19,407 nucleotides of DNA from a virus. Lineage: Duplodnaviria > Heunggongvirae > Uroviricota > Caudoviricetes. The notes under the pieces were generated by a model. It worked only from the letters and a program-made list of their open reading frames with translations. It made no database searches and was not told the DNA's origin. Positions 1 through 19,407 of the stretch are shown here, in pieces. The DNA lies in the IMG/VR virus record IMGVR_UViG_2619619132_000004; one strand, 5' to 3'. Positions within the stretch are counted from its first letter, which is position 1. The number at the start of each line of letters is the position of its first letter. The translations under genes were made by a program, and so were the position numbers.

Positions 1-199
1 CACCGTATACCTTGTGATTTTCATCGTATACGCGCTGTATCTCTTTCTTCAGCCAGTCATCGCGCTGCGCACGGGCACTGCGTTTATCCGGATGATGTCG
101 CTGTTGCTGACAGTGGTAATACGTTGACGGGGCAATATGTAGTTCACTGCATACCGGTCCGACCCCGTACAGCTTACGCAGCTTATCCAGCAGTGGCAT
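1..199 (-). CDS. IS3-family transposase OrfB, N-terminal fragment (continues beyond window)
   Basis: Minus-strand translation from ATG at 199: [66 protein letters not shown], typical IS3-family OrfB N-terminus. Start overlaps the orfA stop. Confidence 0.8.
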   Translation of the reverse strand, partial: MPLLDKLRKLYGVGPVCSELHIAPSTYYHCQQQRHHPDKRSARAQRDDWLKKEIQRVYDENHKVYG

Positions 200-525
200 C
201 ACTTTTTCCAGAGGCGGTCGAACTCCGCCTTCGCAAAATAAGCGGAAGCCTGGCGAAGGATATCGTTACTGCGGCGCAGTTCACGATTTTCACGTTCCAG
301 CTCTTTCAGACGCTGACGTTCAGCGGTGGTGAGCCCTCCATCACCGCCCCCGGTATCCCGCTCATGCTGGCGAACCCAGACACGCAGAGTCTCCGGCGTA
401 CAGCCAATCTTTGGAGCAATGGAACAAATTGTCGCCCATTGTGAGTCATATTCGCTCTGACTTTCCAGAACCATACGGACTGCCCGTTGACGGACTTCGG
501 GGGAAAAACGAGTATTTTTAGTCAT
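199..525 (-). CDS. IS3-family transposase OrfA (HTH plus leucine-zipper, 108 aa)
   Basis: ORF track protein [19 protein letters not shown]...[39 protein letters not shown], recognised as IS629/IS3-family OrfA. Confidence 0.85.
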
Positions 526-576
526 CCTGTTTACCTCTTTCTCAGGAAGTTTAGTCTCCAGGATTCCCGGGGCGGT

Positions 577-2013
577 TCAGTTTTCCCTGGCTTTATTGAG
601 TTCCTCCCTCAGTTCCTGGTATTTCGTTTCTACAGATGAGACATTTTCCAGTGATTGCGTGTCCTCATTATGTTTAACTGGAATTTCTTCCACTGATTCA
701 GGCGCTGCCTGTTCATTAGCCATTGTGTCCGATGTTTGTTGCTTTTCTTCATCGCCATGTTTTCCTTCTGCTGTTCCGCGCTGCGGCATCGGTGCTGATG
801 AGCGACCGCAGGCAATTTCCACGATTTCCGGATCCGGGTTAGCGTGATCGGTTTCGGTCAACACTTTGTTGAGATATTCAGTCACGCGTGCCGGGATGGC
901 CTCAATGCCGATTGGTGCTTCTTTCACGGAAGCCACCACAATGGCGCGGGAATAATCCAGCCCACCGGGCATGGCGATAAATTTGTCGCGAAAAACAGAA
1001 AAGGGCGGCTTATTCTCTGACACGATTTCTTCAACGCGTTTTGCGTGTGCTGGGTGCAGGTTATAAATATCCACATCCATTGAACGGGCCAGAACGCCGG
1101 TGGCTACATCTCGTGCGAGTGATGTCTTATCATGTTTGAATCCTTCACCACGATCGGTAATATTTCCGCCGCCAGCGTTAGCACCGGAAGGCGTACGGGT
1201 AATGCCTGAAACATAATTTCCGTTCTGCCATTCTTTTGTCAGCAGGCCCTGATCAAGGTAGTCAGTTTTCATCCAGGTGGAAATGAACTTGTCGAATTCA
1301 GCCGGGCTGATGCGATGATTTGCAGAGTGGGGGAATGCTTTCCCTACAGATTCAGCCAGGCGACTAAGGTGATAGTTCGTCAGTTTATCCAGTTCATGAT
1401 GCGCGGCGCGCACAGCAGTAAGCAGGCTCTGAAGGTAACTGTCCTCTGTGTCCATCTCCATACGGATCACGTTATTGCGTTGTTCTGGTGTGGCATGATG
1501 CCGGTATTTTCCATCTTCATCTTTGCTGAATAAGAAGAGGTGAAGGAAGCGATGAGTAAGGCTCAGAGTGGCGACGGGAATTTCACACTCAGAACAGTCA
1601 TCGTCGCTGTCCGGGGATTCGTTTTTCTCCACATCATCCGGAATAGTTCCGTCCGGGTCATCGTTGTCATCGCCAGCAGTTGTGGCATCTTCACCGTTGA
1701 TGTTGTCATTGAAGGGTATAGCCATCATGGTGATGCCATCTTCCCCGCCTTTTTCATAGCGGTTGCAGAATTCAGTATCAAACACGCCTTCCGGTGGAAG
1801 GTCATTCACGACGGGGAAATTTACGCGAACGGGTTTTTTGAAATCATCCTCGTCGTAGCCTGCATCGTCCATGGCTGCAATGCAGCGGGAAACTGCGACA
1901 GAAAGTTTTCTGGCATCAGCCCAGAAAAAACCGCCTTTGATGCCAAGGCGTTTTCTGACTTTATCGTTTTTTGCTTCGCAGTGTAGTGCAAAAGTCTGTT
2001 TATCAGCGCTCAT
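577..2013 (-). CDS. recE: Exodeoxyribonuclease VIII (RecE)-like protein, N-terminal about 478 aa only; 3' end replaced by IS terminus
   Basis: Long stretches match Rac RecE as I recall it (NFPVVNDLP; [16 protein letters not shown]; [16 protein letters not shown]; [11 protein letters not shown]; YQELRxEL). The stop codon is the terminal TGA of the IS at 577..579, so the nuclease domain expected downstream is absent. RBS GAGG upstream of ATG at 2013. Confidence 0.7.
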
Positions 2014-2120
2014 TGTATTTAAACCTCTGGCTGGATTAGAATTAGAGGCCCTTTGTCTGATTTCTCCGAATACGGTGACGCAGGGAGAAATCCGGTAGCC
2101 TGCGCTGCCGGATTTTTATT

Positions 2121-2507
2121 TCAGTGGAAGGTTGCCTGGTTTGCTGTTTTGTGAGTTGTTTTTCCCTTTTCGTGCTGGCATTCAGAGCAGTCGCACTCAG
2201 AATTTTCTCTTGCAAATTCAAGAGCCTGCGCCAGTGTATGGATTTGTTGTGCTCCAATGTTGCTTCTGACGACTTCACATGCAGCATGAATATATGGGCT
2301 TGGTGTTTTGCCATTTAACCCACATGAAACCAAACGACTGTCTTTATATTCGTTATTTCCAACTTCTGTAAGCACTGAAAAAGAAAATACAAAGTCGATT
2401 TTGTATTCTTTGCATATTTTACTGATGCGTTCTGCAATTTCTTTGAGTTCATTTATTGCATCAGGACTGGTTTCGGAAAATATTTCATTTTGCGCAAGTT
2501 CTTTCAT
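2121..2507 (-). CDS. Hypothetical protein with Cys-rich C-terminus (SECDCSECQHEKGK)
   Basis: 128 aa ORF in the leftward early operon, AT-rich codon usage, weak RBS. No family recognised with confidence. Confidence 0.45.
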   Translation of the reverse strand: MKELAQNEIFSETSPDAINELKEIAERISKICKEYKIDFVFSFSVLTEVGNNEYKDSRLVSCGLNGKTPSPYIHAACEVVRSNIGAQQIHTLAQALEFARENSECDCSECQHEKGKTTHKTANQATFH

Positions 2508-2580
2508 TTTGATTTTTCCGTGATTGATAATTAATGCGGTTTTTATTTCGGCAGATATGGAAGGTGTATTTTATTACTCG

Positions 2581-2802
2581 TCACAACGACTCTGCTTTTA
2601 CGGGTAAGCCATCGCGCCCGATGAAAACTTTAATCATGCAGTCGGTAATGCATGTTTTTGTTGTGAAGTTACGAATATAGAGTTTTCTCTTTTCAATATT
2701 GTTTGCTGAAGCGATATATGTCCGACCTTCATGAAGAACATAATCGCCAGGCGTCACGCACTGACGTGGTATTTCATCAGTTCCGAAGTGATGAGCAATC
2801 AT
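2581..2802 (-). CDS. kilR: KilR-like small protein (73 aa), putative cell-division inhibitor
   Basis: ORF starting [15 protein letters not shown] at ATG 2802 with GGAG RBS 8 nt upstream; 73 aa. Length and position (between recE and the immunity region) fit Rac KilR. Only weak similarity to DicB. Confidence 0.5.
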
Positions 2803-2978
2803 AATTATCTCCATTTTCACAAATGAACTTTGTTGATGCGGTGCCTGGTGCCTCCAGGTGGCGTTAACCAGTTAACAATTAACGCCGGGTCAGGGGACGA
2901 TGACTTTCCGTGACATCCTGTCGGTTTAACTGTTCCGCGTGCGCTGAGCCGCATTCACCGCATCACAAAATTCACTTT

Positions 2979-3040
2979 AAAAAGGGCGGACATCAGCAAT
3001 CGGCAAACCGATATCCGCCAAGGGTTACACACAGCAATGT
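2979..3040 (-). ncRNA. Candidate DicF-like small RNA with intrinsic terminator
   Basis: Minus-strand sequence ...UUGGCGGAUAUCGGUUUGCCGAUUGCUGAUGUCCGCCCUUUUU resembles the DicF 3' half (UUGGCGGUAUCAG...CUGCCGCCCUUUUU) in sequence and architecture. Lies about 180 nt upstream of the KilR-like gene in a 430 bp ORF-free region. 5' end is approximate. Confidence 0.4.
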
Positions 3041-3259
3041 TGTTATTCACAACCGGAAGCGCACGGTCGAAGAAATCTAACGACAATCCTTCTATGGGAA
3101 AGAGTCTTCGCCTCGCGCTTTCGTGTAGTACCCTGGCTTTTCAGGGTAATGTCTGTTCAGTAAAGTGAGAGTGCCGGAACTCACCCGTGTCCGGCGCACG
3201 ATCTCCACCTCACCCGTGGAGAACTCCTCAACTACAAACCCCGTAAGGAGAGTGAATTT

Positions 3260-3469
3260 ATGACACAAGAAGAAAAAGTGATGTTTCTGATGCGGCTGGC
3301 TGTCGATACCTACAATACACAATTCAGGGAGAAAGATATACCTCAAAAGGCAGTTCCTGCCGCGGTAGATAAGGGCGGTGCTATTGCCGTATTTTACGAT
3401 GCATTTGAATCATTTTTTGATGAAAAACTCGACGCTGTTAGCGACTTCGGAACATCGAGTAATAAATAA
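3260..3469 (+). CDS. Hypothetical small protein (69 aa), opposite orientation to the surrounding early-left operon
   Basis: AAGGAG RBS 9 nt upstream of ATG 3260; followed by an intrinsic terminator at 3488..3522. Confidence 0.5.
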   Translation: MTQEEKVMFLMRLAVDTYNTQFREKDIPQKAVPAAVDKGGAIAVFYDAFESFFDEKLDAVSDFGTSSNK

Positions 3470-3797
3470 CGTTCATTACGGTTCTTAAACAACAATCAGT
3501 GGGCTTGATGTTGTTCTTTTCAAGCTCACTTGCCATCACTTCCATTATTCTTGCGCTTACACGAATTATTTGGTGGCTGTAAGCGACGCAACTATCGCTG
3601 ATATTGCTGTTTATTTCTATTACTTCATTTTCACTGGCGGCGCTAAATTTGGATATGCCGTTTCCATTGTCCTGTTTCAGTGCTGTTTCCGCTATCCGGA
3701 TGCGTTCCTGCGTTGCGGAATTTGGGCTAAGTCGATAAACCTGTCTGGCATCTTCCAGAAGCAGGGCGATAATGTGCTTCAGTTCTGTTTCATTCAT
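3438..3797 (-). CDS. Hypothetical protein (120 aa)
   Basis: ATG at 3797 (MNETELKHIIALL...) with GGAG RBS. In the leftward operon downstream of N. Its 3' end overlaps the convergent plus ORF and the hairpin. Confidence 0.45.
   Translation of the reverse strand: MNETELKHIIALLLEDARQVYRLSPNSATQERIRIAETALKQDNGNGISKFSAASENEVIEINSNISDSCVAYSHQIIRVSARIMEVMASELEKNNIKPTDCCLRTVMNVIYYSMFRSR
3488..3522 (+). terminator. Rho-independent terminator candidate (stem AACAACAATCA / TGATGTTGTT, then CTTTTC)
   Basis: Inverted repeat with 7 nt loop followed by a short T-run, immediately after the 3260..3469 ORF. Confidence 0.45.
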
Positions 3798-3828
3798 AGT
3801 TAACTCCGGTAGTTGCAATTTATTAATA

Positions 3829-4014
3829 TCAGGCGGTCAGCTTTTTAAGCTTCTGAACTGCTTTATTCATTTCATCCATACAGTCGATGAATTCGTCCAG
3901 TTTAAGCTGCATTTTTCCGGCGGCCTGAAGAATTTCAAGTTTTAAGGGCGCAAGTTTTTTGTTGTAATCGACGCAGGTTATTAACTCGCGGCCAGTAATA
4001 TTTTGGCTTGGCAC
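3829..4014 (-). CDS. Possible small ORF (61 aa; alternative 27 aa start at 3912)
   Basis: ORF track only; overlaps the 3' end of the 3935..4219 gene in another frame; weak RBS. Confidence 0.2.
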   Translation of the reverse strand: MPSQNITGRELITCVDYNKKLAPLKLEILQAAGKMQLKLDEFIDCMDEMNKAVQKLKKLTA

Positions 4015-4219
4015 GAGATCCGGGTCTTGAACCTACACAAACTATATAGCTCTCTTCTTTCCTCGGAAGGCCAGGTGCATCTAGCAGACGGCCTAGTTCG
4101 AATTTTTTTACGTTGACACCAGGAGGAATCACCTCGACGATAAACCCGATTTTTACCTTCGTTACACCGTTTGATGAGCTTGACCATTTAACTTCATCGT
4201 TCAATTTGAACTTCATCAT
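3935..4219 (-). CDS. Hypothetical protein (94 aa)
   Basis: ATG at 4219 (MMKFKLNDEVKW...) with GAGG RBS, 5 bp downstream of the N stop. Confidence 0.5.
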   Translation of the reverse strand: MMKFKLNDEVKWSSSSNGVTKVKIGFIVEVIPPGVNVKKFELGRLLDAPGLPRKEESYIVCVGSRPGSRAKPKYYWPRVNNLRRLQQKTCALKT

Positions 4220-4224
4220 TAACC

Positions 4225-4530
4225 TCAATCGTAATAAGCCGGAATTGATTTTCCGCGTTGTTTCTGGCGGCCTGAGCAAGTCACACCCATTTCACTGCGT
4301 GGTTTGCGGTAGTAAATACGGTTCTGTTTACTCTCGACTTCTTCTGCCTTCTTGCAGCGAAGGCTTCCGAGTGATACTGCTTTGTCTGCTCCGACGCAAC
4401 CAGAGATCTTTAGCGCAATCTTCCGTGTCAGTCTTTCACTACTGCGCCGCTCTGCAATAAGTTCTTCCCTGCGAGCTTTATAGCGGCTTTTTGCCGTACC
4501 TTTGGATTCTTTCCAGATTATGGTTACCAT
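4225..4530 (-). CDS. N: Antitermination protein N (lambda N-like, 101 aa)
   Basis: C-terminus YYRKPRSEMGVTCSGRQKQRGKSIPAYYD matches lambda N (YSKPGERGITCSGRQKIKGKSIPLI); Arg/Lys-rich N-terminus; AAGGAG RBS before ATG at 4530; nutL immediately upstream. Confidence 0.8.
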   Translation of the reverse strand: MVTIIWKESKGTAKSRYKARREELIAERRSSERLTRKIALKISGCVGADKAVSLGSLRCKKAEEVESKQNRIYYRKPRSEMGVTCSGRQKQRGKSIPAYYD

Positions 4531-4640
4531 GATGGTCTCCTTTAAGTGGCTTTGGTGTATGACGCGTCGAGGTGTTTTTCTTCTCGATCGCGGCCTTGCA
4601 ACTGAAATTCGCGTCATCCCCAAAACCACTTAGATTTTGG

Positions 4641-4680
4641 TCTCAACGGTTAGGTTGAGAGTCCATCAATGTTAAAGAGC
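4641..4680 (-). promoter_or_regulatory. nutL candidate: boxA GCTCTTTAACATTG plus boxB hairpin TCTCAAC-CTAACC-GTTGAGA
   Basis: Read on minus strand. The same boxA 14-mer occurs at nutR (6289..6302); boxA resembles the rrn boxA consensus GCTCTTTAACAA. Confidence 0.65.
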
Positions 4681-4685
4681 CGGCC

Positions 4686-4860
4686 AATCTGTTCCGTTTG
4701 GCTTCCAGCGTCCTGCTGTTGAATTGAAGATGACCTAAGTTATCTGGTTGCGCAATAACTATATTTATCATTTTATGAAAAACGTTATAAATGACTGATA
4801 ACAAAAATATTTTATTTTTTGTGGTATCCGCGTGATATTTTCAAGGGGGAAAGGCTGATT
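4686..4860. promoter_or_regulatory. Probable PL/OL region and divergent promoter for the 4864..5085 ORF
   Basis: AT-rich interval upstream of nutL and N with GTTAT/ATAAC half-site dyads (4738..4760, 4786..4804) similar to those in the cI-cro intergenic region. Exact -35/-10 not assigned. Confidence 0.35.
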
Positions 4861-4863
4861 GTT

Positions 4864-5085
4864 ATGGGTGATTGCATGTTAATCGAAGGGGAATTTGGTG
4901 TGTTGCACCAGCGGGTAGTCGAAATTCTAGGGGTGTCGTTGCTTGAGGTTATTGCTACTGGGGAAGCTATTTCAGCAGATGCTATTGCGGGAATGATCCG
5001 AGTGCTTCACCATGATGAATTGGATGATCTCGCTGTGAAGTTAGCTATAGATGTGTTACTTCAGGATATGCGACTGTGTAATTAA
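4864..5085 (+). CDS. Hypothetical small acidic protein (73 aa) between PL and cI, convergent with cI
   Basis: GGGGGAAAGG RBS before ATG 4864; ends 2 bp before a hairpin (5096..5113) usable on both strands. Confidence 0.45.
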   Translation: MGDCMLIEGEFGVLHQRVVEILGVSLLEVIATGEAISADAIAGMIRVLHHDELDDLAVKLAIDVLLQDMRLCN

Positions 5086-5086
5086 G

Positions 5087-5113
5087 TAAATAAAACCCGG
5101 CACTGGAGCCGGG
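5087..5113 (-). terminator. Rho-independent terminator downstream of cI (stem CCCGGC/GCCGGG, then UUUUAUUUA on minus strand)
   Basis: GC-rich 6 bp stem with 6 nt loop and a T-rich tract on the minus strand. Confidence 0.6.
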
Positions 5114-5237
5114 GGATTTAGAAATGGCATTTTATGAATTGGCTACTTGGCGAATGGTTTACCATCGGTGGTATTGAGCACAATAAAAGGCCGTTCTTCG
5201 TGAGTGTTCTTATAGCAAAAGTTCAGTTGGAGTCTGA

Positions 5238-5945
5238 TTACCAGCTATGTGATGACCAGAACACTCGCCCTATGATTCTTACGTTTTTGTAGAATTCTTC
5301 TCTGTTCATTACTTCATCAGGATACTCTTCGCGGTTTATCGATCTGATAATTACCGATGTTGGCGTGGCTATGAGCGTTTTTACCCTTAACAAATCAGCT
5401 TGGCAAATTGCATATGTTTTACCATCCCTGATGCTCGTATCTTGCGTGTTTACCCCCACCACATCACCATCATGGAGTGTTGGCTCCATGCTTTGCCCAA
5501 CAACCCTGACCAACTTTGCCGCTTTTTCTGGAACTCCCATTTTTTTCAGGTAATAGCGCCTAAAAACTAGAGAGAATTCTGCGGACTCCTCCAATGCACA
5601 ACTTCCTCCGCCAGCTGAAAGTGAAATATTTAGAAGGGGGAGCGCAACAAATTCGTCATTATCATTTTGATGATCATCCCAGGCGATAGCTTTTAAAGAT
5701 GATTCCCGAGCATTAGATGGCTCTTCTGCGCTCTGTGGTCTCATTGACCCTATACCAGAGCTTAGCCATTCAGGGCGAACTCTTAACGCGTTGGCTAATT
5801 CGACCATTTTACGTGATCCGGTTGTTTTACCAGATGACATCTTTTGTATGGCTGGTTGTGATACCCCCACCATGTCTGCAAGTTGTGCTTGTGACAACCC
5901 GGCTGAACTCATGGCGGCATTTAGTCTTTCTGCGAATGTTTTCAT
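5238..5945 (-). CDS. cI: CI-type prophage repressor (N-terminal HTH, C-terminal S24 LexA-like peptidase)
   Basis: HTH segment LSQAQLADMVGVSQPAIQKM; Ala-Gly cleavage site (SLSAGGG); GQSMEP serine motif and downstream Lys. Divergent from cro. Confidence 0.85.
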   Translation of the reverse strand: MKTFAERLNAAMSSAGLSQAQLADMVGVSQPAIQKMSSGKTTGSRKMVELANALRVRPEWLSSGIGSMRPQSAEEPSNARESSLKAIAWDDHQNDNDEFVALPLLNISLSAGGGSCALEESAEFSLVFRRYYLKKMGVPEKAAKLVRVVGQSMEPTLHDGDVVGVNTQDTSIRDGKTYAICQADLLRVKTLIATPTSVIIRSINREEYPDEVMNREEFYKNVRIIGRVFWSSHSW

Positions 5946-6055
5946 ACCTGTAATCTATAACCACGGTTATCAAAAGTAAAACAACAATTGTTATTGCTCT
6001 GGTGTATAACTCATGTTATTTTTGGTTATGCTTTATTTGCTGTAGAGGTATGCTC
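5946..6055. promoter_or_regulatory. OR operator / PR-PRM promoter region between cI and cro
   Basis: 110 bp divergent intergenic region with dyads ATAACCACGGTTAT (5957..5970) and AACAATTGTT (5983..5992) and a further GTTAT...GGTTAT element (6014..6028). Confidence 0.6.
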
Positions 6056-6280
6056 ATGAATTTAGTGATTCAGCGAGCCTTGAATATTGTTGGCAGTCAA
6101 AAACGACTTGCAGCTGATTGCGGCGTATCACAGCCCGCTGTTCATAAATGGTTGCGAGGCGGAAAAGTTTCTCCTGAAAAAGTTTTCGCTATCGTTAATG
6201 CCACCAATGGTCAGGTTAAGGCTTACGAAATTCGCCCGGACTTACCGCACCTGTTTCCTCATCCGAACCAGGCTGAATAA
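6056..6280 (+). CDS. cro: Cro-like HTH regulator (74 aa)
   Basis: GAGG RBS 7 nt before ATG 6056; HTH motif QKRLAADCGVSQPAVHKWLRGG. Confidence 0.75.
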   Translation: MNLVIQRALNIVGSQKRLAADCGVSQPAVHKWLRGGKVSPEKVFAIVNATNGQVKAYEIRPDLPHLFPHPNQAE

Positions 6281-6287
6281 GTAACAC

Positions 6288-6328
6288 CGCTCTTTAACAT
6301 TGCTGGTCGTTCACCTCTAACAGGGTGA
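6288..6328 (+). promoter_or_regulatory. nutR candidate: boxA CGCTCTTTAACATTG plus boxB hairpin TCACCT-CTAACA-GGGTGA
   Basis: Located between cro and cII as in lambda; shares boxA and loop motif CTAAC with nutL. Confidence 0.6.
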
Positions 6329-6396
6329 GCAAACATCAGTGGCAAACCCATTGGGGATTGCCGCTTAACCCCATATCAATATAGGAAAATTAACAA

Positions 6397-6693
6397 ATGT
6401 CACAAACAAGTTACAGCAAACTGTCACAGCGCGATATCGATCGCGCTGAAACGGATTTACTTATCAACCTGTCAGCTCTGACGCAAAGGGGACTGGCGAA
6501 GATGATTGGCTGCCATGAATCGAAGGTCAGTCGTACCGACTGGCGATACATCGCGGCGATTTTATGCGCGTTCCAGATGGCATCTGATATCAGTCCGATC
6601 AGCCGGGCTTTCCAGCATGCCATTAACGTTCATGCAAATAAAAAACGTCCGGTTGGGGCCGGACGTTCTGAGCAAATCCTGATGAACATCTGA
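6397..6693 (+). CDS. cII: CII-like transcriptional activator (98 aa)
   Basis: C-terminus NKKRPVGAGRSEQILMNI resembles lambda CII (NKKRPAATERSEQIQMEF); HTH in the centre; position after cro/nutR. Confidence 0.75.
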   Translation: MSQTSYSKLSQRDIDRAETDLLINLSALTQRGLAKMIGCHESKVSRTDWRYIAAILCAFQMASDISPISRAFQHAINVHANKKRPVGAGRSEQILMNI

Positions 6694-6756
6694 TATTCAG
6701 GCAGGGCATGGAGCAATACACGGGAATAATTCTGCCACATCTGGAAGAATTTCGCC

Positions 6757-6913
6757 AGCAACAACACCAACCGCAGCAGCCTGAAGCCGATTGGGTTAAC
6801 CCGGAGATACCGGGACCGTCTGTGAAGATGTGCAGTCACACCAATGTGCAGTCACACCAACCGCAGCAGCCTGAAGCCGATTGGGTTAACCCGGGAGATA
6901 CCGGGACCGTCTG
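6757..6913 (+). repeat. Two tandem degenerate copies (6765..6822 and 6855..6913) of a roughly 60 bp segment also found inside the O-like gene (7603..7688)
   Basis: CACCAACCGCAGCAGCCTGAAGCCGATTGGGTTAACCCGG(G)AGATACCGGGACCGTCTG twice, plus a 16 bp tandem ATGTGCAGTCACACCA x2 between them. Confidence 0.8.
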
Positions 6914-6946
6914 CGGTATGGAGTAAATCTTGTATGCGAGGGGACT

Positions 6947-8029
6947 ATGCGTAATTACGCAACAATTTCACCTCAGTTCTGGTTAGGCGATACAGGGCGA
7001 AAACTCAGGAAGTCTGGTCCGGAATGTATGGTAGTGGCGTTGTATATGATGACCTCGCCTCATTCCAATATGCTGGGCCTTTATTACCTGCCTGTTTTGT
7101 ACATTGCTCACGAAACCGGACTTGATCCTGAAGGGGCTTCTAAGGGGCTTCAAATGGCTTGCGAGGCTGGTTTTTGCAGCTATGACCATGATTCTGAGGT
7201 TGTATGGGTGCATGAAATGGCAGCATGGCAGGTTGGTGAATCGCTGAAACCTGGCGATAACCGTTGTGCTGGGGTAAGAAATGAATATTCCGCGTTGCTG
7301 GAAAATCCTTTTTTATCATCCTTTTATGATAGATATAAGGATGATTTCCACCTGGATGTCAGACGTGAATCATGTCGGAAAATTGAAGCCCCTTCAGAGC
7401 CCCTTTCAAGCCAAGAACAGGAACAGGAACAAGAACAGGAAAGGGATAAAACCCTTCTGGTCCATGGCGAAAAAATCGCCACGGACCCACAGGGGGATTT
7501 TTGTCCTGTTCTGACTGAACGTCCAGGACCAGCTGGCACGACACCGGAAGCAGATTCCGGGCGTTGTGTGCAGCAGGTGCTGATCGTCGAACCGGAGCAA
7601 CAACGCCAACCGCAGCAGCCTGAAGCCGATTCCGCGATGAGCGGGAAGCCGATTGGGTTAACCCGGGCGATGCCGGGACCGTCTGCGGGACGAGTTGATT
7701 ATCCTGACGTGTTCGAACGGGTCTGGCGTGAATATCCGCATCGGGCAGGGTCAAACCCGAAGAAATCCGCGTTCAATGCCTGGAGGGCCAGATTACGCGA
7801 AGGGGTGTCACCGGATGTCGTGCTGGATGGCGTGAGGCGTTACGCAAGATACCTGGAGGCTACCGGGAAAGCGGGAACTGAATTTGTTCAGCAGGCATCG
7901 ACGTTTTTTGGCCCGAACAGGAATTTCGAAAATCCGTGGTCGCTGCCGAAGGCTGGCGCAGTCAGCCTGCGTTGCGTGAATCACATTTCTGAACCGGACA
8001 CCGAAATTCCGCCGGGTTTCAGGGGGTAA
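6947..8029 (+). CDS. Phage replication initiation protein (functional analogue of lambda O), 360 aa, with internal EQ repeat
   Basis: GAGGGG RBS before ATG 6947; sits between cII and the DnaC-like loader; contains the repeated segment 7603..7688 and an (EQ)n run at 7411..7440. Confidence 0.6.
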   Translation: MRNYATISPQFWLGDTGRKLRKSGPECMVVALYMMTSPHSNMLGLYYLPVLYIAHETGLDPEGASKGLQMACEAGFCSYDHDSEVVWVHEMAAWQVGESLKPGDNRCAGVRNEYSALLENPFLSSFYDRYKDDFHLDVRRESCRKIEAPSEPLSSQEQEQEQEQERDKTLLVHGEKIATDPQGDFCPVLTERPGPAGTTPEADSGRCVQQVLIVEPEQQRQPQQPEADSAMSGKPIGLTRAMPGPSAGRVDYPDVFERVWREYPHRAGSNPKKSAFNAWRARLREGVSPDVVLDGVRRYARYLEATGKAGTEFVQQASTFFGPNRNFENPWSLPKAGAVSLRCVNHISEPDTEIPPGFRG

Positions 8030-8035
8030 TCAGCC

Positions 8036-8776
8036 ATGAAAAACATTTCGACAGGAGGGATTCTTGAACGGGTGCGCCGTCTGGCACCACCGCACGTGGC
8101 AGCACCGTTCCGGACGACCGACGAATGGCGGGAATGGCAACTGGCTGAGGGCCGTAAGCGCAGCGAGGAAATTAACCGCCTGAATCATCAGGCGCGGGTT
8201 GAAAAAATCCTGAACCGTGCGGGCATCCAGCCGCTTCACAGGAAGTGCTCATTCGGGAACTACCGGGTGCAGAACGACGGTCAGCGCCATGCTCTGAGCC
8301 AGGCGAAATCCATTGCCGATGAATTGATGACCGGTTATACAAACTTCGTGTTCAGCGGGAATCCGGGAACCGGAAAAAATCATCTGGCGGCGGCTGTGGG
8401 TAATCGTCTGCTGAATGCCGGTAAATCCGTGATAGTGGTCACCGTGGCGGATGTGATGAGCGCGTTACATGCCAGCTATGACGACGGACTGTCAGGGGAA
8501 AAATTTTTGCGTGAACTGTGCGAAGTGGACCTCCTGGTTCTTGACGAAATTGGCATCCAGCGTGAGACGAAAAACGAGCAGGTGGTACTGCACCAGATTG
8601 TTGACCGCCGGACGGCATCACTGCGCAGTGTCGGGATGCTGACAAACCTGAATCATGCCGCAATGAGCAAGCTTCTTGGTGAGAGGATTATGGACCGGAT
8701 GACCATGAACGGTGGTCGTTGGGTGAATTTTAACTGGGAGAGCTGGCGGTCAAACGTTGGACGTCAGGGTATGTGA
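8036..8776 (+). CDS. DnaC-like helicase loader / IstB-type ATPase (246 aa)
   Basis: Walker A GNPGTGKNHLA and Walker B LLVLDEIG; GGGGG RBS; immediately downstream of the initiator gene. Confidence 0.85.
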   Translation: MKNISTGGILERVRRLAPPHVAAPFRTTDEWREWQLAEGRKRSEEINRLNHQARVEKILNRAGIQPLHRKCSFGNYRVQNDGQRHALSQAKSIADELMTGYTNFVFSGNPGTGKNHLAAAVGNRLLNAGKSVIVVTVADVMSALHASYDDGLSGEKFLRELCEVDLLVLDEIGIQRETKNEQVVLHQIVDRRTASLRSVGMLTNLNHAAMSKLLGERIMDRMTMNGGRWVNFNWESWRSNVGRQGM

Positions 8777-8801
8777 GAATTTTTGACGAGGTAAATTTTC
8801 G

Positions 8802-9572
8802 ATGGAAACCGTATTGCATGCACTGAAAGCGATGGGAAAAGCCAATTCTGTTGAACTGGCGGCGCGGCTTGATATCAGCCGTGAAGAAGTTCTCAACGAA
8901 CTGTGGGAGCTCAAAAAAAATGGCGTTGTTGATAAAACGGGTCACACCTGGTTTCTGGCTGTCGAAGGTGAAGCCGGGGTAACCGAAGGGCAGGCACTGC
9001 AACCTGAAGCGCCGGATGTGGTAACCGAAGAGGTCGCTCCAAAAGTTACCGCAGACATGATGATTGAGTTTATCGATCAGGATGGGGCTAAAACGTGTGA
9101 GGAACTGGCGGGGAAGTTCGGTGTCAGCACTCGTAAGGTTGCTTCCACGTTGGCGGTGGTAACAGCAACGAGACGCCTGGTACGCGAGATCAGCAACGGA
9201 AAATTCCGTTACAAAATGCCTGATGTCGAAAACGGCGATTTGAGCGCTTTATCATCGCAGAATAAGCAATCACACCATGACGCAGAAAACAGCGCGGCAG
9301 GCGATGAAATGAATCGTTTTCCGTTGGCATCAGAGAGCACGGCAAAGGCCAGTACAGATGAGTTTATCCGAGAAGTTCCATCATTCACCGAAAAATCTGC
9401 CAGTTCGGTGATGCTTCCATCGCTGCATGCTGCCAGTCGAGAACTTCGTCGCGCCAAAAAACAGGTCCAGAAGTGGGAGCGAGTCTGCGCCGCGCTGCGG
9501 GAGCTGAACAAGCACCGGGATATTGTTCGACAGATTGTCGATTCATCCGGTCGTATTGTGTCGGAAAAGTGA
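8802..9572 (+). CDS. Hypothetical protein (256 aa)
   Basis: Long ORF with ATG start, co-directional with the replication genes; N-terminus looks like a winged-helix fold but no family was recognised. Confidence 0.5.
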   Translation: METVLHALKAMGKANSVELAARLDISREEVLNELWELKKNGVVDKTGHTWFLAVEGEAGVTEGQALQPEAPDVVTEEVAPKVTADMMIEFIDQDGAKTCEELAGKFGVSTRKVASTLAVVTATRRLVREISNGKFRYKMPDVENGDLSALSSQNKQSHHDAENSAAGDEMNRFPLASESTAKASTDEFIREVPSFTEKSASSVMLPSLHAASRELRRAKKQVQKWERVCAALRELNKHRDIVRQIVDSSGRIVSEK

Positions 9573-9587
9573 TTGCCGGAGGCGCTT

Positions 9588-9983
9588 ATGGCGAAACCTT
9601 TTACACACGAACAGCGGGAAGAACTGAAGGCACGAATTATCGGATTGGTACGCAAAAATGAACGCATGACGATATCGCAACTGGAGAGAGCGACGGGAGC
9701 AGGCTGGCATTCAGTCAGACGTTGCCTTGTGGATGTACTGGCTTGTGGCGATTTATACATGTCCGGTAAATACGGTGTTTTTGCATCAGAACAGGTGTAT
9801 CGCGTATGGCGTAAGACACCGGAGAAAACAACTGACCAGACATTGATTCGAAAGTTACCAGACGGAGAAATTCGCCGCTACGATAGACGCCTGAACATAA
9901 TTTGTCGTGAGTGCCGCCAGAGCGAAGTTATGCAGCGTGTGCTGGCTTTCTATCAGGGGAATTTTCAGGAGGCGGTACTGTGA
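9588..9983 (+). CDS. Hypothetical protein (131 aa)
   Basis: GGAGG RBS 5 nt before ATG 9588 (the ORF track's 9573 start is a TTG). Confidence 0.5.
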   Translation: MAKPFTHEQREELKARIIGLVRKNERMTISQLERATGAGWHSVRRCLVDVLACGDLYMSGKYGVFASEQVYRVWRKTPEKTTDQTLIRKLPDGEIRRYDRRLNIICRECRQSEVMQRVLAFYQGNFQEAVL

Positions 9984-10039
9984 GTGAATTAGCTATCAGG
10001 CTTCAATTGTCGCTGGCATTCGCATCAAAGGAGAATGAG

Positions 10040-10624
10040 ATGACCACTTTTACAAAAGAGCAGTTAATCAGTCATGTTAGTGAAAATGTAAAGGCGATGA
10101 AATTTGCAGTAAAACAGACAGCATTCAAAAATTCTCTCGAGGCAATTGAGTTGGATTTAGCACTGGCCCTTGTTGCTCAGGCTTCGCTGGAAGCAGAGCC
10201 CGTGCTTTATATGAATCGATTTACCGGAAAGACATTCTCACTGGAAGAGCAACCTGGTGCTGATAAGGAACCGGAAATATACGTGCCGCTATATGCTGCC
10301 CCGCCAGACAGCGCCGCCATGCTTCAGGCTGGAAACTTTCGGGAAAAGAAGGGTTCGTCAACCAATAATTTTCGGGAAATCTCGGAAACGTCAACCAACC
10401 ATCCGGTAACTCTGGATGGTTGGATAAGCTGTAGTGAGCGAATGCCGGATGACGGTCAGCACGTAATTATTTTATGTGATGGCGCATTCGTTCTTTATGC
10501 GCAATATCGAGACGGTGAGTTTTTTGATGTAGTCCGTGATGGTGATGAATTTTTCGAAACACAGAGCCGCAATGTAACCGACTGGATGCCGCTACCAGAA
10601 CCGCCGCAGGAGGTGCGCCAATGA
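10040..10624 (+). CDS. DUF551-like nin-region protein (194 aa)
   Basis: AAGGAG RBS before ATG 10040; C-terminal segment WISCSERMPDDGQHVIIL...WMPLPEPP resembles DUF551 proteins of lambdoid nin regions. Confidence 0.6.
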   Translation: MTTFTKEQLISHVSENVKAMKFAVKQTAFKNSLEAIELDLALALVAQASLEAEPVLYMNRFTGKTFSLEEQPGADKEPEIYVPLYAAPPDSAAMLQAGNFREKKGSSTNNFREISETSTNHPVTLDGWISCSERMPDDGQHVIILCDGAFVLYAQYRDGEFFDVVRDGDEFFETQSRNVTDWMPLPEPPQEVRQ

Positions 10625-10704
10625 TCTGGCCTGAAGCCTTTGCAATTACAGGCGTTGCTATAGCTATTGATTTTTTAGTATATGTTATTTGTCGGTGGGG
10701 GTAA
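10621..10704 (+). CDS. Possible small hydrophobic peptide (27 aa)
   Basis: ATG overlapping the upstream stop (ATGA); MIWPEAFAITGVAIAIDFLVYVICRWG; single predicted transmembrane helix. Confidence 0.25.
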   Translation: MIWPEAFAITGVAIAIDFLVYVICRWG

Positions 10705-10739
10705 AAACGTTCGCCGGGATTAACACCAAAGGAGGGAAT

Positions 10740-10844
10740 ATGTCGGATGATATATCACTGGCAATGGAAGGTGCGCTGGCTGTTATTGCTGTTGTGGGCG
10801 TTTACTGCCTGGTTGTGTTTTTGATGGATCGACTAGGGAACTGA
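10740..10844 (+). CDS. Possible small hydrophobic peptide (34 aa)
   Basis: AAGGAGGG RBS before ATG 10740; MSDDISLAMEGALAVIAVVGVYCLVVFLMDRLGN. Confidence 0.3.
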   Translation: MSDDISLAMEGALAVIAVVGVYCLVVFLMDRLGN

Positions 10845-10984
10845 ATTCATTACGATATGGGAATTCCCATATCGGGTAAAAACGGTTTGCGGTAAAGCGA
10901 GAGTTAAGCAGAATTGCTGCGGGTGCTTGAGGCTGTCTGCCTCGGGCATGCCACCGTAAGGCAGACAGAGAAAAACCCCAGTTA

Positions 10985-11050
10985 ACATTACGCGTCCTGC
11001 AAGACGCCTAACATTAATCTGAGGCCAATTTCATGCTAGACACATGTAGG
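10985..11050 (-). ncRNA. Sok-like antisense RNA (type I antitoxin); approximate position
   Basis: Placed by analogy with hok/sok loci, antisense to the mok start and hok leader. Boundaries not determined from sequence. Confidence 0.35.
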
Positions 11051-11245
11051 TTAGCCTCTTACGCGCCGAAAGGCAAGGAGAAGCAGGCTATGAAGCAGCA
11101 AAAGGCGATGTTAGTCGCCCTGATCGTCATCTGTATTACCGTCGTAGTGACGGCACTGGTAACGAGGAAAGACCTCTGCGAGGTACGAATCCGAACCGGT
11201 CAGACGGAGGTTGCTGTCTTCACAGCTTACAAACCTGAGGAGTAA
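11033..11245 (+). CDS. mok-like overlapping reading frame (in frame with and containing hok)
   Basis: ORF track 11033..11245 begins upstream of hok in the same frame, as in hok/sok loci. Confidence 0.5.
   Translation: MLDTCRLASYAPKGKEKQAMKQQKAMLVALIVICITVVVTALVTRKDLCEVRIRTGQTEVAVFTAYKPEE
11090..11245 (+). CDS. hok: Hok/Gef-family type I toxin (51 aa)
   Basis: MKQQKAMLVALIVICITVVVTALVTRKDLCEVRIRTGQTEVAVFTAYKPEE matches Hok (transmembrane helix then RKxLCEVRIxxGxTEVAAF). Leader 10921..10968 resembles the R1 hok mRNA 5' end; the 5' element UGCGGGUG (10918..10925) is complementary to the 3' element CACCCGCA (11303..11310). Confidence 0.85.
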   Translation: MKQQKAMLVALIVICITVVVTALVTRKDLCEVRIRTGQTEVAVFTAYKPEE

Positions 11246-11313
11246 GAGACCAGGCGAGGGAGAAATCCCTCGCCACCTCTGATGTGTCAGGCATCCTCAA
11301 CGCACCCGCACTT

Positions 11314-11336
11314 AACCCGCTTCGGCGGGTTTTTTC
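11314..11336 (+). terminator. Rho-independent terminator of the hok mRNA (CCCGC-UUCG-GCGGG then U7)
   Basis: GC stem with UUCG tetraloop and T-run. Confidence 0.8.
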
Positions 11337-11454
11337 ACGTACTGTGGTTGTGAATACGATTGGTATTAGGCTATGCTAACAACATTAGCCTGACTAATTT
11401 TGTATTGACTTGATTTTTGTTAAAGAACAGGACGGAGAAGTAAGGGTACACCCA

Positions 11455-11634
11455 ATGAGCTACGCACTAAAAAAACACCCGCGATTGACTATTCCCCCTC
11501 GCGATAAAAGCGTTGTGGCAGCTCCGCGCCCGGCTATCGATGAAAATTGCACTCATCGTGAGCAGGTGAAAAATGCTTTCGATTTCGGTTTTTCTCGTTA
11601 CGAGAAGGCAATGGAAGAACTTTCAAAAGTGTAA
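11455..11634 (+). CDS. Small protein upstream of the Doc-family toxin; putative cognate antitoxin (unclassified, 59 aa)
   Basis: ATG 11455; stop 18 bp before the toxin start; no similarity to Phd noticed. Confidence 0.45.
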   Translation: MSYALKKHPRLTIPPRDKSVVAAPRPAIDENCTHREQVKNAFDFGFSRYEKAMEELSKV

Positions 11635-11652
11635 TGATGGGTATTGTGCTCT

Positions 11653-12138
11653 ATGGCTGAGATTGTTGAAGGAGTGCACTACCTTTCGTTTGATGATCTT
11701 ACCGAAATTAATCGCCTTTTAATTGAGCTTCAAACACCAGATGAACCTGTTAGTGTGCTGAGTGTTGATAATTTAAGTTCTTCTCAGTCTCGTCCCAGCA
11801 TGGTTCGATGGTATGAACAGACTAATGACATGTTTGTACTGGCATCAGTATTGATTGAAAGTCTGATTCAGAATCATCCATTTGCTAATGCAAACAAACG
11901 AACAGCTATGATGGCTGGTTATGTCTTCTTGTTGTTGAATGGCTATGAGTTAACAGCACCAGGCGATGAAATCGTGGAAATGGCAGAGGGACTGGCCTGC
12001 AAAACCTATACTCGAGAAGATCTCGAGAACTGGTTGTGTTATTGGTCTCGTGCGTATGACAGCCGGGAATTATGTAAAACAGGCGCAACTATTGTTTTGT
12101 ATGAAACTATCAAGCTTAAAATAGAACAGCAAAACTAA
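11653..12138 (+). CDS. Fic/Doc-family protein with Doc-type motif HPFANANKR (putative toxin, 162 aa)
   Basis: Motif HxFx(D/N)(A/G)NKR present as HPFANANKRTAMMAG; followed by a terminator at 12156..12178. Confidence 0.7.
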   Translation: MAEIVEGVHYLSFDDLTEINRLLIELQTPDEPVSVLSVDNLSSSQSRPSMVRWYEQTNDMFVLASVLIESLIQNHPFANANKRTAMMAGYVFLLLNGYELTAPGDEIVEMAEGLACKTYTREDLENWLCYWSRAYDSRELCKTGATIVLYETIKLKIEQQN

Positions 12139-12155
12139 AGGTGCTTCTAATGAAA

Positions 12156-12178
12156 ATCCGCTTCGGCGGGTTTTGTTG
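12156..12178 (+). terminator. Rho-independent terminator (CCGC-UUCG-GCGG then UUUUGUUG)
   Basis: Same stem-loop core as the hok terminator; lies between the convergent Doc-like gene and the HTH antitoxin gene. Confidence 0.65.
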
Positions 12179-12188
12179 TATTGGAGTA

Positions 12189-12506
12189 TCATGATATTAC
12201 TTGGATCCCGTTTTTCTCTACGACTGAAAGAAGGCGAAGAGCGGCACCTCCCGGCCGTTTTACACCACGTTCCCAGTCTGATATCAGGTTTTTACTGACG
12301 TTGAGGTATCTGGCAAAAACAGGTTGAGACAGATGCTCTCGTTCGCGCAGTGCACGGATCCTTTCCGGAGACATTACCGGCGCTGGCTGGAGACAAGTTT
12401 CATCGAATTCTCGCATAGTCTGTTTCGTTACTGCGCCGATATCATGAAGCGATTCCATCATTTCATGTACGGATGCAAGCGCATCACTGCGGTAATTTTT
12501 ACTCAT
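12189..12506 (-). CDS. HTH (XRE-like) antitoxin of a HigB-2/HigA-2-type toxin-antitoxin pair (105 aa)
   Basis: GGAGG RBS before ATG 12506; C-terminal HTH segment; immediately downstream of the toxin gene on the same strand. Confidence 0.65.
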   Translation of the reverse strand: MSKNYRSDALASVHEMMESLHDIGAVTKQTMREFDETCLQPAPVMSPERIRALREREHLSQPVFARYLNVSKNLISDWERGVKRPGGAALRLLSVVEKNGIQVIS

Positions 12507-12560
12507 TGGGTACCTCCGTAAACTGACCCTGTAGAATCAGTTGTGCCAGTTGTTCATCTG

Positions 12561-12869
12561 TTAGATTGAGTACGTGAGGAGCCCCTTCCGAAATGCACTT
12601 TCCTCAGTAGCGGTTATATTTTCACGTTCATTTTTTGCGTATGCATATACGAAAAAGGCCCTTGTGCCGACGCGATAGAAAATGATTGTGCGATAACCGC
12701 CAGATTTGCCGCCACCGACTCGTGGCAGACGTTGCTTGATAACGCCGTTACCCAGGTTTGCTGAGATAAGCCCGTTATCAGCCTGTTTAACAATTTCGCG
12801 CAGTGACTGGTCGGATATTTTGTTTTTGTGTGCAAATCGCTCAAACCAGGCGTTTTTAAAAATGCGCAT
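12561..12869 (-). CDS. RelE/HigB-2-like toxin (102 aa)
   Basis: Motifs GGGKSGGYRTIIFYR and FVYAYAKNERENI resemble Vibrio HigB-2 (GKRGGSRIIYYF...YGKNEMSDL); toxin-first operon order. Confidence 0.65.
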   Translation of the reverse strand: MRIFKNAWFERFAHKNKISDQSLREIVKQADNGLISANLGNGVIKQRLPRVGGGKSGGYRTIIFYRVGTRAFFVYAYAKNERENITATEESAFRKGLLTYSI

Positions 12870-12886
12870 TTTTTTGTTCCGTTATT

Positions 12887-12911
12887 AATGTATAACACAT
12901 AGTATTACATT
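12887..12911. promoter_or_regulatory. Inverted repeat AATGTA-N13-TACATT just upstream of the HigB-like toxin start; putative autoregulatory operator
   Basis: Perfect 6 bp arms seen in sequence, 18 bp upstream of the toxin ATG (12869). Confidence 0.4.
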
Positions 12912-12937
12912 GCGTAGGGATCTGCAATGCCATCAGT

Positions 12938-12967
12938 TTGACAACGTCGCGTATCCGGGATTATATT
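12938..12967 (+). promoter_or_regulatory. Sigma70-like promoter: TTGACA (12938..12943), 17-18 bp spacer, TTATAT/TATATT
   Basis: Consensus -35 hexamer and AT-rich -10 at canonical spacing. Confidence 0.5.
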
Positions 12968-12973
12968 CATCGC

Positions 12974-13056
12974 ACGCCAGCAAAATCTGGCGTCGGGATT
13001 AGGAACCCCGGATAGAAACCGCGACAGAGACACGCCGCGAGCGTGTTTTTTATTGT
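12974..13056 (+). ncRNA. Candidate small RNA or attenuated leader (about 80 nt) ending at an intrinsic terminator
   Basis: No ORF; 5' hairpin CGCCAG-CAAAAT-CTGGCG (12973..12990); terminator ACACGC-CGCGA-GCGTGT then U6 (13030..13051); downstream of the promoter at 12938. Confidence 0.4.
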
Positions 13057-13214
13057 CGTATGCACACGCACATCTGAATTATGGTGGGGCGTATAGGGGA
13101 GCTGAAAAGCTCGCCGGTTGGTTTCCCGGTAGTTCCTAACCCTGTACGTCTCGCCACCCGATGATTAGGAACCTGACGGTGGTGATAGTTTAGAAACCAC
13201 TCGAGGGCGTCATT

Positions 13215-13886
13215 ATGACAACTCAAGTTTCTGTTGAAACACTCTCCACGATTACTTACAAGCAGATCCCCGTTATCACTACCGAACTTTTGGCGCACCT
13301 TTACGGCACAGAAGCTATTCGTATTCGCCAGAATCACCACGAAAACAAAGGTCGTTTCATTGAGGAAAAACACTTCTTCAAACTTGAAGGTGAAACTTTA
13401 CGTGAGTTCAAGCACAGAGTAGCTTTTAACTACTCTGTGAAAATTGCCCGTAACGTTCGCTCCCTCATCCTATGGACAGAACGCGGCGCAGCCCGTCACG
13501 CAAAAATGCTCGAAACTGATCAGGCGTGGGAGGTATTCGAAAAACTGGAAGACTGCTATTTCAGCCAGGGAAAAACAGCACCAACCGAACAGCAGCCGCA
13601 GATTCAGCCACAATTCACAGCCGAAGAAATCATCCTCCTTTGCTACATGCAGCTCTGGATGGAAAAAGCCCAGGACCTCAGCAAACACCTGTATCCCATT
13701 ATGAAAGAGCTGAACTCCTCATACACGAACAAGCTGTATGACATTGCGTTTGAGACCATCTACATGGTGACGAAGAACAGAGACGCGCTACTAAGGGAGG
13801 TAACACGTCTCGACATGTCAAGTTCCATTATCCAGCGGGCCATGCCAATGCTGAAAAGCCTGCGGGCAAGACAATTTGAATTCTGA
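13215..13886 (+). CDS. ORF6N-domain antirepressor-like protein (223 aa)
   Basis: GAGGG RBS; N-terminal region resembles ORF6N/Ant-type antirepressors of lambdoid prophages; own terminator downstream. Confidence 0.6.
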   Translation: MTTQVSVETLSTITYKQIPVITTELLAHLYGTEAIRIRQNHHENKGRFIEEKHFFKLEGETLREFKHRVAFNYSVKIARNVRSLILWTERGAARHAKMLETDQAWEVFEKLEDCYFSQGKTAPTEQQPQIQPQFTAEEIILLCYMQLWMEKAQDLSKHLYPIMKELNSSYTNKLYDIAFETIYMVTKNRDALLREVTRLDMSSSIIQRAMPMLKSLRARQFEF

Positions 13887-13890
13887 AACT

Positions 13891-13915
13891 AAAGGAGCTT
13901 CGGCTCCTTTTTTGT
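13891..13915 (+). terminator. Rho-independent terminator (GGAGC-UUCG-GCUCC then U7)
   Basis: Perfect stem with UUCG tetraloop and T-run. Confidence 0.8.
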
Positions 13916-13940
13916 TGGGAAAATCCAGTGAGAGGGAATA

Positions 13941-14351
13941 ATGAACCAGACTATCTTCCTCCGAAGTAAGCAGCAGCAACAATTTGCCATTAACGCCATC
14001 CTTGCAACAACTCTCGATAAAGACAAACCCGTTACGATCCGCATCACCGATTACAAGCGGAATCTCGATCAAAATGCCAAATTTCACGCGATGGTCGCTG
14101 ATATCTCCCGACAGGTTCAGTGGTGCGGCAGATGGCTAAAACCAGAACAGTGGAAAGTTTTGTTAATCAGCGGACATGCCGTGGCTACAAAACAGGAAGC
14201 TGATGTTTTGCCAGGTCTTGAAGGTGAATACGTCAATATCCGCGAAAGCAGTGCGCAGATGAGCGTGAAGCGTATGGCAAGCCTGATTGAGTACACAACT
14301 TCCTGGGCTGTGGAGCAGGGTGTCAGATTTACCGACAGGAGGTATGAATGA
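13941..14351 (+). CDS. ninB: NinB recombination protein
   Basis: Similarity to lambda NinB ([25 protein letters not shown] versus lambda LDQNRKLWACLGDVSRQVEWHGRWL). Confidence 0.8.
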
Positions 14352-14539
14352 GACGACAGCGACGAAGCATTACCGATATAGTCTGTGAAAACTGCAATTA
14401 CCTTCCAACGAAACGCTCCCGAAATAAACCCAGGCCAATCCCCAACGAATCTGATGTAAAAACCTTCAATTATACGTCTCACCTGTGGGATGTCCGGTGG
14501 CTCAGACGTCGTGCAAGATTTAATAGTCACTCCGGATAG
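14348..14539 (+). CDS. ninE: NinE-like protein (63 aa)
   Basis: [27 protein letters not shown]...; start overlaps the ninB stop (ATGA); position as in lambda and DLP12 nin regions. Confidence 0.6.
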
Positions 14540-14559
14540 TTCAATGTACGAGGAATAAG

Positions 14560-14853
14560 ATGATGGCAAACCTACGCAAAGAAGCGCGTGGCAGAGAATG
14601 TCAGGTACGGATTTACGGCGTATGCAATGGCAATCCTGAAACTACAGTTTTGGCGCATTACCGAATAGCTGGAATTTGCGGAACGGGAATGAAGCCAGAT
14701 GACCTGTTGGCTGCATGGGCCTGTAGTGACTGCCATAATGAAATCGATCGCCGTACTCGCATTCTCGACAACAACGACGCCAGACTTTACCACCTGGAAG
14801 GCGTGATCAGGACGCAGGCGATATTGCTGAAGGAGGGGAAGATTAAGTCATGA
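14560..14853 (+). CDS. DUF1364-family protein (YbcO-like, Cys/His-rich putative nuclease)
   Basis: Conserved Cys/His pattern (RECQVR...CNGN...CSDCHNEID); located immediately upstream of rusA as ybcO is in DLP12. Confidence 0.65.
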   Translation: MMANLRKEARGRECQVRIYGVCNGNPETTVLAHYRIAGICGTGMKPDDLLAAWACSDCHNEIDRRTRILDNNDARLYHLEGVIRTQAILLKEGKIKS

Positions 14854-15212
14854 ATGAATATGAGTTTGTGCTTCCCTGGCCGCCGACGGTGAATACCTAC
14901 TGGCGAAGACGGGGAAGCCAGTACTACATCAGCGATAAAGGCCAGAAATACCGAAAAGACGTACAGCAAATCATCCGGCAACTCAGATTAGACATTTTCA
15001 CTAAATCACGACTTCGCATCACAATTATTGCTGAACCACCAGACTCCCGCCGTCGCGACCTCGATAACATCCTGAAAGGTTTACTCGACTCTCTTATCCA
15101 CGCCGGATTTGCGGAAGACGACGAGCAATTCGATGACATTCGCGTAATTCGCGGCGTGAAAGTGCCTGGCGGTAGAGTGGGGATAAAAATCACCGAACTG
15201 GAGAACATTTGA
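14850..15212 (+). CDS. rusA: RusA Holliday-junction resolvase
   Basis: Motifs LPWPPTVNTYW and RRRDLDN match RusA; start overlaps the upstream stop (ATGA). Confidence 0.85.
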   Translation: MNEYEFVLPWPPTVNTYWRRRGSQYYISDKGQKYRKDVQQIIRQLRLDIFTKSRLRITIIAEPPDSRRRDLDNILKGLLDSLIHAGFAEDDEQFDDIRVIRGVKVPGGRVGIKITELENI

Positions 15213-15406
15213 TGAATGCTAAAATTCAAACGATACCTGAATTACTGATCTGCACCAGGGGAAATCAGACAGAAGTCGCCAGAATACCGAACTGCAATCG
15301 TGCTACAGTCAGAAAATACATTGATGATAAAGATGCGAAAAAGCACGCCGTCGTCAATGGCGTCCTTATGGTTCATCGCGGATGGGGTAAAGATACTGAT
15401 GCGTGA
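15212..15406 (+). CDS. ninH: NinH-like protein (64 aa)
   Basis: [42 protein letters not shown] closely matches lambda NinH ([42 protein letters not shown]). Confidence 0.8.
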
Positions 15407-15779
15407 TATCCGGCAGGTTCTTGAGCGCTGGGGGGCATGGGCGGTAAATAACTATGAGGATGTTACATGGTCGCCCATTGCTGCCGGATTTAAGGGACTG
15501 ATCCCCGAAAAAGTAAAATCACGTCCACAGTGCTGTGACGATGATGCGATGGTGATATGCGGGTGCATAGCCCGCCTTTACCGGAACAATCGCGATCTGC
15601 ATGACTTGCTGGTTGATTACTACGTGTTGGGGGAGACGTTCATGGCGCTGGCACGTAAGCATGGATGCTCTGATGGAACTATCGGTAAAAAATTACAGAA
15701 AGCGGAGGGCGTGGTTGAAGGGATGTTAATGTTACTTGGTGTCAGACTGGAAATGGACCGATATGCGCAACGCCTCTGA
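15399..15779 (+). CDS. Q: Late-gene antiterminator Q (933W/phage 21-type, 126 aa)
   Basis: [25 protein letters not shown]...[16 protein letters not shown] matches the short Q family of Stx-type lambdoid phages; last gene of the nin operon. Confidence 0.75.
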
Positions 15780-15818
15780 CAGGAGGCGTTTGCCGTTCAC
15801 TATGTGAAGTGTGTCAAT

Positions 15819-15848
15819 TTGTGAGCGTTATGCTGTTTACTTTATAGT
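15819..15848 (+). promoter_or_regulatory. Candidate late promoter PR' (TTGTGA, 17-18 bp spacer, TATAGT)
   Basis: Sigma70-like hexamers at canonical spacing about 40 bp downstream of the Q stop. A qut site is not identifiable by eye. Confidence 0.35.
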
Positions 15849-15910
15849 ACAGGGACGTAAGAGTTATCTACCTGTTAATAACATATATACAACAATGAAC
15901 AGGGGGCAAA

Positions 15911-16570
15911 ATGGACATTGAAGATTTTCTGGAGGCGGAAGACAATGATCTGTCTCTGTGGAATGATGATATTTTAAGCATTGACTGGTTCGTTATCCTC
16001 AAAGAGCTTTTGAAATACCAGAACAGGTTAAAGTTAAACTATTCAGAATTACTTCTGCTGGCTAATTTTGTTTCATTTCACCAGGACGTAGATTCGCAAA
16101 CATTACCATCAATATCTCTTTTTGCCACCAGAATGCGTGCATCTCGTGCCATTATAGAAGAAGGCTTTCAACGCCTGGAGGAGAAAGGGATGTTGCAGAA
16201 GATAAGTTATGCTCAAATCGGTCATGATTATGATTTGCGGAACGTTTATGACATCAAGCCATTAATTCGTAAGTTAATTGAGGTGCTGAAAACCGAGTAT
16301 GATAAAAAGCACACTTGCCCCCTCTGCGGCAAAATAGCTGTCTCTGATGAGGAAATTGAGAAAAAATTCGGATTCAGAATTTGCGGGAATAAGAAAAGGC
16401 CGCAAAGCTGGTGCCGTTCATGCAGAAGCACGAAACAACGCAGACTGAATTCATCGCTAATTGGCAAAAAAAGCCCCGAAAATCTCCGCCCGAGGTGGTG
16501 TGAAGCGTCGCGGAACCCCGGATTCCACTCACGATTGAACGAGGTGCTAAAAAGTATTTTACGTACGTAA
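15911..16570 (+). CDS. Hypothetical zinc-ribbon protein (219 aa; CPLCGK...CRSCRS), moron downstream of Q
   Basis: GGGGG RBS 5 nt before ATG; AT-rich composition unlike the flanking phage genes; own terminator 45 bp downstream. Confidence 0.5.
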   Translation: MDIEDFLEAEDNDLSLWNDDILSIDWFVILKELLKYQNRLKLNYSELLLLANFVSFHQDVDSQTLPSISLFATRMRASRAIIEEGFQRLEEKGMLQKISYAQIGHDYDLRNVYDIKPLIRKLIEVLKTEYDKKHTCPLCGKIAVSDEEIEKKFGFRICGNKKRPQSWCRSCRSTKQRRLNSSLIGKKSPENLRPRWCEASRNPGFHSRLNEVLKSILRT

Positions 16571-16615
16571 AAATCTGCATATCATGATAAGAGTGGTTAC
16601 ATTGCCACGCTGCTT

Positions 16616-16641
16616 AACCCGCCGATGCGCGGGTTTTTTTG
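16616..16641 (+). terminator. Rho-independent terminator (AACCCGC-CGAUG-CGCGGGUU then U7)
   Basis: GC-rich stem and T-run after the 219 aa ORF; may serve as tR'. Confidence 0.75.
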
Positions 16642-16820
16642 TACCCAGAATCCTGTGAGCTATACGGAAAGTACACAGAAAGGAAGGTACGACCGCAATT
16701 AATAACAAAATCTTAAAAATCTCATATGGCACTATTAGTTTTCTAAATATTGTATATTTTAAGTATTGCAGGATAACCCTGTAACGAAGTTTGCGTAACA
16801 GCATTTTGCTCTACGAGTTT

Positions 16821-16851
16821 GCCAGCCTCCCCTGGTGGCTGGCTTTTTTTG
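16821..16851 (+). terminator. Rho-independent terminator (GCCAGCC...GGCUGGC then U7)
   Basis: 7 bp GC stem and T-run in non-coding DNA about 180 bp after the previous terminator. Confidence 0.7.
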
Positions 16852-17114
16852 TATCCGTTCAACGGGAATGTTACATACCTCACAATTAAGTCAGTTGAAT
16901 GTTGTCTGCCCGGATGAGAATTTGTTAGAAAAAACTGCATGGTGAATCCCCCTGAGCGGAGGGGCGACTGGTGACGGTATAATCTCTGATTATCAAAACG
17001 AGAATGACGCGGGTTTAGTGGCACCGGGCTGAACTCACCGGGAGGCACCCGGCACCATGCAATGGCACATAGCGCCACTCTCCAGCCCCTCTCCGGAGGG
17101 GCTTTCTTATGGAC

Positions 17115-17143
17115 AAAAAAGCCCGCGCTGGGAGACGCGGGCG
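17115..17143 (-). terminator. Rho-independent terminator on the minus strand (GCCCGCG...CGCGGGC then U6)
   Basis: Reverse complement shows a 7 bp GC stem followed by TTTTTT; candidate promoter TTGCGC-18-TATTAT lies upstream on the minus strand (about 17190..17225). Confidence 0.55.
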
Positions 17144-17335
17144 GCAAGGAATAAACAATGAAACGTGAAGTAATATTTCAGCTGGCGAATAATACCCCAT
17201 AGTAATCACTCTGCGCAACTGCGCGACCTTTTTCGAATTGCGGGCTGTAGTCTCCCTTCTGCCATTGTCCTGTAACTTCCGGACTTCAGCCCGCTCCTTA
17301 TTTTACTCACAATATTATCCCGGCCGGGAGGATTC

Positions 17336-19108
17336 ATGGCATTTAAACACTATGATGTTGTCAGGGCGGCGTCGCCGTCAGACCTTGCGAAACGAATAAC
17401 TCAAAAACTGAAGGAAGGGGGGCAGCCTTATGGTAGTGCGCTGATTTCGACAGCTGGTTATGGTGCGGAGTTCATCCAGCCAGTTGTGAGTGAGGGGAGC
17501 ATCTCATCACCAGAGGAGCCAGGCAACCGTCCGACGACCTCAGCGCCTTCTGTTGCGCCAGAATATTACTATGTGATCGCGCTTGCTGGTCAGTCCAATG
17601 GTATGTCATACGGTGAGGGACTGCCATTACCGGATACATTCGACAGCCCTGATCCACGTATTAAACAGTTAGCGCGTCGCAGTACGGTGACACCGGGCGG
17701 TGCAGCATGCAAATATAACGACATCATTCCGGCGGACCATTGTCTGCATGATGTGCAGGACATGAGCCGTCTTAACCATCCGAAAGCGGACCTGTCAAAG
17801 GGGCAGTACGGAACCGTGGGGCAGGGGCTGCATATCGCCAAAAAACTGCTGCCGTTTATACCGGCGAATGCGGGCATTCTGCTGGTTCCGTGCTGTCGTG
17901 GTGGTTCAGCGTTCACCACCGGAGCTGATGGCACATACAGTGACGCGAGTGGCGCCTCGGAGAATTCAACCCGCTGGGGTGTGGACAAGCCGCTGTATAA
18001 GGACCTTATCGGTCGAACAAAAGCGGCACTGGAGAAGAACCCGAAAAATGTGCTGTTTGCCGTGGTGTGGATGCAGGGGGAATTTGATTTTGGCGGTACG
18101 CCGGCAAATCATGCCGCACAGTTTGGTGCGCTGGTTGATAAATTCCGTGCAGACCTGGCGGATATGGCAGGCCAGTGCGTCGGTGGCTCTGCTGGCGGTG
18201 TTCCCTGGATATGCGGGGACACGACGTATTTCTGGAAGCAGAAGAACGAATCCACGTACCAGACGGTGTACGGCAGCTATAAAAATAAAACGGAAAAGAA
18301 TATCCATTTCGTACCGTTCATGACCGATGAGAACGGGGTGAATGTGCCGACGAACAAACCGGAAGAAGACCCGGACATTCCGGGTATCGGTTATTACGGT
18401 TCGAAATGGCGTGACAGCTCAGCCACCTGGACGTCACAGGACAGGGCGAGCCATTTCAGTTCATGGGCTCGCCGTGGGATTATTTCCGACCGTCTGGCAA
18501 CGGCGATTCTGAGCTGCGCGGGTAAGTCTTCTGCGTTTGTTAATGGTACTGCCGGGGTGGTTGTTCCAGACAGACCGGTTACCACCTCAGAGTCTGTAAT
18601 TTTTTACGATGCCAAAAAAGCTACAGACAATCAGCTGAAACCCTATGGCTGGGACGGTGTGTATGGCAGGCGCACACTGGTTGATGACAGCGGCAATAAA
18701 GCTCTGCGAATTGAGAAAAATAACAGCGCGAAATCCTGGTCAATGTACTGTGATATTGCTGCAGACAAGGCAAAACTTTTACTGGAAAAAGGCGGGGAAA
18801 TTGCTGTCCGGTTTAAAATCCCCGAAAACGTCAATCTTGAGACAACCAGAAACAAGTATGCCTTTGGTTTGTACTGGCGAATAGCGGAATGGCCGGGTGA
18901 GGGTGGTGAAGGCCATCTGAGTTCTTTCTTTGTCCAGACAGATAAAGCCAGTATTAATGTTGCATACCATCATACAGTTAATCAACAAAAAGAACTTGGC
19001 ACGTTTGGCGCATTCGACCATGACTGGCATACGCTTGCATTTAAATTTAAGGGCAGTAACAGCATTAATGAACCGCCCCGGGTTTCCTGGAGAGTGTTTT
19101 ATCTGTGA
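17336..19108 (+). CDS. NanS-p-like SGNH/SASA-family sialate O-acetylesterase, 3'-truncated by IS insertion
   Basis: GGGAGG RBS; GQSN motif (IALAGQSNGMSYGEG) typical of SASA/SGNH esterases; position downstream of Q as for nanS-p in Stx-type prophages. The last 13 codons and the stop lie inside the IS that begins at 19069. Confidence 0.65.
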   Translation: MAFKHYDVVRAASPSDLAKRITQKLKEGGQPYGSALISTAGYGAEFIQPVVSEGSISSPEEPGNRPTTSAPSVAPEYYYVIALAGQSNGMSYGEGLPLPDTFDSPDPRIKQLARRSTVTPGGAACKYNDIIPADHCLHDVQDMSRLNHPKADLSKGQYGTVGQGLHIAKKLLPFIPANAGILLVPCCRGGSAFTTGADGTYSDASGASENSTRWGVDKPLYKDLIGRTKAALEKNPKNVLFAVVWMQGEFDFGGTPANHAAQFGALVDKFRADLADMAGQCVGGSAGGVPWICGDTTYFWKQKNESTYQTVYGSYKNKTEKNIHFVPFMTDENGVNVPTNKPEEDPDIPGIGYYGSKWRDSSATWTSQDRASHFSSWARRGIISDRLATAILSCAGKSSAFVNGTAGVVVPDRPVTTSESVIFYDAKKATDNQLKPYGWDGVYGRRTLVDDSGNKALRIEKNNSAKSWSMYCDIAADKAKLLLEKGGEIAVRFKIPENVNLETTRNKYAFGLYWRIAEWPGEGGEGHLSSFFVQTDKASINVAYHHTVNQQKELGTFGAFDHDWHTLAFKFKGSNSINEPPRVSWRVFYL

Positions 19109-19407
19109 ACTCAGGCTGCCAGATCATCGTTTCCGATGGAAGCATAATAAGCTTTTTCTGCTTCTGCCGGAGGAGTATGGCCCAGCCTTTCCAGCAATCG
19201 TCGATTGTTATACCAGTCCACCCACGTGAGTGTGGCCAGTTCCACTTCTGCACGGTTTTTCCAGCTCTTACGGTGTATTACCTCCGCTTTGTAAAGACCA
19301 TTGATGCTCTCCGCCATCGCGTTGTCATACGAGTCGCCTGTACTTCCTGTTGATGCCAGTAATCCGGCTTCCTTAAGCCGCTGTGTGTAGGCCAGCGATA
19401 CATACTG
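19069..19407 (-). mobile_element. IS3-family insertion sequence (IS629-like), partial copy running off the window end; terminus at 19069
   Basis: Terminal sequence TGAACCGCCCCGGGTTTCCTGGAGA at 19069; minus strand encodes an OrfB C-terminus. Same orientation as the copy at 1..579. Confidence 0.85.
19111..19407 (-). CDS. IS3-family transposase OrfB, C-terminal fragment (continues beyond window)
   Basis: MAESINGLYKAEVIHRKSWKNRAEVELATLTWVDWYNNRRLLERLGHTPPAEAEKAYYASIGNDDLAA is a typical IS3-family OrfB C-terminus (DDE region end). Confidence 0.8.
   Translation of the reverse strand, partial: QYVSLAYTQRLKEAGLLASTGSTGDSYDNAMAESINGLYKAEVIHRKSWKNRAEVELATLTWVDWYNNRRLLERLGHTPPAEAEKAYYASIGNDDLAA

Follow-up and report, generated by a model that had tools for sequence, protein, structure and literature searches.

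A viral contig bounded by two partial IS629 copies as the probable centre of an IS629-broken lambdoid prophage of Escherichia coli

The stretch of DNA analyzed here, referred to as the window (19,407 nt), starts and ends in insertion sequence DNA of the same orientation. The question that this locus raises is whether the window is all that is left of a prophage, a mobile unit framed by two IS copies, or a part of something larger. The analysis described below favors the last of these: the window is, with a probability of roughly 0.88, the central 18.5 kb of an IS629-broken lambdoid prophage located beside ynfG in a lineage of E. coli from the human gut that includes strain 1-110-08_S3_C1 and its relatives.

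The window termini (1-579 and 19069-19407) are parts of two copies of IS629, an IS3-family element. The left part (1-579, minus strand) comprises 579 nt from the IRL end and was recognized by its inverted repeat, Pfam domains, pseudoknot and identity to annotated copies. It includes orfA (199-525, minus strand; PF01527 HTH_Tnp_1), the start of orfB, and the ALIL frameshift pseudoknot of the IS3 family (128-244, minus strand), which scored 116 bits (gathering score, 50). The right part (19069-19407, minus strand) comprises 339 nt from the IRR end and holds the 3′ end of orfB (19111-19407, minus strand; rve_3/rve_2). Since orfA and the 3′ end of orfB are both on the minus strand, the two copies point the same way, as the earlier note on this DNA had claimed. 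Positions 555-579 and 19069-19093 form a 25-nt inverted repeat with 92% complementarity (...CCCGGGGCGGTTCA and TGAACCGCCCCGGG...), and the known features of IS629 were found: a size of about 1.3 kb, imperfect terminal inverted repeats starting TGAACCGCCCCGGG, and an orfA (HTH) and orfB (DDE/rve) pair with a programmed -1 frameshift and pseudoknot. The 150 nt tested (430-579) match, at 100% identity, copies with the annotation "IS3-like element IS629 family transposase", and the full 1,310-bp IS shares 99.3-99.4% identity with annotated IS3-family elements. The match to IS629 (isoform IS1203) extends to the same length of 1,310 bp, the terminal repeats, orfA/orfB and the ALIL pseudoknot, at 99-100% identity.

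The window is identical in full to JHDL01000008.1, a 19,407-bp contig of the draft assembly of E. coli 1-110-08_S3_C1. Because it is a complete contig, it stops on either side at an assembly break within a multi-copy repeat; the partial state of the two IS629 copies reflects contig ends, and the left cut is not biological. When at least 80% coverage of the 1,310-bp element was used as the threshold, IS629 was detected in 3,043 of 5,426 genomes (median, 4 sites per genome). An inner junction, meaning one between an IS copy and the core, occurs on 20 short-read contigs, every one of which ends 25-579 nt into IS629; among them, a SPAdes contig has exactly 127 nt of the element at each of its two ends. 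Read-through of IS629 at the inner junctions was found only in the complete genome CP116919.1. The core was thus assembled as its own contig because it is flanked by two copies of multi-copy IS629, and integrase, structural and lysis genes are missing from the window because the contig stops there, inside the IS. More generally, when both ends of a window lie in copies of one IS that point the same way, this indicates a short-read repeat break, and genes missing there tell nothing about the genome.

Each IS629 copy truncates a gene at its inner junction, as had been proposed. At the left, recE′ (577-2013, minus strand; RecE family, PF06630) retains codons 1-478 of 690, is 100% identical to the corresponding protein in the related contig L019, and ends at a TGA that is the reverse complement of the IS-terminal TCA at 577-579. 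Homology to the intact prophage NZ_CP009050.1 (L001 in the contig set) begins exactly at window position 580. At the right, nanS-p′ (17336-19108, plus strand), which encodes a SASA-family carbohydrate esterase with DUF1737, SASA and DUF6645 domains, retains the first 578 of its 636 residues, to which the IS adds 12 residues and a stop codon at 19106-19108. Homology stops there at 19068-19070, the TG being common to the IS end and the gene. Comparison with intact relatives confirmed that neither gene naturally ends at these positions, the homologues (690 and 636 aa) being longer by 212 codons for the RecE-family protein and by 58 codons for the esterase. When the intact RecE-family protein of 690 aa was searched against PDB sequences, no match was returned.

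The DNA beyond each IS629 copy was then considered. A 171-aa Exo fragment that starts at Met55 and abuts the IS end is annotated in 1-110-08_S3_C1 and C2. A homologue search with this fragment retrieved no 171-aa cluster representative, and the version encoded by CP116919.1 was not found in the protein collection. The variant common to L018-L021 and L025 was found and led to JHDL01000039.1, a 221-kb contig of the same assembly, in which the order is IS629 orfB 3′ end, exo′, DUF4222, int, ynfG/H, dmsD and clcB. The IS part that opens this contig is identical to the 339 nt of the right IS629 part. The integrase (387 aa) is located 1.1 kb outside the left IS629 and adjoins ynfG, so one end of the prophage has an integrase gene beside its chromosomal attachment site. 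The outer-right side was located by a DNA scan of viral contigs, its junction-specific ORF being of only 26 aa and Rz, phosphatase and TerS being identical across relatives. This junction (...CCCGGGGCGGTTCA followed directly by AGACGCCAGCAAGTCTGG) was seen only in CP116919.1 and in the IMG/VR isolate contig L039, and both continue past the right IS629 into Rz, terminase, portal and capsid genes. The IS part of L039 has 0 mismatches in 438 nt to the IS part of the window and is followed by DNA with 99.95% identity to L001 33316-43477.

The complete genome CP116919.1, which belongs to the same lineage, joins these pieces. It aligns to window positions 1-17437 at 99.4%, straight across the left junction, and its right junction falls at the same nucleotide as in the window. 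The remainder of each IS, which the earlier note had suggested looking for, was found there as two full-size copies of 1,310 bp that differ from each other by 1 nt. The chromosomal order at the left is ynfG, int, DUF4222, exo′ (from Met55), IS629 and recE′ (1-478); at the right, cI, the toxin-antitoxin genes, Q and nanS-p′ (1-578) are followed by IS629, Rz, phosphatase, terminase, portal and capsid genes. In the esterase region CP116919.1 and the window share only 91-95% identity, which makes this genome an imperfect proxy for the source strain. The linkage of contig 8 to the outer-junction contigs rests on CP116919.1, as short reads cannot bridge it.

These results bear directly on the claim that the window is a prophage remnant, a part of which stood: the lysis genes for holin and lysozyme are lost, but integrase, Rz, terminase, portal and capsid genes are present just outside the IS copies. 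A prophage whittled down to an 18.5-kb core that lacks integrase, excision, structural and lysis genes, and framed by IS629 like a composite transposon, would agree with the absence of all of these genes from the window, with the direct orientation of the IS copies and with the real deletion of holin and lysozyme. This reading is nonetheless very improbable, since the window stops where the contig does, within a repeat on either side, the integrase is found 1.1 kb past the left IS in the same assembly, Rz and the virion genes follow the right IS, no duplication surrounds the unit (CAT versus AGA), and intact prophages found at this ynfG site are collinear with the unit. The deletions left a full-length prophage that is defective in lysis and Red functions, and not an 18.5-kb remnant.

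The flanks of the two IS629 copies in CP116919.1 are CAT and GTT for the left copy and TAA and AGA for the right one. The check for 3-bp target-site duplications therefore showed that neither copy has one, nor the 3-4 bp direct duplication typical of a simple IS629 insertion. This lack is explained by adjacent deletions and is no argument against the identity of the element. Compared with L001 and with at least 8 further intact relatives (the intact gene order of L001 is also found in L017-L021, L027, L029 and L032), about 1.88 kb are missing at the left IS629 (L001 10120/1-12000), and about 1.84 kb at the right one (L001 31476/8-33315). The left gap removes the 5′ end of exo, bet, gam and the 3′ end of recE; the right gap removes the 3′ end of the esterase gene, two DUF genes, holin and lysozyme, so that Rz alone is left of the lysis cassette of holin, endolysin and Rz. 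Because no duplication is present and about 1.85 kb are replaced at each IS, an IS-associated deletion is supported at both sites: the IS is kept, there is no duplication, and contiguous ancestral DNA is gone on one side. The proposal that IS insertion was followed by IS-mediated deletion accordingly agrees with the data.

Two simple IS629 insertions, each with a 3-bp duplication, in an otherwise complete prophage would be the default result of IS3-family transposition, and the prophage does carry on past both IS copies. However, the four flanks show no duplication, the missing 1.88 and 1.84 kb are present in every intact relative, and in the source assembly Exo begins at Met55 right at the IS end, which leaves this explanation extremely unlikely. 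Complete RefSeq E. coli genomes and a search for an IS joined to the 3′ part of recE yielded no intermediate in which a simple insertion has its duplication; the latter, reciprocal search returned only P0001, a recE without interruption whose call starts at an internal Met, and P0002, a protein from S. dysenteriae 1617 with a distinct IS insertion located about 22 codons farther upstream in recE. Neither inner junction was present in any record of the complete RefSeq E. coli genomes, and the scan of species-representative genomes for the left junction gave 0 matches.

The adjacent-deletion reading leaves a prophage with two direct IS copies, which are potential substrates for homologous recombination. 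We considered whether the contig of the source strain could be a circle, made of the 18.5-kb core and one IS629, released by recombination between the two copies, with exo′-IS629-Rz left in the chromosome; such a circle would perhaps replicate from the phage origin and would have been opened by the assembler inside the IS. One IS split by linearization of a circle would yield partial ends in the same orientation, the two IS parts (579 and 339 nt) do not overlap, the core holds replication genes, and short reads cannot separate a circle from a tandem arrangement. A long-read genome of the same lineage, in contrast, shows the core as chromosomal DNA with a full IS copy on either side, and the intact cI repressor gene would be expected to silence phage replication. 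The predicted single-IS product exo′-IS-Rz occurs in 0 of 5,426 complete genomes, and this result also failed to bear out the suggestion that recombination between the copies removes the core. Inner- and outer-junction contigs from one metagenome sample had similar k-mer coverage (32.6 versus 23.3). The circle is therefore very improbable. An equally slight chance is given to the core, with its immunity and replication genes, three toxin-antitoxin modules and nin/Q, behaving as a unit, either as an IS-IS-released circle that has one IS and a phage origin and could persist like a lambda-dv plasmid or use the IS to reinsert at another site, or through selection by the toxin-antitoxin cluster against its loss; if true, such selection would account for the two-IS arrangement being stably seen in many independent samples.

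The segment had also been described as flanked like a composite element, and here the likeness is limited to geometry, namely two near-identical IS copies around an 18.5-kb segment. There is no duplication around the IS-cargo-IS unit (CAT, AGA), only one genomic context was found among the junction-protein contigs in the searched collections, and the segment lies in its ancestral place, collinear in situ with intact prophages. Transposition of the whole IS-core-IS unit from another prophage, for which the outermost ends would indeed provide a valid IS629 IRR...IRL pair, has a negligible probability: on both sides of the IS copies the DNA lines up, at 98-99.95% identity, with one family of intact prophages at this attachment site, no target duplication surrounds the unit, and the context is the same on every junction-carrying contig. 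IS3-family copy-out-paste-in elements are only rarely known to form composite transposons.

In the broken-prophage reading, IS629 would have inserted twice into the prophage, and at each copy an IS-associated deletion would have taken DNA on one side, either through a one-ended adjacent deletion or because the copy recombined with another one close by; both the mechanism and the order of events are inferred. One event may have cost the prophage its Red recombination genes and the 3′ end of recE, and the other the 3′ end of the esterase gene, two DUF genes, holin and endolysin. The outcome would be a grounded prophage, unable to lyse the cell, that retains its repressor, toxin-antitoxin modules, integrase and virion genes. 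Such decay is already known for IS629 and is ordinary. Kusumoto et al. (2011) reportedly described IS629 insertions and IS-adjacent deletions in O157:H7. IS629 causes gene inactivation and IS-adjacent deletions whose sizes lie between a few nt and over 40 kb (PMC9943667), and both kinds of event affect O157:H7 prophages (PMC2765283, Ooka et al. 2009; reviewed in PMC9943667). In published cases of IS629-associated small structural polymorphism the IS is kept, there is no duplication and a flank is missing, just as seen here. Lambdoid prophage genes are targeted in both cases; the host is O157 in the published ones and a human-gut E. coli isolate lineage in this one. Biologically the finding is minor, another lambdoid prophage grounded by IS629 with its immunity and toxin-antitoxin genes left in place. 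Defective (cryptic) lambdoid prophages of E. coli, such as those in the pool of O157 Sakai (see also the background given in PMC7430833), likewise keep immunity, integrase and morphogenesis genes, and their loss of function comes from IS insertions and small deletions. Unlike in that pool, the damage here is confined to two deletions of about 1.85 kb (Red; holin and endolysin), and elsewhere the prophage shares 98-99.95% identity with relatives at this ynfG site that appear intact.

The central 18.5 kb have cI/cro/cII, replication, nin and Q in lambda order, as judged from the annotation of L001 (98% identical) and Pfam searches on the window ORFs. The early-left genes (2121-4530, minus strand), mapped from gene calls and Pfam on L004, include a 128-aa hypothetical protein (2121-2507, minus strand), KilR (2581-2802, minus strand) and several small hypotheticals. 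The immunity region (5238-6693) encodes a cI-like repressor (5238-5945, minus strand; HTH_3 and Peptidase_S24), a Cro-like protein (6056-6280, plus strand) and CII (6397-6693, plus strand). The replication and accessory block (6947-10624, plus strand) follows, with a 360-aa O-like protein, a DnaC/IstB-like ATPase (8036-8776, plus strand), DUF1627, DUF977 and DUF551. The toxin-antitoxin cluster (10921-12869) is composed of sok RNA and hok (10921-11245), a 59-aa ORF with a Fic/Doc toxin (11455-12138), and an HTH antitoxin with a RelE toxin (12189-12869, minus strand). Between 12974 and 15779 on the plus strand are the isrK and C4 antisense RNAs, an ORF6N/P22_AR_C antirepressor, the nin region (NinB, NinE, YbcO, RusA, NinH) and antiterminator Q. 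A tRNA scan of the 19,407-nt window detected no tRNA. The last block before the esterase gene (15911-17114) contains a DnaD_N-domain protein (15911-16570, plus strand) and a homologue of the STnc100 sRNA (16909-17114, plus strand), and these occupy the place where Stx phages carry stx.

The DNA at both ends of the window belongs to IS629 in the minus orientation, as indicated by the terminal repeat, the orfA, orfB and pseudoknot content and the identity to annotated copies. A 25-nt terminal inverted repeat is located at 555-579 (...CCCGGGGCGGTTCA) and 19069-19093 (TGAACCGCCCCGGG...). The left part (1-579, minus strand, IRL end at 579) includes orfA (199-525, minus strand; 108 amino acids, HTH_Tnp_1) and the IS3-family ALIL frameshift pseudoknot (128-244, minus strand; 116 bits), and its terminal 150 nt are 100% identical to copies annotated as "IS3-like element IS629 family transposase". 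The right part (19069-19407, minus strand, IRR end at 19069) includes the C-terminal rve_3/rve_2 portion of orfB. IS629 (1,310 bp) is repetitive: of 5,426 complete genomes of E. coli, 3,043 have a copy with coverage of 80% or more, and the median number of places in a genome is 4. At 580-588, next to the IRL end, the 9 bp GTTTTCCCT recur beside an unrelated IS629 copy that sits in brxA in many genomes (L042 1751-1759); with so many sites this could be accidental, or it could point to preferred targets.

The insertions truncate two genes. When the window was compared with L001, the intact related prophage of E. coli NCCP15648 (NZ_CP009050.1), 580-19070 showed a 98% match; the homologous stretch runs from precisely 580 to 19068-19070, where a TG is common to the IS end and the esterase gene. 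The recE' product retains residues 1-478 of a 690-amino acid protein and takes its TGA stop codon from the IS terminus, while the SASA/NanS-p-type esterase retains residues 1-578 of 636 followed by 12 IS-encoded residues. What the earlier note observed, two IS copies in the same orientation, each cutting a gene, was right in every detail. The name recE may overstate what is known of the function of this "RecE family" protein (577-2013; L001 11362-13434), whose match to Pfam Exonuc_VIII is confined to residues 53-197; no PDB sequence match was found for it, and the intact prophage has separate lambda-type exo, bet and gam genes in addition.

The early-left recE/exo region has also been hit by IS independently in other lineages. 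S. dysenteriae 1617 (P0002) has an IS read-through fusion in recE about 22 codons upstream, and O157 genomes carry IS1203/IS629 within exo. The records for this region also include NZ_CM149872.1 (H4/H111). RecE is in two pieces (503 and 272 amino acids) in an NCTC strain (L024 12006-13063), and a recE-int fusion in another locus (L022) arose by deletion without IS.

Exact matches to the two fusion proteins identify the window as the entire contig JHDL01000008.1 (19,407 bp) of assembly GCA_000601335.1. The sources named for these proteins give the strain as E. coli 1-110-08_S3_C1, whose sibling isolates are C2 and C3. All 20 short-read contigs carrying an inner junction (579/580 or about 19069), taken from the three siblings and from IMG/VR, ENA and Logan assemblies, stop 25-579 nt inside the IS, and one SPAdes contig has both ends exactly 127 nt into it. 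Both inner junctions are found together on a 19,234-bp IMG/VR contig; the sibling contig JHDM01000005.1 is also 19,234 bp long. Since the junction contigs all end in a multi-copy IS, the limits of the window are assembly breaks at a repeat, and a gene missing from the window is no evidence that the genome lacks it.

One complete genome of the same lineage, CP116919.1, was located by looking up ordinary genes close to the two junctions. Its sequence crosses both IS copies; each is 1,310 bp long, and a single base distinguishes them. This genome shares 99.4% identity with 1-17437, continuous across the left junction, and carries the right IS at the same esterase nucleotide. To the left of the left IS lie a lambda-type exo starting at internal Met55, DUF4222, a 387-amino acid integrase and ynfG/ynfH/dmsD. 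The DNA to the right of the right IS, 99.8% identical to L001, starts 96 bp upstream of Rz, which is followed by genes for a phosphatase, the two subunits of terminase, the portal and the capsid. The stripped-down 18.5-kb remnant proposed before is thus not borne out: the window ends are assembly breaks, with int on one side and Rz and virion genes on the other. Taken alone, the short reads would also be compatible with a circle carrying a single IS that the assembler opened inside that IS; this long-read genome contradicts such a structure for the lineage, which makes it very improbable.

The outer-left junction was read in the source assembly and the outer-right one in CP116919.1 and L039. 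In the former, JHDL01000039.1 (221 kb) starts 489 nt inside the IRR end of IS629 and passes into exo' (...GGGGCGGTTCA/ATGTCCTAC...), followed by DUF4222, int, ynfG, ynfH, dmsD, clcB, bioD and mlc; its terminal 339 IS nt are identical to the right IS part of the window. An in-frame TAA in the IS end followed by Exo Met55 predicts a 171-amino acid protein. The gene is on this contig, and the exact protein, a variant common to loci L018-L021 and L025, is annotated in 1-110-08_S3_C1 and C2. The outer-right side has no junction-specific ORF of at least 30 amino acids. This junction is present on L039, a 51.4-kb isolate-genome contig detected in an IMG/VR scan, whose 438 IS nt show 0 mismatches to the left IS part of the window (CP116919.1 differs at 3 positions) and whose DNA beyond the IS is 99.95% identical to L001 33316-43477.

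The esterase region of CP116919.1 (L028 11660-13164) shares 91-95% identity with 17558-19068, with the IS at the same nucleotide; over this region the window agrees at 99.97-100% with intact relatives and same-lineage short-read contigs. The difference may stem from gene conversion, with a paralogous nanS-p as donor, or from mis-polishing of the long-read assembly. Several genes are split in the CP116919.1 record, e.g., cI and Rz.

The prophage, located at the ynfG site, thus has two directly oriented IS629 copies, with about 1.85 kb of ancestral DNA missing at each. Deletions were defined against L001 and at least 8 further intact relatives that share its gene order. The left IS stands in place of L001 10120/1-12000 (about 1.88 kb), so that exo codons 1-54, bet, gam and recE codons 479-690 are gone. 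At the right IS, L001 31476/8-33315 (about 1.84 kb) is replaced, which removes esterase codons 579-636, DUF1378, DUF826, holin, lysozyme and the opening codons of a 37-amino acid ORF. The four flanks in CP116919.1 are CAT-IS-GTT and TAA-IS-AGA, so no target-site duplication exists at either IS or around the whole unit. The missing duplications and the DNA lost at both copies support the earlier proposal of IS insertion followed by IS-mediated deletion. Each IS629 would have inserted, and prophage DNA on one side of it would then have been deleted, either in a one-ended event adjacent to the IS or through recombination between it and another copy close by; either flank of each IS may be the original target. 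IS629 insertion with adjacent deletion is published behaviour (PMC9943667) and is a textbook event for this element. The structure that harbors it, a defective lambdoid prophage, belongs to a family common in E. coli; close relatives occur in O104:H4 strains (98.4-98.7% identity). The two deletions are nearly equal in size (about 1,880 and 1,840 bp), which may be coincidence.

The suggestion that the segment is a composite element found no support: the unit lacks a flanking duplication, occupies its ancestral place and was seen in one context only, and nothing suggests that it has moved by transposition. The two copies lie in such a way that they could recombine homologously; among the 5,426 complete genomes searched, none has the product that this would give (exo' flank, one IS629, Rz flank). 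Three sibling isolates, one complete genome and at least 10 SRA or metagenome assemblies all show the two-IS configuration, which is therefore stable in this lineage.

Loss of holin and endolysin would ground the prophage, and loss of exo, bet and gam would remove Red recombination. A cI-type repressor, Q, the integrase, the virion genes and the antirepressor module with its isrK and C4 RNAs were kept. Also retained are three toxin-antitoxin modules within 2 kb (10921-12869): hok/sok, a 59-amino acid ORF with a Fic/Doc toxin, and an HTH antitoxin with RelE. One may speculate that they disfavour loss of the IS-bracketed core. Adjacent Rfam matches to isrK (69 bits) and C4 antisense RNA (66 bits) at 12974-13161 precede an ORF6N/P22_AR_C antirepressor gene (13215-13886), an arrangement that, in a lambdoid prophage, looks like the c4-ant secondary immunity module of P1/P7. 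A full-length STnc100 sRNA homologue (16909-17114, 165 bits) is placed where stx lies in Stx phages, with a DnaD_N-domain gene on one side and the esterase gene on the other. A tRNA scan found no tRNA genes in the window. Direct repeats of 36-49 nt in three copies each (89-97% identical among well-matched copies) occur at 6757-6916 and 7596-7688, common to the region of a 72-amino acid ORF and a 360-amino acid O-like replication gene. These repeats, together with a 16-nt tandem duplication at 6828-6859 (families D1, D2 and D4 in all), may be origin-related.

Follow-up and report, generated by a model that had tools for sequence, protein, structure and literature searches.

In this 19,407-nt stretch of viral DNA (hereafter, the window), the minus strand directly upstream of a kil gene encodes a small RNA that a preliminary description had called DicF-like. 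Judging by its sequence, the element is an allele, not yet annotated, of the small RNA KilS, which was published in 2021 and is annotated in E. coli K-12. Because this sRNA has already been published, there is no novelty in the locus as such. Our preferred reading, to which we assign a probability of about 70%, is that the element is a KilS allele (an Hfq-associated sRNA in the 5' leader of a Rac-type kil gene), that it belongs to a mosaic family of lambdoid DicF/KilS elements, and that it is processed and acts in trans and in cis as proposed below.

The predicted RNA is ~92 nt (2979..3070, minus strand). Its extent is based on homology to K-12 kilS (b4833), which lies in the Rac prophage and is annotated as an ncRNA directly upstream of kilR (Bar et al. 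2021, PMC8175672). We set the 5' end by homology to the mapped transcription start site (TSS) in K-12, 6 nt upstream of GTGCGC, and the U5 tract forms the 3' end. The window RNA and K-12 kilS are identical at 78 of 106 alignment columns (74% overall; local alignment score 75). We named the element KilS because it sits before a KilR-family gene, as in K-12, and because it aligns with KilS through the 5' block, the arm, the terminator, and the leader. Common to both are the 5' block GUGCGC(C/U)UCCGGUUGU, the arm AAUAAC(G/A)ACAUUGCUGUGUGUA, the 3' strand of the terminator (GCUGAUGUCCGCCC and U5), and the leader downstream. In contrast, the hairpin loop differs: the body of the hairpin has been exchanged and is 8 nt shorter in the window (AUAUCGGUUUGCCGAUU against CAUCAGUUUUUUUCUUGAAGUUCGG). 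Also, the arm ends in GUAACC in the window and in GUAGUC in K-12, and the sequence around the mapped K-12 TSS is not alike in the window. The RNA ends 177 nt before the kil ATG, on the same strand and within the 5' leader of kil, as in K-12. Among 5,426 complete genomes of E. coli, 82 contain the core of the RNA, and none of them has this variant of KilS annotated; strains with the allele include ML35, FORC_069, and O104:H4.

To describe the surroundings of the RNA, we consulted the RefSeq annotation of a chromosome that is 99.9% identical to the window. Nothing is annotated between kil (2581..2802, minus) and a 69-aa gene on the plus strand (3260..3469), and the interval holds just mechanical ORFs of 43-84 aa, also unannotated, so the gene-free stretch that had been reported here stands. 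The 73-aa product of kil belongs to the KilR family of FtsZ/division inhibitors: it matches NCBIfam PRK11354 with 156.7 bits (cutoff 92) over residues 1-72 of 73 and phrog_294 with E = 4.9e-36, and RefSeq names it "protein kil". This agrees with the earlier identification of a KilR-like gene next to the sRNA. As for the 3' end of the RNA, folding predicts a Rho-independent terminator (2979..3019, minus) with a 13-bp stem (GGCGGAUAUCGGU/GCUGAUGUCCGCC) and a 9-nt loop. Its hairpin (3019..2985) is followed by CUUUUU at 2984..2979, with dG -27.7 and z = -3.7, and none of 200 shuffled sequences was as stable. The hairpin and the profile match of kil support the proposal of a minus-strand small-RNA gene that has its own terminator and lies beside a KilR-type division inhibitor. 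Across the family, all 14 of the hairpin variants that we folded retain a terminal hairpin, which they form via different, compensating stems. Nearly all of the features in the preliminary description are found in the sequence; some coordinates were shifted by 1-2 bases, and one feature was over-read.

The likeness to DicF is genuine but falls short of the Rfam threshold. By alignment, the ydfC-dicF-dicB interval of K-12 is homologous to the window locus flank for flank, with the core replaced. Alignments and the census described below both indicate that the two loci share their flanks, including the upstream stem and hairpins, the base of the terminator (UUGGCGG..CCGCCCUUUUU), the U-tract, and the downstream leader; each RNA precedes a division inhibitor. 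Local alignment of the window RNA to DicF is above shuffled sequences (p ~1e-4), and a permissive local scan with the Rfam model of DicF (RF00039) gives 29.2 bits (E = 3.8e-4) at 2984..3033. An orthologue of DicF would be a ~53-nt antisense RNA that represses ftsZ translation and cooperates with Kil to block division. We consider this very improbable. The score is below the Rfam threshold of 48 bits, and the standard scan found no match to RF00039 at the gathering score. The preliminary description had named the lack of a match to this model among the results that would refute its DicF-like assignment, and at the curated threshold of Rfam the assignment fails. The 5' seed of DicF (UUUCUGGUGAC) has been replaced by the KilS arm, so the window RNA lacks the seed UUUCUGGUGACGUUUGG that pairs with xylR, pykA, and manX. 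The loop of DicF that pairs with the ribosome-binding site of ftsZ (ACUCCGUGA; PMC5069750) is also absent and replaced, so there is no ftsZ antisense. The duplex predicted with the translation-initiation region of ftsZ does not surpass those of shuffled sequences (z = -0.3), in a test that also missed the known DicF-ftsZ site. Another difference from DicF of Qin is that the distance from the stem to the terminator is ~110 nt shorter in the window locus (81-87 nt versus 195-196 nt). Given the sub-threshold score, the replaced seed and loop, and the chance-level pairing, we rejected the identification as DicF. Because the RNA is not DicF, this locus does not pair two division-targeting functions, as had been suggested.

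Such pairings do occur elsewhere. In a census of 112 prophage loci, we found 20 combinations of arm, hairpin, and gene; these include DicF with Kil at two loci, and chimeras of a KilS arm and a DicF hairpin with Kil at two more. At the level of sequence, the census reveals a single family of mosaics to which both DicF and KilS belong: the flanks are conserved, and between them the arm, the hairpin, and the downstream gene (dicB, kil, or a third type) reassort. That both RNAs are recombinant forms of a single cassette accounts for the occurrence of DicF-like matches beside different toxins. The arm is also found in a second, unrelated genomic context: in prophage e14, it is part of an element without a name that lies under ymfH (the xisE context, as opposed to the kil context). 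No Rfam family matched the e14-type loci.

How might the RNA be made? A promoter scan of the minus strand found no sigma-70-like promoter for the sRNA, and the extended -10 element of K-12 (TGtTAAATT) reads CGTTAGATT in the window. In K-12, the TSS of Thomason is nt 1 of KilS, and a single RNase E site was mapped at 1418471, which is nt 32 (Clarke 2014, via Bar 2021 Suppl. Table 6). We checked the numbering, and nt 32 falls exactly at the start of the arm. The context of the site, AAC(G/A)AC|AUUGCUG, is kept between K-12 and the window, and we infer that RNase E cleaves at 3038..3039 (AACAAC|AUUGCUG, minus strand) in the window strain as well.

Upstream of the arm, folding and covariation support a long irregular stem (3047..3127, minus; 5' strand ..CACGAAAGCGCGAGG.., 3' strand ..CCGUGCGCUUCCGGUUGU..), and the 5' end of KilS is carried on its 3' strand. 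The stem folds in both the window and Qin. Among 53 distinct sequences, it has 16 conserved pairs, of which 3 are changed on both sides. [quoted passage not shown] Within the stem, TAGATT at 3079..3074 could also be a -10 element.

Folding and conservation identify three more hairpins further upstream (3129..3221, minus), which are kept in ~50 of 113 related loci, including Qin of K-12. Two of them (3221..3203 and 3194..3174) have the loop motif ACGGGUGAG, and the third (3148..3129) is UACCCUG-AAAAGC-CAGGGUA. The ACGGGUGAG hairpins are invariant across these ~50 loci, so covariation is uninformative for them. Their loops account for the direct repeat that had been noticed here. The repeat, CTCACCCGTG, is present with slightly shifted coordinates (3180-3189 and 3209-3218); each copy is the loop of a hairpin, and roughly half of all related loci, Qin again among them, retain both copies. 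On its own, a repeated 10-mer within 430 nt is marginally unexpected (we estimate that ~0.09 would be expected).

Between the sRNA and kil lies a structured leader (2803..2983, minus), which is supported by folding (dG -65, z = -4.0) and by covariation. It is closed by a long-range helix of ~28 bp (2978..2956 with 2843..2814) that stops just 5' of the Shine-Dalgarno sequence of kil. Inside are two hairpins: GGCGUUAA..UUAACGCC (2886..2860) and CCUGGAGGCACCAGG (2858..2844). Across 60 distinct leaders, the consensus fold has 39 pairs, 4 of them changed on both sides, and 3 of these 4 are in the GGCGUUAA hairpin. The same hairpin had been placed one base away, at 2861..2887; its arms are GGCGTTAA (2860-2867) and TTAACGCC (2879-2886). 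The leader is 84-89% identical to the spacer between dicF and dicB and is found in ~4,300 E. coli genomes. Its closing helix and CACCNGGAGGCACCNGGCACC hairpin are shared with STnc100 (RF02076), but the leader scores 27.8 bits against that model, which is under the threshold of 47. Also, the leader domain comes after the terminator of an sRNA and runs into kil, whereas STnc100 stands alone. A full copy of STnc100 is present elsewhere in the window (16909-17114).

On the basis of its sequence conservation, the 69-aa ORF on the plus strand, which runs against the early operon, is a real gene. It is independently conserved and occupies a site where prophages often carry accessory genes. It matches phrog_2605 over 69 of 69 residues (E = 1.5e-45), corresponds to RefSeq WP_000189936.1, and is preceded by a Shine-Dalgarno sequence (AAGGAGAG) at 3245-3252. 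Homologs are 63-69 aa long and diverge down to 46% identity, and in other prophages the gene is at the same opposite-strand site upstream of kil or dicB. Purifying selection is indicated by a dN/dS of 0.32-0.40 and by the first 15 codons, in which every change is synonymous. The protein had no matches in Pfam, NCBIfam, or PADLOC, and its AlphaFold model, which is of low confidence, has two helices (pLDDT 62.7). The promoter scan found no plus-strand promoter for this gene. The last 32 nt of the ORF overlap a convergent 119-aa ORF (3438..3797, minus). Thus, the gene and the ribosome-binding site that were originally described are confirmed, but the terminator is not: the 11-bp hairpin downstream (3498..3530, plus; dG -17, z = -2.8) has no U-tract and lies within the 119-aa ORF, and the terminator scan did not report it. 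We rejected it as a canonical terminator.

The arm of KilS resembles the 5' portion of processed RprA. In the window, the arm (GUGAAUAACAACAUUGCUGUGUGUAACCCUU; 3020..3050, minus) is unpaired in the centroid fold, and we predict that it is the seed. It includes 13 contiguous nt, AUUGCUGUGUGUA (3038..3026), that are identical to nt 60-72 of RprA. The local alignment of the window RNA to RprA scored above all of 5,000 shuffles (Gumbel p = 1.7e-5). K-12 KilS is even closer, with 24 of 26 positions shared with RprA nt 51-75 (p ~1.6e-7) and 16 contiguous identical nt, and some KilS-type alleles have 20 contiguous nt identical to RprA. Processed RprA60-105 begins at the same sequence as the arm of K-12 KilS after the RNase E cut (PMC3465796). 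In both RNAs, the arm lies directly 5' of the terminator hairpin and is exposed by RNase E cutting at the same point, as mapped for K-12 KilS and as inferred for the window. The window RNA is not RprA: it lacks the 5' hairpins of RprA, its chromosomal locus, and the region that activates rpoS and pairs with hdeD and with site II of csgD (nt 28-50). It scores 22.4 bits against the RprA model (RF00034; threshold 70), and of the three-hairpin structure of RprA, just nt 51-72 are common to both.

The targets of this part of RprA are known: nt 60-97 pair with site I of csgD and nt 45-75 pair with dgcM, as shown by compensatory GCUG/CAGC mutations (PMC3465796). We predict from complementarity that the KilS arm regulates csgD. 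The window arm could form 14 contiguous pairs, one of which is G-U, with csgD -97..-84 (dG -25.1), and none of 100 shuffles did as well. The site that is bound in silico is site Ib, a validated target of RprA, and the four pairs of GCUG with CAGC (-90..-87) lie inside the predicted 14-pair duplex. The arm of K-12 KilS could form 16 contiguous pairs with this site, and the allele CACUGCUGUGUGUAGU is complementary to csgD -98..-83 at all 16 nt. The two changes in the window arm (GUAGUC to GUAACC) cost two of the 16 pairs with csgD, which leaves 14, and they cut the identity with RprA to 13 nt. Overall, KilS arms are predicted to bind the csgD site with dG -25 to -27 and 14-16 contiguous pairs, and RprA does no better.

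The significance of these matches depends on how G-U pairs are treated. When G-U pairs are allowed freely, the arm, which is rich in G and U, matches promiscuously (~16 sites per Mb at >= 14 pairs), so we repeated the run-length scan with at most one G-U pair allowed. Under this rule, no match equal to that of the window arm is present in 2.7 Mb of background. In contrast, the contiguous matches to dgcM and yncL (8-10 pairs) are at chance level (~90 sites per Mb). For pairing energies, unrestricted RNAduplex on full-length RNAs gave meaningless duplexes of ~100 nt, and we replaced it with a comparison of the arm to sliding windows of the target. By this test, pairing of KilS arms with rpoS, dgcM, or ftsZ was indistinguishable from shuffles, and the energy result for yncL was weak as well; since the test missed the known DicF-ftsZ site (z = 0; z = -1.6), these negatives are weak. 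The absence of predicted rpoS pairing is another difference from RprA.

We propose that transcription would start at pL or at a weak promoter close by, like the one mapped in K-12, and that most transcripts would end at the terminator and yield the ~92-nt RNA. This would then be trimmed to ~60 nt, by RNase III within the upstream stem and by RNase E at AACAAC|AUUG, and Hfq would be bound by the exposed 5' arm (AUUGCUGUGUGUAACCCUU) along with the terminator and the U-tail. In trans, the arm may pair with host mRNAs that are also partners of RprA; site Ib in the 5'-UTR of csgD is the strongest candidate, and dgcM and yncL are possible. Such pairing would lower the expression of regulators of curli and biofilm, without the part of RprA that activates rpoS. 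The role in cis would be to keep kil off, through the terminator and the closed leader, unless there is antitermination or read-through.

An alternative is that the element acts in cis only. In that case, expression of kil within the early operon would be controlled by the terminator together with the processing stems, and the RNA set free would be no more than an inert by-product. The location in the 5' leader of kil fits this view, as do the conserved leader that shuts onto the Shine-Dalgarno sequence of kil and the lack of a predicted minus-strand promoter in the window. csgD is suspected to be poorly expressed under the growth conditions of the RIL-seq experiments in K-12. In those data, KilS has only 3 interactions, csgD is not among them, and its sRNA score is low, 0.03-0.15 (Bar et al. 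2021, PMC8175672); these few partners also favor a purely cis-acting element. On the other hand, KilS of K-12 was verified by northern blot, its signal is Hfq-dependent, and it forms chimeras in Hfq RIL-seq (PMC8175672), and the RNase E site in K-12 bares the arm precisely. Also, 16-20 nt of the arm are kept identical to RprA across alleles with differing hairpin loops and flanks, and in both the kil and the e14 xisE contexts. This conservation argues against a terminator alone, which does not require a conserved arm. We therefore consider a cis-only role to be unlikely, though it is the most serious of the rivals. Roles in cis and in trans are compatible and do not exclude each other.

It is also conceivable that KilS competes with RprA instead of imitating it. 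KilS might titrate Hfq or a partner that is specific to RprA, or might block RprA's sites non-productively, and so damp RprA signaling. The arm has the same sequence as RprA, as this would require. Also, KilS lacks RprA nt 28-45, which pair with site II of csgD and with hdeD, so that binding to site I alone might not repress. Sites I and II are partly redundant, but site I alone upheld regulation when site II was mutated (Mika 2012), and we give competition hardly any credence. KilS as an Hfq-associated sRNA with roles in trans and in cis remains our preferred reading.

Searches of the literature found no report of a relationship between DicF and KilS or between KilS and RprA, and KilS turned up in a single paper, which names neither DicF nor RprA; searches with such short names were partly swamped by prefix matches. 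The arm of KilS duplicates a segment of RprA whose binding to csgD and dgcM has been validated experimentally, and it starts at a mapped RNase E site. This leads us to a broader and more tentative idea, to which we give less than even odds: the sRNA region of lambdoid prophages may be a modular cassette, in which three exchangeable parts, a 5' seed arm, a terminator hairpin, and a downstream toxic gene, lie between conserved processing stems. One widespread arm (of KilS, the window, and e14) would be a copy of the seed of RNase E-processed RprA, through which temperate phages would reach a part of the host's RprA regulon, csgD and dgcM, and hence curli and biofilm, without activating RpoS. In such a cassette, the DicF hairpin with its ftsZ antisense would be one version of the exchangeable terminator hairpin. 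If this idea is correct, it would be a case of prophages mimicking the seed of a core sRNA, and it would suggest a common ancestry for the 3' half of RprA and the DicF/KilS family. And should KilS indeed repress csgD, then many E. coli, the O104:H4 outbreak lineage among them, would harbor prophages that modulate curli and biofilm post-transcriptionally, and KilS would clearly exemplify the copying of a host sRNA seed by a mobile element.

The preliminary description had placed a DicF-like sequence and terminator on the minus strand upstream of kil, where we predict an sRNA gene at 2979..3070. Scanning with the Rfam model for DicF (RF00039) gave no match anywhere in the window at the gathering score. 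A permissive scan of 2700-3650 gave the DicF model 29.2 bits at 2984..3033 (-) (threshold 48, E = 3.8e-4), along with sub-threshold matches to STnc100 (2788..2982) and RprA (2975..3091). When the minus strand was aligned to the ydfC-dicF-dicB interval of E. coli K-12, both flanks were homologous: an upstream block, and the sequence running from CCGCCCUUUUU to where the downstream gene starts. The DicF body and the ~110 nt ahead of it are replaced in the window by ~58 nt of unlike sequence. This alignment found neither the 5' seed of DicF nor the 3' stretch by which it pairs with the ftsZ ribosome binding site, a pairing proven by compensatory mutations (PMC5069750). Predicted pairing of the element with the ftsZ initiation region is at the level of shuffled sequences (z = -0.3). 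On these defining features (seed, ftsZ-pairing region and ftsZ pairing), we reject identity with DicF. Judged from its sequence, this is a DicF-type locus, although its RNA fails as DicF.

In the Rac prophage of K-12, RefSeq annotates the ncRNA kilS (b4833, 1418405-1418502) directly 5' of kilR. Bar et al. 2021 (PMC8175672) predicted KilS from Hfq RIL-seq data, with yncL as a partner, and confirmed it by northern blot; their paper names neither DicF nor RprA. The window element is identical to K-12 KilS at 78 of 106 alignment columns, in four regions. They share a 5' block, GUGCGC(C/U)UCCGGUUGU; the arm, AAUAAC(G/A)ACAUUGCUGUGUGUA, which is a predicted single-stranded seed (3020..3050, minus strand); and the 3' strand of the terminator, U5, and the leader as far as kil. 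They differ in the hairpin body and at two positions of the arm (GUAGUC to GUAACC). We conclude that the window element is a KilS-type member of a mosaic DicF/KilS family. Of 5,426 complete E. coli genomes, 82 carry the window-type core; they include O104:H4 outbreak strains, and none of them has it annotated. Stx and other phages carry related copies.

The terminator expected at the DicF position is there: a minus-strand 13-bp hairpin (3019..2985; -27.7 kcal/mol, z = -3.7) is followed by CUUUUU, and hairpin and U-tract together span 3019..2979. On the 5' side of the arm, CAACACGAAAGCGCACGG pairs with CCGUGCGCUUCCGGUUGU, with 16 conserved pairs, 3 of them changed on both sides, among 53 distinct sequences. 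The 3' strand of this upstream stem carries the 5' end of K-12 KilS. The stem block lies 81-87 nt from the U-tract in KilS-type loci, versus 195-196 nt in DicF-type loci. RNase III makes the 190-nt DicF 5' end (PMC10448788), which, given the latter spacing, falls within ~10 nt of the start of the block, on the same stem strand. For K-12 KilS, Supplementary Table 6 of Bar et al. (PMC8175672) places the TSS at 1418502 (nt 1) and gives just one RNase E site, at 1418471. By our numbering, this site is nt 32, AACGAC|AUUGCUG; the window counterpart is AACAAC|AUUGCUG. From these conserved signals and the K-12 data, we infer that the sRNA is made by termination and then processed by RNase III/E.

The 181 nt from the U-tract to the kil ATG form a domain (-65 kcal/mol, z = -4.0) that is closed off by a ~28-bp long-range helix ending just 5' of the kil Shine-Dalgarno. 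The hairpin reported earlier was borne out, with GGCGTTAA (2860-2867) pairing with TTAACGCC (2879-2886). The consensus of 60 distinct leaders has 39 pairs; among these leaders, the previously noted GGCGUUAA hairpin has 3 pairs changed on both sides, and the closing helix has G-U/G-C changes only. We also infer that terminator and leader gate kil in cis. The dicF-dicB spacer shares the leader, which ~4,300 E. coli genomes carry, and the leader accounts for the sub-threshold STnc100 match. A full-length STnc100 (RF02076; 165 bits) lies at 16909-17114 (+), 5' of a 590-aa ORF (17336-19108). A sub-threshold relative is found in the kil leader (2788-2982), with the closing helix and CACCNGGAGGCACCNGGCACC hairpin in common. 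Given both, STnc100-like domains look like reusable prophage leader modules.

The direct repeat was also found as described, with CTCACCCGTG copies at 3180-3189 and 3209-3218. One of the prophage loci compared (L134) has precisely lost the DNA between both ACGGGUGAG repeat copies, which is consistent with recombination between these repeats.

The 69-aa ORF at 3260-3469 (+) is a real gene. It has the Shine-Dalgarno AAGGAGAG and is annotated in RefSeq. The terminator attributed to it did not hold up, as the 11-bp hairpin at 3498-3530 has no U-tract and lies within the convergent ORF. The product is a full-length phrog_2605 protein (E = 1.5e-45) with no match in Pfam, NCBIfam or PADLOC; its AlphaFold model is a two-helix hairpin (pLDDT 62.7). 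Homologues are 63-69 aa long, down to 46% identity, with an invariant N-terminus, MTQEEKVMFLMRLAV. They are always on the opposite strand, immediately 5' of the DicF/KilS region, in kil-type and dicB-type prophages alike; the corresponding opposite-strand position in K-12 Rac is taken by sieB. The gene has a dN/dS of 0.32-0.40, and codons 1-15 show 2-5 synonymous and 0 non-synonymous differences. It overlaps the convergent 119-aa gene (minus strand, phrog_2982) by 32 nt (3438-3469), and the overlap is equal in four homologous loci (L138-L140, L142).

The window, an E. coli lambdoid prophage, is 99.9% identical to the chromosome of strain ML35 across 2500-3900. Its minus strand carries the leftward early operon, with a cI-like repressor (5945..5238), an N-like gene, several small ORFs, the 119-aa ORF (3797..3438), and, past the interval studied, kil (2802..2581), a 128-aa ORF and a truncated RecE-like gene. 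The kil product is a full-length KilR-family protein (NCBIfam PRK11354, 156.7 bits, cutoff 92; also phrog_294), and kil is a KilR-family FtsZ inhibitor. In many genomes (such as NZ_CP023061.1 and NZ_CP027394.1; E. coli matches H3-H20), RefSeq names this 73-aa product "cell division protein FtsZ", which appears to be an annotation error in which the inhibitor was taken for its target. An IS3-family element at the window start (1-525) has an ALIL frameshift pseudoknot (128-244) and a transposase orfA (525..199) that we take to be IS629/IS1203-like. It adjoins a RecE-like ORF of 478 aa (577-2013, minus strand); recE in ML35 has 2,073 nt (690 aa), and the IS element appears to have caused the truncation. 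Rfam also identified a hok/sok-type sok antitoxin (10921-11095, 110 bits), isrK (12974-13051, 69 bits), and C4 antisense RNA (13077-13161, 66 bits), all on the plus strand.

To survey the family, we scanned IMG/VR for exact matches to the invariant post-terminator sequence, and we classed the loci by arm, hairpin body, and first downstream ORF. This biased sample gave at least 112 usable loci and, among the matches listed, at least 20 combinations of the three. Arm and hairpin of DicF type precede DicB in at least 70 loci and Kil in at least 2. The KilS arm with the K-12 type of KilS hairpin precedes Kil in at least 17 loci and DicB in at least 1; with the window-type or the DicF hairpin, it precedes Kil in at least 2 loci each. 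Two more arm types are present among the matches listed. Every hairpin type keeps the terminator folding via compensating stems, such as GGUGG/CCACC or GGCGGGUAUC/GAUACCCGCC. In at least seven loci (L019, L047, L067, L077, L087, L105, L127), a third type of gene, whose product starts MLNVAIEN (MLNVAIENQNGWNYS), replaces dicB or kil. Two loci binned as 'Candidatus Nanosynbacter' or 'Proteobacteria bacterium' MAGs (L149, JARKOR010000130.1; L147) are identical to E. coli Rac kilS-kilR, and their assignment is probably binning contamination. Two IMG/VR contigs (L108, L130) are natural chimeras, with a KilS/RprA-like arm and a DicF hairpin upstream of kil. Their hairpin bears the ftsZ-antisense ACUCCG loop, and L130 has 20 contiguous nt in common with RprA. 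We predict that these chimeras would be dual-function sRNAs.

K-12 KilS nt 23-48 match nt 51-75 of the host sRNA RprA at 24 of 26 positions (Gumbel p ~1.6e-7, 5,000 shuffles). The window allele matches RprA over 13 contiguous nt (25/27 with gaps, p ~1.7e-5), and one other allele over 20 contiguous nt (28/30 aligned). In the searchable literature we found no earlier description of the DicF/KilS family relationships or of the RprA seed identity. The A of AUUGCUG is RprA position 60. Processed RprA is reported as RprA60-105 (PMC3465796), and RNase E is known to liberate a short RprA (PMC6202311). Once processed, KilS and RprA would therefore start identically.

Prophage e14 of K-12 has a second RprA-like module, UGCUGUGUGUAGUCUUGGCGGUACCAG...CUGGUACCGCCCUUUUU (NC_000913.3 1201195-1201256, minus strand), located 5' of xisE and beneath ymfH, a doubtful CDS. 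It corresponds to 2696-2757 of L155, and is also in five other loci compared (L145, L150, L152, L153, L154). A domain like the kil leader/STnc100 precedes it. Of 5,426 E. coli genomes, 1,845 contain the module, which also occurs in Superficieibacter, Raoultella, and Pseudocitrobacter; it matches no Rfam family. 'ymfH' had an sRNA-like score of 0.09-0.11, near that of dicF (Bar 2021 Suppl. Table 1, PMC8175672). This module probably represents an unnamed Hfq-dependent sRNA.

Compensatory mutations have established two RprA pairings (Mika et al. 2012, PMC3465796): csgD site I is bound by nt 60-97, with GCUG opposite CAGC at -90..-87, and dgcM by nt 45-75. At site Ib in the csgD 5'-UTR, the K-12 KilS arm forms 16 contiguous pairs at -99..-82 (-27.2 kcal/mol; 1/100 shuffles as good), the window arm 14 pairs plus CCCU:AGGG (-25.1 kcal/mol; 0/100), and the RprA arm a duplex of -24.9 kcal/mol (2/100). 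Alleles with CACUGC are perfect 16-nt Watson-Crick complements of csgD -98..-83. Against a background of 2.7 Mb of unrelated DNA, the arm is promiscuous if G-U pairs are unrestricted (~16 sites per Mb at 14 or more pairs). If no more than one G-U is allowed, as the real duplexes have, the window arm has 0 such sites and the K-12 arm has 1. Matches of the arm to dgcM and yncL (8-10 pairs) are at the chance level of this background, and rpoS gave no pairing signal. Given the duplex and background checks, the csgD prediction is well founded in sequence: we predict that KilS-type sRNAs regulate csgD in trans through the RprA-like arm.

What the first reader, a model, noticed from the sequence alone, without database searches (positions are those of the whole stretch)
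4686..5120. Opposite-strand small gene between PL and cI, in the slot occupied by rexAB in lambda
A 73 aa acidic protein (4864..5085) with a strong RBS is transcribed rightward, divergently from the PL/OL region and convergently with cI, and shares a two-way hairpin terminator with cI. Genes in this slot in lambdoid phages are often lysogen-expressed exclusion or defence functions. A promoter in the AT-rich 4760..4860 interval would overlap the OL-like GTTAT/ATAAC dyads, suggesting CI-linked regulation.
Basis: partly seen in the sequence, partly recalled or inferred. Interest (0 to 1): 0.5.

Follow-up and report, generated by a model that had tools for sequence, protein, structure and literature searches.

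The report
Conserved small acidic gene beside PL
A real, strongly conserved but uncharacterised 69-residue acidic phage protein is encoded next to the early-left control region of this lambda-like prophage. It has its own promoter, which the repressor's binding sites do not cover, so it looks like an independent accessory gene and not a rexAB-type or repressor-controlled one.

Summary
The ORF is real and protein-coding. It matches phrog_3946 (E 3e-30), homologues in Salmonella and Klebsiella phages give a median dN/dS of 0.07, and RefSeq annotates it as hypothetical. Homologue alignment places the start at ATG 4876 (69 aa), not 4864 (73 aa).

In 61 of 80 related viral contigs the order is N(-), PL/OL, this gene(+), 0-2 kb of variable cargo(-), repressor(-). 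This holds across four N query groups and several repressor query groups.

The gene is not in the rexAB slot. It lies between the T-rich element upstream of PL, which lambda also has, and a hairpin homologous to lambda's post-rexB terminator (t_imm). In lambda that interval is a 120-bp spacer. The true rexAB slot is empty here; in relatives it holds cargo such as BstA.

A conserved extended -10 promoter (TGaTATTTT, 4833-4841), at a fixed distance from the T-rich element, recurs in at least ten operator contexts. It lies outside OL1-3 (4730-4788), so CI control by operator overlap is not supported.

The hairpin at 5096-5113 is a canonical terminator only for the cI strand.

The protein is acidic (pI 4.4) and predicted as three helices. 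It has no Pfam, PADLOC, PDB or BFVD match and only a weak, unproven resemblance to DUF2767/FumD. Its function is unknown; the most likely reading is a self-transcribed accessory protein that acts by binding another protein.

The parts
4225..4530 (-). N antiterminator gene (phage-21-like, 101 aa); first gene of the PL operon
   Evidence: ORF. Weak Pfam N_peptide hit. PGAP CDS at the same place in L001. Annotated 'antitermination protein N' in phage 06-3462. My first translation began one codon early, at 4533.
4641..4680 (-). nutL: boxA GCTCTTTAAC (4680..4671) and boxB hairpin TCTCAACCTAACCGTTGAGA (4660..4641)
   Evidence: Read. Window 4602-4718 is 92% identical to stretches annotated nutL / Nut boxA in phage 21, mEp235 and HK629.
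4727..4755 (-). PL (inferred): -35 TTGCGC 4755..4750, 17-nt spacer, -10 CATCTT 4732..4727, start about 4720
   Evidence: Inferred from the sequence. The layout parallels PR, which has -35 TTGCTC six nt from OR1. Not tested.
4730..4788 (.). OL1 (4730-4743), OL2 (4755-4768), OL3 (4775-4788): ATAAC-N4-GTTAT operators, the same motif as OR1-3 (6006-6019, 5981-5994, 5957-5970)
   Evidence: Pattern search: 16 matches at up to 2 mismatches against 7.1 expected, and none of 200 shuffles reached 16. The six sites flank cI at 20-25 bp spacing.
4788..4820 (-). PL-upstream element: IHF-consensus core TATCAGTCATTTA (4800..4788, minus strand) and an A/T tract (ATTTTATTTTTT, 4809-4820 on +). The tract also covers the -35 region of the small gene's promoter
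   Evidence: The T-rich element is present in 52 of 58 distinct upstream sequences; YTGAT lies 14-15 nt to its left in 37, and the full IHF consensus is present in 16. Lambda has GAATTTATTTTTT at the same place, 89-102 bp upstream of PL. IHF binding itself is inferred.
4833..4841 (+). Extended -10 promoter of the small gene: TG (4833-4834), -10 hexamer TATTTT (4836-4841); predicted start about 4848
   Evidence: A TGnNATNCT-type motif lies at a fixed distance from the T-rich element in 50 of 52 upstream sequences, across at least ten operator contexts. The generic -35/-10 scan does not detect it. No transcript data exist.
4866..4871 (+). Shine-Dalgarno GGGTGA for the ATG at 4876
   Evidence: It aligns with the GGGA/GAGG 5-7 nt upstream of the start codon in homologues.
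4876..5085 (+). Small gene, 69 aa (phrog_3946 family); the alternative in-frame start at 4864 gives 73 aa
   Evidence: Structure model: three helices, mean pLDDT 70.8.
5096..5113 (-). t_imm-like hairpin CCCGGC-N6-GCCGGG: intrinsic terminator of the cI (PRM/PRE) transcript, and only a hairpin without a U-tract for the small gene's transcript
   Evidence: Terminator scan, minus strand only. Fold of -13.4 kcal/mol, matched by none of 200 shuffles on the minus strand. Homologous to the AAAACCCGGCGCTGAGGCCGGG hairpin after lambda rexB and to the hairpins in S149, L089 and L090.
5114..5237 (.). Empty rexAB-equivalent slot between the hairpin and the end of cI
   Evidence: No ORF on the cI strand here. 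Relatives carry 0.4-2 kb of cargo at this place.
5238..5945 (-). cI-type repressor (HTH_3 + Peptidase_S24)

Best explanation
This is an autonomous accessory gene of lambdoid prophages (family phrog_3946).

Shown or strongly supported:
- It occupies its own slot, between the T-rich element upstream of PL and the t_imm-like terminator that ends the cI operon.
- It carries a conserved sigma-70 extended -10 promoter candidate (TGaTATTTT, 4833-4841), with a predicted start near 4848.
- It encodes a 69-aa, strongly acidic, hydrophobic protein predicted to form three helices.

Inferred:
- No repressor operator lies within the promoter, and the same promoter recurs next to many different operator sets. 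The gene is therefore expected to be transcribed independently of CI, in the lysogen as well as in lytic growth. IHF binding at the shared upstream element, or supercoiling from the divergent PL, may modulate it.
- The protein has no basic DNA-binding surface and does not co-vary with the N or repressor type. It therefore most likely works by binding, and sequestering or blocking, a host protein or a conserved phage protein.
- It is dispensable for lambdoid development, because lambda lacks it while keeping both flanking elements.
- The most likely functional class is a prophage accessory function affecting host physiology or competing phages.
For: - Coding: phrog_3946 E 3e-30 over the full length. 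There were 24 clusters at 50% identity among 1.8 billion proteins and 630 hits at 90% clustering, mostly Klebsiella, Salmonella and E. coli. Median dN/dS is 0.07. GC skew turns positive over the gene.
- Position: among 80 viral contigs, an N-like gene lies to the left on the opposite strand in 64, a repressor to the right on the opposite strand in 71, and both in 61. These span four N query groups and five repressor query groups. The gap to the repressor is 67-2126 bp. Annotated phages and two metagenomic contigs show the same order.
- Slot: lambda has the same T-rich element and t_imm hairpin, with only 120 bp between them.
- Promoter: the T-rich element, a fixed spacer and TGnNATNCT are present in 50 of 52 distinct upstream sequences, whatever the operators.
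- Operators: they lie at 4730-4788, outside the promoter.
- Mobility: one relative (L075) carries the gene among tail-fibre and DinI-like cargo, outside any immunity region.
- Protein: pI 4.4, 12 acidic against 4 basic residues; three helices, pLDDT 70.8.
Against: - No transcript, protein or phenotype data exist for any family member (searches found no paper).
- The promoter is a conserved motif, not a mapped start site. The generic promoter scan did not call it, and its -35 region is poor (TTATTT).
- OL3 ends only 21 bp from the T-rich element, and the gene lies inside the expected OL-OR loop. Indirect CI effects therefore cannot be excluded.
- GC content does not differ from the neighbours, unlike many morons.
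- The + strand terminator is weak.
- PADLOC gave no hit, so nothing ties the gene to defence.
- A GRAVY of +0.7 could mean membrane association or obligate oligomerisation instead of a soluble binder.
Confidence: 0.5

Rival explanations
1. CI-controlled early gene. CI bound at OL keeps the rightward promoter off in the lysogen. The promoter fires together with PL on induction or infection, and the protein serves early lytic growth, for example as an anti-defence or host-takeover factor.
For: - The promoter lies 45-60 bp from OL3, diverges from PL (start sites about 128 bp apart) and sits inside the OL-OR interval.
- A weak fourth operator-like site, ATAACAAAAATATT (4797-4810, three mismatches), lies just upstream of the -35 region.
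- Negative supercoiling behind a derepressed PL would favour a divergent promoter (general knowledge).
- Small acidic early proteins are often anti-defence factors (general knowledge).
Against: - The promoter sequence, spacer and -10 are the same next to at least ten different operator sets, with no repressor-specific site inside them.
- OL3 is centred about 66 bp upstream of the predicted start. That is not a position that blocks RNA polymerase.
- The fourth site is below the level of the six clear operators.
Confidence: 0.25
2. The important product is the transcript. Rightward transcription reads through the U-less hairpin into the 3' end of the cI operon and lowers repressor or cargo expression by convergent transcription or antisense RNA. 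That would tune the lysis-lysogeny switch.
For: - The hairpin lacks a U-tract on the + strand in the window and in S149.
- The gene is convergent with the repressor operon in every locus examined.
Against: - Strong purifying selection on the amino-acid sequence (dN/dS 0.07) shows that the protein itself is selected.
- Conserved length and conserved residues point the same way.
- In relatives, up to 2 kb of cargo separates the gene from the repressor.
- The L075 copy has no repressor nearby.
- No Rfam family matches.
Confidence: 0.08
3. The protein is a diverged phage copy of the chromosomal DUF2767/FumD (YdhZ) family and shares whatever that 69-aa protein does. YdhZ is annotated as fumarase D.
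For: - It has the same length, 69 aa.
- The N-terminal motif is similar: DE(F/L)(F/Y)xEM..V(I/V)G.xV(M/L)(Q/E).
- hhalign of the family against a FumD profile gives P 0.006-0.014. The real score of 18.4 exceeds all 150 column-shuffled controls (mean 10.0, sd 1.9).
- One of 22 members hits PF10965 at E 0.032, and one UniRef cluster is named DUF2767.
Against: - The hhalign probability is only 3-6%.
- The window protein gives no PF10965 hit at E up to 0.1 or up to 1; FumD itself scores E 7e-41.
- Residues invariant in FumD (for example RDLGQEPKH) are not conserved in the phage family.
- Column shuffling destroys helix periodicity, so that control is lenient.
- I could not find or check the evidence behind the fumarase annotation.
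Confidence: 0.12
4. Chance ORF or mis-annotation in an AT-rich regulatory spacer.
For: - It is short and has no Pfam domain.
- It is left unannotated in several phage records (epsilon34, ST104, the Stx1a phages).
Against: phrog_3946 hit, dN/dS 0.07, conserved start, Shine-Dalgarno and length across three genera.
Confidence: 0.02

Closest known systems
PHROG family phrog_3946 (unknown function); RefSeq WP_024166114.1 'hypothetical protein'
   Same: Full-length match (E 3e-30, residues 6-70 of the 73-aa form against profile positions 2-67 of 67). PGAP annotates the same CDS, 69 aa from the ATG at 4876, in E. coli prophages.
   Different: Nothing differs. This is the family the gene belongs to, and it carries no functional information.
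Lambda rexAB and other cargo downstream of cI (BstA, 434 Hex, HK022 Nun)
   Same: It lies in the same variable interval between cI and N, which PMC8585504, citing Degnan et al. 2007, describes as a hotspot of mosaic diversity. It is plausibly expressed from the prophage.
   Different: Those genes lie on the cI strand, upstream of t_imm, and are described as sharing the repressor's promoter (PMC8585504; PMC3564112 for Hex; PMC2629481 for epsilon34 genes 44 and 45). This gene is on the opposite strand, beyond the t_imm-like hairpin, with its own promoter. It has no sequence similarity to any PADLOC model.
Phage 'morons' (independent promoter-gene-terminator units inserted between backbone genes)
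   Same: It has its own conserved promoter. It is present or absent between conserved flanks: lambda has both flanks and no gene. One copy sits in a tail-fibre cargo region.
   Different: GC content is not distinct from the neighbours. The terminator for its own strand is doubtful. Its position is far more fixed than is usual for morons.
DUF2767 / FumD (YdhZ) of Enterobacteriaceae (PF10965)
   Same: It is a 69-aa protein, and a similar N-terminal motif gives a weak profile-profile signal. I did not model the FumD structure.
   Different: It is below every accepted threshold. FumD is a highly conserved chromosomal gene, at least 79% identical across genera. It is basic where the phage family is acidic, for example RDLGQEPKH.
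Lambda PL upstream region (IHF site and distant UP element)
   Same: The element GAATTTATTTTTT lies 89-102 bp upstream of the lambda PL start, and ATTTTATTTTTT lies at the same distance from the inferred PL start here. [quoted passage not shown] 1998, as cited in PMC1784095.
   Different: Here the same element also forms the -35 region of a rightward promoter that lambda lacks.

Membership tests
phrog_3946 | Significant full-length match to the family profile | tested here: met
   E 3.2e-30, 104.8 bits, profile positions 2-67 of 67.
phrog_3946 | Conserved core motif shared with family members (HxQ..V(I/L)G.A(V/L)(M/L).(V/L)L ... S ... M(I/V) ... DL(A)V.LA(I/L)DVL) | tested here: met
   Alignments A2 and A3: G19 and L61 are invariant in A2, and A21, S33, M40, L44, L56, D59 and V60 are nearly invariant. 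In A3, G19, S33, M40, L44, L52, L56, D59, V60 and L61 are invariant.
rexAB-type cI-operon cargo | Same strand as cI, and located between cI and the t_imm terminator so that it is co-transcribed from PRM/PRE | tested here: not met
   The gene is on the opposite strand and lies distal to the t_imm-like hairpin at 5096-5113.
rexAB-type cI-operon cargo | Confers exclusion of, or abortive infection by, other phages | not testable with these tools
   This needs phage challenge of cells expressing the gene.
Known anti-phage defence proteins (PADLOC-DB v2) | Match to a defence-system protein model | tested here: not met
   No family at E up to 1. As a positive control for the approach, the neighbouring cargo gene in phage S107 hits BstA at E 9e-100.
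Moron (autonomous accessory unit) | Own promoter | tested here: inconclusive
   A conserved extended -10 motif lies at a fixed position in 50 of 52 distinct upstream sequences. No start site has been mapped.
Moron (autonomous accessory unit) | Own terminator | tested here: inconclusive
   A hairpin lies 10 nt after the stop codon but has no U-tract on the + strand.
Moron (autonomous accessory unit) | Present or absent between conserved flanking sequences in related phages | tested here: met
   Lambda has the T-rich element and the t_imm hairpin with only 120 bp of non-coding DNA between them. The gene is present in only 50 of 5426 complete E. coli genomes.
Moron (autonomous accessory unit) | Base composition distinct from the surrounding phage DNA | tested here: not met
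   GC is 0.43-0.445 over the gene and 0.40-0.49 in the neighbours.
DUF2767 / FumD (PF10965) | Score above the Pfam gathering threshold (20.7 bits) | tested here: not met
   The window protein gives no hit at E up to 0.1 or 1. Only 1 of 22 family members reaches E 0.032. FumD itself scores 138.7 bits.
DUF2767 / FumD (PF10965) | Significant profile-profile similarity | tested here: inconclusive
   hhalign P 0.006-0.014 with probability 3-6%. The real score was above all 150 column shuffles.
Bidirectional intrinsic terminator | GC-rich hairpin followed by a U-tract on both strands | tested here: not met
   Minus strand: hairpin followed by UUUUAUUU. Plus strand: hairpin followed by GGAUUUAG, and the scan calls the minus strand only.

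The most novel reading that the evidence does not exclude
The family may be a so-far unrecognised regulatory component of many lambdoid immunity regions. On this reading, the small acidic helical protein is made from an operator-free, -35-independent (extended -10) promoter, acts on the transcription or proteolysis machinery, and so biases the lysis-lysogeny decision or blocks heteroimmune lambdoid phages. Candidate targets include sigma-70 region 4 (as with T4 AsiA, which spares extended -10 promoters), the arginine-rich motifs of N proteins, RecA, Lon and FtsH. The fixed position beside OL/PL, the shared IHF/UP element and the convergence with the repressor operon would then be functional, not historical.
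Probability: 0.08. Interest if true: 0.75.

Novelty: new member of a known kind. Interest (0 to 1): 0.4.

Why it matters
The N-PL/OL-cI interval of lambdoid phages is one of the most studied regulatory regions in biology. Even so, a well-conserved gene with its own promoter sits in it in many E. coli, Salmonella and Klebsiella prophages, without a name or a known function. Several reference phage records, including epsilon34, ST104 and a set of Stx1a phages, do not annotate it at all.

Separating this slot, which lies beyond t_imm on the opposite strand, from the rexAB/BstA cargo slot sharpens how immunity regions should be annotated. If the protein proves to be made in lysogens and to bind a host or phage factor, it would add a new accessory or regulatory function. 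The experiments needed are simple: a reporter fusion, a knockout, a phage challenge and a pull-down.

If it proves to be just one more small accessory protein, the finding is ordinary.

Tried and rejected
- Pfam, NCBIfam and PADLOC scans of the protein gave nothing significant.
- A sequence search of the PDB with the family profile found only noise, E at least 0.29.
- The AlphaFold2 model from 5 sequences was poor (pLDDT 61). The model from 41 sequences was better (pLDDT 70.8, three helices).
- Foldseek against the PDB and BFVD found no match at E 0.001 or better. The afdb50 library was not available, so I could not make a fold comparison with the AlphaFold model of FumD.
- The DUF2767/FumD lead came from a UniRef name and my recollection that YdhZ is DUF2767, which one search confirmed. 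I tested it with three hhalign runs and a shuffle control. The signal is weak, so I did not accept membership. A genome scan for more diverse FumD relatives returned only sequences at least 79% identical, so that profile could not be deepened.
- I suspected that lambda keeps a remnant of the gene's 5' end (CAGGGGGGCATTGTTTGGTAGGTGA against CAAGGGGGAAAGGCTGATTGTTATGGGTGA). The MAFFT alignment did not support it beyond the terminator, so I dropped the idea.
- Rfam found nothing relevant in 4400-5400.
- The generic sigma-70 scan found no -35/-10 promoter for the gene. The extended -10 motif emerged only from the comparative alignment.
- By eye, there is no LexA box (CTGT-N8-ACAG) around the promoter in the window or in the Salmonella relatives.
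- Literature searches for the accessions, the PHROG id, DUF2767, divergent PL promoters and the mEp021 Ipe protein found nothing on this gene. Degnan et al. 2007 is not held.
Full report
**Context**

The window is the early region of a lambda-like prophage. Around the finding lie:
- a phage-21-like N gene (4225-4530, minus strand), with boxA at 4680..4671 and boxB at 4660..4641;
- an AT-rich control region;
- the small + strand ORF;
- a GC hairpin (5096-5113);
- a cI-type repressor (5238-5945, minus; HTH_3 + Peptidase_S24);
- a Cro-like gene (6056-6280, +) and a CII gene (6397-6693, +).

The 641 bp around the finding are at least 99% identical to Stx phage PA28, phage 06-3462, a set of Stx1a-converting phages and prophages in 50 of 5426 complete E. 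coli genomes. RefSeq annotates the ORF as a 69-aa hypothetical protein starting at the ATG equivalent to 4876. The 06-3462 record uses the start equivalent to 4864. Several records do not annotate it at all.

**Is the gene real?**

Yes.
- The protein matches PHROG family phrog_3946 over its whole length (E 3e-30).
- tblastn finds homologues at 32-49% identity in Salmonella P22-like phages (epsilon34, ST104/S149, g341c, SPN9CC), in phage S107 and in Klebsiella phages.
- A profile search of 1.8 billion representative proteins finds a compact family of 24 clusters, all 49-101 aa.
- A word-indexed search finds 630 members, mostly from Klebsiella, Salmonella and E. coli.
- Across 37 distinct coding sequences, the 56-codon core has a median dN/dS of 0.07 over 300 moderately diverged pairs.
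- GC skew turns positive over the gene, as expected for a + strand coding region.

Homologues begin four residues before the conserved (D/E)EFF motif, which aligns with ATG 4876 (MLIEGEFG...). In the closest subfamily (66% identity, MAIEESFG...), both the ATG and a GGG-type Shine-Dalgarno align exactly with 4876 and GGGTGA 4866-4871. The 73-aa form from 4864 cannot be excluded, but it is the less likely start.

**Where exactly does it sit?**

I classified the neighbours in 80 related viral contigs.
- The family gene has an N-like gene on the opposite strand to its left in 64 contigs.
- It has a repressor on the opposite strand to its right in 71 contigs.
- Both are present in 61 contigs. Most of the rest are truncated or have unrecognised types.
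- Four N query groups and five repressor query groups are represented.
- The distance from the gene to the end of the repressor ranges from 67 to 2126 bp (median 933). It is filled by variable genes on the repressor's strand.

Annotated phages and two metagenomic contigs show the same order. Examples of the variable cargo are BstA in phage S107 (PADLOC E 9e-100), P63C-domain proteins in S149 and L090, and epsilon34 genes 44 and 45. The epsilon34 paper places those two genes in the repressor operon 'like rexA and rexB' (PMC2629481).

Lambda itself has GAATTTATTTTTT just right of OL3, then 120 bp of non-coding DNA, then the hairpin AAAACCCGGCGCTGAGGCCGGG, then the end of rexB. I take that hairpin to be t_imm from prior knowledge; the record does not annotate it. 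The window and its relatives keep both flanks: the T-rich element (4809-4820 here) and a homologous hairpin (5096-5113 here). The small gene lies between them.

So the gene is not in the rexAB slot. The rexAB-equivalent slot, between cI and the hairpin, is empty in this window (5114-5237). The small gene occupies a separate slot beyond the terminator of the cI operon.

**Operators and PL**

The repressor's operators are ATAAC-N4-GTTAT.
- Three lie right of cI: 5957-5970, 5981-5994 and 6006-6019.
- Three lie left of the small gene: 4730-4743, 4755-4768 and 4775-4788.
- The pattern gives 16 matches at up to two mismatches against 7.1 expected, and none of 200 shuffles reached 16.

By analogy with PR (-35 TTGCTC six nt from OR1), I infer PL as -35 TTGCGC (4755..4750) and -10 CATCTT (4732..4727), starting near 4720. 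This is inference from the sequence.

**The gene's own promoter**

I aligned 58 distinct upstream regions.
- 52 contain the T-rich element (G)ATTTATTTTT.
- In 50 of those 52 it is followed, at a fixed distance, by an extended -10 motif: TGcCATACT, TGcGATACT, TGtTATGCT or TGaTATGCT. In the window it is TGaTATTTT at 4833-4841.
- The measured gap is 10-12 nt and depends only on the length of the T run.
- The sequence to the left of the T-rich element differs completely between operator types (at least ten contexts). The promoter, the leader and the Shine-Dalgarno stay the same.

The promoter therefore travels with the gene, not with the immunity specificity, and it contains no repressor-specific site. 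In the window it lies 21-53 bp to the right of OL3.

The generic -35/-10 scan misses this promoter because its -35 region is poor. Extended -10 promoters do not need a good -35 (established knowledge). The predicted start is near 4848, which puts the AAGGGGGAAAGG 'strong RBS' at or partly upstream of the 5' end of the mRNA.

Lambda, which lacks the gene, also lacks a -10-like sequence after its T-rich element.

**The shared upstream element**

YTGAT lies 14-15 nt left of the T run in 37 of 52 sequences, and the full IHF consensus (WATCARNNNNTTR on the minus strand) is present in 16, including the window (TATCAGTCATTTA, 4800..4788).

In lambda the element lies 89-102 bp upstream of the PL start. 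[quoted passage not shown] 1998, as cited in PMC1784095. The exact mapping onto this sequence is my inference.

The same element would cover the -35 region of the small gene's promoter. IHF could therefore couple the two divergent promoters. This is untested.

**Terminator**

The hairpin folds well on both strands. It is followed by UUUUAUUU only on the minus strand. On the + strand the tail is GGAUUUAG, and the few U residues can pair back with the A-tract. S149 has no U-tract on the + strand either.

It is thus the terminator of the cI transcript, and at best a partial stop for the small gene's transcript. Some antisense read-through towards cI is possible. However, the strong selection on the protein sequence shows that the RNA is not the only product that matters.

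**The protein**

- It is 69 aa and 7.5 kDa, with pI 4.4, 12 acidic and 4 basic residues, and GRAVY +0.73.
- The model built from 41 sequences has three helices (2-28, 34-45, 51-67) at mean pLDDT 70.8.
- No PDB sequence match and no Foldseek match in the PDB or BFVD.
- No Pfam, NCBIfam or PADLOC family.

The same protein allele occurs with different N and repressor types. Its partner is therefore unlikely to be the specificity-determining part of N or CI.

One relative (L075) carries the gene among tail-fibre, tail-fibre-assembly and DinI-like genes, outside any immunity region. That fits a mobile accessory module.

**The DUF2767/FumD lead**

One UniRef cluster is named DUF2767, and one of 22 members hits PF10965 at E 0.032. 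E. coli FumD (YdhZ), also 69 aa, is a clear DUF2767 member (E 7e-41). Profile-profile comparison gives P 0.006-0.014 but a probability of only 3-6%. The real score of 18.4 exceeds all 150 column-shuffled controls (mean 10.0, sd 1.9). That control is lenient for helical proteins, and motifs invariant in FumD are not shared. I treat remote homology as possible but unproven, and I do not file the gene under DUF2767.

**Conclusion**

The gene is a real member of an uncharacterised phage family. It lies in a distinct and remarkably fixed slot beside PL/OL, and it has its own conserved, operator-free extended -10 promoter. The most likely mechanism is transcription independent of the repressor, in the lysogen as well as in lytic growth, producing a small acidic helical protein that acts by binding another protein. 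It is an accessory function, not a core switch component, because lambda lacks it.

A defence or exclusion role, an early anti-defence role, or a regulatory role in the switch all remain open. No experiment on any family member was found.

Noticed in passing
window 6757-6916 and 7596-7688: Three copies of a direct repeat of about 70-90 nt (CACCAACCGCAGCAGCCTGAAGCCGATTGGGTTAACCCGG..GATACCGGGACCGTCTG; 63-97% identical to the reference copies). Two lie between cII and the 360-aa replication-initiator-like ORF (6947-8029) and one lies inside that ORF. They may be origin- or iteron-like.
   Followed up: partly
L006:3350-4117 (-), Salmonella phage S107: The gene directly downstream of cI is BstA (PADLOC E 9e-100). 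It lies in the true rexAB-equivalent slot, with the small-gene homologue further on, beyond two more cargo genes. S149 and L090 carry P63C-domain proteins in this slot.
   Followed up: partly
L075:3989-4195: One family member is not in an immunity region. It follows tail-fibre and tail-fibre-assembly genes and a secreted 178-aa protein, and is followed by a 347-aa ORF and two DinI-like ORFs. It lacks the T-rich element and the extended -10 upstream.
   Followed up: partly
L079-L086 group (Klebsiella), upstream of the family gene: Seven loci have TGTTGTGCT instead of TGTTATGCT, which is G in place of the critical -11 A of the extended -10. This may be a natural promoter-down variant.
   Followed up: no
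L053:4693-5285 (-): By eye, the cargo slot holds a HicA/HicB-like toxin-antitoxin pair and a lipoprotein between the repressor and the small gene. Not checked against profiles.
   Followed up: no
window 4797-4810: ATAACAAAAATATT is a fourth, weak operator-like site (three mismatches). It lies between OL3 and the T-rich element and is centred about 44 bp upstream of the predicted start of the small gene. That distance is similar to the position of OR2 relative to PRM in lambda (the lambda distance is from prior knowledge).
   Followed up: no
window 4225-4530 and 4602-4718: The N protein carries a phage-21-type arginine-rich motif (GTAKSRYKARRE). The nutL region is 92% identical to that of phage 21, mEp235 and HK629, whereas the immunity region is of the PA28/Stx1a-phage type. 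This is ordinary lambdoid mosaicism.
   Followed up: partly

Follow-up and report, generated by a model that had tools for sequence, protein, structure and literature searches.

The replication region and its repeats

The window, meaning the whole stretch of 19,407 nucleotides that was analyzed, is an Eru4-type lambdoid Stx-like prophage with the gene order cI, cro, cII, a small ORF, an O-like replication initiator and a DnaC-like helicase loader. The Eru4 replication region of Stx phages is represented by Shigella phage 75/02 Stx (NC_029120) in a paper that classifies proteins only and in which a term search finds neither "repeat" nor "iteron" (Fagerlund et al. 2022, PMC8951638). This phage and the window share 98% identity from cII through the repeats and the initiator into the beginning of the DnaC-like gene. 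The region is framed by the following features:

6397–6693, plus strand: cII (Pfam Phage_CII, E = 6.5e-26), bounding the repeat-holding spacer on the left
6642–6669, minus strand: intrinsic terminator for an oop-like antisense RNA, lying within the cII 3' end (terminator scan)
6694–6756, no strand assigned: unique part of the cII–initiator spacer, containing the ATG of the small ORF (6708) and found in all relatives
6708–6926, plus strand: 72-aa ORF across the upstream repeat copies (phrog_2751; PHROG match only)
6947–8029, plus strand: O-like replication initiator, comprising an N-terminal domain, the candidate origin, a linker and a C-terminal domain (phrog_1701, phrog_3729 and phrog_270, replication proteins)
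8036–8776, plus strand: DnaC-like helicase loader, the partner of the initiator and directly 3' of it (Pfam IstB_IS21 and Bac_DnaA; NCBIfam PRK12377, E = 8e-148)

Neither the initiator nor its N-terminal domain matched a family in Pfam or NCBIfam, and a sequence search of the PDB with the initiator matched DnaT over the last 25 residues only. The unique spacer, in which the promoter of the oop-like RNA presumably lies, is 94% identical to that of a related locus, L088. Rfam yielded only sub-threshold matches over 5900–8100, including a weak one to AgvB on the minus strand at 6640–6701. No plus-strand promoter-like site was found in a scan of 6300–7100, the repeat array itself being empty, and RNA folding of 6694–6960 gave z = -0.19 and thus no structure signal.

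The first-pass annotation had described a unit of roughly 60 bp that occurs upstream of the O-like gene and recurs within it, and the copies lie where it put them:

6757–6822, plus strand: upstream copy 1 of the linker-derived unit, without the 23-bp segment and with a 1-nt deletion (CCCGG-AGATACC)
6828–6859, plus strand: 16-bp sub-repeat ATGTGCAGTCACACCA, twice, an exact tandem duplication between the large units that occurs 1, 2 or 5 times in other genomes
6855–6916, plus strand: upstream copy 2 of the unit, without the 23-bp segment
7596–7688, plus strand: intragenic copy (the source) of the unit in the linker-coding region, with 23 extra bases at 7632–7654

Copy 1 was correctly located, although its homology begins 8 nt further left than the 6765 given, at 6757. 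The units measure 58–66 bp, and their copies are 97% identical over 36 nt and 92–95% identical over 41–44 nt. At the near-identical locus L005, the upstream region matches the gene with blastn E values of 1e-10 to 1e-16, far beyond chance. The extra 23 bp of the intragenic unit and its two exact copies of the decamer GAAGCCGATT (7622–7631 and 7645–7654) are as previously reported; each upstream copy has a single decamer. About 770 bp separate the upstream from the intragenic units. The period of the upstream units is 90 bp in the window and 113 bp in L088, and there is no short array inside the units. The 16-bp ATGTGCAGTCACACCA duplication had gone unmentioned before. The homology may extend further, since the array can be related to an intragenic TGTGCAG about 30 nt further left, but this relation is weak: it consists of a 7-nt match and a resemblance to the L011 allele (QSHQLQQPEAD versus QSHQPQQPEAD).

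A candidate origin inside the initiator gene

The ori of phage lambda lies within gene O, where the parts coding for the N- and C-terminal domains meet, and is made up of four iterons, an A/T-rich tract and a palindrome. A comparable set of elements is found in the initiator gene of the window:

7131–7151, plus strand: iteron pair A, AAGGGGCTTC twice at an 11-bp period (from sequence repeats and homologues)
7385–7407, minus strand: iteron pair B, GAAGCCCCTT and GAGCCCCTTT, with an 11-bp period and the opposite orientation to pair A (from sequence repeats and homologues)
7415–7452, plus strand: A-rich (GAACAG)n tract adjoining the iterons, probably the unwinding region
7459–7487, no strand assigned: palindrome GGTCCATGGCG-A7-CGCCACGGACC, right of the A-rich tract; L011 and Tritos have it too

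Conservation of the iteron and A-rich parts extends over about 70 homologous loci. At least two motif hexamers occur at the position of pair A (+165 to +225) in 59 of 71 distinct homologous loci, and at least two copies occur at that of pair B (+415 to +500) in 61 of 71, against a background of 0.3 per kb. The orientation of pair B is forward in 12 loci, reverse in 50 and mixed in 7, and this variation implies that it is the DNA that is conserved and not the peptide. Pair B is a probable candidate for the initiator-binding core of the origin. An A-rich tract follows the iterons in all 14 relatives inspected, with a repeat number that varies even between close relatives. The AAGGGGCTTC motif tracks this type of N-terminal domain (61/71 loci), and the iterons, A-rich tract and palindrome sit where the N-terminal domain gives way to the C-terminal one: homology to the Tritos initiator, whose N-terminal domain is unrelated to that of the window, starts at residue 165, directly past the A-rich tract. 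The family-wide layout of a lambdoid origin, with iterons, A-rich tract and palindrome at the domain junction, is therefore found at 7131–7487.

The working origin is most likely made up of the AAGGGGCTTC iterons (7131–7151 and 7385–7407), the A-rich tract and the palindrome (7415–7487), as judged from layout and conservation. Literature searches for the iterons of this module and for the iteron sequence returned nothing relevant and no description of an origin. The likeness to lambda extends from the 11-bp-period repeats at the end of the N-terminal domain (7385–7407) through the A-rich tract and the palindrome to the helicase-loader gene downstream. Unlike in lambda, there is a second iteron pair, 250 bp further upstream in the region coding for the N-terminal domain (7131–7151). 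The 60-bp unit stands outside the shared layout, in DNA that codes for the linker, about 110 bp further right. In addition, the initiator has no similarity to lambda O that is detectable in Pfam, and the loader is DnaC-like, while that of lambda is P.

Source, copy number and rearrangement of the unit

Comparison with relatives places the ancestral site of the unit inside the initiator gene and indicates that the intragenic copy is the source of the upstream ones, since distant relatives have the unit in the gene and none has it upstream. Nine relatives with initiators about 70% identical (L011–L018 and L020) carry the intragenic unit, including a 24-bp EADSAIQR repeat, and in Tritos (L085) and vB_EcoS-640R1 (L086) the unit is inside the gene too; an upstream copy is found in none of them. 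Among 80 homologous loci, upstream matches to the linker are restricted to the near-identical lineage. DNA homology to Tritos begins about 50 bp to the left of the intragenic unit, at about 7548, and the window is 100% identical to L088 to the right of the unit and diverged from it to the left. Mosaic breakpoints thus occur at or beside the intragenic unit.

Wider scans added little. The core of the unit had three matches among GTDB species representatives, in unrelated taxa, which were taken as chance without inspection, and a 16-mer scan of metagenomes gave mostly noise. The two hits with a 182-bp spacing, L148 and L192, were set aside as an unrelated environmental repeat. That MEQYTGIILPHLEEF could be an N-terminal remnant of a former initiator is speculative; a protein search gave no longer protein starting in this way.

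The upstream copies are a nested, unstable variable-number repeat. Among loci that are otherwise about 99% identical in DNA, one large unit is present in L007, L089, L095, L098, L110, L111, L134 and L195, two in the window and about 35 other loci, and three, with a 90-bp period, in L250 and L251. In L088, where the period is 113 bp, Tandem Repeats Finder gives 2.7 units, or about three. The 16-bp sub-unit is single in L252 and L253 and occurs five times in L254. At least one upstream copy is kept in almost all members of the lineage, and the only forms observed without a copy are deletions in which the initiator gene is destroyed as well.

The variants carried by the units are specific to each lineage. 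All three upstream units of L088, as well as its intragenic copy, have CCTGATGCC and the 23-bp segment, whereas every copy in the window has CCTGAAGCC; the GAT versus GAA difference and the state of the 23-bp segment are shared among the copies of each of the two. Both lineages have the same inter-unit junction (GAAG plus 2 x 16 bp). In the two lineages compared, the sharing of variants between upstream copies and their own intragenic copy points to concerted evolution. L088 is the sole truly diverged lineage, so that few changes underlie the arguments from conversion and dN/dS. Selection for matching sequences is another possible source of apparent concerted evolution.

One genome lineage has clearly lost the N-terminal domain and the origin through recombination between the upstream and intragenic units, and so, it appears, has one metagenome contig. 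In L087 and its sibling H67 an upstream unit is joined to the intragenic unit, and RefSeq lists the L087-type gene as a pseudogene "missing N-terminus". L149 has a second junction with another crossover point; it is a contig of 2.2x coverage and a possible misassembly. The deletion form was also considered as the ancestral arrangement and rejected: the L087 fusion is out of frame, with upstream-type sequence on its left and intragenic-type sequence on its right.

The upstream array: scar, binding sites or gene?

Why are there copies of initiator DNA in front of the initiator gene? The array is probably a recombination scar, an ectopic and unstable copy of the DNA coding for the initiator linker. 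This was one of the options raised in the first-pass annotation, and it gains from the findings that the unit is ancestral in the gene and upstream in this lineage only and that copy number varies among near-identical genomes. In the proposed course of events, linker-coding DNA would have been copied between the cII/oop region and the ribosome-binding site of the initiator in one Eru4-type, Diegovirus-like lambdoid lineage. Unequal crossing-over or slippage would then alter the number of large units (1–3) and of 16-bp sub-units (1, 2 or 5), while gene conversion would keep the upstream units like their intragenic source. An occasional crossover between upstream and intragenic copies would delete the N-terminal domain and the origin, leaving a prophage unable to replicate. 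The array itself would be neutral. The ancestral source site, copy-number polymorphism, shared variants and recombination products that mark a segmental duplication are all present. Partial gene duplications and scars at mosaic junctions are familiar from lambdoid phages, as are variable-number tandem repeats homogenized by gene conversion from bacteria, and the array resembles these in its single origin in one lineage, its copy-number polymorphism, its concerted evolution, its deletions between direct repeats and its spurious ORF derived from the frame of the source. It differs from such scars in that the copied segment is internal to the adjacent downstream gene and the direct repeats stand on either side of the DNA-binding domain and origin, so that recombination between them specifically disables replication.

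The other options raised, extra initiator-binding sites or a relocated or duplicated origin, find no support, as the lambda-like origin position is filled by AAGGGGCTTC at an 11-bp period in about 70 homologues. The unit itself makes a poor origin, since it lies about 110 bp beyond the origin palindrome and is common to Tritos-type initiators with an unrelated DNA-binding domain and other iterons (GTCACG). It is very unlikely that the units are extra iterons, whether they formed an additional or enlarged origin or controlled copy number by pairing with the intragenic copy in the manner of plasmid handcuffing, even though the repeats flank the DNA-binding domain of the initiator, GAAGCCGATT agrees with the iteron GAAGCCCCTT at 8 of 10 positions, another clade of the initiator family has true iteron copies just 5' of the gene (-45 to -13), and upstream and intragenic units evolve together. 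No unit contains AAGGGGCTTC with one mismatch or fewer, and the GAAGCCGATT motifs are shared with the Tritos-type initiators along with the unit. Iterons are short repeats in helical register, adjacent to an A/T-rich tract, that track the DNA-binding domain. The units, however, recur at 90 or 113 bp; the (GAACAG)n tract adjoins the AAGGGGCTTC repeats and not 7596–7688 or the upstream copies; and homologues of the N-terminal domain, about 70 of which have iterons at fixed positions, lack an upstream unit. The initiator gene is intact with one, two or three units alike. Iteron plasmids do have control iterons outside the origin (P1 incA; handcuffing of the F and RK2 type), and here too a sequence from near the origin is repeated across the other side of the initiator gene in variable number, but the units lack the origin iteron motif, come from coding DNA and are common to phages with a different DNA-binding domain. 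Could the array instead serve another factor? Each of the three units contains GGGTTAACCC, a perfect 10-bp palindrome that the rest of the 19.4-kb window lacks, as well as a CCCGG-N6/7-CCGGG inverted repeat, and these could be a candidate protein-binding site. A functional cis-element of this kind, whether for a dimeric regulator at GGGTTAACCC, for the spacing between the oop promoter region and the start of the initiator, or as homology for swapping cassettes of N-domain and origin, is unlikely. The retention of at least one copy by nearly all members of the lineage and the mosaic breakpoints at or next to the intragenic unit are consistent with it; against it, the palindrome is confined to the lineage, with GGGTAGTCCC in its place in L011 and Tritos, no further GGGTTAACCC copy in the window suggests a regulon, and the array arose in a single event and is the most diverged and most length-variable region of the module. 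A specific version, in which the array is under selection and a phage or host protein bound to the GGGTTAACCC or CCCGG-N-CCGGG palindromes, upstream and intragenic, loops out the N-terminal domain and the origin, is quite improbable. If true, initiation of replication or expression of the initiator would be under a control tunable by copy number, and selection, in place of neutral gene conversion, would keep the units matched.

The ORF at 6708–6926, which had been suspected of being an artefact of the repeats, is probably just that, a by-product and no conserved gene. It reads QPQQPEAD in both upstream copies, in the frame of the initiator, bearing out the earlier remark that the repeats preserve this frame. 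Its variants are 37, 42, 46, 51, 58, 62, 72, 76, 88 or 102 aa long, in several frames, with about 28 constant residues. Between the window and L088 the first 28 codons have 5 nonsynonymous changes and 0 synonymous ones, as against 2 and 9 in cII (Fisher's exact p ~0.005, on small counts). The varying length and frame together with this pattern of substitution argue that the ORF is not a conserved gene. It is highly doubtful that the ORF is a real small-protein gene (phrog_2751) arisen by partial duplication, perhaps encoding a leader peptide coupled to initiator translation. Several phage and RefSeq records list the ORF as a hypothetical protein, it belongs to a PHROG family, the 90-bp period leaves its frame open through two or three units, its ATG lies 14 nt past the cII stop, presumably about where the lambda O gene starts relative to cII, and in some variants its end, ATGCGTAA, overlaps the initiator start codon. 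Yet it matches no Pfam or NCBIfam family, its Shine-Dalgarno sequence is a weak AGG 6 nt 5' of the ATG that is changed in L088, and in L088 the period of 113 bp is no multiple of three, the ORF stops after 37 codons, and RefSeq annotates no CDS there.

The 72-aa "hypothetical protein" of phrog_2751 that annotations list for Eru4-type Stx phages, as well as for many E. coli genomes, is thus probably not the product of a gene, and the repeats are unsuited to origin annotation. For this replication module, which occurs in Stx1 phages, the AAGGGGCTTC iterons, the A-rich tract and the palindrome within the initiator gene offer a concrete candidate origin. The nested variable-number repeat is a possible strain-typing marker of the phage lineage. 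The bracketing repeats, finally, provide a simple and observed route to the loss of replication, which bears on prophage decay and on the inducibility of Stx phages.

Layout of the replication region

Gene order in the window is that of a lambdoid early-right region, and the DNA from ~6380-6390 to 8100 is 98-99% identical to that of Escherichia phage PhiR5_2, phiSTEC1589-Stx1c and the Shigella phages POCJ13 and 75/02 Stx. The same region is found in 81 of 5,426 complete E. coli genomes. The Eru4 replication type of Stx phages is represented by 75/02 Stx in a paper where a term search for 'repeat' and 'iteron' gives zero occurrences (PMC8951638). A Pfam search assigned the initiator to no family; PHROG replication-protein families do match it.

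Features of the region
5238-5945, minus strand: cI-like repressor
6002-6280: Cro/YdaS-like regulator
6397-6693: cII
6708-6926: 72-aa ORF
6757-6822: upstream copy 1 of the repeat unit
6855-6916: upstream copy 2
6947-8029: replication initiator, 360 aa
7131-7151: iteron pair A
7385-7407: iteron pair B
7415-7452: A-rich tract
7459-7487: palindrome
7596-7688: intragenic copy, with 23 extra bases at 7632-7654
8036-8776: DnaC-like loader
8802-9572: DUF1627 protein

In E. coli, dnaC comes after dnaT, an order paralleled by the DnaC-like loader 3' of the initiator. The C-terminal 25 residues of the initiator (336-360, window 7952-8026; …SEPDTEIPPGFRG) match the very C-terminal end of DnaT, the E. coli primosomal protein (PDB 2ru8, 6aep, 9zbt; E about 0.01), which hints at a loader-contact tail common to the two proteins.

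Source and spread of the repeat

The first-pass annotation had noticed a segment duplicated upstream of and inside the initiator gene, and this is confirmed: pairwise, the copies are 92-100% identical across 26-44 nt, with E-values as low as 1e-16. The intragenic copy does carry 23 extra bases and two decamers, the former bracketed by the latter (GAAGCCGATT). An exact 16-bp tandem duplication (6828-6859) sits between the upstream copies.

Which copy came first? The source is the intragenic copy. Nine loci with initiators about 70% identical (L011-L018, L020) contain the orthologous stretch within their genes; its DNA is about 90% identical and includes both decamers, spaced 24 bp. The stretch is likewise present in Tritos and vB_EcoS-640R1, and nothing resembling the unit occurs upstream of the gene in any of these loci. 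The Tritos initiator is homologous to the window protein over residues 165-360 only, its N-terminal domain being unrelated. Because the relatives have the stretch only inside the gene, and because of this unrelated domain, the unit is ordinary linker-coding DNA associated with the protein's C-terminal half, and the upstream copies are a feature derived in one lineage. Compared with L011 and Tritos, the linker of the window lineage (window 7636-7684 against L011 3195-3245) is shifted in frame twice, -1 and then +1, the second shift compensating the first, and reads KPIGLTRAMPGPSAG versus their EADRVVPESTGQSVG. The upstream ORF translates copy 2 in the older frame (EADWVNPGDTGTVCG), so the local double frameshift explains the reading frame seen there at first. 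The linker peptide has gone from READRVVPESTGQSVG in L011 and Tritos to SGKPIGLTRAMPGPSAG, in DNA that is still alignable, and appears to be under hardly any constraint.

How the first copy arose can be pictured by two routes of two steps each, both of which fit the data. The leader-to-linker segment might have been tandemly duplicated and the first, truncated gene copy then deleted, or a foreign N-domain/origin cassette might have inserted into the resident linker, after which the resident N-terminal part was lost. Mosaic breakpoints are indeed located in this area: Tritos DNA homology to the window begins at about 7548, and L088, the locus of E. coli 23CRST049, has a boundary at the unit.

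Once established, the upstream copies form an unstable nested tandem repeat, varying within DNA that is otherwise about 99% identical. The initiator gene is intact in every locus fetched for checking these arrangements.

Arrangements of the upstream array among homologous loci
One large unit: L007, L089, L095, L098, L110, L111, L134, L195
Two large units: the window and about 35 loci
Three large units, 90-bp period: L250, L251
About three units (2.7, Tandem Repeats Finder), 113-bp period, 23-bp segment kept in each: L088
16-bp sub-unit, one copy: L252, L253
16-bp sub-unit, five copies: L254

L088 and the window have an identical junction between units (GAAG plus two 16-mers), so both arrays go back to one origin. 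The four L088 copies (three upstream, one intragenic) all have the 23-bp segment and CCTGATGCC, the three window copies all have CCTGAAGCC, and the last upstream unit of L088 differs from its own intragenic copy about once per 85 nt. Since the intragenic stretch of L011 and Tritos has GAA, GAT arose in the L088 lineage and was then passed on to its other copies, as gene conversion or re-amplification would bring about, in a comparison of only two lineages. Over 6397-8776 there is a sharp mosaic boundary: from the intragenic unit to the right, through the DnaC-like gene, L088 and the window show 100% identity, versus 96% (cII), 95.8% (linker) and 98.7% (N-terminal domain) to the left of the unit.

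The repeats also mediate deletions. In E. coli SW071611 and its sibling SW07163, an upstream unit's left part is joined to the right part of the intragenic one, in an out-of-frame fusion that has lost the N-terminal domain and origin; RefSeq labels the gene of the SW071611 type a pseudogene 'missing N-terminus'. In a metagenome contig (L149) of only 2.2x coverage there is a second junction, an in-frame fusion whose crossover lies toward the left of the unit; it may be a misassembly.

Is the 72-aa ORF across the upstream copies a gene? The suspicion that it is an artefact is borne out. Among 5.8 billion proteins searched, its homologues make up ten clusters only, all E. coli variants of the same locus, with lengths of 42, 46, 51, 58, 62, 72, 76, 88 and 102 aa and only the first 28 or so residues in common. 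In L088 it ends after 37 codons, RefSeq has no CDS there, and the 113-bp period does not divide by three. When the window is compared with L088, 5 nonsynonymous and 0 synonymous differences fall in the 28 constant codons, against 2 and 9 in the adjacent cII (Fisher's exact p about 0.005, our calculation). Judged by these comparisons, the ORF is not a conserved gene. A minus-strand intrinsic terminator at 6642-6669, inside the cII 3' end, indicates a putative oop-like antisense RNA, whose promoter, we infer, would lie in 6720-6760; Rfam AgvB, a prophage sRNA, gives a weak, sub-threshold match at 6640-6701, minus strand (20.5 bits, E = 0.72). This promoter might be what keeps the DNA of the constant part conserved.

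The probable origin

The 7-mer AGGGGCT, or its complement AGCCCCT, occurs at fixed positions in N-terminal-domain homologues down to about 50% identity. Cluster 1, at about +185 and +196 from the gene start, is forward in nearly every locus, with at least two motif hexamers in 59 of 71 distinct loci; cluster 2, two or three copies at about +440 to +465, is forward in 12, reverse in 50 and mixed in 7, with at least two hexamers in 61 of the 71. Outside the gene the motif has a background density of 0.3 per kb. Position stays the same even where orientation is reversed, so conservation acts on the DNA and not on the encoded peptide. These iterons, AAGGGGCTTC, have an 11-bp period and form two intragenic clusters about 255 bp apart (L005-L084). 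CGAAGCCAAG and the A-rich (GAACAG)n tract come after cluster 2 in 14 of 14 relatives printed, and close relatives have the palindrome besides. At the corresponding position, Tritos carries five GTCACG repeats with an A-rich tract, so the iteron type goes with the N-terminal domain and the module boundary falls at the A-rich tract. Iterons, A-rich tract and palindrome (7131-7487) probably make up the real origin of the initiator family, lying within the initiator gene as the origin does in lambda.

The (GAACAG)n tract (7415-7441), which encodes EQEQ…, is a second small variable repeat, within the probable unwinding region. It differs by whole 6-bp units among the 98-99% identical phages: compared with the window, phiSTEC1589-Stx1c and POCJ13 lack one unit and 75/02 Stx has an extra one. 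A close relative (L010, IMGVR_UViG_2740892231_000013) has three iterons, not two, in cluster 1 (+185..+213) and an initiator ORF that ends after 103 aa, consistent with 11-bp iteron slippage frameshifting the gene.

What the repeats mean

Are the upstream copies extra initiator sites, or a relocated or duplicated origin, as had been proposed? The unit has no iteron within one mismatch, it lies about 110 bp beyond the origin palindrome, and the gene holds a better origin candidate elsewhere, all of which speaks against the proposal for this repeat. Upstream initiator sites are nevertheless a valid idea for the family, since a separate clade (L021, L022, L032, L033, L041-L062) has one or two extra iterons at -45..-13, overlapping the ribosome-binding region, a hint of autoregulation or of an extended origin; no such copies occur in the window lineage. 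The unit could instead bind some other factor: every copy has the perfect palindrome GGGTTAACCC, which occurs nowhere else in the window, and nearly all lineage members keep at least one unit. Such a role is possible, but we consider it improbable. The remaining suggestion, a recombination scar, is the one favored by the intragenic source, the unstable copy number, the concerted evolution and the deletion products. The evidence thus supports reading the array as a partial gene duplication that evolves in concert and varies in copy number like other variable-number tandem repeats, a known kind of element of which this is a new example. Two useful results come with it: the annotation can be corrected, and Eru4-type Stx phages gain a candidate origin open to testing.

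Follow-up and report, generated by a model that had tools for sequence, protein, structure and literature searches.

The hokW/mokW/sokW locus of Stx phage 933W and of the Sakai prophage Sp5 has been shown experimentally to be a type I toxin-antitoxin (TA) system, including toxicity and its rescue by Sok, and deletion of hokW-sokW halved the release of Sp5 after mitomycin C (PMC8621323). Phd-Doc, described from phage P1, Salmonella and Enterococcus faecalis, is a type II system in which Doc is an EF-Tu kinase; the Doc-specific catalytic motif is HXFX(D/N)(A/G)NKR (PMC13034048), and the hot spots of Phd are F56, I59/M60, H63, L67 and L70 (PMC9207808). HigB2-HigA2 of V. cholerae and ToxP/AntitoxP of Coxiella, both in the PF06296 group of the RelE superfamily, have the toxin gene first. 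[quoted passage not shown]

The window, a 19,407-nucleotide stretch of caudoviral DNA (IMGVR_UViG_2619619132_000004), holds three TA units between positions 10921 and 12869: a hok/mok/sok locus, a Doc gene preceded by an ORF for a 59-amino-acid protein, and a convergent pair of the HigB-2/HigA-2 type. The preliminary description had reported three TA loci in about 2 kb, and all five of its ORFs were found at or near the positions it gave; profile searches with the five proteins lent family support to Hok, Doc, the HigB-2-like toxin and the helix-turn-helix (HTH) antitoxin. Its placement of the units in an accessory slot of the nin region also stands. The 2-kb slot in this lambda-like E. coli prophage is flanked by replication genes (DnaC-like, DUF1627, DUF977 and DUF551) on one side and by ninB on the other, and the sequence comparison marks it clearly as accessory, because related prophages differ in module content at the same site, carrying hok and higBA, hok and Doc, higBA alone, or all three. 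We consider it likely that the slot was built from cassettes, and that its three self-contained TA modules, which are in different states, came together through exchange of cassettes.

The stack itself is ordinary rather than new, because RefSeq already names all three toxins in the matching genomes, including the prophage of the 2011 O104:H4 outbreak strain, and all three toxin families are well known. E. coli O104:H4 and a further 33 complete genomes contain this DNA at 99.4-99.8% identity. In a set of 5426 complete E. coli genomes, 217 have the higBA module and 125 the Doc module, and 34 have all three modules together. No paper on this particular three-module stack was found in the literature searched.

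The hok/mok/sok module is complete and intact as judged from its sequence. The predicted hok mRNA (10921..11336, plus strand) has a tac-like 5' end and an fbi-like 3' element and ends in the first of two terminators. The preliminary description had placed a hok/sok-type locus at 11033..11336; the type was right, but the start was not, as the 5' end of the mRNA lies at about 10921 and position 11033 is the mok start codon. The mok frame (11033..11245, plus strand, 70 aa in the ORF list) overlaps in the same frame the hok toxin gene (11090..11245, plus strand, 51 aa), a layout equal to that of the annotated mokW/hokW of 933W. Hok matches Pfam HOK_GEF at 1.4e-23 over profile positions 1-42 of 42, and PHROG 251 at 3e-32. 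The Rfam sok model RF01794 matches positions 10921-11095 with 110 bits (gathering score 59). When the 417-nt mRNA was folded, its 5' end, GGGUGCUUGAGG, paired with the region just before the terminator, which is the long-range tac/fbi closure characteristic of hok/sok type I systems; the minimum-free-energy fold has an energy of -174 kcal/mol and a z-score of -7.4. A Sok-like antisense RNA is placed at 10971..11041 on the minus strand by comparison with the annotated sokW of 933W (1572-1642 of locus L014). Its predicted fold (-28.8 kcal/mol, z -5.4) consists of a long hairpin between a single-stranded 5' tail and a U tail, and a promoter-like TTGCCT-17-TAACCT for it was noted by eye, which the consensus scan did not call.

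The window locus and hokW/mokW/sokW have 91% DNA identity over 418 nt and 84% protein identity between the two Hok toxins, and they have in common the mok-hok overlap, the predicted position of the antisense RNA and a home in a lambdoid prophage. They differ in setting, as the 933W locus lies near the right end of the phage genome and the window locus at the junction of the replication and nin regions, and the homology stops at the terminator stem. If the locus works as hok/sok of R1 and hokW/sokW do, a stable hok mRNA would be held closed by its 5'-3' pairing while short-lived antisense Sok blocks translation of mok and hok, and decay of Sok would allow Hok to damage the inner membrane.

The Doc-family toxin gene (11653..12138, plus strand) encodes 161 aa, most likely from the ATG at 11653, as in RefSeq. 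The family assignment made in the preliminary description is supported: the protein scores 122.2 bits against NCBIfam TIGR01550 (DOC_P1; cut-off 38.65) and 44.4 bits against Pfam Fic (3.1e-11; cut-off 24), matches the PDB entries for E. faecalis Doc (9vzc, 1e-12) and P1 Doc (1.2e-4), and matches PHROG 577, 'Doc-like toxin', at 1e-50. Its H75-PFANANK-R83, read from the translation as HPFANANKR, agrees with the Doc-specific motif, so that the catalytic motif is intact. The window module thus shares with Phd-Doc the TIGR01550 match, the motif and a small gene immediately upstream of the toxin, and it differs in about 30 additional C-terminal residues (161 aa versus 126 aa). By inference from these systems, the toxin would act as an EF-Tu kinase and halt translation, with the 59-aa upstream protein as its probable inhibitor. 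The gene has a G+C content of 39-42%, lower than the 46-52% of its surroundings.

The third module appears to be decaying. Its toxin gene is a remnant (12499..12869, minus strand), in which a 1-nt deletion at 12583/12584, located by alignment, leaves an open frame at 12561-12869 that encodes 102 aa, 95 of them native and 7 out of frame, and removes the last 28 residues (96-123). A tblastn search recovered residues 1-96 in one frame and residues 95-123 in another, and the match to PF06296, at 7.2e-38, takes in only the first 95 of the 120 profile positions. In intact relatives the toxin is 123 aa long and its stop codon overlaps the antitoxin ATG; a full-length frame of 120-129 aa ending over the antitoxin start is absent from the window, and in the alignment the 25 other sequences share the conserved C-terminal block that is lost here. 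The families and the convergent orientation given in the preliminary description for 12189..12869 hold, but an intact toxin ORF does not. Among eight loci compared, relatives have toxin frameshifts elsewhere, near residues 15, 33 and 98, and such recurrence argues against strong selection on the HigBA-2-type module. The antitoxin, in contrast, keeps its full length in one uninterrupted frame at each of the eight.

The likeness to V. cholerae HigB2 extends to the active site and the fold. The model of an intact relative (P0018; pLDDT 87.7) had VcHigB2 as each of its top 10 Foldseek hits (probability 1.0, TM 0.5-0.6), and K45, R47, R60, Y77 and K79 of the window toxin align to the five VcHigB2 active-site residues. 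Like the V. cholerae and Coxiella pairs, the window pair is toxin-first; unlike V. cholerae HigB2, the window toxin is frameshifted and lacks residues 96-123, and intact toxins of its family, with two C-terminal helices and a final strand, are longer than VcHigB2 (110 aa). It is conceivable from the sequence that the truncated protein retains residual activity, since the catalytic residues are all kept and some RelE toxins naturally do without the C-terminal helix. What remains of the presumed ribosome-dependent mRNase keeps its five active-site residues but not its C-terminal 28 residues. The HigA-2-like antitoxin/repressor (12189..12506, minus strand, 105 aa) is encoded downstream of the toxin and has the layout of V. 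cholerae HigA2, an N-terminal neutralising segment followed by a C-terminal HTH; HTH_3 matches residues 50-94 at 1e-7, and V. cholerae HigA-2 is the best-matching sequence in the PDB (7.9e-8, residues 45-99). It probably persists as a repressor and may also neutralise related toxins.

The claim that the three units have separate regulatory regions has partial support: there are intergenic spacers, but neither the Doc unit nor higBA received a strong sigma-70 call in a consensus promoter scan. For the Doc unit, inspection by eye gave nothing good either. The putative promoter/operator region upstream of higBA (12870..12935, minus strand) is conserved in the alignment of the 5' flank and holds a conserved CTATGTGTTATA; a weak candidate, TTGCAG-17-TACTAT, was seen by eye.

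The stack carries a pair of nearly identical terminators, as the preliminary description had noted. Terminator 1 (11314..11333, plus strand), a UUCG tetraloop hairpin followed by a T run, and terminator 2 (12155..12174), between the convergent Doc and higA genes, form the left and right copies of a 20-nt direct repeat and agree at 19 of 20 nt. The terminator is identified by the sequence CCGCTTCGGCGGG. An exact 17-mer, CCGCTTCGGCGGGTTTT, lies in both UUCG hairpins (11317-11333 and 12158-12174), two matches where 200 shuffles gave an expectation of 0. Terminator 1 was missed by the terminator scan, the rule of which extends the stem into the T run, and the hairpin was confirmed by folding. The terminator 2 hairpin has an energy of -14.6 kcal/mol on the plus strand and a weaker -6.1 kcal/mol on the minus strand. 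Between the two copies lies an 841-bp Doc cassette. In the alignment, a single terminator links the hok 3' end to higA in O157 and GE3, and the window has the same flanks but split by the Doc cassette; in three other contexts this cassette has the same terminator. We infer that the Doc cassette went in precisely where hok meets higA in an arrangement that survives in O157:H7, and that the stack was built through cassette exchange at the shared terminator. The two copies could instead be convergent, or ancestral to each cassette, and not the product of one insertion event.

As to function, one reading, which we place somewhat below an even chance, is that of selfish addiction cassettes or morons, which persist because they resist loss and spread through recombination, the stack being an unselected by-product of a recombination-prone junction. 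Each cassette is also found independently of the others, the cassettes share an end terminator that marks the exchange junction, and decay of a toxin with retention of its antitoxin fits drift after fixation. Against this reading, every locus examined has intact hok and Doc modules, which hints that at least these two are still under selection. A rather doubtful possibility is that the modules serve the prophage's own cycle, for example if Hok, released after SOS induction, speeds lysis and phage release as shown for hokW-sokW of Sp5. The close identity of the window locus to hokW-sokW and the halved release of Sp5 upon its deletion (PMC8621323) speak for such a role, but it has been shown only for hok and in a different prophage, with nothing comparable for the Doc or HigBA-2 modules.

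TA modules can provide phage defence. From the stacking in an accessory slot the preliminary description took the stack for an addiction or abortive-infection island. In an active anti-phage island, infection by another phage would shut down host transcription, labile antitoxins would decay, and the toxins would kill or arrest the cell before the invader completes its cycle. Prophage hotspots of defence genes have been described (PMC9122126; PMC9519451); a variable, combinatorial slot is typical of them, and a Salmonella prophage stacks Hok, the small ORF with Doc, ParDE and VapBC in about 2.5 kb. We nevertheless regard an active anti-phage island as unlikely. A scan of the five proteins and the antirepressor with the PADLOC-DB v2 models yielded no known defence system, the weak matches being the HTH protein (RmrA, control protein; best E = 1.3e-5) and Doc (PDC-S23/PDC-S05; E >= 0.002). 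Moreover, one of the three toxins is frameshifted, with frameshifts recurring at other positions in relatives, and hokW-sokW, the nearest relative of the hok locus to have been tested, aids phage release after induction, not defence (PMC8621323).

The putative Doc antitoxin, the 59-aa ORF (PHROG 2208; 11455..11634, plus strand) that adjoins Doc, belongs to an undescribed protein family. We propose that it probably represents a new family of Doc antitoxins, because it is found directly upstream of Fic/Doc genes in five other contexts besides the window: an Ewingella myovirus, a Salmonella prophage, a DinI/UmuDC-linked locus, a chromosomal locus and a metagenome contig. Across these contexts the proteins are in places no more than 41-52% identical, and an N-terminal IPxRDK block and a C-terminal helix are conserved in the family. 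A small gene immediately upstream of the toxin in unrelated contexts is the arrangement of a type II pair, and one relative departs from it (P0153, which precedes an unrelated 261-aa protein and not Doc). The family is small, with only 39 representatives found among 1.84 billion proteins by profile search, 37 of them 38-95 aa long; the two long matches (1274 and 2917 aa) were set aside as repetitive partial matches, and no relative fused to a DNA-binding domain was found among the 1.84 billion representatives. No paper on the small ORF was found in the literature searched.

It is gene neighbourhood that carries the antitoxin assignment, because the protein has no detectable sequence similarity to Phd or to any solved structure. 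Searches of Pfam, NCBIfam, PADLOC and PDB profiles gave no match; homology to Phd was considered and rejected, as there was neither a BLASTP alignment to P1 Phd nor a PDB profile match. Nothing among the PDB profiles fell below E = 0.19, and the best two (ribosomal protein S25 at 0.19 and a RES-domain protein at 1.1) were taken as chance. No Phd/YefM (PF02604) domain or other known antitoxin DNA-binding fold was recognised, and the Fic alpha-inh motif [S/T]xxxE[G/N] was not seen by eye. A ribbon-helix-helix fold, hinted at by 'RLTIPP', was dropped when the AlphaFold2 model showed no strand-helix-helix. That model has a helix at residues 34-57, with block-mean pLDDT values of 84-94 over residues 31-59, and its first 33 residues lack regular structure. 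The spacing of the hydrophobic residues F42, F46, Y49, M53 and L56 in the predicted helix recalls the hot spots of Phd, a resemblance only. The preliminary description had missed both the non-Phd nature of this ORF and the truncation of the HigB-2-like toxin.

The window Doc partner, with its conserved IPxRDK motif, is thus neither of the Phd/YefM nor of the AbrB type; the inhibitor would be a protein that lacks a DNA-binding domain and is largely unstructured but for a single conserved helix at its C terminus, and any transcriptional autoregulation of the Doc module would have to differ in mechanism from that of Phd-Doc. PaaA2 is likewise a small antitoxin that lacks a DNA-binding domain. It too comes from a lambdoid prophage, CP-933P of O157:H7, but it partners ParE, of a different toxin family, and its module, paaR2-paaA2-parE2 (PMC8630535), has a separate regulator gene, PaaR2, whereas no third gene was seen in the Doc cassette. 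That the 59-aa ORF instead encodes a peptide with a leader or regulatory role or some unrelated small phage protein, and the Doc-like protein not a toxin in need of a partner, is very unlikely: its lack of homology to any known antitoxin and the Doc-less P0153 are outweighed by tight adjacency to Doc in six independent contexts, a conserved length, two conserved protein blocks and the intact catalytic motif of Doc (PMC13034048).

The slot offers a natural example of TA-module decay, in which toxins are frameshifted repeatedly and the antitoxin/repressor is kept intact. It also provides sequence-level evidence of cassette exchange at a shared terminator, which helps explain how accessory and defence hotspots of lambdoid phages are assembled. 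A Doc toxin with an uncharacterised mini-antitoxin that lacks a DNA-binding domain could be used to test which parts of Phd-Doc regulation are needed. We advance only tentatively, at just short of an even chance, the joint proposal that PHROG 2208 is a new class of minimal disordered Doc antitoxins, composed of the IPxRDK block and the C-terminal helix, and that the UUCG terminators are joints for the shuffling of TA cassettes. If this is true, there would be a Doc module without the conditional-cooperativity autoregulation that defines Phd-Doc, and the short homology of the UUCG joints would allow lambdoid phages to shuffle TA cassettes combinatorially at the replication/nin junction.

The three stacked toxin-antitoxin units had been placed in the nin region of this prophage, and the flanking genes put them at its left border, since the replication genes (6947-8776) and genes for DUF1627, DUF977 and DUF551 proteins precede the stack (as does a CI-like repressor, 5238-5945), while the isrK/C4 RNA and antirepressor unit and ninB (13941-14351) come after it. 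Of 5426 complete E. coli genomes, 217 carry higBA, 125 the Doc cassette and 34 the full stack; in these 34, a lambdoid prophage matches the 2-kb region at 99.4-99.8% identity. The carriers include O104:H4 outbreak strains. In these records, RefSeq labels the hok and Doc units 'type I toxin-antitoxin system toxin HokD', 'hypothetical protein' and 'type II toxin-antitoxin system death-on-curing family toxin', and the third unit 'helix-turn-helix domain-containing protein' and 'type II toxin-antitoxin system RelE/ParE family toxin'.

One question is how the stack was built. The two UUCG terminators (11314-11333 and 12155-12174) are near-identical, as the preliminary description held: the window contains exactly two copies of the 17-mer CCGCTTCGGCGGGTTTT, at 11317 and 12158 (0 expected), and with its flanks this 17-mer forms a direct repeat matching at 19 of 20 positions with 841-nt spacing. 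In a DNA alignment across the hok-higA junction, O157:H7 PV15-279 and strain GE3 pass from the hok 3' end through one terminator copy directly to the higA end, and in the window these flanks, alike on both sides, are kept apart by the Doc cassette and one copy of the terminator. That cassette ends in the same hairpin in three other contexts with differing downstream sequence, and related prophages carry hok with higBA, hok with Doc, higBA alone, or all three at the equivalent position. We infer that cassette exchange at the shared terminator probably built the stack; speculatively, the exchange could have proceeded by, for example, short-homology recombination via a phage recombinase. A Salmonella enterica prophage (GCA_011585245.1; locus L009, 2496-5009) carries Hok, the small ORF with Doc, ParDE and VapBC in ~2.5 kb, and stacking of toxin-antitoxin cassettes around Doc therefore recurs outside E. 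coli.

The first unit is indeed a type I hok/sok locus, but its real start lies ~110 nt further upstream than had been assigned, since the match to the Rfam sok family, which actually models the sense-strand leader, spans 10921-11095 (110 bits). The locus encodes Mok (70 aa, 11033-11245) and Hok (51 aa, 11090-11245; Pfam HOK_GEF, 1.4e-23; PHROG 251, 3e-32). The fold of transcript 10921-11337 (417 nt) pairs its 5' end with the sequence immediately preceding the terminator (z = -7.4), a tac/fbi closure of the kind usual in hok mRNAs. By comparison with sokW as annotated in phage 933W (91% DNA identity), a putative antisense RNA maps to 11041-10971 on the minus strand, and its predicted Sok-like fold combines a long hairpin with a single-stranded 5' tail and a U tail (-28.8 kcal/mol, z -5.4). 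The unit looks complete. Its Hok shares 84% identity with HokW, for which experiments have demonstrated a type I system that promotes Sp5 release after mitomycin C (PMC8621323). Just 5' of hok lie a hydrophobic 34-aa ORF (10741-10844), labelled 'hypothetical' in RefSeq, and after it a perfect 22-nt palindrome, CGATATGGGAATTCCCATATCG, at 10853-10874; because the 10-mer GGTAAAAACG brackets both, at 10700 and 10877, they may represent another small inserted cassette.

The Doc-family toxin of the second unit (161 aa, 11653-12138), with a G+C content below that of its surroundings, was correctly assigned. It scores 122 bits against TIGR01550 (cut-off 38.65), its top-scoring PDB sequences are E. faecalis Doc (9vzc, 1e-12) and P1 Doc (1.2e-4), and residues H75-PFANANK-R83 fit exactly the Doc motif HXFX(D/N)(A/G)NKR (PMC13034048). 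Some Doc cassettes (E. coli O6:H16, L016 ~2440-2470; Salmonella, L009 ~2950-2975) have an upstream region unlike the window's that holds the palindrome GCACTAAtTTAGTGC or a near copy; this palindrome, absent from the window version, could be an operator for some regulator.

The 59-aa ORF directly upstream of Doc (11455-11634) has zero matches in Pfam, NCBIfam, PADLOC and PDB, and its sole family membership is PHROG 2208, a group without an assigned function. It can be counted as a real gene on the strength of 17 close homologues in a word-based search and 39 matches (37 of 38-95 aa) among 1.84 billion representatives in a full HMMER scan. The family shares an N-terminal block, (R/K)L-x-IPxRDK, and a C-terminal block, QVxNAFxxxFxRYxKAxxELSKV; the AlphaFold2 model has a single helix at 34-57 (block-mean pLDDT 84-94 across 31-59), with residues 1-33 lacking regular structure. 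Relatives lie directly 5' of a Fic/Doc gene in five further contexts: an Ewingella myovirus baseplate region, a Salmonella prophage, a locus adjoining dinI/umuDC, a chromosomal locus adjoining a LysR regulator, and a metagenome contig. Because this conserved family without known matches travels with Doc, we infer that the small ORF encodes the cognate Doc antitoxin, which would belong to a family separate from Phd/YefM and have no DNA-binding domain. Its hydrophobic residues F42/F46/Y49/M53/L56, the last one 3 residues from the C-terminus, parallel in spacing the Phd hot spots F56/I59-M60/H63/L67/L70 (PMC9207808), but BLASTP against Phd gives no alignment and the likeness is therefore a resemblance rather than evidence of homology. 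The exception to the pairing is P0153, a 50-aa relative in a lambdoid prophage (L020 2001-3090, and L021) for which the next gene encodes, instead of Doc, an unrelated protein of 261 aa that matches nothing in Pfam; this neighbor could be a different toxin paired with the same antitoxin family, or P0153 could be an orphan.

The names given to the third unit stand, but its toxin gene is frameshifted. The antitoxin (105 aa, 12189-12506, minus strand; HTH at residues 50-94) best matches V. cholerae HigA-2 in the PDB (7.9e-8). The toxin ORF (12561-12869; PF06296, 7.2e-38) covers only positions 1-95 of the 120-position profile, and intact relatives (O157:H7, PK8241, 2013C-3033) have 123 aa and a stop overlapping the antitoxin ATG. 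DNA alignment shows one base missing at 12583/12584, and tblastn with the intact relative P0018 returns two frames (residues 1-96 and 95-123). The C-terminal block AAxHVLxLTDEQLxxLIxxGQFSEV, kept in 25 of 25 other aligned sequences, is lost; in the P0018 model (pLDDT 87.7) it comprises half of helix 87-101, all of helix 105-113 and strand 117-119. The ten best Foldseek hits of that model are all VcHigB2 (prob 1.0, TM 0.5-0.6), so the label 'HigB-2-like' is right. In alignment, K45, R47, R60, Y77 and K79 correspond to the five active-site residues of VcHigB2 (PMC5416850; PMC10098735); all lie upstream of the frameshift, and residual activity of the truncated toxin is possible. Other frameshifts lie near residue 15 (the sole one in PhiR12_3; also in O104:H4, together with the 12583/12584 lesion), residue 33 (strain GE3) and residue 98 (strain 23CRST047). 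All eight loci compared keep a full-length antitoxin. A frameshifted toxin beside a kept antitoxin/repressor is the pattern expected of a decaying toxin-antitoxin module, the toxin going first.

Beyond the stack, a near-consensus promoter, TTGACA-18-TATATT (12938-12967), points away from higBA, and an ORF6N/P22_AR_C antirepressor (13215-13886) has immediately 5' of it an isrK-like sRNA at 12974-13051 (69 bits) and an antisense RNA of the C4 type at 13077-13161 (66 bits); the unit (12938-13886) resembles P1 immI or the Gifsy-1 isrK-anrP unit. Further right, a SASA-family sialate esterase gene (17336-19108) follows a full-length match to the STnc100 sRNA (165 bits, 16909-17114), as is usual in the late region of Stx-like lambdoid prophages, downstream of Q. 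At the window's left edge, an ALIL pseudoknot, an IS3-family frameshift signal (128-244, minus strand), adjoins a RecE/ExoVIII-like ORF (577-2013) of only 478 aa, which suggests that an IS insertion truncated recE.

The stack may serve the phage's own lysis, addiction or abortive infection, and the computed results do not separate these roles. The only experimental anchor is that hokW-sokW aids phage release (PMC8621323). Wherever they were examined, both the hok and the Doc cassette are intact. The stack may instead be an abortive-infection island, but PADLOC recognizes no known defence system among its proteins, and recurrent toxin inactivation argues against strong selection for the HigBA-2 module as a weapon. 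Separate regulatory regions had been proposed, and independent regulation of the Doc and higBA units is plausible, although a consensus scan found no strong promoter for either.

The preliminary description was essentially right, and profile, PDB and Foldseek matches agree with its family calls. Public genomes already annotate the stack, which is built of well-known families, so its overall interest is modest; what goes beyond the existing annotation is that the third toxin is broken, that the Doc partner is undescribed and that terminators bound the cassette structure.

What the first reader, a model, noticed from the sequence alone, without database searches (positions are those of the whole stretch)
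10918..11336. Complete hok/sok-type locus with long-range 5'/3' complementarity
The Hok protein is clear, and the leader (GGGTGCTTGAGGCTGTCTGCCTC...) resembles the R1 hok mRNA 5' end. The 5' element UGCGGGUG (10918..10925) is exactly complementary to CACCCGCA (11303..11310) just before the terminator, as expected for the fold-back structure that keeps full-length hok mRNA inactive. A 10 bp stem hairpin sits at 10933..10968.
Basis: partly seen in the sequence, partly recalled or inferred. Interest (0 to 1): 0.5.

Follow-up and report, generated by a model that had tools for sequence, protein, structure and literature searches.

The report
Ordinary prophage hok/sok toxin–antitoxin locus
This is a complete, textbook hok/sok (hokD/hokW-type) type I toxin–antitoxin cassette sitting in an E. 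coli lambdoid prophage; it is already annotated in near-identical genomes, so it is real but ordinary.

Summary
The Hok ORF, the R1-like leader, the 10-bp hairpin and the 5'/3' complementarity are all at the stated coordinates, and Rfam's sok model matches at 110 bits. The locus is 99.8% identical to an annotated Hok locus in E. coli TOE17. [quoted passage not shown] The exact Hok protein occurs on 198 public contigs.

One correction. The conserved, covarying fold-back is GGGUGCUUGAGG (10921-10932) paired with CCUCAA(C)GCACCC (11295-11307). It is 12 bp with one bulge, and is kept in all 53 distinct homologues with compensatory changes.

All other canonical parts are present:
- a metastable 5' hairpin, with coupled covariation
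- ucb/SD-mok sequestration
- dcb
- a mok frame
- a 71-nt Sok hairpin RNA with its promoter
- a 3' protective hairpin and a terminator

Two rare substitutions in this copy might attenuate it: C instead of T at the first base of the hok -10 box, and G to A in ucb. Expression was not testable. Novelty: already known.

The parts
10886..10914 (+). Inferred hok/mok promoter. The -10 hexamer is CAGAAT at 10909-10914. A weak -35-like TTTGCG lies at 10886-10891 (17-nt spacer).
   Evidence: The hexamer lies at a fixed distance (6 nt) upstream of GGG in 109 homologous loci. It reads TAGAAT/TATAAT/TATATT etc., with T at position 1 in 106 of 109; the window and L002 have C. The consensus scanner did not flag it, so it is inferred from conservation and position only.
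10921..11336 (+). Full-length hok (mok-hok) mRNA, about 416 nt. The 5' end is inferred at G10921 and the 3' end at the terminator U-run.
   Evidence: The Rfam model starts at 10921, 7 nt after the -10 hexamer. MFE is -174.3 kcal/mol, z = -6.7 against shuffles. This structure is 90.3% paired across 53 homologues, against 35-43% when the partners are slid, with 43 pairs changed on both sides.
10921..10932 (+). tac (translational activator) element, GGGUGCUUGAGG. It pairs with fbi in the full-length mRNA.
   Evidence: MFE pairing. The helix is 93% paired; alignment column 4/404 reads U-A in 40 and C-G in 11 sequences. Duplex energies are -15 to -24 kcal/mol in all 53 homologues.
10923..10949 (+). 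Metastable 5' hairpin of the nascent transcript. RNA nt 3-13 pair with nt 19-29, which sequesters tac during transcription.
   Evidence: It is the MFE structure of the first 35-55 nt. It is 97.8% paired in 53 homologues, with 4 pairs changed on both sides. Column 4/29 reads U-A in 40 and C-G in 12 sequences, coupled with the 4/404 change.
10933..10968 (+).
   Evidence: Exact inverted repeat (I2). Present in the MFE fold. In the alignment it is helix 2: 90% paired, 5 pairs with changes on both sides.
10975..11026 (+). ucb / SD-mok stem-loop. ucb (A)CCCC at 10975-10979 sequesters the mok Shine-Dalgarno GAGG at 11021-11024. This is the sense copy of the Sok hairpin. It carries a 17-nt apical hairpin insert relative to R1.
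   Evidence: Helix 4 is 94.7% paired, with 6 pairs changed on both sides. The insert is visible in the Rfam alignment and in the alignment with the R1-type locus. The ucb G is A in this copy; this occurs in 3 of 111 loci.
10971..11041 (-). Sok antisense RNA, about 71 nt. It has a 15-nt single-stranded 5' tail complementary to the mok start region, a long hairpin and a U-tail.
   Evidence: Coordinates are transferred from the sokW misc_RNA annotated in phage 933W. The fold is -28.8 kcal/mol, z = -5.4, with an unpaired 5' tail. sokW RNA was detected by northern blot and shown to be antitoxic in Sp5 (PMC8621323). Not shown for this copy.
11048..11076 (-). Inferred Sok promoter. On the minus strand, -35 is TTGCCT (11076-11071), the spacer is 17 nt, and -10 is TAACCT (11053-11048). 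The start is near 11041.
   Evidence: The sequence is conserved in homologues. The 'pro-less' sokW mutant of PMC8621323 changes TAGGTTA to CCGGCTC at the equivalent site; I deduced this from primers YO-421/422 and the Fig. 1E legend. The consensus scanner did not flag it.
11033..11245 (+). mok reading frame. It is 70 codons and here in frame with hok, so it is an N-terminally extended Hok.
   Evidence: ORF list. The ATG is conserved in 53 of 53 homologues, but the frame relative to hok varies: in frame in 43, +1 overlapping in 5, and a 19-codon uORF ending in ATGA at the hok start in 5. This fits a role for mok translation rather than for the Mok product.
11056..11060 (+). dcb (GCCUC). It is complementary to SD-mok (GAGGC, 11021-11025) in the truncated mRNA. 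In the full-length fold it pairs with GUAAGAG at 11243-11249.
   Evidence: SD-mok/dcb is 100% pairable and invariant in 53 homologues, so it gives no covariation evidence. Helix 8 of the full-length fold is 98% paired. The role is assigned by analogy to R1 (PMC9841398).
11090..11245 (+). hok toxin gene, 51 aa: MKQQKAMLVALIVICITVVVTALVTRKDLCEVRIRTGQTEVAVFTAYKPEE. SD AAGGAG at 11075-11080.
   Evidence: Pfam PF01848 E = 5.6e-24. The exact protein is found on 198 public contigs, named a Hok family toxin, in a cluster named HokD.
11253..11274 (+). GC-rich 3' hairpin (GGCGAGGGA / TCCCTCGCC). It is the presumed protective end of the 3'-processed (truncated, active) mRNA.
   Evidence: Exact inverted repeat (I4). 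Helix 18 is 97.8% paired, with 5 pairs changed on both sides. The role is assigned by analogy to R1, where mutations in the last stem-loop of Tr-hok abolish function (PMC9841398).
11295..11307 (+). fbi (fold-back inhibitory) element, CCUCAA(C)GCACCC, with C11301 bulged.
11315..11335 (+). Intrinsic terminator-like hairpin: ACCCGC-UUCG-GCGGGU with a U-run at 11330-11335.
   Evidence: It forms in the MFE fold and is conserved in most E. coli phage copies. The terminator scanner did not list it. It is absent in 933W and in distant homologues, so the 3' end is inferred.

Best explanation
This is a hok/sok-family type I toxin–antitoxin cassette of the hokD/hokW subtype. It lies in the nin region of an E. 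coli lambdoid prophage.

Inferred mechanism, by homology to plasmid R1 hok/sok and Sp5 hokW/sokW:
1. A weak promoter makes a stable mRNA of about 416 nt starting at G10921.
2. While the mRNA is being made, its 5' end folds into a metastable hairpin.
3. When complete, the 5' tac element (10921-10932) pairs with the 3' fbi element (11295-11307). This locks a compact fold in which the mok Shine-Dalgarno (11021-11024) is sequestered by ucb, and the Sok target around the mok start is buried. The full-length mRNA is therefore neither translated nor bound by Sok.
4. Slow 3' trimming back to the hairpin at 11253-11274 removes fbi. tac then pairs with ucb, the mok SD opens, and mok translation drives hok translation.
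5. As long as the unstable 71-nt antisense Sok RNA (11041 to 10971, minus strand) is made, it pairs with the mok start region and the duplex is destroyed. In the relatives this involves RNase III, partly aided by Hfq.
6. When Sok synthesis stops, through loss of the element or through prophage induction, the 51-aa Hok inserts in the inner membrane and kills or pre-lyses the cell.

Shown here: every sequence and structure element, and its conservation and covariation. Inferred: the transcript ends, the processing, expression, and the biological role (prophage stabilisation or help with lysis at induction).
For: - Rfam RF01794 matches 10921-11095 over the full model, 110.3 bits, E = 1e-24. The same model scores 113.5 bits on 933W hokW and 88.9 bits on an R1-type IncF hok.
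- Hok Pfam E = 5.6e-24.
- The locus is 99.8% identical over 466 nt to a RefSeq-annotated Hok locus in E. coli TOE17. Related loci occur in 4717 of 5426 complete E. coli genomes.
- It is 90.7% identical to hokW/mokW/sokW of phage 933W, which is annotated with a 71-nt SokW.
- The MFE fold has the 5'/3' end-pairing, z = -6.7.
- The full-length structure is 90.3% paired in 53 distinct homologues (Escherichia, Kluyvera, Citrobacter, Photorhabdus, Erwinia, Pantoea), against about 40% when slid. 43 pairs have double changes, reached by 0 of 500 shuffles.
- tac/fbi is maintained in all 53, with GGGUGC/GCACCC changing to GGGCGC/GCGCCC and GAGG/CCUC to GAAG/CUUC.
- The metastable hairpin is 97.8% paired, with coupled covariation at nt 4.
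- tac/ucb and SD-mok/dcb are 99.5% pairable.
- The mok ATG is conserved in 53 of 53 while its frame varies.
- The Sok fold has a free 5' tail, a hairpin and a U-tail, z = -5.4.
- Experiments on the 90.7%-identical hokW/sokW show toxicity, Sok antitoxicity, partial RNase III/Hfq dependence, loss of sokW RNA and appearance of HokW on induction (PMC8621323).
- The R1 model of tac/fbi/ucb/dcb is described in PMC9841398.
Against: - No expression data exist for this copy.
- The generic scanner flagged neither promoter nor the terminator. Both promoters match the sigma-70 consensus poorly.
- This copy has C instead of the near-universal T at position 1 of the hok -10 hexamer. It shares this only with L002 among 109 loci.
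- It has A instead of G in ucb (3 of 111 loci). That breaks the C6-G pair of the tac/ucb stem and one pair at the base of the SD-sequestering stem. The copy could therefore be attenuated or mis-regulated.
- The MFE fold of a 3'-truncated RNA did not spontaneously give the tac/ucb structure.
- tac/ucb and SD/dcb are invariant, so covariation gives them no independent support.
- The neighbouring recE is interrupted by an IS3-family element, so the prophage may be defective.
Confidence: 0.93

Rival explanations
1. The locus is structurally complete but functionally decayed or attenuated, as are most chromosomal hok loci of E. coli K-12. The hok promoter is weakened (CAGAAT) and the activating tac/ucb stem is weakened (ucb G to A), so little or no Hok can be made.
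For: The first base of the -10 hexamer is T in 106 of 109 homologous loci but C here. The ucb G is conserved in 107 of 111 loci but is A here, and this breaks the otherwise invariant C6-G57 pair. In R1, single substitutions that break tac-stem pairs abolish toxicity (PMC9841398). The prophage carries an IS3-family insertion in recE.
Against: The hok and mok ORFs, both SDs, tac/fbi, the Sok hairpin and the Sok promoter elements are all intact. The exact Hok protein is on 198 contigs, so it is not a one-off pseudogene. The ucb change is a tolerated G·U in the Sok strand. In R1, substitutions at the equivalent G71 were not among the loss-of-function mutants. Each variant also occurs in other natural copies (L002; L043/L045).
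Confidence: 0.2
2. It is only a solitary hok toxin gene without a working Sok or leader, like hokD (relF) at the end of the relBE operon in the K-12 Qin prophage. On this view the long-range complementarity is coincidental.
For: RefSeq annotates only the Hok CDS at identical loci, with no sok or mok feature. Near-identical copies are named hokD. An 8-mer long-range inverted repeat alone occurs in 23% of shuffles.
Against: The full 170-nt leader matches the Rfam model end to end. The Sok hairpin, the promoter elements and the mok start are present and conserved. The end-pairing covaries across genera.
Confidence: 0.03
3. The cassette is the same, but its main role is different. Rather than stabilising the prophage by post-segregational killing, it acts at prophage induction to speed lysis and phage release, or as an abortive-infection defence against other phages.
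For: For hokW/sokW of Sp5, sokW RNA disappears and HokW appears on RecA-dependent induction, and deletion halves phage release (PMC8621323). The same paper cites R1 hok/sok reducing T4 plating. The locus sits among other toxin–antitoxin modules in the nin region: Doc at 11644-12138, and a RelE/HTH pair at 12189-12869.
Against: No PADLOC defence model matches Hok or its neighbours. Nothing in the sequence discriminates between the roles. This prophage may be defective (IS3 in recE).
Confidence: 0.4

Closest known systems
hokW/mokW/sokW of Stx2 phage 933W and Sakai prophage Sp5 (E. coli O157:H7)
   Same: It is 90.7% identical over 438 nt and has the same gene order. mok is in frame with hok. Sok is 71 nt and carries the extra apical hairpin. 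The Sok -10 box is the same (TAACCT). It has the same tac, fbi, ucb and dcb, and it sits in a lambdoid prophage.
   Different: The Hok C-terminus differs...VFTAYKPEE here...VFVDYESEK in 933W. The Sok 5' recognition tail differs at several positions: GUCUAGCAUGAAAUUGGCC here, GUUCAGCAUGGAUUGAGCC in 933W. The position in the prophage differs: the nin region here, near attR beyond the tail genes in 933W. This copy has a hairpin terminator after fbi that 933W lacks. It also has the CAGAAT -10 box and the ucb A.
hokD (relF) of E. coli, as named by RefSeq/PGAP
   Same: The Hok protein is in the 90% cluster named HokD. Loci 99.1% identical in O104:H4 strains are annotated hokD.
   Different: From my own knowledge, not tested here: the K-12 Qin hokD copy lacks the upstream mok/sok regulatory leader, whereas this copy has the complete leader.
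hok/sok (parB) of plasmid R1 and IncF plasmids
   Same: The architecture is the same element for element: tac-like 5' end GGCGCUUGAGGCUUUCUGCCUC, ucb AGCCCC, SD-mok GAGG, dcb GCCUC within the Sok promoter, hok SD AAGGAG, a GC-rich 3' hairpin, then fbi followed by a terminator. The same Rfam family matches.
   Different: HokW is reported as 44% identical to R1 Hok (PMC8621323). mok is in the +1 frame in R1 but in frame here. The Sok hairpin is 17 nt longer here. The 5' hairpin loop is shorter here. R1 is on a plasmid; this locus is in a prophage.
hokC (gef)/mokC/sokC-type chromosomal loci
   Same: They belong to the same family. Loci L011, L015 and L016 (HokC-like...EVHIRTGQTEVAVFTAYESE) align over the whole mRNA with the same tac/fbi.
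   Different: They lack the 17-nt insert in the Sok hairpin and are about 75% identical.

Membership tests
hok/sok type I toxin–antitoxin family | Small (about 50 aa) Hok/Gef membrane toxin, Pfam PF01848 | tested here: met
   The 51-aa ORF at 11090-11245 gives HOK_GEF E = 5.6e-24, 83.9 bits against a cutoff of 22.
hok/sok type I toxin–antitoxin family | Conserved structured 5' leader / Sok-target RNA (Rfam RF01794) | tested here: met
   110.3 bits against a gathering score of 59, model positions 1-157 of 157, at 10921-11095 on the + strand. The model matches the hok-sense strand; the Sok RNA proper is the complement of its middle part.
hok/sok type I toxin–antitoxin family | Overlapping upstream mok reading frame, with its own SD, whose translation is needed for hok translation | tested here: met
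   mok ATG at 11033, with GAGG 8 nt upstream. The ATG is conserved in 53 of 53 homologues while the frame varies. The coupling itself is not testable here.
hok/sok type I toxin–antitoxin family | 5' tac / 3' fbi end-pairing of the full-length mRNA, supported by covariation | tested here: met
   10921-10932 pairs with 11295-11307 in the MFE fold. The helix is 93% paired, with U-A changing to C-G at column 4/404. It is maintained in all 53 homologues.
hok/sok type I toxin–antitoxin family | Metastable 5' hairpin sequestering tac in the nascent transcript (coupled covariation) | tested here: met
   97.8% paired, with 4 pairs changed on both sides. nt 4 covaries with both partners (together).
hok/sok type I toxin–antitoxin family | ucb sequesters SD-mok in the full-length form; tac/ucb and SD-mok/dcb pair in the truncated form | tested here: inconclusive
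   The ucb/SD stem is 94.7% paired, with 6 covarying pairs. tac/ucb and SD/dcb are pairable in 99.5% of cells but are invariant, so they are uninformative. This copy breaks one tac/ucb pair (ucb G to A). The MFE fold of the truncated RNA did not show the switch.
hok/sok type I toxin–antitoxin family | Short cis-antisense Sok RNA with its own promoter, a free 5' tail, a hairpin and a U-tail, complementary to the mok translation initiation region | tested here: met
   The sequence features are met. There is a 71-nt hairpin RNA with z = -5.4, at the position annotated as sokW in 933W. The -10 box is at the site mutated in the sokW pro-less construct. Transcription itself was not tested.
hok/sok type I toxin–antitoxin family | Slow 3' processing of hok mRNA, short Sok half-life and RNase III cleavage of the duplex | not testable with these tools
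   This needs northern blots or rifampicin chase experiments. It has been shown for R1 and partly for hokW.
hokD/hokW subtype (lambdoid prophage copies) | High nucleotide identity over the whole cassette, including the 17-nt Sok hairpin insert, with a prophage context | tested here: met
   Identity is 90.7-99.8% to annotated hokW and hokD loci. The insert is present. The flanks are a DUF551 gene, Doc, ninB, ninE, rusA and Q.

The most novel reading that the evidence does not exclude
There are two possibilities, and neither is excluded.

(a) This copy is a naturally re-tuned hok/sok. Among about 110 sampled loci it alone combines a weakened hok -10 box (CAGAAT) with a ucb G-to-A change. That change creates an A·C mismatch in hok mRNA, in both the SD-sequestering stem and the activating tac stem, but only a G·U pair in Sok.

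(b) Among closely related prophage copies, the most variable stretch within the transcript is the Sok 5'-tail / mok-start segment (11027-11047). It co-varies with its 3' partner (11285-11294). This suggests diversifying selection for mutually orthogonal hok/sok pairs in genomes that carry up to 9 copies.
Probability: 0.3. Interest if true: 0.3.

Novelty: already known. Interest (0 to 1): 0.1.

Why it matters
It matters little beyond correct annotation. RefSeq marks only the Hok CDS at identical loci, so the mok frame, the Sok RNA and the cis-regulatory elements mapped here add detail. The locus is a clean natural example of the end-pairing, metastable-hairpin logic of hok mRNAs. The covariation recovered from 53 homologues independently reproduces the published folding pathway. 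The two rare regulatory substitutions and the hypervariable Sok recognition segment are small, testable leads on how co-resident prophage toxin–antitoxin copies are tuned and kept from cross-talking.

Tried and rejected
- The consensus promoter/terminator scan of 10700-11500 flagged none of the hok promoter, the Sok promoter or the 11315-11335 terminator. The promoters match sigma-70 poorly, so they are placed by conservation and by the published sokW mutant instead.
- Folding a 3'-truncated RNA (10921-11282) did not reproduce the published tac/ucb 'open' structure. MFE prediction is evidently not adequate for that switch, so I tested pairability on the alignment instead.
- A first plasmid comparator (L122, Citrobacter IncF) has an R1-like Hok but no recognisable leader and no Rfam hit. 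I dropped it and replaced it with L123.
- L123 was found by searching an R1 hok sequence recalled from memory. That sequence proved 100% identical to IncF-plasmid records; 2661 records match at 99% identity or more.
- NCBIfam Hok models score below their curated cutoffs, so no equivalog name is assigned from them.
- PADLOC has no model matching Hok, the 59-aa ORF at 11455-11631, Doc or the 101-aa ORF at 12561-12866. Only the HTH protein at 12189-12503 gave weak generic HTH hits.
The 3' partners (11308-11310) are not conserved outside close relatives, while C10920 is conserved regardless. The -10 spacing points to G10921.
Full report
**What is in the sequence**

Window 10880-11345 contains a 51-aa ORF (11090-11245). 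It matches Pfam HOK_GEF at E = 5.6e-24. It is preceded in the same frame by a 19-codon extension starting at ATG 11033, which gives a 70-aa mok frame.

Rfam's only hok/sok model, RF01794 'sok', matches 10921-11095 on the + strand over all 157 model positions. The score is 110.3 bits against a gathering score of 59, with E = 1e-24. The model consensus begins GGGUGCUUGAGG and is 157 nt long. In practice it therefore describes the hok-mRNA leader that contains the Sok target. Sok itself is the complement of its central part.

- The leader motif is present.
- TGCGGGTG (10918-10925) and CACCCGCA (11303-11310) are complementary. The exact match is actually a 9-mer (I3).
- The 10-bp stem lies at 10933-10942 / 10959-10968 (I2).
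- The Hok ORF is clear.

**Is the 5'/3' complementarity more than chance?**

An exact long-range 8-mer is not significant on its own. 23% of dinucleotide shuffles of the 419-nt region contain at least one. What is significant is the longer, positioned helix. The MFE fold of 10921-11336 (-174.3 kcal/mol, z = -6.7) pairs RNA nt 1-12 (GGGUGCUUGAGG, 10921-10932) with CCUCAA(C)GCACCC (11295-11307). That is 12 bp with C11301 bulged, stacked on the 5' hairpin. The 5'-end duplex energy of -21.5 kcal/mol was reached by only 3 of 2000 shuffles of the 3' segment.

**Comparative test**

I collected 121 related loci:
- 39 from one-genome-per-species contigs
- 80 from viral contigs
- phage 933W
- E. coli TOE17

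I aligned 53 distinct full-length mRNAs as alignment A1. They come from Escherichia, Shigella, Kluyvera, Citrobacter, Photorhabdus, Erwinia and Pantoea.

The window's MFE structure is 90.3% paired over 6843 cells, against 35-43% when the 3' partners are slid by 1-3 columns. 43 pairs carry changes on both sides, which 0 of 500 shuffles reached. In the tac/fbi helix, column 4/404 is U-A in 40 sequences and C-G in 11.

Sequence by sequence, the first 13 nt and the last 16 nt form a duplex of -15 to -24 kcal/mol in all 53. GGGUGC/GCACCC changes to GGGCGC/GCGCCC in Photorhabdus, and GAGG/CCUC changes to GAAG/CUUC in Citrobacter.

- C10920 is conserved everywhere, but its would-be partner 11308 is G, T or A in distant homologues.
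- A conserved -10 hexamer sits exactly 6 nt upstream of GGG in 109 loci. This places the transcription start at G10921.

**Other canonical elements**

Names follow the R1 model as summarised in PMC9841398.

1. Metastable hairpin of the nascent transcript. RNA nt 3-13 pair with nt 19-29. It is the MFE of the first 35-55 nt and is 97.8% paired, with 4 double-change pairs. Column 4/29 switches U-A to C-G in the same sequences that switch 4/404. This reproduces the published 'coupled covariation'.
2. ucb/SD-mok stem. (A)CCCC at 10975-10979 pairs with GAGG at 11021-11024. It is 94.7% paired with 6 covarying pairs.
3. tac/ucb and SD-mok/dcb (GCCUC, 11056-11060) of the truncated form. They are pairable in 99.5% of cells but invariant, so covariation says nothing. 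The MFE of a truncated RNA did not show the switch.
4. GC-rich hairpin at 11253-11274. It is 97.8% paired with 5 covarying pairs. It corresponds to the protective terminal stem of the processed mRNA.
5. Hairpin plus U6 at 11315-11335, after fbi. An R1-type locus has the same arrangement of fbi followed by a terminator.
6. The mok ATG is conserved in 53 of 53 sequences, but its frame relative to hok varies. It is in frame in 43, +1 overlapping in 5, and a 19-codon uORF ending in ATGA in 5. This fits the view that mok translation matters, not the Mok protein.

**Sok**

Phage 933W annotates a 71-nt SokW. By alignment this maps to window 11041 down to 10971 on the minus strand. That RNA folds with a 15-nt free 5' tail, which covers the mok ATG and the spacer, followed by a long hairpin and a U-tail (-28.8 kcal/mol, z = -5.4).

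Upstream on the minus strand lie TTGCCT (11076-11071), a 17-nt spacer, and TAACCT (11053-11048). The 'pro-less' sokW mutant of Takada et al. changes exactly this heptamer on the + strand, TAGGTTA to CCGGCTC. I deduced this from primers YO-421/422 and the Fig. 1E legend.

That paper shows the following for the 90.7%-identical Sp5 locus:
- HokW is toxic.
- sokW RNA counteracts it, partly dependent on RNase III and Hfq.
- sokW RNA vanishes and HokW appears on RecA-dependent induction.
- Deletion halves phage release.

**Identity and context**

- It is 99.1% identical to O104:H4 loci annotated hokD.
- Related sequence occurs in 4717 of 5426 complete E. coli genomes, with a median of 2 and up to 9 places per genome.
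- The exact Hok protein is on 198 public contigs.
- The window as a whole is 98% identical over 91% of its length to a prophage of E. coli NCCP15648.
- It is collinear with the TOE17 prophage: recE, kilR, cI/cro/cII-like genes, replication genes, DUF551, hok, Doc, a RelE/HTH pair, ninB, ninE, rusA and Q.
- The cassette therefore lies in the nin region of a lambdoid prophage, in a run of toxin–antitoxin modules.
- I recalled the R1 hok sequence from memory. It proved 100% identical to IncF-plasmid records; 2661 records match at 99% identity or more. This gave a real reference (L123) for the element-by-element comparison.

**Peculiarities of this copy**

- The hok -10 hexamer is CAGAAT, whereas 106 of 109 loci have T at the first position. 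Only the window and TOE17 have C.
- The ucb G is A at 10975, seen in 3 of 111 loci. In hok mRNA this breaks the otherwise invariant C6-G pair of the tac/ucb stem and removes a pair at the base of the SD-sequestering stem. In Sok it is only a G·U pair.
- In R1, breaking tac-stem pairs abolishes toxicity. Substitutions of the equivalent G71 were not recovered as loss-of-function. The effect here is therefore open.
- I put the probability that this copy is functionally attenuated at about 0.2.

**Verdict**

This is a real, complete and well-understood hokD/hokW-type hok/sok cassette, and it is already known. Transcript ends, processing, expression and biological role remain inferred by homology.

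Noticed in passing
window 11027-11047 (and its 3' partner 11285-11294): Among 60 close (88% identity or more) prophage copies, the entropy peak inside the transcript falls on the mok start / Sok 5'-tail segment: 0.82 bits per site at 11030-11039, against 0.17 or less across the hok CDS. In the full-length fold this segment pairs with 11285-11294, and 7 of those 9 pairs show changes on both sides (helix 5). This may reflect diversification of Sok/hok recognition among co-resident copies.
   Followed up: partly
window 10909 and 10975: This copy has two rare regulatory substitutions. One is C at the first base of the hok -10 box (CAGAAT; T in 106 of 109 loci). The other is A instead of G in ucb (3 of 111 loci). 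Among the sampled loci only the window has both.
   Followed up: partly
window 10853-10874: A perfect 22-bp palindrome, CGATATGGGAA/TTCCCATATCG, with no spacer and an EcoRI site at its centre. It lies between the small upstream ORF (10689-10844) and the hok promoter (I1). It could be an operator, a terminator or a recombination site; its function is unknown.
   Followed up: no
window 11455-12138 and 12189-12869 (minus strand): Two further toxin–antitoxin-like modules lie directly downstream of hok/sok. The first is a 59-aa ORF plus a Doc/Fic toxin (TIGR01550 E = 1.4e-35; Pfam Fic). The second, on the minus strand, is an HTH antitoxin-like protein plus a protein annotated as a RelE/ParE toxin in TOE17. 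Together with hok/sok this makes three TA modules in about 2 kb of the nin region.
   Followed up: partly
window 12974-13051, 13077-13161, 13215-13886: There are Rfam hits to isrK (69 bits) and C4 antisense RNA (66 bits), directly followed by a 223-aa ORF annotated as ORF6N-domain in TOE17. This resembles a P1/P7-type c4–ant or Gifsy-type isrK–antirepressor immunity module inside a lambdoid prophage.
   Followed up: no
window 1-579 (ALIL pseudoknot 128-244, minus strand) and 577-2013: The end of an IS3-family element, with the ALIL frameshift pseudoknot at 116 bits, abuts a truncated recE-like ORF. Homology to related prophages starts only at 580. The prophage is therefore probably IS-disrupted.
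   Followed up: partly
window 16909-17114: There is a full-length Rfam hit to sRNA STnc100 (165 bits) just downstream of the Q antiterminator region and upstream of a 590-aa ORF annotated as DUF6645 in TOE17.
   Followed up: no
loci L011, L037, L038, L069, L104 vs window 11033-11092: In five homologues mok is a 19-codon uORF that ends in ATGA overlapping the hok start. In five others it is a +1-frame overlapping ORF, as in R1. In 43, including the window, it is in frame with hok. This is a neat natural experiment showing that only mok translation is conserved.
   Followed up: yes
L001 (phage 933W) 447-535: Rfam sRNA-Xcc1 (69 bits) hits upstream of the hokW region in 933W. It is not present in the window.
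   Followed up: no

Follow-up and report, generated by a model that had tools for sequence, protein, structure and literature searches.

A candidate type II Doc module of a lambdoid Escherichia coli prophage whose putative antitoxin appears to lack a DNA-binding domain

Phd-Doc is the textbook case of antitoxin-mediated autoregulation. The Phd domain dimerises and binds the operator, and conditional cooperativity depends on that domain. Doc, the toxin, phosphorylates EF-Tu at the Arg-Thr382 site. Antitoxins of about 60 residues with no DNA-binding domain are also known, namely PaaA2 of the PaaR2-PaaA2-ParE2 module in E. coli O157:H7 prophages and VbhA, which is the antitoxin to VbhT, a Fic protein. 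Both are largely disordered or helical and only bind and inhibit their toxin, and PaaA2 is prophage-encoded, like the candidate antitoxin described here. Doc toxins are also found with antitoxins of the AbrB/MazE type. In one such pair, EFPhd-EFDoc of Enterococcus faecalis, the Doc groove is occupied by a bent helix made of EFPhd residues 52-79 (PDB 9VZC; PMC13034048).

The window, by which we mean the whole stretch of 19,407 nucleotides that was analysed, contains a two-gene cassette carried by a lambdoid E. coli prophage in its nin region. We refer to the two genes, in their order of transcription, as A and T.

11455..11634, plus strand: gene A, putative antitoxin of 59 aa (PGAP WP_000119356, hypothetical; PHROG 2208), from its ORF, dN/dS and synteny
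11653..12138, plus strand: gene T, Doc-family toxin of 161 aa (PGAP WP_000818160), from Pfam, TIGR01550, phrog_577 and PDB matches

An earlier note on this DNA had placed a 59 aa ORF upstream of a Doc-like ORF, and the peptide it quoted matches 11455-11634 exactly, from an ATG. Its start coordinate, 11410, instead belongs to a TTG from which the frame of A would read 74 aa; the 59-aa ORF starts at 11455. T follows after 18 nt in the same frame as A. From its ATG, which is also PGAP's choice, T encodes 161 aa rather than the 162 aa first given, and from an upstream TTG it would encode 164 aa.

Assignment of the larger protein to the Doc toxins was borne out. TIGR01550 matches residues 11-130 over the full model length at 122.2 bits (cut-off 38.65; E 1.3e-35), and for Pfam Fic (PF02661) the score is 44.5 bits (cut-off 24; E 2.9e-11). 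T also matches phrog_577, a Doc-like toxin, while PADLOC defence models return marginal matches only. Its PDB matches are Doc chains alone: 9vzc_A at E 1e-12 and P1 Doc, 3k33_A, at E 1.2e-4. The nearest outgroup consists of Docs from Enterococcus plasmids, at 38% identity. An AlphaFold2 model of T, built with 46 close relatives, is all-helical and of low confidence (pLDDT 53.7). In a Foldseek search with this low-confidence model the top three structures are all P1 Doc, at values that are not significant (E 0.15-0.79, TM 0.19-0.32). Two further features of T bear on its classification.

11875..11901, plus strand: catalytic motif H75-P-F-A-N-A-N-K-R83, which fits the Doc signature HxFx(D/N)(A/G)NKR
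12076..12135, plus strand: variable C-terminal tail of T, residues ~142-161, with no P1 Doc counterpart and unconserved in alignments

HPFANANKR is present as the note had read it, at nt 11875-11901, and it corresponds to the Doc motif as defined in PMC13034048. Its position had been miscounted, however, since it occupies residues 75-83 and does not begin about 100 residues in. H75, F77, N79, N81, K82, and R83 are invariant among 46 relatives of T. The motif is of the Doc kinase type and not the Fic AMPylation motif HxFx(D/E)GNGRxxR. Neither does T carry the N-terminal extension relative to P1 Doc that had been proposed. The alignment pairs residue 53 of T with residue 44 of P1 Doc, so the offset is only ~9 residues, and against the E. 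faecalis Doc it is ~4. What makes T longer than P1 Doc (126 aa) lies at the other end, in ~25 C-terminal residues; this tail is variable, its last ~20 residues being unconserved among relatives. By its family scores and its invariant Doc-specific motif, T is a Doc-family toxin. Family inference would make it a Doc-type Fic-fold kinase that phosphorylates EF-Tu and stops translation.

A is a genuine protein-coding gene. Its dN/dS is ~0.08-0.10, with dN ~0.25 while synonymous sites are saturated. It is also strictly linked to T. Searching with T, we found an A homologue immediately upstream in 80/80 viral loci and 20/20 genome loci; searching with A, T lay downstream in 79/79 loci. The 100 T-found loci span T identities of 53% to 100%; the scan with T that gave the 20 genome loci used subfamily-specific patterns, so that the partners sampled are those of Docs above the range of 40%-53% identity. 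Intergenic gaps in the 80 viral loci are 7-18 nt, and the identities of A and T co-diverge (r = 0.95). The cassette ranges over Enterobacterales and some other Gammaproteobacteria, its hosts including Pseudomonas, Gilliamella, Entomomonas, and Ignatzschineria. Among 5,426 complete E. coli genomes, 120 have it in prophages, O104:H4 outbreak strains being among them. That the gene pair is more than chance is clear from its high family scores, the purifying selection, and the unbroken synteny. A small gene next to the toxin gene, in the same orientation and conserved with it as a pair, is also what type II modules have.

The limits of the cassette in the window are set by two near-identical terminators.

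11314..11333, plus strand: upstream cassette boundary, the intrinsic-terminator hairpin 3' of hok, AACCCGCTTCGGCGGGTTTT, first copy of a 20-nt direct repeat
12155..12174, plus strand: downstream cassette boundary, an intrinsic terminator 3' of T, second copy of the repeat (terminator-like site 12153-12174)

The two copies are identical at 19/20 positions. In cassette-free lambdoid phages similarity to the window stops at ~11334, and in the related phages examined hok is followed by genes other than A-T. The flanking genes are not conserved across the 100 loci plus the window: hok is present in 44/101 of these sequences and an HTH/RelE pair in 11/101, and neither is found at any of the divergent A-T loci. 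We considered the HTH gene next to the cassette (12189-12506, minus strand) as a third, regulatory component and rejected it, since its partner is a RelE-like gene and only those 11 of the 101 sequences have it along with A-T. Phage accessory genes surround the module in the window. A-T would thus be an autonomous two-gene type II cassette, a moron in the nin region of the prophage.

What, then, is A? The family, with 37 representatives at 50% identity, shows a conserved pattern; its proteins are 38-95 aa long, of which ~45-60 residues form the matched core. PHROG 2208, of function unknown, is the sole family match of A, in keeping with the PGAP label of hypothetical. Pfam gave zero matches for A of the window or any of 38 family members, NCBIfam and PADLOC gave none for A of the window, and the A family showed no relationship to the single sequence of P1 Phd in hhalign (probability 1.4%). 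These results uphold the claim that the partner is not Phd/YefM-like. The Phd/YefM fold (PF02604) is absent from A by Pfam and hhalign, and the AlphaFold2 model has no globular N-terminal domain. A profile search against PDB sequences returned chance matches only (ribosomal S25, E 0.19; RES domain, E 1.1). Nor is there a match to the AbrB/SpoVT domain (PF04014), for which the 33 residues preceding the helix, predicted to be extended, are too few. The Fic inhibitory motif (S/T)xxxE(G/N) is not in A of the window and occurs in 2/38 family members, at non-homologous positions. We rejected Fic inhibition of the VbhA type, the motif being missing from A of the window and from 36/38 members. Literature searches by accession, peptide, or topic found no published account of the pair.

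The two halves of A are predicted to differ in structure.

11491..11508, plus strand: codons I13-P14-P15-R16-D17-K18 of A (IPxRD), with I13, P14, and R16 nearly invariant; predicted extended
11554..11625, plus strand: predicted alpha-helix of A, residues 34-57, from AlphaFold2 (pLDDT 83-96 by 10-residue block); putative Doc-binding element

Residues 1-33 are proline-rich, carry the conserved IPxRD motif, and are modelled by AlphaFold2 as extended, without secondary structure, with pLDDT 86 for residues 11-20. Six positions are the most conserved of the family, with at least 90% identity, and I13, P14, and R16 belong to them. Residue 17 is mostly Asp; some members have Thr, Ser, Asn, or Glu, and Lys and Gly also occur.

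The helix, by comparison, resembles something known. An hhalign comparison of the A family with the AbrB-type Doc antitoxins, a family that includes EFPhd (9vzc_B, E 1.6e-16), placed A 33-57 on tail positions 54-78 with E 1.7e-4 and a score of 26.1, although the probability was only 49.5% over 25 columns. As controls for this score, 300 column-permuted nulls averaged 9.5 (sd 2.0, maximum 15.9), and the reversed profile scored 9.3. When A is aligned with Salmonella Phd by anchoring on the terminal E-L, its residues L56/M53/Y49/F46/F42 correspond to the hot spots L70/L67/H63/M60/F56 (PMC9207808). At 5/6 hot spots A thus has a hydrophobic or aromatic residue in this end-anchored comparison; at the sixth, I59, it has Gly45. 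Short amphipathic helices can converge, and we place moderate confidence in the reading that the tail of A is the C-terminal Doc-binding tail of AbrB-type Doc antitoxins. Because the helix matches the AbrB-type tail and appears to share the hot-spot register of Phd, the neutralising element looks like a known one. What looks new in A is that no recognisable DNA-binding or dimerisation domain precedes it, a 33-residue proline-rich IPxRD segment standing in its place. The suggestion that the partner might be an undescribed antitoxin type thus holds in part: A has no named family, but its C-terminal helix matches the tail of AbrB/MazE-type Doc antitoxins.

Taken together, we consider it likely that A-T is a type II Doc module and that A is its cognate headless antitoxin, with the helix occupying the groove of T. 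A would be translated just upstream of T, and the 18-nt gap suggests that translation of the two is probably coupled. By analogy with the C-terminal helices of Phd and AbrB-type EFPhd in their solved complexes, helix 34-57 would lie in the concave groove of T. A would do so without the N-terminal DNA-binding and dimerisation domain found in Phd and EFPhd. Residues 1-33 would add contacts with T, or may alternatively serve as a degradation signal. That A has no predicted DNA-binding fold, on which the usual autoregulation of type II modules would rest, counts against this reading. Two sequence elements lie upstream of A.

11366..11393, strand not assigned: imperfect dyad TTAGGCTA-12 nt-TAGCCTGA, with the core AGGCTA...TAGCCT at 11368-11391
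11405..11410, plus strand: TTGACT hexamer, -35-like, with no -10 partner at 16-18 nt and a negative promoter scan

Both elements had been pointed out before and are where they were said to be. The extended dyad TTAGGCTA / TAGCCTGA is complementary at 7/8 positions. We estimate roughly that chance alone gives a 6+6 inverted repeat whose loop spans 8-16 nt about once in every five stretches of 100 nt. The RNA fold at the dyad region is unremarkable (z = -1.5), and the promoter scan and cross-locus comparison yielded no convincing promoter or conserved operator upstream of A. A promoter or operator role for the dyad and TTGACT is unsupported by conservation, promoter scan, and RNA fold, and we regard the evidence that they are regulatory elements as weak.

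These observations bear on the possibility that A is an autoregulator too, in which contacts between A molecules, or a dimer of T, would pair two N-terminal segments of A into a beta-ribbon or arm on a palindromic operator in the cassette promoter, as in a classical autoregulated type II module. Palindromes do lie between or over promoter-like hexamers in other lineages. In Providencia, one sits between such hexamers upstream of A (TTGACT-TAATGTAgCTTAACTTACATTA-TAAT), and the Yersinia and Serratia loci have TTGATT...TATAGCT/AGCTATA...TACACT; the window has its dyad, and dimerisation of Doc is driven by EFPhd (PMC13034048). However, A has neither a predicted DNA-binding fold nor a Pfam match, and lineages with closely similar A N-termini have different palindromes. 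The dyad of the window is degraded at two loci (L046 and L018) where the A protein is identical, and the regions upstream of A are not homologous across lineages. We find such a role for A unlikely.

A second alternative accepts the module as a true toxin-antitoxin pair and assigns neutralisation to the IPxRD segment, which would plug the catalytic cleft as a pseudosubstrate, leaving the helix as an anchor or a convergent likeness. Conservation lends this some appeal, as I13, P14, and R16 are at least as conserved as the helix. So does the prediction of the segment as extended at pLDDT 86 (residues 11-20), as for a groove-binding peptide. R16 and residue 17 (Asp, sometimes Thr) loosely recall Arg-Thr382 of EF-Tu, but the likeness to that site is R-[D/T] only, and position 17 may also be Lys or Gly. 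As solved, EFPhd-EFDoc has a helix that by itself does not cover the catalytic motif (PMC13034048). On the other hand, a peptide of Phd residues 52-73 alone suffices to inhibit Salmonella Doc (PMC9207808), so that a mechanism by the helix only is adequate. We judge neutralisation by a plug to be quite improbable. A combined form, in which headless A neutralises by the groove helix together with an IPxRD pseudosubstrate plug in the catalytic or EF-Tu-binding cleft and does so without binding DNA, we hold to be a similarly doubtful proposition. If true, it would mean that a widespread prophage Doc module is regulated unlike the conditional cooperativity of Phd-Doc, through nothing more than phage transcription and antitoxin turnover, for instance.

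That the pair is no toxin-antitoxin module at all, T being a Fic/Doc-fold enzyme without growth arrest and A an adaptor, a chaperone, or an unrelated phage protein, is very improbable: Fic-fold enzymes have many activities and the module is located among phage accessory genes, but the motif of T is of the Doc kinase rather than the Fic AMPylation type, the genes are ordered, sized, spaced, and strictly linked as those of type II modules are, and the tail of A is like the solved Doc-neutralising helices.

With a type II Doc module and a headless cognate antitoxin as the preferred reading, A would offer a natural test of the Phd-Doc model. An antitoxin with the neutralising tail only could reveal what a type II module owes to a DNA-binding head, and by what means it is controlled when the head is missing. 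The partner gene is labelled hypothetical everywhere, and naming A would correct many annotations. Hosts of the cassette are clinically relevant. The 24-residue helix is a possible peptide template for Doc inhibitors, as Salmonella Phd has already been (PMC9207808).

Among the described systems, PaaA2 and VbhA resemble A in size and lack of a DNA-binding domain, yet they act within systems whose toxin families or activities differ from T. No conserved third regulator gene lies beside A-T, in contrast to PaaR2-PaaA2-ParE2, and the Fic inhibitory motif of VbhA-type antitoxins is found neither in A of the window nor in 36/38 members of its family. With Phd-Doc of P1 and Salmonella Typhimurium, A-T shares the toxin family and motif and a location on a temperate phage or prophage, although the similarity of T to P1 Doc is weak (E 1.2e-4). 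The helix of A appears to keep the hydrophobic register of the Salmonella Phd hot spots, and ends at the same distance from the C-terminus (PMC9207808), but A has neither the Phd/YefM fold nor detectable sequence homology to Phd.

The MazE-Doc composites, TasA-TasB of Bacillus thuringiensis pGI1 and EFPhd-EFDoc of E. faecalis (9VZC), supply the nearest outgroup to T and have the same order of antitoxin then toxin; T differs from their toxins by an extra variable C-terminal tail. Antitoxins of the AbrB/MazE type end in a helix of the form ...Y-x-x-A-hydrophobic-x-E-L-x-K, which the A family matches (hhalign E 1.7e-4). They begin with the swapped-hairpin AbrB/SpoVT domain, whereas A has none, with no beta structure predicted, and carries its 33-residue proline-rich IPxRD segment instead. 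On these comparisons A-T is not a new kind of system but appears to belong to a known one, the type II Doc modules, in which the domain-minimal architecture of the antitoxin would be what is new.

The region between hok and the HTH/RelE-like pair contains two genes in the same orientation, A, encoding a putative antitoxin, and T, encoding a Doc-family toxin.
11455-11634 (+), A, the 59-aa ORF, present with exactly the sequence quoted in the earlier note
11653-12138 (+), T, 161 aa from the ATG also chosen by PGAP
The start at 11410 proposed earlier is merely a TTG opening a longer reading of the A frame, and the 162 aa given for the toxin is one residue too many. The Doc identity of T was confirmed by TIGR01550 (122 bits, cut-off 38.65, whole model covered), Pfam Fic (44.5 bits) and PHROG 577, 'Doc-like toxin'. 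Its solved sequence relatives are Doc proteins only, 9vzc_A (E 1e-12) and P1 Doc. The motif HPFANANKR, encoded at 11875-11901, has the Doc kinase form HxFx(D/N)(A/G)NKR; it was rightly recognized but starts at residue 75 rather than near 100. H75, F77, N79, N81, K82 and R83 are invariant among 46 relatives from Escherichia, Salmonella, Providencia, Serratia, Pantoea, Xenorhabdus and others. There is no real N-terminal extension, as had been claimed, since HMMER pairs residue 53 of T with residue 44 of P1 Doc and residue 6 with residue 2 of E. faecalis Doc. It is at the C-terminus that T is longer than P1 Doc, a protein of 126 aa; T is conserved in relatives up to about residue 141 (WLCxWSRxYDxRxLC), and the last ~20 residues are variable. 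The AlphaFold2 model of T, from a shallow alignment, is poor (pLDDT 53.7), and Foldseek with this model ranked three P1 Doc structures top without significance. Judged by its sequence, on which membership rests, T is an ordinary Doc-family member.

A is a genuine gene, linked to T. Moderately diverged copies of A differ at 7-8 non-synonymous and 16 synonymous positions (dN/dS 0.08-0.10); at larger distances dN stays near 0.25 and synonymous sites are saturated. A word-indexed search found 17 clusters only, and an exhaustive profile search gave, at 50% identity, 37 representatives that are small (38-95 aa) and credible; their pattern is M..A.KK..RL.IP.RDK..VA.P.PA......H..QV.NAF...F.RY.KA...LSKV. 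When loci were retrieved with T, an A homologue lay immediately upstream in the same orientation in 80/80 viral-contig loci and 20/20 genome loci, over T identities of 53% to 100% and in hosts extending to Pseudomonas, Gilliamella, Entomomonas and Ignatzschineria. Retrieval with A placed T downstream in all 79 of 79 loci. A and T co-diverge in identity (r = 0.95, without correction for phylogeny). At one locus, L095 of Providencia sp. Me31A, the Doc gene seems frameshifted at about codon 15 (~545-640 of the locus), with in-frame stops after YLSIDD, next to an intact upstream A gene; either the toxin is decaying and its antitoxin has been kept, or the assembly is in error.

The window is an E. 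coli lambdoid prophage, and 11250-12200 is 100% identical to the strain TOE17 chromosome. The same segment is found, at a coverage of at least 80%, in 120 of 5,426 complete E. coli genomes, O104:H4 outbreak strains among them. The annotated record places the A-T cassette in the nin region, with replication genes on one side and ninB on the other, in the order hok, 59-aa hypothetical, 'death-on-curing family toxin' and an HTH/RelE-like pair in opposite orientation. Three toxin-antitoxin modules, hok/sok, the Doc pair and the RelE-like pair, lie inside 2 kb of this region.
10921-11245 (+), hok/sok type I toxin-antitoxin locus, immediately preceding the Doc cassette
10921-11095 (+), sok (Rfam sok model, 110 bits)
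11033-11245 (+), Hok peptide ORF (PF01848, E 1.4e-23)
11314-11333, terminator hairpin, copy 1, upstream of the cassette
12155-12174, terminator hairpin, copy 2, downstream of the cassette
12189-12506 (-), HTH_3/MqsA-like antitoxin, downstream of the RelE-like toxin in a HigBA-like order
12561-12869 (-), RelE-like toxin (PF06296, E 7e-38), convergent
The hairpin copies, with 19/20 bases in common (AAyCCGCTTCGGCGGGTTTT), bracket the cassette exactly. In the phage collection, lambdoid phages with the same hok terminator align with the window only to ~11334, the first hairpin copy, and in the two examined rem and ydfU follow hok in place of the cassette. The cassette therefore behaves as a moron, presumably with a promoter of its own, and the paired hairpins may be recombination joints for moron exchange. 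Among 101 sequences (100 loci and the window), the HTH/RelE pair accompanies A-T in only 11 and is thus an independent module; hok is present in 44, and neither occurs in any divergent A-T locus. These neighbours are not part of the A-T unit.

The window carries further elements outside this cluster, including a P1/P7-like C4-ant immunity arrangement inside the lambdoid prophage (12938-13886, +).
12938-12967 (+), strong promoter-like site TTGACA-18-TATATT
12974-13051 (+), isrK (69 bits)
13077-13161 (+), C4 antisense RNA (66 bits)
13215-13886 (+), ORF6N/antirepressor-type gene, after the C4 antisense RNA
16909-17114 (+), sRNA STnc100 (Rfam, 165 bits), upstream of a long ORF at 17336-19108
128-244 (-), ALIL pseudoknot (Rfam, 116 bits)
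ALIL is the programmed-frameshift element of IS3-family transposases, and its presence suggests an insertion sequence at the left end of the window.

Two elements upstream of A had been noted, and both exist.
11368-11391, dyad
11405-11410, TTGACT hexamer
However, a promoter and operator reading is too optimistic: TTGACT lacks a -10 partner at 16-18 nt, a promoter scan of the region upstream of A gave no sigma-70-like site, and the dyad is degraded in loci encoding an identical A protein. RNA folding of the dyad region is not unusual. The DNA upstream of A is not homologous from lineage to lineage. Other lineages carry palindromes, different in sequence from one lineage to the next, within or beside promoter-like hexamers.
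60-115 nt before the start of A, palindromes in L053, L083, L084 and L087 (Providencia), L086 (Yersinia), L082 (Serratia), L080 and L092
~10-35 nt before the start of A, hairpin element in L052, L054, L085, L089, L093 and other Salmonella-type loci
The palindromes, such as TAATGTAGCTTAACTTACATTA, TATAGCT..AGCTATA and TTACCTTtAAGGTAA, are perfect or near-perfect and either overlap TTGAnn and TACACT/TATAAT-like hexamers or lie between them. Their arms differ in a compensating way between two Providencia lineages. These patterns hint at candidate operators. The Salmonella-type element, GCACTGCC(A/T)A(A/C)GTG(C/T)A, is a conserved short hairpin immediately before the A Shine-Dalgarno; it is absent from the window version and may act in translation or RNA stability.

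The earlier note had called the partner unclassified and without obvious Phd/YefM-like sequence, and both descriptions hold. No A family member matches Pfam, the window protein has no match in NCBIfam or PADLOC, and in the libraries it matched PHROG 2208 ('unknown function') alone; hhalign against P1 Phd gave a probability of 1.4%. AlphaFold2 (38-sequence alignment, mean pLDDT 83.5) predicts a single helix at 34-57 and residues 1-33 without secondary structure, with no Phd/YefM, AbrB or ribbon-helix-helix domain in the model. The Fic-antitoxin motif (S/T)xxxE(G/N) was not found in A, nor did a literature search find a publication on the A-T module.

A profile of the A family had no meaningful match among PDB sequences. 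Closest to T among outgroup toxins are Docs of Enterococcus plasmids (38% identity) and of Leptospira, and upstream of these lie AbrB/MazE/SpoVT antitoxins. Their tails read ...SEYDAAFKELVEK, ...TEYDTTFRELVDK and ...KKYRNALRELAK; A ends in ...SRYEKAMEELSKV. When the A family was compared, profile to profile, with 20 diverse AbrB-type Doc antitoxins, residues 33-57 of A aligned with 54-78 of the antitoxins, at a score of 26.1 (E 1.7e-4, probability 49.5%). As controls, 300 column permutations of the target scored 9.5 on average (sd 2.0, maximum 15.9), and the reversed target, keeping composition and helical periodicity, scored 9.3. Chain B of PDB 9VZC, the E. faecalis antitoxin EFPhd, belongs to the compared AbrB family (E 1.6e-16), and its residues 52-79 form a bent helix inserted in the Doc concave face (PMC13034048). 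With the terminal Glu-Leu as anchor, L56, M53, Y49, F46 and F42 of A correspond to the Salmonella Phd hot spots L70, L67, H63, M60 and F56, of which F56 and L70 are 'gatekeeper' residues (PMC9207808); the sixth, I59, corresponds to G45. The compared tails all stop 2 or 3 residues past this anchor. The A helix is probably homologous to the AbrB-type tail, and we have moderate confidence that it neutralises Doc as an element of the kind found in known Doc antitoxins.

A-T is probably a type II Doc toxin-antitoxin module, a known kind of system. What appears new, from the model, is that A is missing the DNA-binding and dimerisation head and has instead 33 proline-rich residues, predicted to be extended. 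I13, P14 and R16 of this segment are within the six most conserved family positions. Our preferred reading is that residues 1-33 make additional contact with T. The most interesting option is that they could plug the T catalytic cleft like a pseudosubstrate, an idea drawn only from the conservation of the segment and from an R-[D/T] pair that loosely resembles the EF-Tu Thr382 site. Alternatively, in a 2:2 complex they might form an arm that contacts DNA. Compared with AbrB-type antitoxins, A has the similar tail but not the defining domain, and the defining domain of Phd/YefM antitoxins is absent as well. Taken together, we infer that A neutralises like Phd/YefM and AbrB-type antitoxins and by architecture belongs to neither family.

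Follow-up and report, generated by a model that had tools for sequence, protein, structure and literature searches.

What is a near-consensus promoter doing in front of a phage antirepressor gene when most of what it transcribes would be a short RNA ending at an intrinsic terminator? The original prediction treated this promoter, its hairpin and its terminator as an orphan unit; they prove instead to be the front end of an operon-like IsrK-C4-ant module. Together with the leader of ant, the interval 12974..13161 reproduces an already known type of phage switch made up of two RNAs, the IsrK decoy and the tRNA-like antisense RNA C4. For the locus as a whole we consider it very probable that it constitutes an RNA-based immunity module of the immI type, comprising IsrK, C4, the target sites and ant, of a lambdoid Escherichia coli prophage, in which C4 blocks the translation of ant and IsrK titrates C4. 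Modules of this kind are already known from P1/P7 and Gifsy-1, and the finding of an sRNA and its antisense partner is real but ordinary. The elements of the module, numbered from the first nucleotide of the window (the whole 19,407-nucleotide stretch of DNA that was analysed), are the following.

12938..12967, + strand: predicted sigma-70 promoter (-35 TTGACA at 12938..12943, 18-bp spacer, -10 TATATT at 12962..12967)
12974..13051, + strand: predicted IsrK sRNA of about 78 nt, with hairpin 1 (12974..12993), hairpin 2 (12994..13010) and an intrinsic terminator (13026..13051)
12999..13006, + strand: a1 target (UUAGGAAC), in the loop of IsrK hairpin 2 and the core of the first GATTAGGAACC repeat
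13015..13021, + strand: b1 target (GAAACCG), in the single-stranded IsrK linker and complementary to the b' loop
13077..13161, + strand: C4-type antisense RNA element (Rfam RF01695, clan CL00128), 85 nt, structured
13081..13164, + strand: 27-codon ORF whose start is the conserved AUG in the 5' strand of C4; corresponds in position to Gifsy-1 orf45
13119..13125, + strand: b' antisense (UGGUUUC), in the loop of C4 hairpin 2 and complementary to b1 and b2
13132..13139, + strand: a' antisense (GUUCCUAA), in the single-stranded C4 junction and 100% complementary to a1 and a2
13165..13172, + strand: a2 target (UUAGGAAC), in the ant leader 4 nt past the C4 element and the core of the second GATTAGGAACC repeat
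13178..13185, + strand: GGUGGUGA arm, complementary to 13151..13158, which is the 3' strand of the basal stem of C4
13193..13199, + strand: b2 target (GAAACCA), about 3-4 nt 5' of the ant Shine-Dalgarno and 15 nt before the start codon
13203..13207, + strand: ant Shine-Dalgarno GAGGG
13215..13886, + strand: ant, a 223-aa antirepressor-type protein with ORF6N and P22_AR_C domains, the regulated cargo
13891..13918, + strand: intrinsic terminator closing the module (terminator scan, 8-bp stem; stem 13891..13910, then a T run)

The elements first described for this interval are all where they had been placed: TTGACA at 12938..12943, TTATAT/TATATT at 12961..12967, ACACGCCGCGAGCGTGTTTTTT at 13030..13051, GATTAGGAACC at 12997 and 13163, and the inverted copy GTTCCTAA at 13132..13139. 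The promoter scan ranked TTGACA-18-TATATT (11/12 matches) as the top site within 12000..14500, and TTGAC plus a -10 hexamer is kept in all 16 homologues. Both hexamers and their spacing are identical to those of Gifsy-1 PisrK, the +1 of which lies at the homologous A by the nucleotide numbering of the published locus (PMC4825925); the predicted start of transcription in the window is A12974. The RNA that would begin there matches the Rfam isrK model (RF01394) over its full length, positions 1-77 of 77, with 69.2 bits against a gathering score of 50, and folds into two hairpins and a terminator at -27.3 kcal/mol (z = -2.9). Its 5' hairpin, originally given as 12973..12990, is present and slightly longer than supposed, with arms at 12974..12980 and 12987..12993, and compensatory changes occur in six of its seven pairs among 16 homologues. 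According to RNAfold the terminator (ACACGCCGCGAGCGTGTTTTTT, 13030..13051) is a 10-bp stem running into the U tract; its absence from the + strand list of the terminator scan would be explained by the extension of the stem, which absorbs the T run. A minus-strand candidate from the same scan, 13040..13019, is taken as chance. The related c4-a1b1 motif (RF03163) falls just short of its gathering score at 12961..13014 (44.0 bits against 46.7), where the element passes as isrK; homologues score from 32.7 to 51 bits and only some of them reach the threshold. C4 lies 25 nt and ant 163 nt downstream of IsrK, and a1:a' and b1:b' pairing is present. Of the two possibilities once offered for this transcript, an sRNA of about 80 nt or a terminated leader, both appear to hold: the sequence supports an RNA of about 78 nt that is at once an sRNA and the terminated leader of the antirepressor gene, a role shown by experiment for the Gifsy-1 isrK ortholog (PMC4825925). 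Hfq binding and the activation of ant translation in trans by IsrK are established for Gifsy-1 only (PMC4825925).

The second RNA of the module, C4, matches RF01695 along the entire model (positions 1-87 of 87) with 66 bits against a gathering score of 45. It folds at -43.8 kcal/mol (z = -5.0), and its basal stem is 99.6% paired, with compensatory change in 9 pairs. Mature C4 is predicted to span 13083..13158, a 76-nt RNA with a tRNA-like stem and a 3' ACC, the two ends being taken from the alignment columns of the P1 c4 feature. Hartmann et al. in 1995 are said to have found that RNase P cuts C4 from the operon transcript, and in the window such processing would fall at 13082/13083. A tRNA/tmRNA scan of the window returned no match, and hence the tRNA-like C4 is not a tRNA gene. 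The original prediction mentioned neither this 85-nt structured RNA (13077..13161) nor the b1/b'/b2 set.

Six short sites link the two RNAs to the ant leader. Each antisense site has one upstream and one downstream target, the a duplexes being of 8 bp and the b duplexes of 7 bp, and in the window all four targets are perfectly complementary to a' and b'. In the predicted folds a1 and b' are in loops, and a', b1 and a2 are single-stranded (b' and a' by the minimum-energy fold). An independent repeat search recovered the GATTAGGAACC repeat and both inverted relations, along with a second set formed by TAGAAACC at 13013 and 13191 and by TGGTTTC at 13119..13125, complementary to 13193..13199. Exact copies of GATTAGGAACC number only two in the whole window (12997 and 13163); with at most one mismatch there are three, where 0.25 are expected and none of 200 shuffles reaches three.

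The sites are conserved as partners. Across homologues a1 and a' are paired in 92.9% of cells, six of the seven pairs show compensatory change, and the covariation score reaches 0.679, where shuffles give 0.147 and slid controls 0.03-0.16. Since indels put homologous sites into different columns, MAFFT column covariation was dropped for a2 and the b sites, which were assessed by per-genome complementarity searches and by matrices of cognate and non-cognate pairs. Within each set, a or b, the three copies change together in 16 phages and in 105 modules from viral contigs, and the covariation of b1 with b' and b2 is seen in 17 phage modules. A match of at least 7 bp to the cognate a' or b' was found in the 105 IMG/VR modules for a1 in 95, a2 in 102, b1 in 88 and b2 in 98, compared with 13-16% of non-cognate pairs. 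Of 14 cases, C4 pairs best with its own leader in 13 and with its own IsrK in all 14, with mean pairing energies for the leader targets of -20.8 kcal/mol (cognate) and -12.8 kcal/mol (non-cognate). In the 105 viral modules the a site has about 23 alleles and the b site about 66, and 76 combinations of the two occur; VT2-Sakai shares its b allele with the window but has another a allele. That a1 and b1 are conserved as strict mimics of a2 and b2 supports IsrK as a decoy. The position of a1 is homologous to P1 a1 and to the Gifsy-1 positions G28/G31, and a2 occupies the same place relative to C4 as does P1 a2. The distance from the end of b2 to the start codon ranges from -3 to 16 nt in homologues, usually with overlap of the Shine-Dalgarno; in the window b2 adjoins the Shine-Dalgarno without overlapping it and the 15-nt gap is among the two largest (Sakai, 16 nt), so that direct occlusion is less certain there.

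A further conserved feature surrounds a2. The helix between 13151..13158 and 13178..13185 is 98.4% paired, with compensatory pairs at four of eight positions in 16 modules, and among 95 distinct modules most have the GGUGGUGA arm at a fixed offset of 16-22 nt. Pairing of this arm with the C4 stem strand could give an alternative helix that holds a2 in its loop. The decoy/antisense model does not account for this helix.

The regulated gene follows 54 nt after the end of the C4 element, with no icd-like ORF between them. Its product carries the ORF6N (PF10543, 1e-19) and P22_AR_C (PF10548, 2e-7) domains and shares 61% identity with Gifsy-1 AnrP over the N-terminal 149 aa; similarity to P1 Ant1 was sought and none was found. 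The matches to isrK, C4 and c4-a1b1 stand in the order of P1 and Gifsy-1, directly 5' of this ORF6N/P22_AR_C antirepressor gene, and 14 further phages have the same tandem 5' of antirepressor genes. The Gifsy-1 isrK locus is 77% identical in nucleotides to that of the window, the substitutions being concentrated in the six pairing sites. An O104:H4 genome has the module 100% conserved, and 22 records have it at at least 99% identity. Of 5426 complete E. coli genomes, 735 contain close relatives; E. coli genomes hold up to 4 modules, and some viral contigs bear 2-3 tandem modules with differing alleles. In the window the module sits beside a RelE/HTH toxin-antitoxin pair in the nin region, upstream of ninB.

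How would such a module work? Transcription from the sigma-70 promoter (12938..12967) would begin near 12974 and in the majority of cases end at the intrinsic terminator, yielding the 78-nt IsrK with a1 in a hairpin loop and b1 in the linker. Read-through RNA would contain C4 which, by analogy with P1, would be excised as a tRNA-like RNA of about 76 nt, displaying b' in a loop and a' single-stranded; the ant leader left behind would have a2 and b2 just 5' of its Shine-Dalgarno. Pairing of C4 with a2 and b2 would leave ant untranslated and the prophage repressor, whose identity as the target of Ant we infer, would stay active. IsrK, as an exact mimic of a2/b2, would compete for a' and b', whether C4 is free or still part of the unprocessed transcript, and when abundant it would turn ant translation on.

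The two halves of this scheme come from different phages. In the GenBank record of P1, a2 and b2 are annotated as C4 targets through which icd/ant translation is repressed. In Gifsy-1, IsrK supplied in trans activates anrP via the a1:a' pairs (translation up 139-fold, a transcriptional fusion up 8-fold) and induces the prophage, and induction requires PisrK (PMC4825925). The pairs G28-C162 and G31-C159 were verified there by the compensatory mutants G28A/C162U and G31A/C159U (PMC4825925), and these positions map to a1 and a'. We infer that P1 repression and Gifsy-1 activation are manifestations of one decoy/antisense circuit, which would operate in the prophage of the window as well. One Gifsy-1 observation counts against titration: constitutive expression of STnc1160, the C4 region, raised the toxicity of IsrK instead of lowering it (PMC4825925). 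A more ambitious reading, which we offer tentatively and regard as possible but not probable, would make P1 C4 repression and Gifsy-1 IsrK activation the halves of a single three-RNA circuit with IsrK as a dedicated C4 decoy, the independently varying a and b sites as a combinatorial address, and the helix 13151..13158/13178..13185 as a gate on C4 maturation or on the presentation of a2. If this were true, lambdoid and Stx prophages that reside together would have their antirepressor control insulated from one another, or selectively cross-wired, by the a/b address.

The strongest competitor to the decoy/antisense reading is the model of the Gifsy-1 authors, who attributed activation to a structural switch in cis and orf45-anrP translational coupling, not to titration of a processed C4 (PMC4825925). 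Applied strictly to the window, it would have the read-through RNA inactive with a1 paired in cis with a', IsrK in trans opening the ribosome binding site of the ORF that overlaps C4, translation coupled into ant, and C4 never acting as a free repressor. Direct genetics and native gels in Gifsy-1 speak for it (PMC4825925), and the window and Gifsy-1 have in common the promoter, the IsrK scaffold, the terminator, the AUGGUGG start and the context of the ant start. But the 27-codon ORF of the window ends at 13164; the ant ATG (13215) is 50 nt further on, with several in-frame stops between, and ATGA-type coupling cannot occur. Among homologues the ORF from the conserved AUG runs from 8 to more than 64 codons, with unrelated C-termini; because of this variable length, orf45-type coupling is not conserved across the family. 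The model also leaves unexplained why a2/b2 co-vary with a'/b' and why b2 is always found next to the ribosome binding site of whichever gene comes first. We consider it unlikely for the window. The ORF itself, a truncated positional counterpart of orf45, is probably not a gene, and a coding explanation for 13077..13161 was rejected on the same range of ORF lengths; the original statement that the unit had no ORF is true of the short RNA, and this non-conserved frame overlaps C4.

Less probable still is a control resembling that of P4, in which C4 acting on nascent a1/b1 would modulate termination at the IsrK terminator or beyond it, setting the read-through into ant instead of, or besides, blocking translation. 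The end of b1 is 4 nt 5' of the terminator stem, and the dependence of ant transcription on icd translation in P1 was counted in favour of such control. So were the analogy with P4 CI and seqA/seqC, raised by the Gifsy-1 authors, and the 8-fold rise of the anrP transcriptional fusion with IsrK in trans (PMC4825925). Against this, the translational effect in Gifsy-1 was far larger (139-fold against 8-fold; PMC4825925), no feature is more conserved than the placement of b2 at the ribosome binding site, and no anti-terminator alternative was seen in the fold.

That the GATTAGGAACC copies might be DNA sites for a protein (CI, Cro or the HTH antitoxin), as the original prediction supposed in proposing an unidentified regulator, seems to us scarcely credible. 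Two exact 11-mers and an inverted copy inside 180 bp do exceed chance, but all lie 3' of the transcription start, in or beside structured RNAs (+26 to +226 of the transcript), the inverted one in a single-stranded region of C4, and the three co-vary. Their sequence changes completely between homologues, and RNA complementarity is kept in every homologue examined, which identifies the repeats as RNA-RNA pairing sites and not as protein binding sites. They have no likeness to the prophage's CI operators (ATAAC-N4-GTTAT, 5957..6019 and 4730..4788); no LexA box was found near the promoter, window-wide matches being at chance level, and the only CI operator match at the promoter, with 2 mismatches (12892..12905), is 33 bp 5' of the -35 and nearer to the toxin-antitoxin promoter. 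Equally implausible is a decayed, non-functional immI remnant in a defective prophage, to which the truncated orf45 and a b2-to-ATG gap among the longest might point, given the four perfect targets, the near-consensus promoter, the intact ant ORF with both its domains and the conservation in E. coli genomes described above.

The module would decide whether the prophage antirepressor is made and thus bears on spontaneous induction; close relatives are carried by Stx-converting phages and by the O104:H4 outbreak lineage, and there the release of toxin is driven by induction. The literature was searched for an experimental study of the module in E. coli or Stx prophages and none was found. RefSeq has no annotation in the interval, and in several GenBank phage records spurious ORFs are annotated across the module RNAs, so that recognition of the module corrects the annotation. 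The scientific gain beyond P1 and Gifsy-1 is little; its modest additions are that orf45 coupling is not family-wide, that a1/b1 mimicry fits an IsrK decoy, and that there is an extra conserved helix around a2.

Among known systems, the APSE phages of Hamiltonella have the same isrK and C4 tandem as the window, two ncRNAs with a'/b' regions 5' of an antirepressor-like gene, but with a BRO-N cargo domain and other alleles; a1/b1 inside IsrK were not recognised there (Rouil et al. 2020, PMC7313666). The P4 CI RNA with seqA/seqC is a structural analogue according to the Gifsy-1 authors, being likewise a processed antisense RNA between an upstream and a downstream copy of its target (PMC4825925); unlike the translational block proposed for the window, it acts by transcription termination on replication genes. 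The Gifsy-1 locus is laid out as PisrK-isrK-orf45/STnc1160-anrP-isrJ (Hershko-Shalev et al. 2016, PMC4825925), and the window shares its promoter hexamers and spacing, IsrK scaffold, terminator, C4-like element, ant start context and ORF6N antirepressor. The two differ in their a/b specificity (UUAGGAAC/GAAACC in the window, UUGGCGU/UCACCG in Gifsy-1) and in orf45, whose stop overlaps the ant start in Gifsy-1 and whose counterpart in the window is shortened to 27 codons, without coupling to ant. The window also has a plain terminator in place of a downstream isrJ, and its module is in the nin region upstream of ninB rather than 3' of Q. The immI operon of P1/P7, reportedly the subject of work by Citron & Schuster in 1990 and 1992, has the layout P51a/b - a1 b1 - c4 - a2 b2 - icd - ant1/ant2. 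P1 differs in that its promoter has an operator (Op51), whereas that of the window has no recognisable one; the window lacks icd, with ant directly next, and its Ant has no sequence relationship to Ant1. The module of the window is carried by a lambdoid prophage, that of P1/P7 by a plasmid prophage. In common with P1/P7 immI, the window has the order of elements, the C4 fold with b' in the loop of hairpin 2 and a' in the junction, a2 immediately 3' of C4, b2 at or near the ribosome binding site of the gene that follows first, and a terminator-like hairpin after b1.

The element upstream of the antirepressor gene belongs to a family that is already known and curated and whose type of mechanism is known, and is in that sense an ordinary finding. 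When the whole window was scanned with Rfam at curated thresholds, two matches fell in this interval: isrK (RF01394) at 12974..13051 (69.2 bits; gathering score 50) and the C4 antisense RNA (RF01695) at 13077..13161 (66 bits; gathering score 45). An additional permissive scan gave c4-a1b1 (RF03163, "a1, b1 targets of C4") at 12961..13014, which overlaps isrK and, at 44 bits, lies below 46.7. The gene at 13215..13886 encodes an antirepressor-type product with ORF6N and P22_AR_C domains. The original prediction of a small RNA or a terminated leader is supported. The window is a lambdoid E. coli prophage whose cI, cro, cII, replication genes, nin region and Q match a prophage of O104:H4 2011C-3493 at 99.6%, and RefSeq carries no annotation from the RelE-family toxin gene to the ORF6N gene.

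Rfam also matched elements elsewhere in the window. The sok antitoxin RNA (10921..11095; 110 bits) lies in a hok/sok toxin-antitoxin region, and hokD is annotated at the corresponding place of the matching O104:H4 prophage. A full-length STnc100 sRNA (16909..17114; 165 bits) precedes a 590-aa ORF (17336..19108), where the prophage may have its late-promoter leader region. An ALIL pseudoknot (128..244, minus strand; 116 bits) indicates an IS element at the window's left end, ALIL being a frameshift element of IS3-family insertion sequences.

The signals that had been read from the sequence were found in their predicted places. The predicted promoter consists of TTGACA (12938..12943), an 18-bp spacer and TATATT (12962..12967), and with 11/12 matches it was the top promoter-like site of 12000..14500 in a promoter scan; the 5' hairpin is formed by arms 12974..12980 and 12987..12993, and the terminator, a hairpin followed by a U tract, ends at 13051. 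The direct repeat GATTAGGAACC lies at 12997 and 13163 and its inverted copy GTTCCTAA at 13132; with at most one mismatch the 11-mer occurs 3 times in the window vs 0.25 expected, a number that 0 of 200 shuffles reached. A repeat finder, run independently, returned the same direct and inverted relations, together with features that had been overlooked: a second repeat set, TAGAAACC at 13013 and 13191, and TGGTTTC at 13119..13125, complementary to 13193..13199. Also overlooked was a very stable 85-nt structure at 13077..13161 (-43.8 kcal/mol, z = -5.0), which lies downstream of the terminator and ahead of the second repeat.

Two further observations concern the promoter region. The spacer sequence TATCCGGGATT (12952..12962) is complementary to 13004..13014, on the 3' side of IsrK hairpin 2, and TATCCGGG is kept in the promoters of homologues; this complementarity would be relevant only if transcripts come from upstream, for example when antiterminated PR transcription crosses the nin region. 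The interval that separates the isrK promoter from the RelE-family toxin gene (12561..12869, minus strand) holds a short inverted repeat, AATGTA-N13-TACATT (12886..12912). It may be an operator of the divergent toxin/HTH-antitoxin operon, and a CI operator consensus with 2 mismatches lies within it at 12892..12905.

In the nomenclature of P1, the pairing sites of the window, listed with the Shine-Dalgarno sequence after b2, are:

12999..13006, a1, UUAGGAAC, loop of IsrK hairpin 2
13015..13021, b1, GAAACCG, IsrK linker
13119..13125, b', UGGUUUC, loop of C4 hairpin 2
13132..13139, a', GUUCCUAA, single-stranded junction of C4
13165..13172, a2, UUAGGAAC, ant leader
13193..13199, b2, GAAACCA, ant leader
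13203..13207, Shine-Dalgarno GAGGG, 3' of b2 and followed by the ATG at 13215

The repeats had been proposed as protein binding sites, a reading that their behavior among homologues does not bear out. We fetched 14 further phage loci with the isrK-C4 tandem (Stx phages; Yersinia, Klebsiella and APSE phages), and in 14/14 the a and b sites differ in sequence, yet complementarity is kept by the three copies of each set, as in these examples:

VT2-Sakai: a' ACGCCAA; a1 and a2 TTGGCGT
phi346: a' GTTCGAA; a1 and a2 TTCGAAC
PhiR5_2: a' GTGCTAA; a1 and a2 TTAGCAC; b' TGTTTCGA; b1 and b2 TCGAAACG
P1: a' CTGTCAA; a1 and a2 TTGACAG

When duplex energies were computed for each C4 against every target set, the cognate leader was best in 13/14 cases and the cognate IsrK in 14/14, with means for leader targets of -20.8 kcal/mol (cognate) vs -12.8 (non-cognate). 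In a 16-sequence alignment the a1:a' helix has 92.9% of cells paired, compensatory change in 6/7 pairs, and a covariation score of 0.679, where shuffles score 0.147 and slid controls 0.03-0.16; the helices that form within IsrK and within C4 show 93.8% pairing and 20 compensatory pairs. From IMG/VR, a pattern scan collected 105 modules, carrying some 23 alleles of a, some 66 of b and 76 combinations of the two, in which the cognate a'/b' match reaches at least 7 bp for a1 in 95, a2 in 102, b1 in 88 and b2 in 98, vs 13-16% of non-cognate pairs. Because the copies stay complementary, cognate pairing is best and covariation extends across homologues, the repeats are, on this comparative sequence evidence, RNA-RNA recognition sites and not protein operators.

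A CI operator or a LexA box was rejected as the identity of the repeats, which resemble neither, this prophage's own CI operators having been compared. Those operators, OL and OR, are likely the two triplets of ATAAC-N4-GTTAT palindromes that flank cI at 4730..4788 and 5957..6019; with at most 2 mismatches this motif has 16 matches in the window vs 7 expected.

A further helix may involve a2. At 13178..13185, GGUGGUGA is complementary to the 3' strand of the basal stem of C4 (13151..13158); the helix predicted from this would hold a2 in its loop and could not coexist with the C4 fold. In 16 modules it is 98.4% paired with compensatory change in 4/8 pairs, and most of 95 distinct modules have a counterpart at a fixed offset (16-22 nt). 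We did not find this conserved alternative helix in published models of the module; in Gifsy-1 the region lies outside the 180-nt RNA studied (PMC4825925).

Homologous loci are widespread: of 5426 complete E. coli genomes, 735 have near-identical or related modules (up to 4 each), as do 280 phage records, for the most part Stx-converting phages. The isrK and C4 pair is already annotated in APSE phage records, and c4 and c4-a1b1 were given as motifs by Weinberg et al. (2010); a literature search found no experimental study of the module in E. coli or Stx prophages. RefSeq E. coli genomes leave the IsrK/C4 region without annotation, and GenBank phage records place protein-coding genes over these RNAs (a hypothetical protein, an 'Icd-like' protein, an over-long Ant CDS; loci L003 1291..1464, L008 1264..1398, L015 912..1934, L004 1183..1422), which are probably annotation artefacts. 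Some IMG/VR viral contigs have tandem arrays of two or three complete promoter-IsrK-C4-ant modules with a 656-nt period (L052 at 4678 and 5337; L054 at 3666 and 4322; L086 at 1545, 2201 and 2857, minus strand). Since each tandem copy has its own a/b alleles, such arrays suggest several independently addressed antirepressors in one phage.

In the mechanism that we propose, the short IsrK would be the main product of the promoter, and read-through RNA would give C4 (13083..13158, as predicted when the ends of P1 c4 are aligned to the window) and the ant mRNA. C4 would pair with a2 and b2 beside the ribosome binding site and keep this mRNA silent, until IsrK, an exact target mimic, titrated a'/b' and released ant. 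We infer this decoy step, which gains its main new support from the strict conservation of a1/b1 as mimics. Against the scheme, b2 of the window adjoins the Shine-Dalgarno sequence without overlapping it and lies 15 nt from the ATG, one of the two longest such distances among homologues (Sakai, 16 nt).

In P1, C4 reportedly represses icd/ant via a2/b2, a result credited to Citron & Schuster (1990 and 1992). Rfam detects the same three families there as in the window; the P1 record has the order promoters P51a/b, a1, b1, c4 RNA, a2, b2, icd, ant1/2, and its GenBank annotation labels a2/b2 as C4 targets, repressing icd/ant translation.

In Gifsy-1, Rfam finds isrK, C4 and isrJ around anrP. Its alignment to the window (77% identity; Gifsy-1 +1 being window 12974 in the numbering of Hershko-Shalev et al., PMC4825925) concentrates the differences in six short sites, and leaves the promoter hexamers, IsrK scaffold, terminator, C4 stems and ant start context in common. 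The compensatory pairs G28-C162 and G31-C159 of that study map to P1-style a1 and a'. There, anrP is transcribed from the isrK promoter as a translationally silent mRNA, its translation rises 139-fold with IsrK in trans, read-through transcript gives the processed RNA STnc1160, and PisrK is required for induction (PMC4825925). Constitutive STnc1160, however, gave no relief of toxicity (PMC4825925), which counts against silencing by C4 and its release by a decoy. In Gifsy-1, orf45 begins at the conserved AUG of the 5' strand of C4, and its ATGA end lies at the anrP start. Judging from the reading frames, translational coupling through this ORF cannot be the general mechanism, because the ORF from this AUG ranges from 8 to more than 64 codons among homologues with unrelated sequences, nor can it operate in the window, where the frame is 27 codons long and terminates at 13164, leaving 50 nt to the ant ATG in which further in-frame stops lie. 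What all homologues have kept is the position of b2, which abuts or overlaps the first downstream gene's ribosome binding site.

Follow-up and report, generated by a model that had tools for sequence, protein, structure and literature searches.

The interval between positions 16642 and 17335 of the window (the whole stretch of 19,407 nucleotides that was analysed, IMG/VR record IMGVR_UViG_2619619132_000004) belongs to a lambdoid prophage of E. coli, in which it separates the gene for the late regulator Q from the esterase gene. It is the "moron" slot located 3′ of PR′ in the late operon, here without a cargo gene, and very probably contains a second terminator, a plus-strand STnc100 sRNA gene and a convergent minus-strand sRNA gene. 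The region is functional but not new: it combines a back-up terminator with two convergent sRNA genes, both of which have been described in pathogenic E. coli. One possibly new point is the 5′ domain of the STnc100 RNA, which includes a loop-loop pseudoknot supported by covariation. Homology, structure, coordinates, conservation and covariation were computed here, and transcription, Hfq binding and RNA-RNA partners were taken from the literature on near-identical copies, from which we infer that the genes are also expressed in this particular prophage.

An earlier note had described the interval as non-coding, located where Stx phages carry tRNA and toxin genes, and had suggested that it could hide sRNAs. 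All of this was borne out. No tRNA was found by ARAGORN in the whole window, in agreement with the earlier search by eye for a cloverleaf, or by Rfam; no ORF in the interval had a Pfam match and none is credible; and RefSeq has no annotation within it. There is one sRNA on each strand, and for the families of both, evidence from Hfq-CRAC, Northerns or RIL-seq has been published on near-identical prophage copies. The elements of the late-control module and its surroundings are:

16558..16642, plus strand: late promoter PR′ (TTTACG, 16 nt, TATCAT) and first terminator tR′, from the promoter and terminator scans
16616-16635, plus strand: stem of tR′, with a T-run to about 16642, just upstream of the interval
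16643..16820, no strand: conserved AT-rich spacer between both PR′ terminators
16821..16850, plus strand: second intrinsic terminator for PR′ transcripts, GCCAGCC...GGCTGGC (16821-16843) followed by T7 to 16850
16851..16867, no strand: empty moron slot, the cargo junction in the alignment with phi296
17336..19108, plus strand: truncated esterase of the nanS-p type (DUF1737 + SASA + DUF6645 by Pfam), 590 aa

The PR′-tR′ stretch is a short leader RNA of the StxS or lambda 6S type; StxS has been described in PMC7873438. In the alignment, the -35 hexamer, tR′ and everything between them (about 16558-16642) match VT1-Sakai without a difference and are nearly identical to 933W, where the counterpart is annotated as pR′, qut and terminator. 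The second terminator, already noticed from the sequence as a strong plus-strand signal at 16821..16851, was recovered with its T-run ending at 16850. In VT1-Sakai, the homologous site bears the label "rho-independent terminator" for the pR′ transcript; the 933W annotation calls it a terminator "upstream of tRNA genes". A consensus scan found eight terminator-like sites in 15800-17800, compared with 1.6 ± 1.2 in shuffled sequences. Acting together, tR′ (16616-16642) and the terminator at 16821-16850 would bar the constitutive PR′ transcript from the late region unless RNA polymerase has been modified by Q.

The spacer at 16643..16820 is part of an alignment with a mean column identity of 95% to 933W and VT1-Sakai. 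The Rfam scan returned sub-threshold matches only, no Hfq peak was assigned to it in Table S2 of Tree et al., and with Pfam and tblastn added to these two sources nothing pointed to an sRNA or a protein. We also considered an sRNA with its 3′ end at the second terminator (16760-16851). Apart from good folding, its only signals were sub-threshold look-alikes of RprA, Qrr, DsrA and VqmR; it had no published Hfq peak, and the site was kept as a terminator.

At 16851-16867 the relatives hold a cassette of about 456 bp with a methylase remnant and three tRNAs, to which the Stx phages add stxAB (annotation of phi296, 933W and VT1-Sakai). The comparison with the Q-stx interval of Stx phages thus identifies the same slot, from which the tRNA/stx cassette is absent here; in the phi296 alignment, the ileZ-argN-argO cassette that phi296 and 933W possess is deleted. 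This gap-free arrangement was found in only 63 of 5426 E. coli genomes. In an O104:H4 strain of E. coli, the interval has 99.2% identity to the one described here. The missing cassette could mean that the interval is an inert scar of tRNA/stx loss, in which hairpins and promoter-like sites have no current function. The blank RefSeq annotation would fit, and the truncated esterase, which is 99% identical over 581 aa to the 636-aa FORC_069 protein before the frames diverge, hints at some decay. However, the sRNA units are intact and of full length when compared with Rfam, they are 93-100% conserved in hundreds of genomes whether cargo is present or not, the STnc100 helices keep pairing across genera through compensatory changes, and homologues are expressed in cargo-bearing and cargo-free prophages. 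We consider an inert scar very unlikely.

The Rfam scan, which had been suggested earlier as a check, was positive for STnc100 on the plus strand. The gene and its parts are:

16909..17114, plus strand: STnc100-family sRNA gene (EcOnc05/EcOnc27/sRNA103 type, PasD-related), from Rfam RF02076
16902..16931, plus strand: candidate promoter (TTGTCT, 18 nt, TAGAAA), presumed start at about 16937
16881-16886, plus strand: putative alternative -10, CACAAT, presumed start near 16893
16937..17060, plus strand: conserved structured domain of about 120 nt, from the Rfam structure line and RNAalifold
16937-44 with 17053-60, plus strand: P1 of the domain
within 16948-64, plus strand: P2 of the domain
16964-66 with 17008-10, plus strand: P3 of the domain
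16975-17006, plus strand: variable hairpin of the domain, containing TATAAT
17011-19 with 17028-36, plus strand: P5 of the domain
17038-52, plus strand: P6 of the domain
16968-73 with 17022-27, plus strand: loop-loop pseudoknot, CUGGUG with CACCGG, from the permutation test
17061-17083, plus strand: C/U-rich linker between the 5′ domain and the terminator hairpin
17084-17103, plus strand: G+C-rich terminator hairpin of 8 bp, followed by TTCTTATGG, from the terminator scan

The match to RF02076 scored 165.1 bits (gathering score 47, E = 9e-38) and covered model positions 1-206 of 206, untruncated. There were few non-canonical pairs in the Rfam alignment, and the minimum free energy fold (z = -2.9 against shuffles) recovered P1, P2, P5 and P6. 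The 3′ half is identical to the copy in Sakai Sp4, whose Hfq peak, EcOnc05 (plus strand), corresponds to 16985-17093 when its coordinates are mapped to the window. Tree et al. reported Hfq-CRAC peaks and Northerns for EcOnc05 and EcOnc27, and RNA-seq of EDL933 showed that its STnc100 copies are transcribed, with STnc100_4 confirmed by Northern. The domain is widespread, being present in 338 phage records and in about 110 loci of other Enterobacteriaceae.

From its own promoter the gene would produce a transcript of about 175-220 nt, with the hairpin at 17084-17103 at its 3′ end, and the short C/U-rich linker ahead of this hairpin is the likely base-pairing region. The 3′ tail, UUUCUUAUGG, is a poor U-tract for a terminator. 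Judged by the consensus, the E. coli copies have a weak promoter (8 of 12 matches); other genera have a strong sigma-70 promoter, the end of which is 6 nt away from P1 on its 5′ side. On Northern blots homologues measured between 172 and 247 nt, and no single start site fits all of them. The 5′ ends given here for both RNAs are putative, as are any targets of this STnc100 copy.

Another origin for the transcript had been proposed in the earlier note, which pointed to a perfect TATAAT at 16978..16983 and a hairpin at 17086..17105. The hairpin exists, at 17084-17103 by our coordinates, and so does the TATAAT. The latter has no -35 partner, did not pass the promoter scan and is absent from 933W, Sp4 and Sp15, and an RNA running from it to the hairpin, of about 125 nt, does not agree with the 172-247 nt of the family. 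As an sRNA promoter the TATAAT was therefore rejected: it lacks a -35, is not conserved, lies inside the variable hairpin and would give an RNA shorter than any reported.

When 28 diverse STnc100 members were folded with RNAalifold, 23 pairs were kept, nine of them with compensatory changes. MAFFT puts both strands of the pseudoknot out of register for column-based pair counting, and the pseudoknot was scored by a permutation test, in which the mean helix was 5.8 over 93 distinct combinations compared with 4.08 ± 0.10 in 200 permutations. The pseudoknot is mentioned neither by the Rfam STnc100 structure line nor by the 2026 Pas/STnc100 preprint. Judging from promoters, the domain forms the extreme 5′ end of the transcript in more than 100 loci of many enterobacterial genera. 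What follows on its 3′ side is either directly an ORF (KdgM-type porin, lipoprotein, holin or esterase) or a linker and terminator of freely varying sequence, in some cases as tandem arrays. The gene on the upstream side was heterogeneous in a crude survey of upstream ORFs that addressed the question of Q and a PR′ leader. A tentative reading, about which we are doubtful, is that the domain is an autonomous RNA module carried by moron cassettes and not just a seed-type Hfq sRNA. A protein or small molecule could be the ligand of such a module, or the module could stabilise the transcript.

The same structure raises the question of whether STnc100 is a cis-acting leader, an aptamer or put-like element that regulates whether transcription continues past the terminator at 17084-17103 and into the esterase gene; in that case, the "sRNA" would be a prematurely terminated leader. 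The closing helix, the multi-helix junction, the loop-loop pseudoknot and the near-invariant unpaired nucleotides are riboswitch-like traits, and the domain stands at the 5′ end of transcripts in other genera. An RBS and ATG come directly after it, with no terminator found, in four loci (L012, L015, L040 and L057), and a KdgM-family porin gene follows in 18 loci. However, the downstream genes are mixed (holins, Rha, Ivy, lipoproteins, esterase, porin), the linker and terminator sequences vary freely, and no conserved alternative pairing with the 3′ strand of P1 was seen. In this prophage, a whole convergent sRNA gene and a strong terminator separate STnc100 from the esterase gene. Members of the family are abundant Hfq-bound RNAs with trans partners, as documented by RIL-seq in EPEC for PasD (172 nt, seed UGUGAG). 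Rfam gave no riboswitch or cis-regulatory match, STnc100 alone being significant; Trp_leader and the other hits were far below their gathering scores, with E of about 0.1 or higher. A cis-acting leader is therefore unlikely, and we favor an STnc100 sRNA gene that faces a second sRNA gene on the opposite strand. The features of this second gene are:

17113..17183, minus strand: Hfq-type sRNA of the EcOnc08/EcOnc42 family, short form of about 70 nt with a G/U-rich body, from terminator and homology
reverse complement of 17143-17149, minus strand: seed CCUUGCC, complementary to GGCAAGG
17142-17121, minus strand: stem of the sRNA terminator, with a U-run at 17120-17115, from the terminator scan
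17189..17218, minus strand: short-form promoter with -35 TTGCGC (17213-18), 18-nt spacer and -10 TATTAT (17189-94), by direct reading
17184..17342, minus strand: upstream part of a longer transcript, antisense to the esterase 5′ UTR, from the promoter scan and published peaks
17342-17314, minus strand: candidate long-form promoter (ATGCCA, 17 nt, GATAAT), from the promoter scan
17212..17235, plus strand: small hairpin, TGCGC AACT GCGCG, and then a T-run, terminator-like (dG -7 kcal/mol, z = -2.3)

The minus-strand terminator and the TTGCGC-18-TATTAT unit that feeds it had both been noticed earlier, and both were found here; they correspond to the convergent sRNA. Its fold had a z of -3.3 against shuffles. 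The surrounding DNA is about 96% identical to Sakai Sp4, Sakai Sp15 and EPEC PP6 over 17100-17345, and about 95% identical to Sakai Sp4 and Sp15 over 17020-17345, and the element was present in 987 of 5426 E. coli genomes. Published Hfq peaks, when mapped to the window, fall at 17116-17188 (EcOnc08) and about 17194-17279 (EcOnc21), both on the minus strand. The Northern probe for EcOnc08/21/42 maps to 17187-17221 and has the plus-strand sequence; therefore, it detects a minus-strand RNA. The hairpin at 17212-17235 contains the -35 of the minus-strand promoter and is conserved in 933W, Sp4 and Sp15, where its stem is longer. By its sequence it looks like a plus-strand terminator.

The lengths obtained for the transcript differ, from about 70 nt predicted from the proximal promoter to 182 nt in EPEC RNA-seq and about 271 nt in the EHEC Northern for EcOnc08/21/42 (Tree et al.). 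The Table S6 coordinates of the 182-nt EPEC form, 1444797-1444978, place its start at about 17295 when mapped through locus L007. In the mechanism that we propose, a short form of about 70 nt would start from the TTGCGC-18-TATTAT promoter and end at a terminator abutting that of STnc100, and a long form of about 180-270 nt would start near the esterase start codon.

The product would be an Hfq-dependent, trans-acting sRNA with its seed directly 5′ of the terminator. CCUUGCC directly abuts the stem at 17142-17121 and its U6, and is the exact complement of GGCAAGG, the target motif of the EPEC homologue. This homologue is listed as an sRNA with 10 partners in EPEC RIL-seq, including cfa (767 chimeras) and dppA (197), and its contacts also include tir, espC and emrA. 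The cfa 5′ UTR contains CGGCAAGGG. The seed would thus pair with GGCAAGG-type sites in host mRNAs, in EPEC the 5′ UTRs of cfa and dppA as well as tir, espC and emrA. With RNAduplex, a method that allows large loops, the sRNA did no better against the cfa and dppA leaders than shuffled sRNA, and because of this the argument for the seed rests on the published motif and the exact complementarity. For the homologue, mRNA 5′ UTRs and not core sRNAs have been published as partners, so that the minus-strand RNA resembles a conventional seed sRNA more than a sponge.

The open reading frames that had to be weighed against these RNA genes are:

17158..17202, plus strand: 14-codon mini-ORF, ATG 8 nt after AAGGA (17146-17150)
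16559-16804, minus strand: ORF of 81 aa, from annotation pipelines
16743-17147, minus strand: ORF of 134 aa, from annotation pipelines
17015-17218, minus strand: ORF of 67 aa, from annotation pipelines

The mini-ORF, which the earlier note had offered as a possible leader peptide, is present together with its AAGGA, and is most likely not a gene. If it were translated to control the esterase gene by attenuation, the spacing of the ATG from AAGGA and the hairpin with a T-run at 17212-17235 after the stop codon would be as expected. However, in three of the five homologues compared (Sakai Sp4, Sakai Sp15 and EPEC PP6) ACA stands in place of the ATG, and the region is replaced in 933W by an unrelated sequence, that of AsxR, while the esterase is kept in all of them. 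The supposed RBS at 17146-17150 overlaps the reverse complement of the minus-strand seed, the mini-ORF has no run of regulatory codons, and the hairpin is weak at -7 kcal/mol. With its start codon not conserved and its AAGGA accounted for by the seed, the leader peptide is hardly credible.

Small proteins encoded by the minus-strand ORFs have the least chance of all, close to none. Such ORFs were called by PHANOTATE in phi296, and there are PHROG matches with E values down to 1e-50. These matches are only to ORFs called in near-identical phages, and the PHROG families have no assigned function; as in the rest of the interval, Pfam gave no match. In the tblastn search of the phage collection, copies of the 81-aa ORF came from Stx-type phages only, and their amino acid identity of 80-94% is no better than the 95% identity of the DNA, so that there is no sign of coding constraint. 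Moreover, these ORFs extend across PR′, tR′, STnc100 and two terminators, to all of which they are antisense.

In thousands of E. coli genomes, RefSeq shows nothing where a late-operon terminator and two sRNA genes are located, and ORF callers place spurious "hypothetical proteins" in the same stretch. Although this prophage has no toxin, it brings in the sRNA pair by which stx is flanked in Shiga-toxin phages, and for one member of the pair contacts have been published with mRNAs of the host (cfa, dppA) and of virulence factors (tir, espC). Consequently, cargo-free lambdoid prophages may still rewire post-transcriptional regulation in their hosts. Few bacterial sRNAs are annotated as often as STnc100, which is without an assigned function, and the pseudoknotted 5′ domain of this RNA provides a structural hypothesis that can be tested.

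Compared with the lambda-type PR′-tR′ module (6S RNA in lambda, StxS in Stx phages), Q, PR′, tR′ and the second terminator are ordered here as in 933W and VT1-Sakai. In contrast to the Stx phages, the tRNA genes and stx are missing, and only the second terminator (16821-16850) lies inside the interval. STnc100 of EHEC (EcOnc05/EcOnc27/sRNA103) occupies the same place, between PR′ or a cargo gene and a DUF1737-SASA esterase gene, in the orientation of late transcription. The copy described here differs in its central hairpin (16975-17006), a lineage-specific variant that happens to hold the TATAAT, and its 3′ linker and terminator are of the Sp4/Sp15 type and not of the 933W (EcOnc27) type. PasD1 and PasD2 of EPEC are related to STnc100, but their 3′ region differs.

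The minus-strand RNA corresponds to EcOnc08/EcOnc21/EcOnc42 of Sakai Sp4 and Sp15 and to E2348C_1409.E2348C_1408.IGR of EPEC PP6, with which it shares strand, terminator, CCUUGCC seed and convergence with STnc100. It differs from them by a few substitutions in the 5′ body, UUUCAUUG for UUUUGUUG, one of which creates the plus-strand ATG of the mini-ORF. This sRNA family has no curated model. The anti-sRNAs AsxR and AgvB (RF02703 and RF02702) use the same slot, immediately 3′ of STnc100 and antisense to it. They also share the -35 TTGCGC with its 18-nt spacer, the short length, the dependence on Hfq and the terminator type, GCCCG...CGGGC U6. In 933W, TTGCGC lies 18 nt upstream of a TAAAAT that precedes the Rfam-defined 5′ end of AsxR, the primary 5′ end of which was mapped by 5′ RLM-RACE (Tree et al.). 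Membership in the AsxR/AgvB families was rejected for the RNA described here, as there was no Rfam match at E <= 10 in 16400-17500 while AsxR of 933W scored 88 bits. The conserved 3′ body of about 42 nt that characterizes AsxR, AgvB and EcOnc03, defined as that common to EcOnc01, EcOnc02 and EcOnc03, is absent here, and promoter and terminator base alone are shared. The arrangement as a whole is the same: the last position of the STnc100 match is 17114, next to the U-run of the minus strand at 17115-17120, and with the same geometry STnc100 in 933W is followed immediately by the antisense sRNA AsxR. Convergent sRNA pairs of this kind were reported 3′ of PR′ in eight Sakai prophages by Tree et al. 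(2014).

The interval is bounded by two genes annotated in RefSeq, those for antiterminator Q (144 aa, window ~16136-16570) and, from 17336 on, a carbohydrate esterase of the SASA family, with no annotation between them. It is thus where the late operon of a lambdoid prophage begins. The 781 bases around it share 100% identity with E. coli O10:H32 NMBU-W12E19 and 99.2% with O104:H4 outbreak strains and others. The 144-aa Q start is that of RefSeq and 933W, the mechanical ORF list gave 219 aa from an upstream ATG (window 15911-16570), and the 144-aa protein had no Pfam match. The nanS-p-type esterase ORF (window 17336-19108) encodes 590 aa, whereas the FORC_069 gene, 99% identical to it, encodes 636 aa; the two frames part after approximately residue 579, and in the DUF1737 domain a G replaces the otherwise conserved W29.

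The following transcription signals were located at or next to the interval.

16558-16585, plus strand: late promoter PR' (TTTACG-16-TATCAT), just upstream of the interval
16616-16642, plus strand: tR', the first terminator, just upstream of the interval
16821-16850, plus strand: second PR' terminator, strong, recognized by homology to the VT1-Sakai and 933W annotation
17342-17314, minus strand: second promoter-like site (ATGCCA-17-GATAAT), from the promoter scan

From the -35 hexamer through tR' (window 16558-16642), there is no nucleotide difference from the region of the Stx1 phage VT1-Sakai that produces StxS, despite the prophage carrying no stx gene. StxS, the short PR'-tR' leader RNA of Stx phages, is an activator of rpoS in EHEC (PMC7873438), and the identity suggests that an StxS-like RNA is probably made from this region too. 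The homologue of 16821-16850 is annotated in VT1-Sakai and 933W as a second "rho-independent terminator for the pR' transcript". The spacer between both terminators (window 16643-16820) is ~180 nt long, AT-rich and conserved, and the alignment that contains it has 95% identity across Stx phages. This spacer had no RNA-family (Rfam) match or ORF support, and no published Hfq peaks were found for it. The earlier note had placed the tRNA and toxin genes of Stx phages at this location, and comparison with phi296, 933W and VT1-Sakai showed this to be correct. Between window 16851 and 16867, phi296, Lahn2 and Nil3 have ~456 additional bp with three tRNA genes and the remnant of a methylase, and 933W and VT1-Sakai have stx2AB or stx1AB in addition. 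This moron slot, the cargo insertion site downstream of PR', is empty in the window prophage, a layout found in just 63 of the 5426 complete E. coli genomes.

The suspicion that the interval hides one or more sRNAs was borne out. The Rfam scan proposed as a check identified a plus-strand STnc100 (RF02076) of full length at 16909-17114 (165.1 bits, E = 9e-38), and the sRNAs form a convergent pair, one of the STnc100/EcOnc05 type and the other of the EcOnc08/42 type (EcOnc are EHEC Hfq-CRAC names). The feature thus combines a PR' terminator, the second of two, with the pair of convergent sRNAs known from the moron site of lambdoid prophages; judged by its strong homology it is real and functional, yet already described. 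In its 3' half, STnc100 does not differ from the Sakai prophage Sp4 copy, whose Hfq-CRAC peak, EcOnc05 (~222 nt in Northern blots), maps to window 16985-17093. In 933W, the family member found 75 nt downstream of stxB2 is EcOnc27/sRNA103, an Hfq-bound RNA. Eleven STnc100 copies are transcribed in EDL933, with Northern confirmation for one, and according to a 2026 preprint the sRNAs PasD1 and PasD2 of EPEC are related to STnc100. The E. coli lambdoid copies have merely a weak promoter equivalent (TTGTCT-18-TAGAAA, window 16902-16931), and published RNA sizes disagree about the STnc100 start site.

All features listed in the earlier note were found, nearly all at the coordinates it gave. A consensus scan of 15800-17800 returned 8 terminator-like sites where shuffles gave 1.6 +/- 1.2, and both of its strong terminators were among the 8; its hairpin was present, but at 17084-17103 and not at 17086-17105. 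The absence of tRNAs from the interval was confirmed with ARAGORN, which had no match, as was that of a convincing protein ORF: the interval ORFs had zero Pfam matches, and their PHROG matches were solely to families of unknown function. In the phage collection searched with tblastn, copies of an 81-aa minus-strand ORF occur in Stx-type phages only, and since their amino acid identity (80-94%) is no better than the nucleotide identity of the region (95%), this comparison indicates that it is not under coding constraint. The mini-ORF considered as a possible leader peptide did not hold up. Its ATG is ACA in Sp4, Sp15 and the EPEC prophage PP6, the segment is wholly different in 933W, and the supposed RBS, AAGGA, is the minus-strand sRNA seed read as its reverse complement; these findings make a leader-peptide mechanism unlikely. 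A transcript driven by the TATAAT at 16978-16983 was also rejected: the motif lacks a -35, sits in the variable central hairpin of STnc100 and was not found in 933W, Sp4 or Sp15.

Elsewhere in the window, Rfam identified a sok antitoxin RNA of a hok/sok-type toxin-antitoxin locus (10921-11095, 110 bits) and, at 12974-13161 (+), isrK (69 bits) adjoining C4 antisense RNA (66 bits), regulatory RNAs of the immunity or anti-Q type that belong to P1/P4 and Gifsy-like elements. An ALIL pseudoknot, the frameshift signal of IS3-family transposases, at 128-244 (-) (116 bits) indicates that the left end of the window carries an insertion sequence.

The conserved 5' domain of STnc100 (window 16937-17060, plus strand) extends well beyond E. 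coli. Its 22-nt core was found in 110 stretches from many enterobacterial genera, with Rfam STnc100 scores of 48-102 bits obtained mainly through model positions 31-147. RNAalifold analysis of 28 diverse members supported helices P1, P2, a 3-bp P3, P5 and P6 with compensatory changes. In addition, the stretch that immediately follows P2 base-pairs with the loop of P5, forming a loop-loop pseudoknot (window CUGGUG 16968-73 / CACCGG 17022-27; loci L009-L118), which is mentioned neither in the Rfam structure line nor in the 2026 Pas/STnc100 preprint. The best matched helix averaged 5.8 across 93 distinct combinations, against 4.08 +/- 0.10 (maximum 4.38) when loops were permuted among sequences, and the pseudoknot includes many fully different pair types and many independent compensatory variants. 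A sigma-70 promoter (match at 9 or more of 12 positions) was found to end 3-10 nt upstream of P1 in 22 of the 110 distinct upstream regions, with a sharp peak at 6 nt and almost no signal outside that range. Because a near-consensus promoter ends ~6 nt before P1, the structured domain is, on this sequence evidence, the very 5' end of the RNA outside E. coli. Near-consensus sigma-70 promoters ~35 nt upstream of the domain were seen in L012, L020, L073, L094, L100, L113 and other loci.

The domain is followed by a variable linker and terminator, sometimes in tandem copies, or by an ORF, for example for a KdgM-family porin (18 loci), a DUF1737-SASA esterase (10), holins, Rha, Ivy or a TolA-like protein. 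Tandem arrays of 2-3 units, in which every unit has a linker and terminator to itself, were found in L033 (6323-7018), L029 (3389-3890), L111 (3936-4623) and L079. In Kosakonia, Klebsiella, Enterobacter, Raoultella and Citrobacter, the porin gene lies 65-220 nt downstream (L013, L024, L026-L028, L034, L036, L041, L050, L062, L070, L075-L077, L083, L103), often with no obvious terminator between, and there the domain may be a 5' UTR element. A cis-regulatory, riboswitch-type role for the domain is only a minor rival because no conserved alternative pairing of that kind was seen. The pseudoknotted structure, the promoter position and the varied downstream content point to an autonomous 5' RNA module.

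In Stx2a_EC3283, a 933W-type STnc100 5' domain is joined to a 3' linker, terminator and minus-strand sRNA of the window type. This hybrid indicates that the seed-and-terminator part and the convergent sRNA travel as a cassette, apart from the 5' domain. Since the switch falls in the invariant core CACCGGGAGGCACCCGGCACCAUGCA (window 17036-17062 compared with loci L004 and L005), the alignment suggests that sRNA cassettes recombine with one another at this core.

Convergent sRNA pairs were described in the moron slot of eight Sakai prophages (Tree et al. 2014). The window minus-strand sRNA has ~96% identity to Sp4, Sp15 and EPEC PP6, and this variant is present in 987 of 5426 E. coli genomes. 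On the minus strand, the EcOnc08 Hfq peak maps to window 17116-17188 and EcOnc21 (EcOnc42 in Sp15) to 17194-17279. The published Northern probe is the plus-strand sequence at 17187-17221, and the RNA detected by the EcOnc08/21/42 probe is ~271 nt. In EPEC RIL-seq, the homologue E2348C_1409.E2348C_1408.IGR is an sRNA of 182 nt, explicitly equated with EcOnc08/21/42, with the cfa 5' UTR (767 chimeras), the dppA 5' UTR (197), emrA, tir and espC as partners. The motif common to its targets is GGCAAGG, and the exact complement, CCUUGCC, is found at window 17149-17143 (-), where it immediately precedes the terminator stem (17142-17121) with its U6 run. In EPEC E2348/69 PP6 (L007, 612-1985), the STnc100 domain has lost its 5' part to an ISEc13 insertion; the convergent minus-strand sRNA is intact, and RIL-seq still detects it. 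A small, conserved hairpin with a T-run at 17212-17235 (+), with a longer stem in 933W, Sp4 and Sp15, overlaps the -35 of the promoter for the minus-strand sRNA; this hairpin could stop read-through on the plus strand ahead of the esterase or merely be a promoter element.

The minus-strand partner of STnc100 in 933W is AsxR, whose primary 5' end was mapped by RLM-RACE (Tree et al.). The window minus-strand RNA is unlike AsxR or AgvB and had no Rfam match at E <= 10. Longer forms of it could start from the ATGCCA-17-GATAAT site. The TTGCGC-18-TATTAT promoter singled out in the earlier note agrees with the arrangement in 933W, where TTGCGC-18-TAAAAT precedes the Rfam-defined 5' end of AsxR, and from this AsxR-like promoter a short form of ~70 nt would be expected, with its start near 17183.
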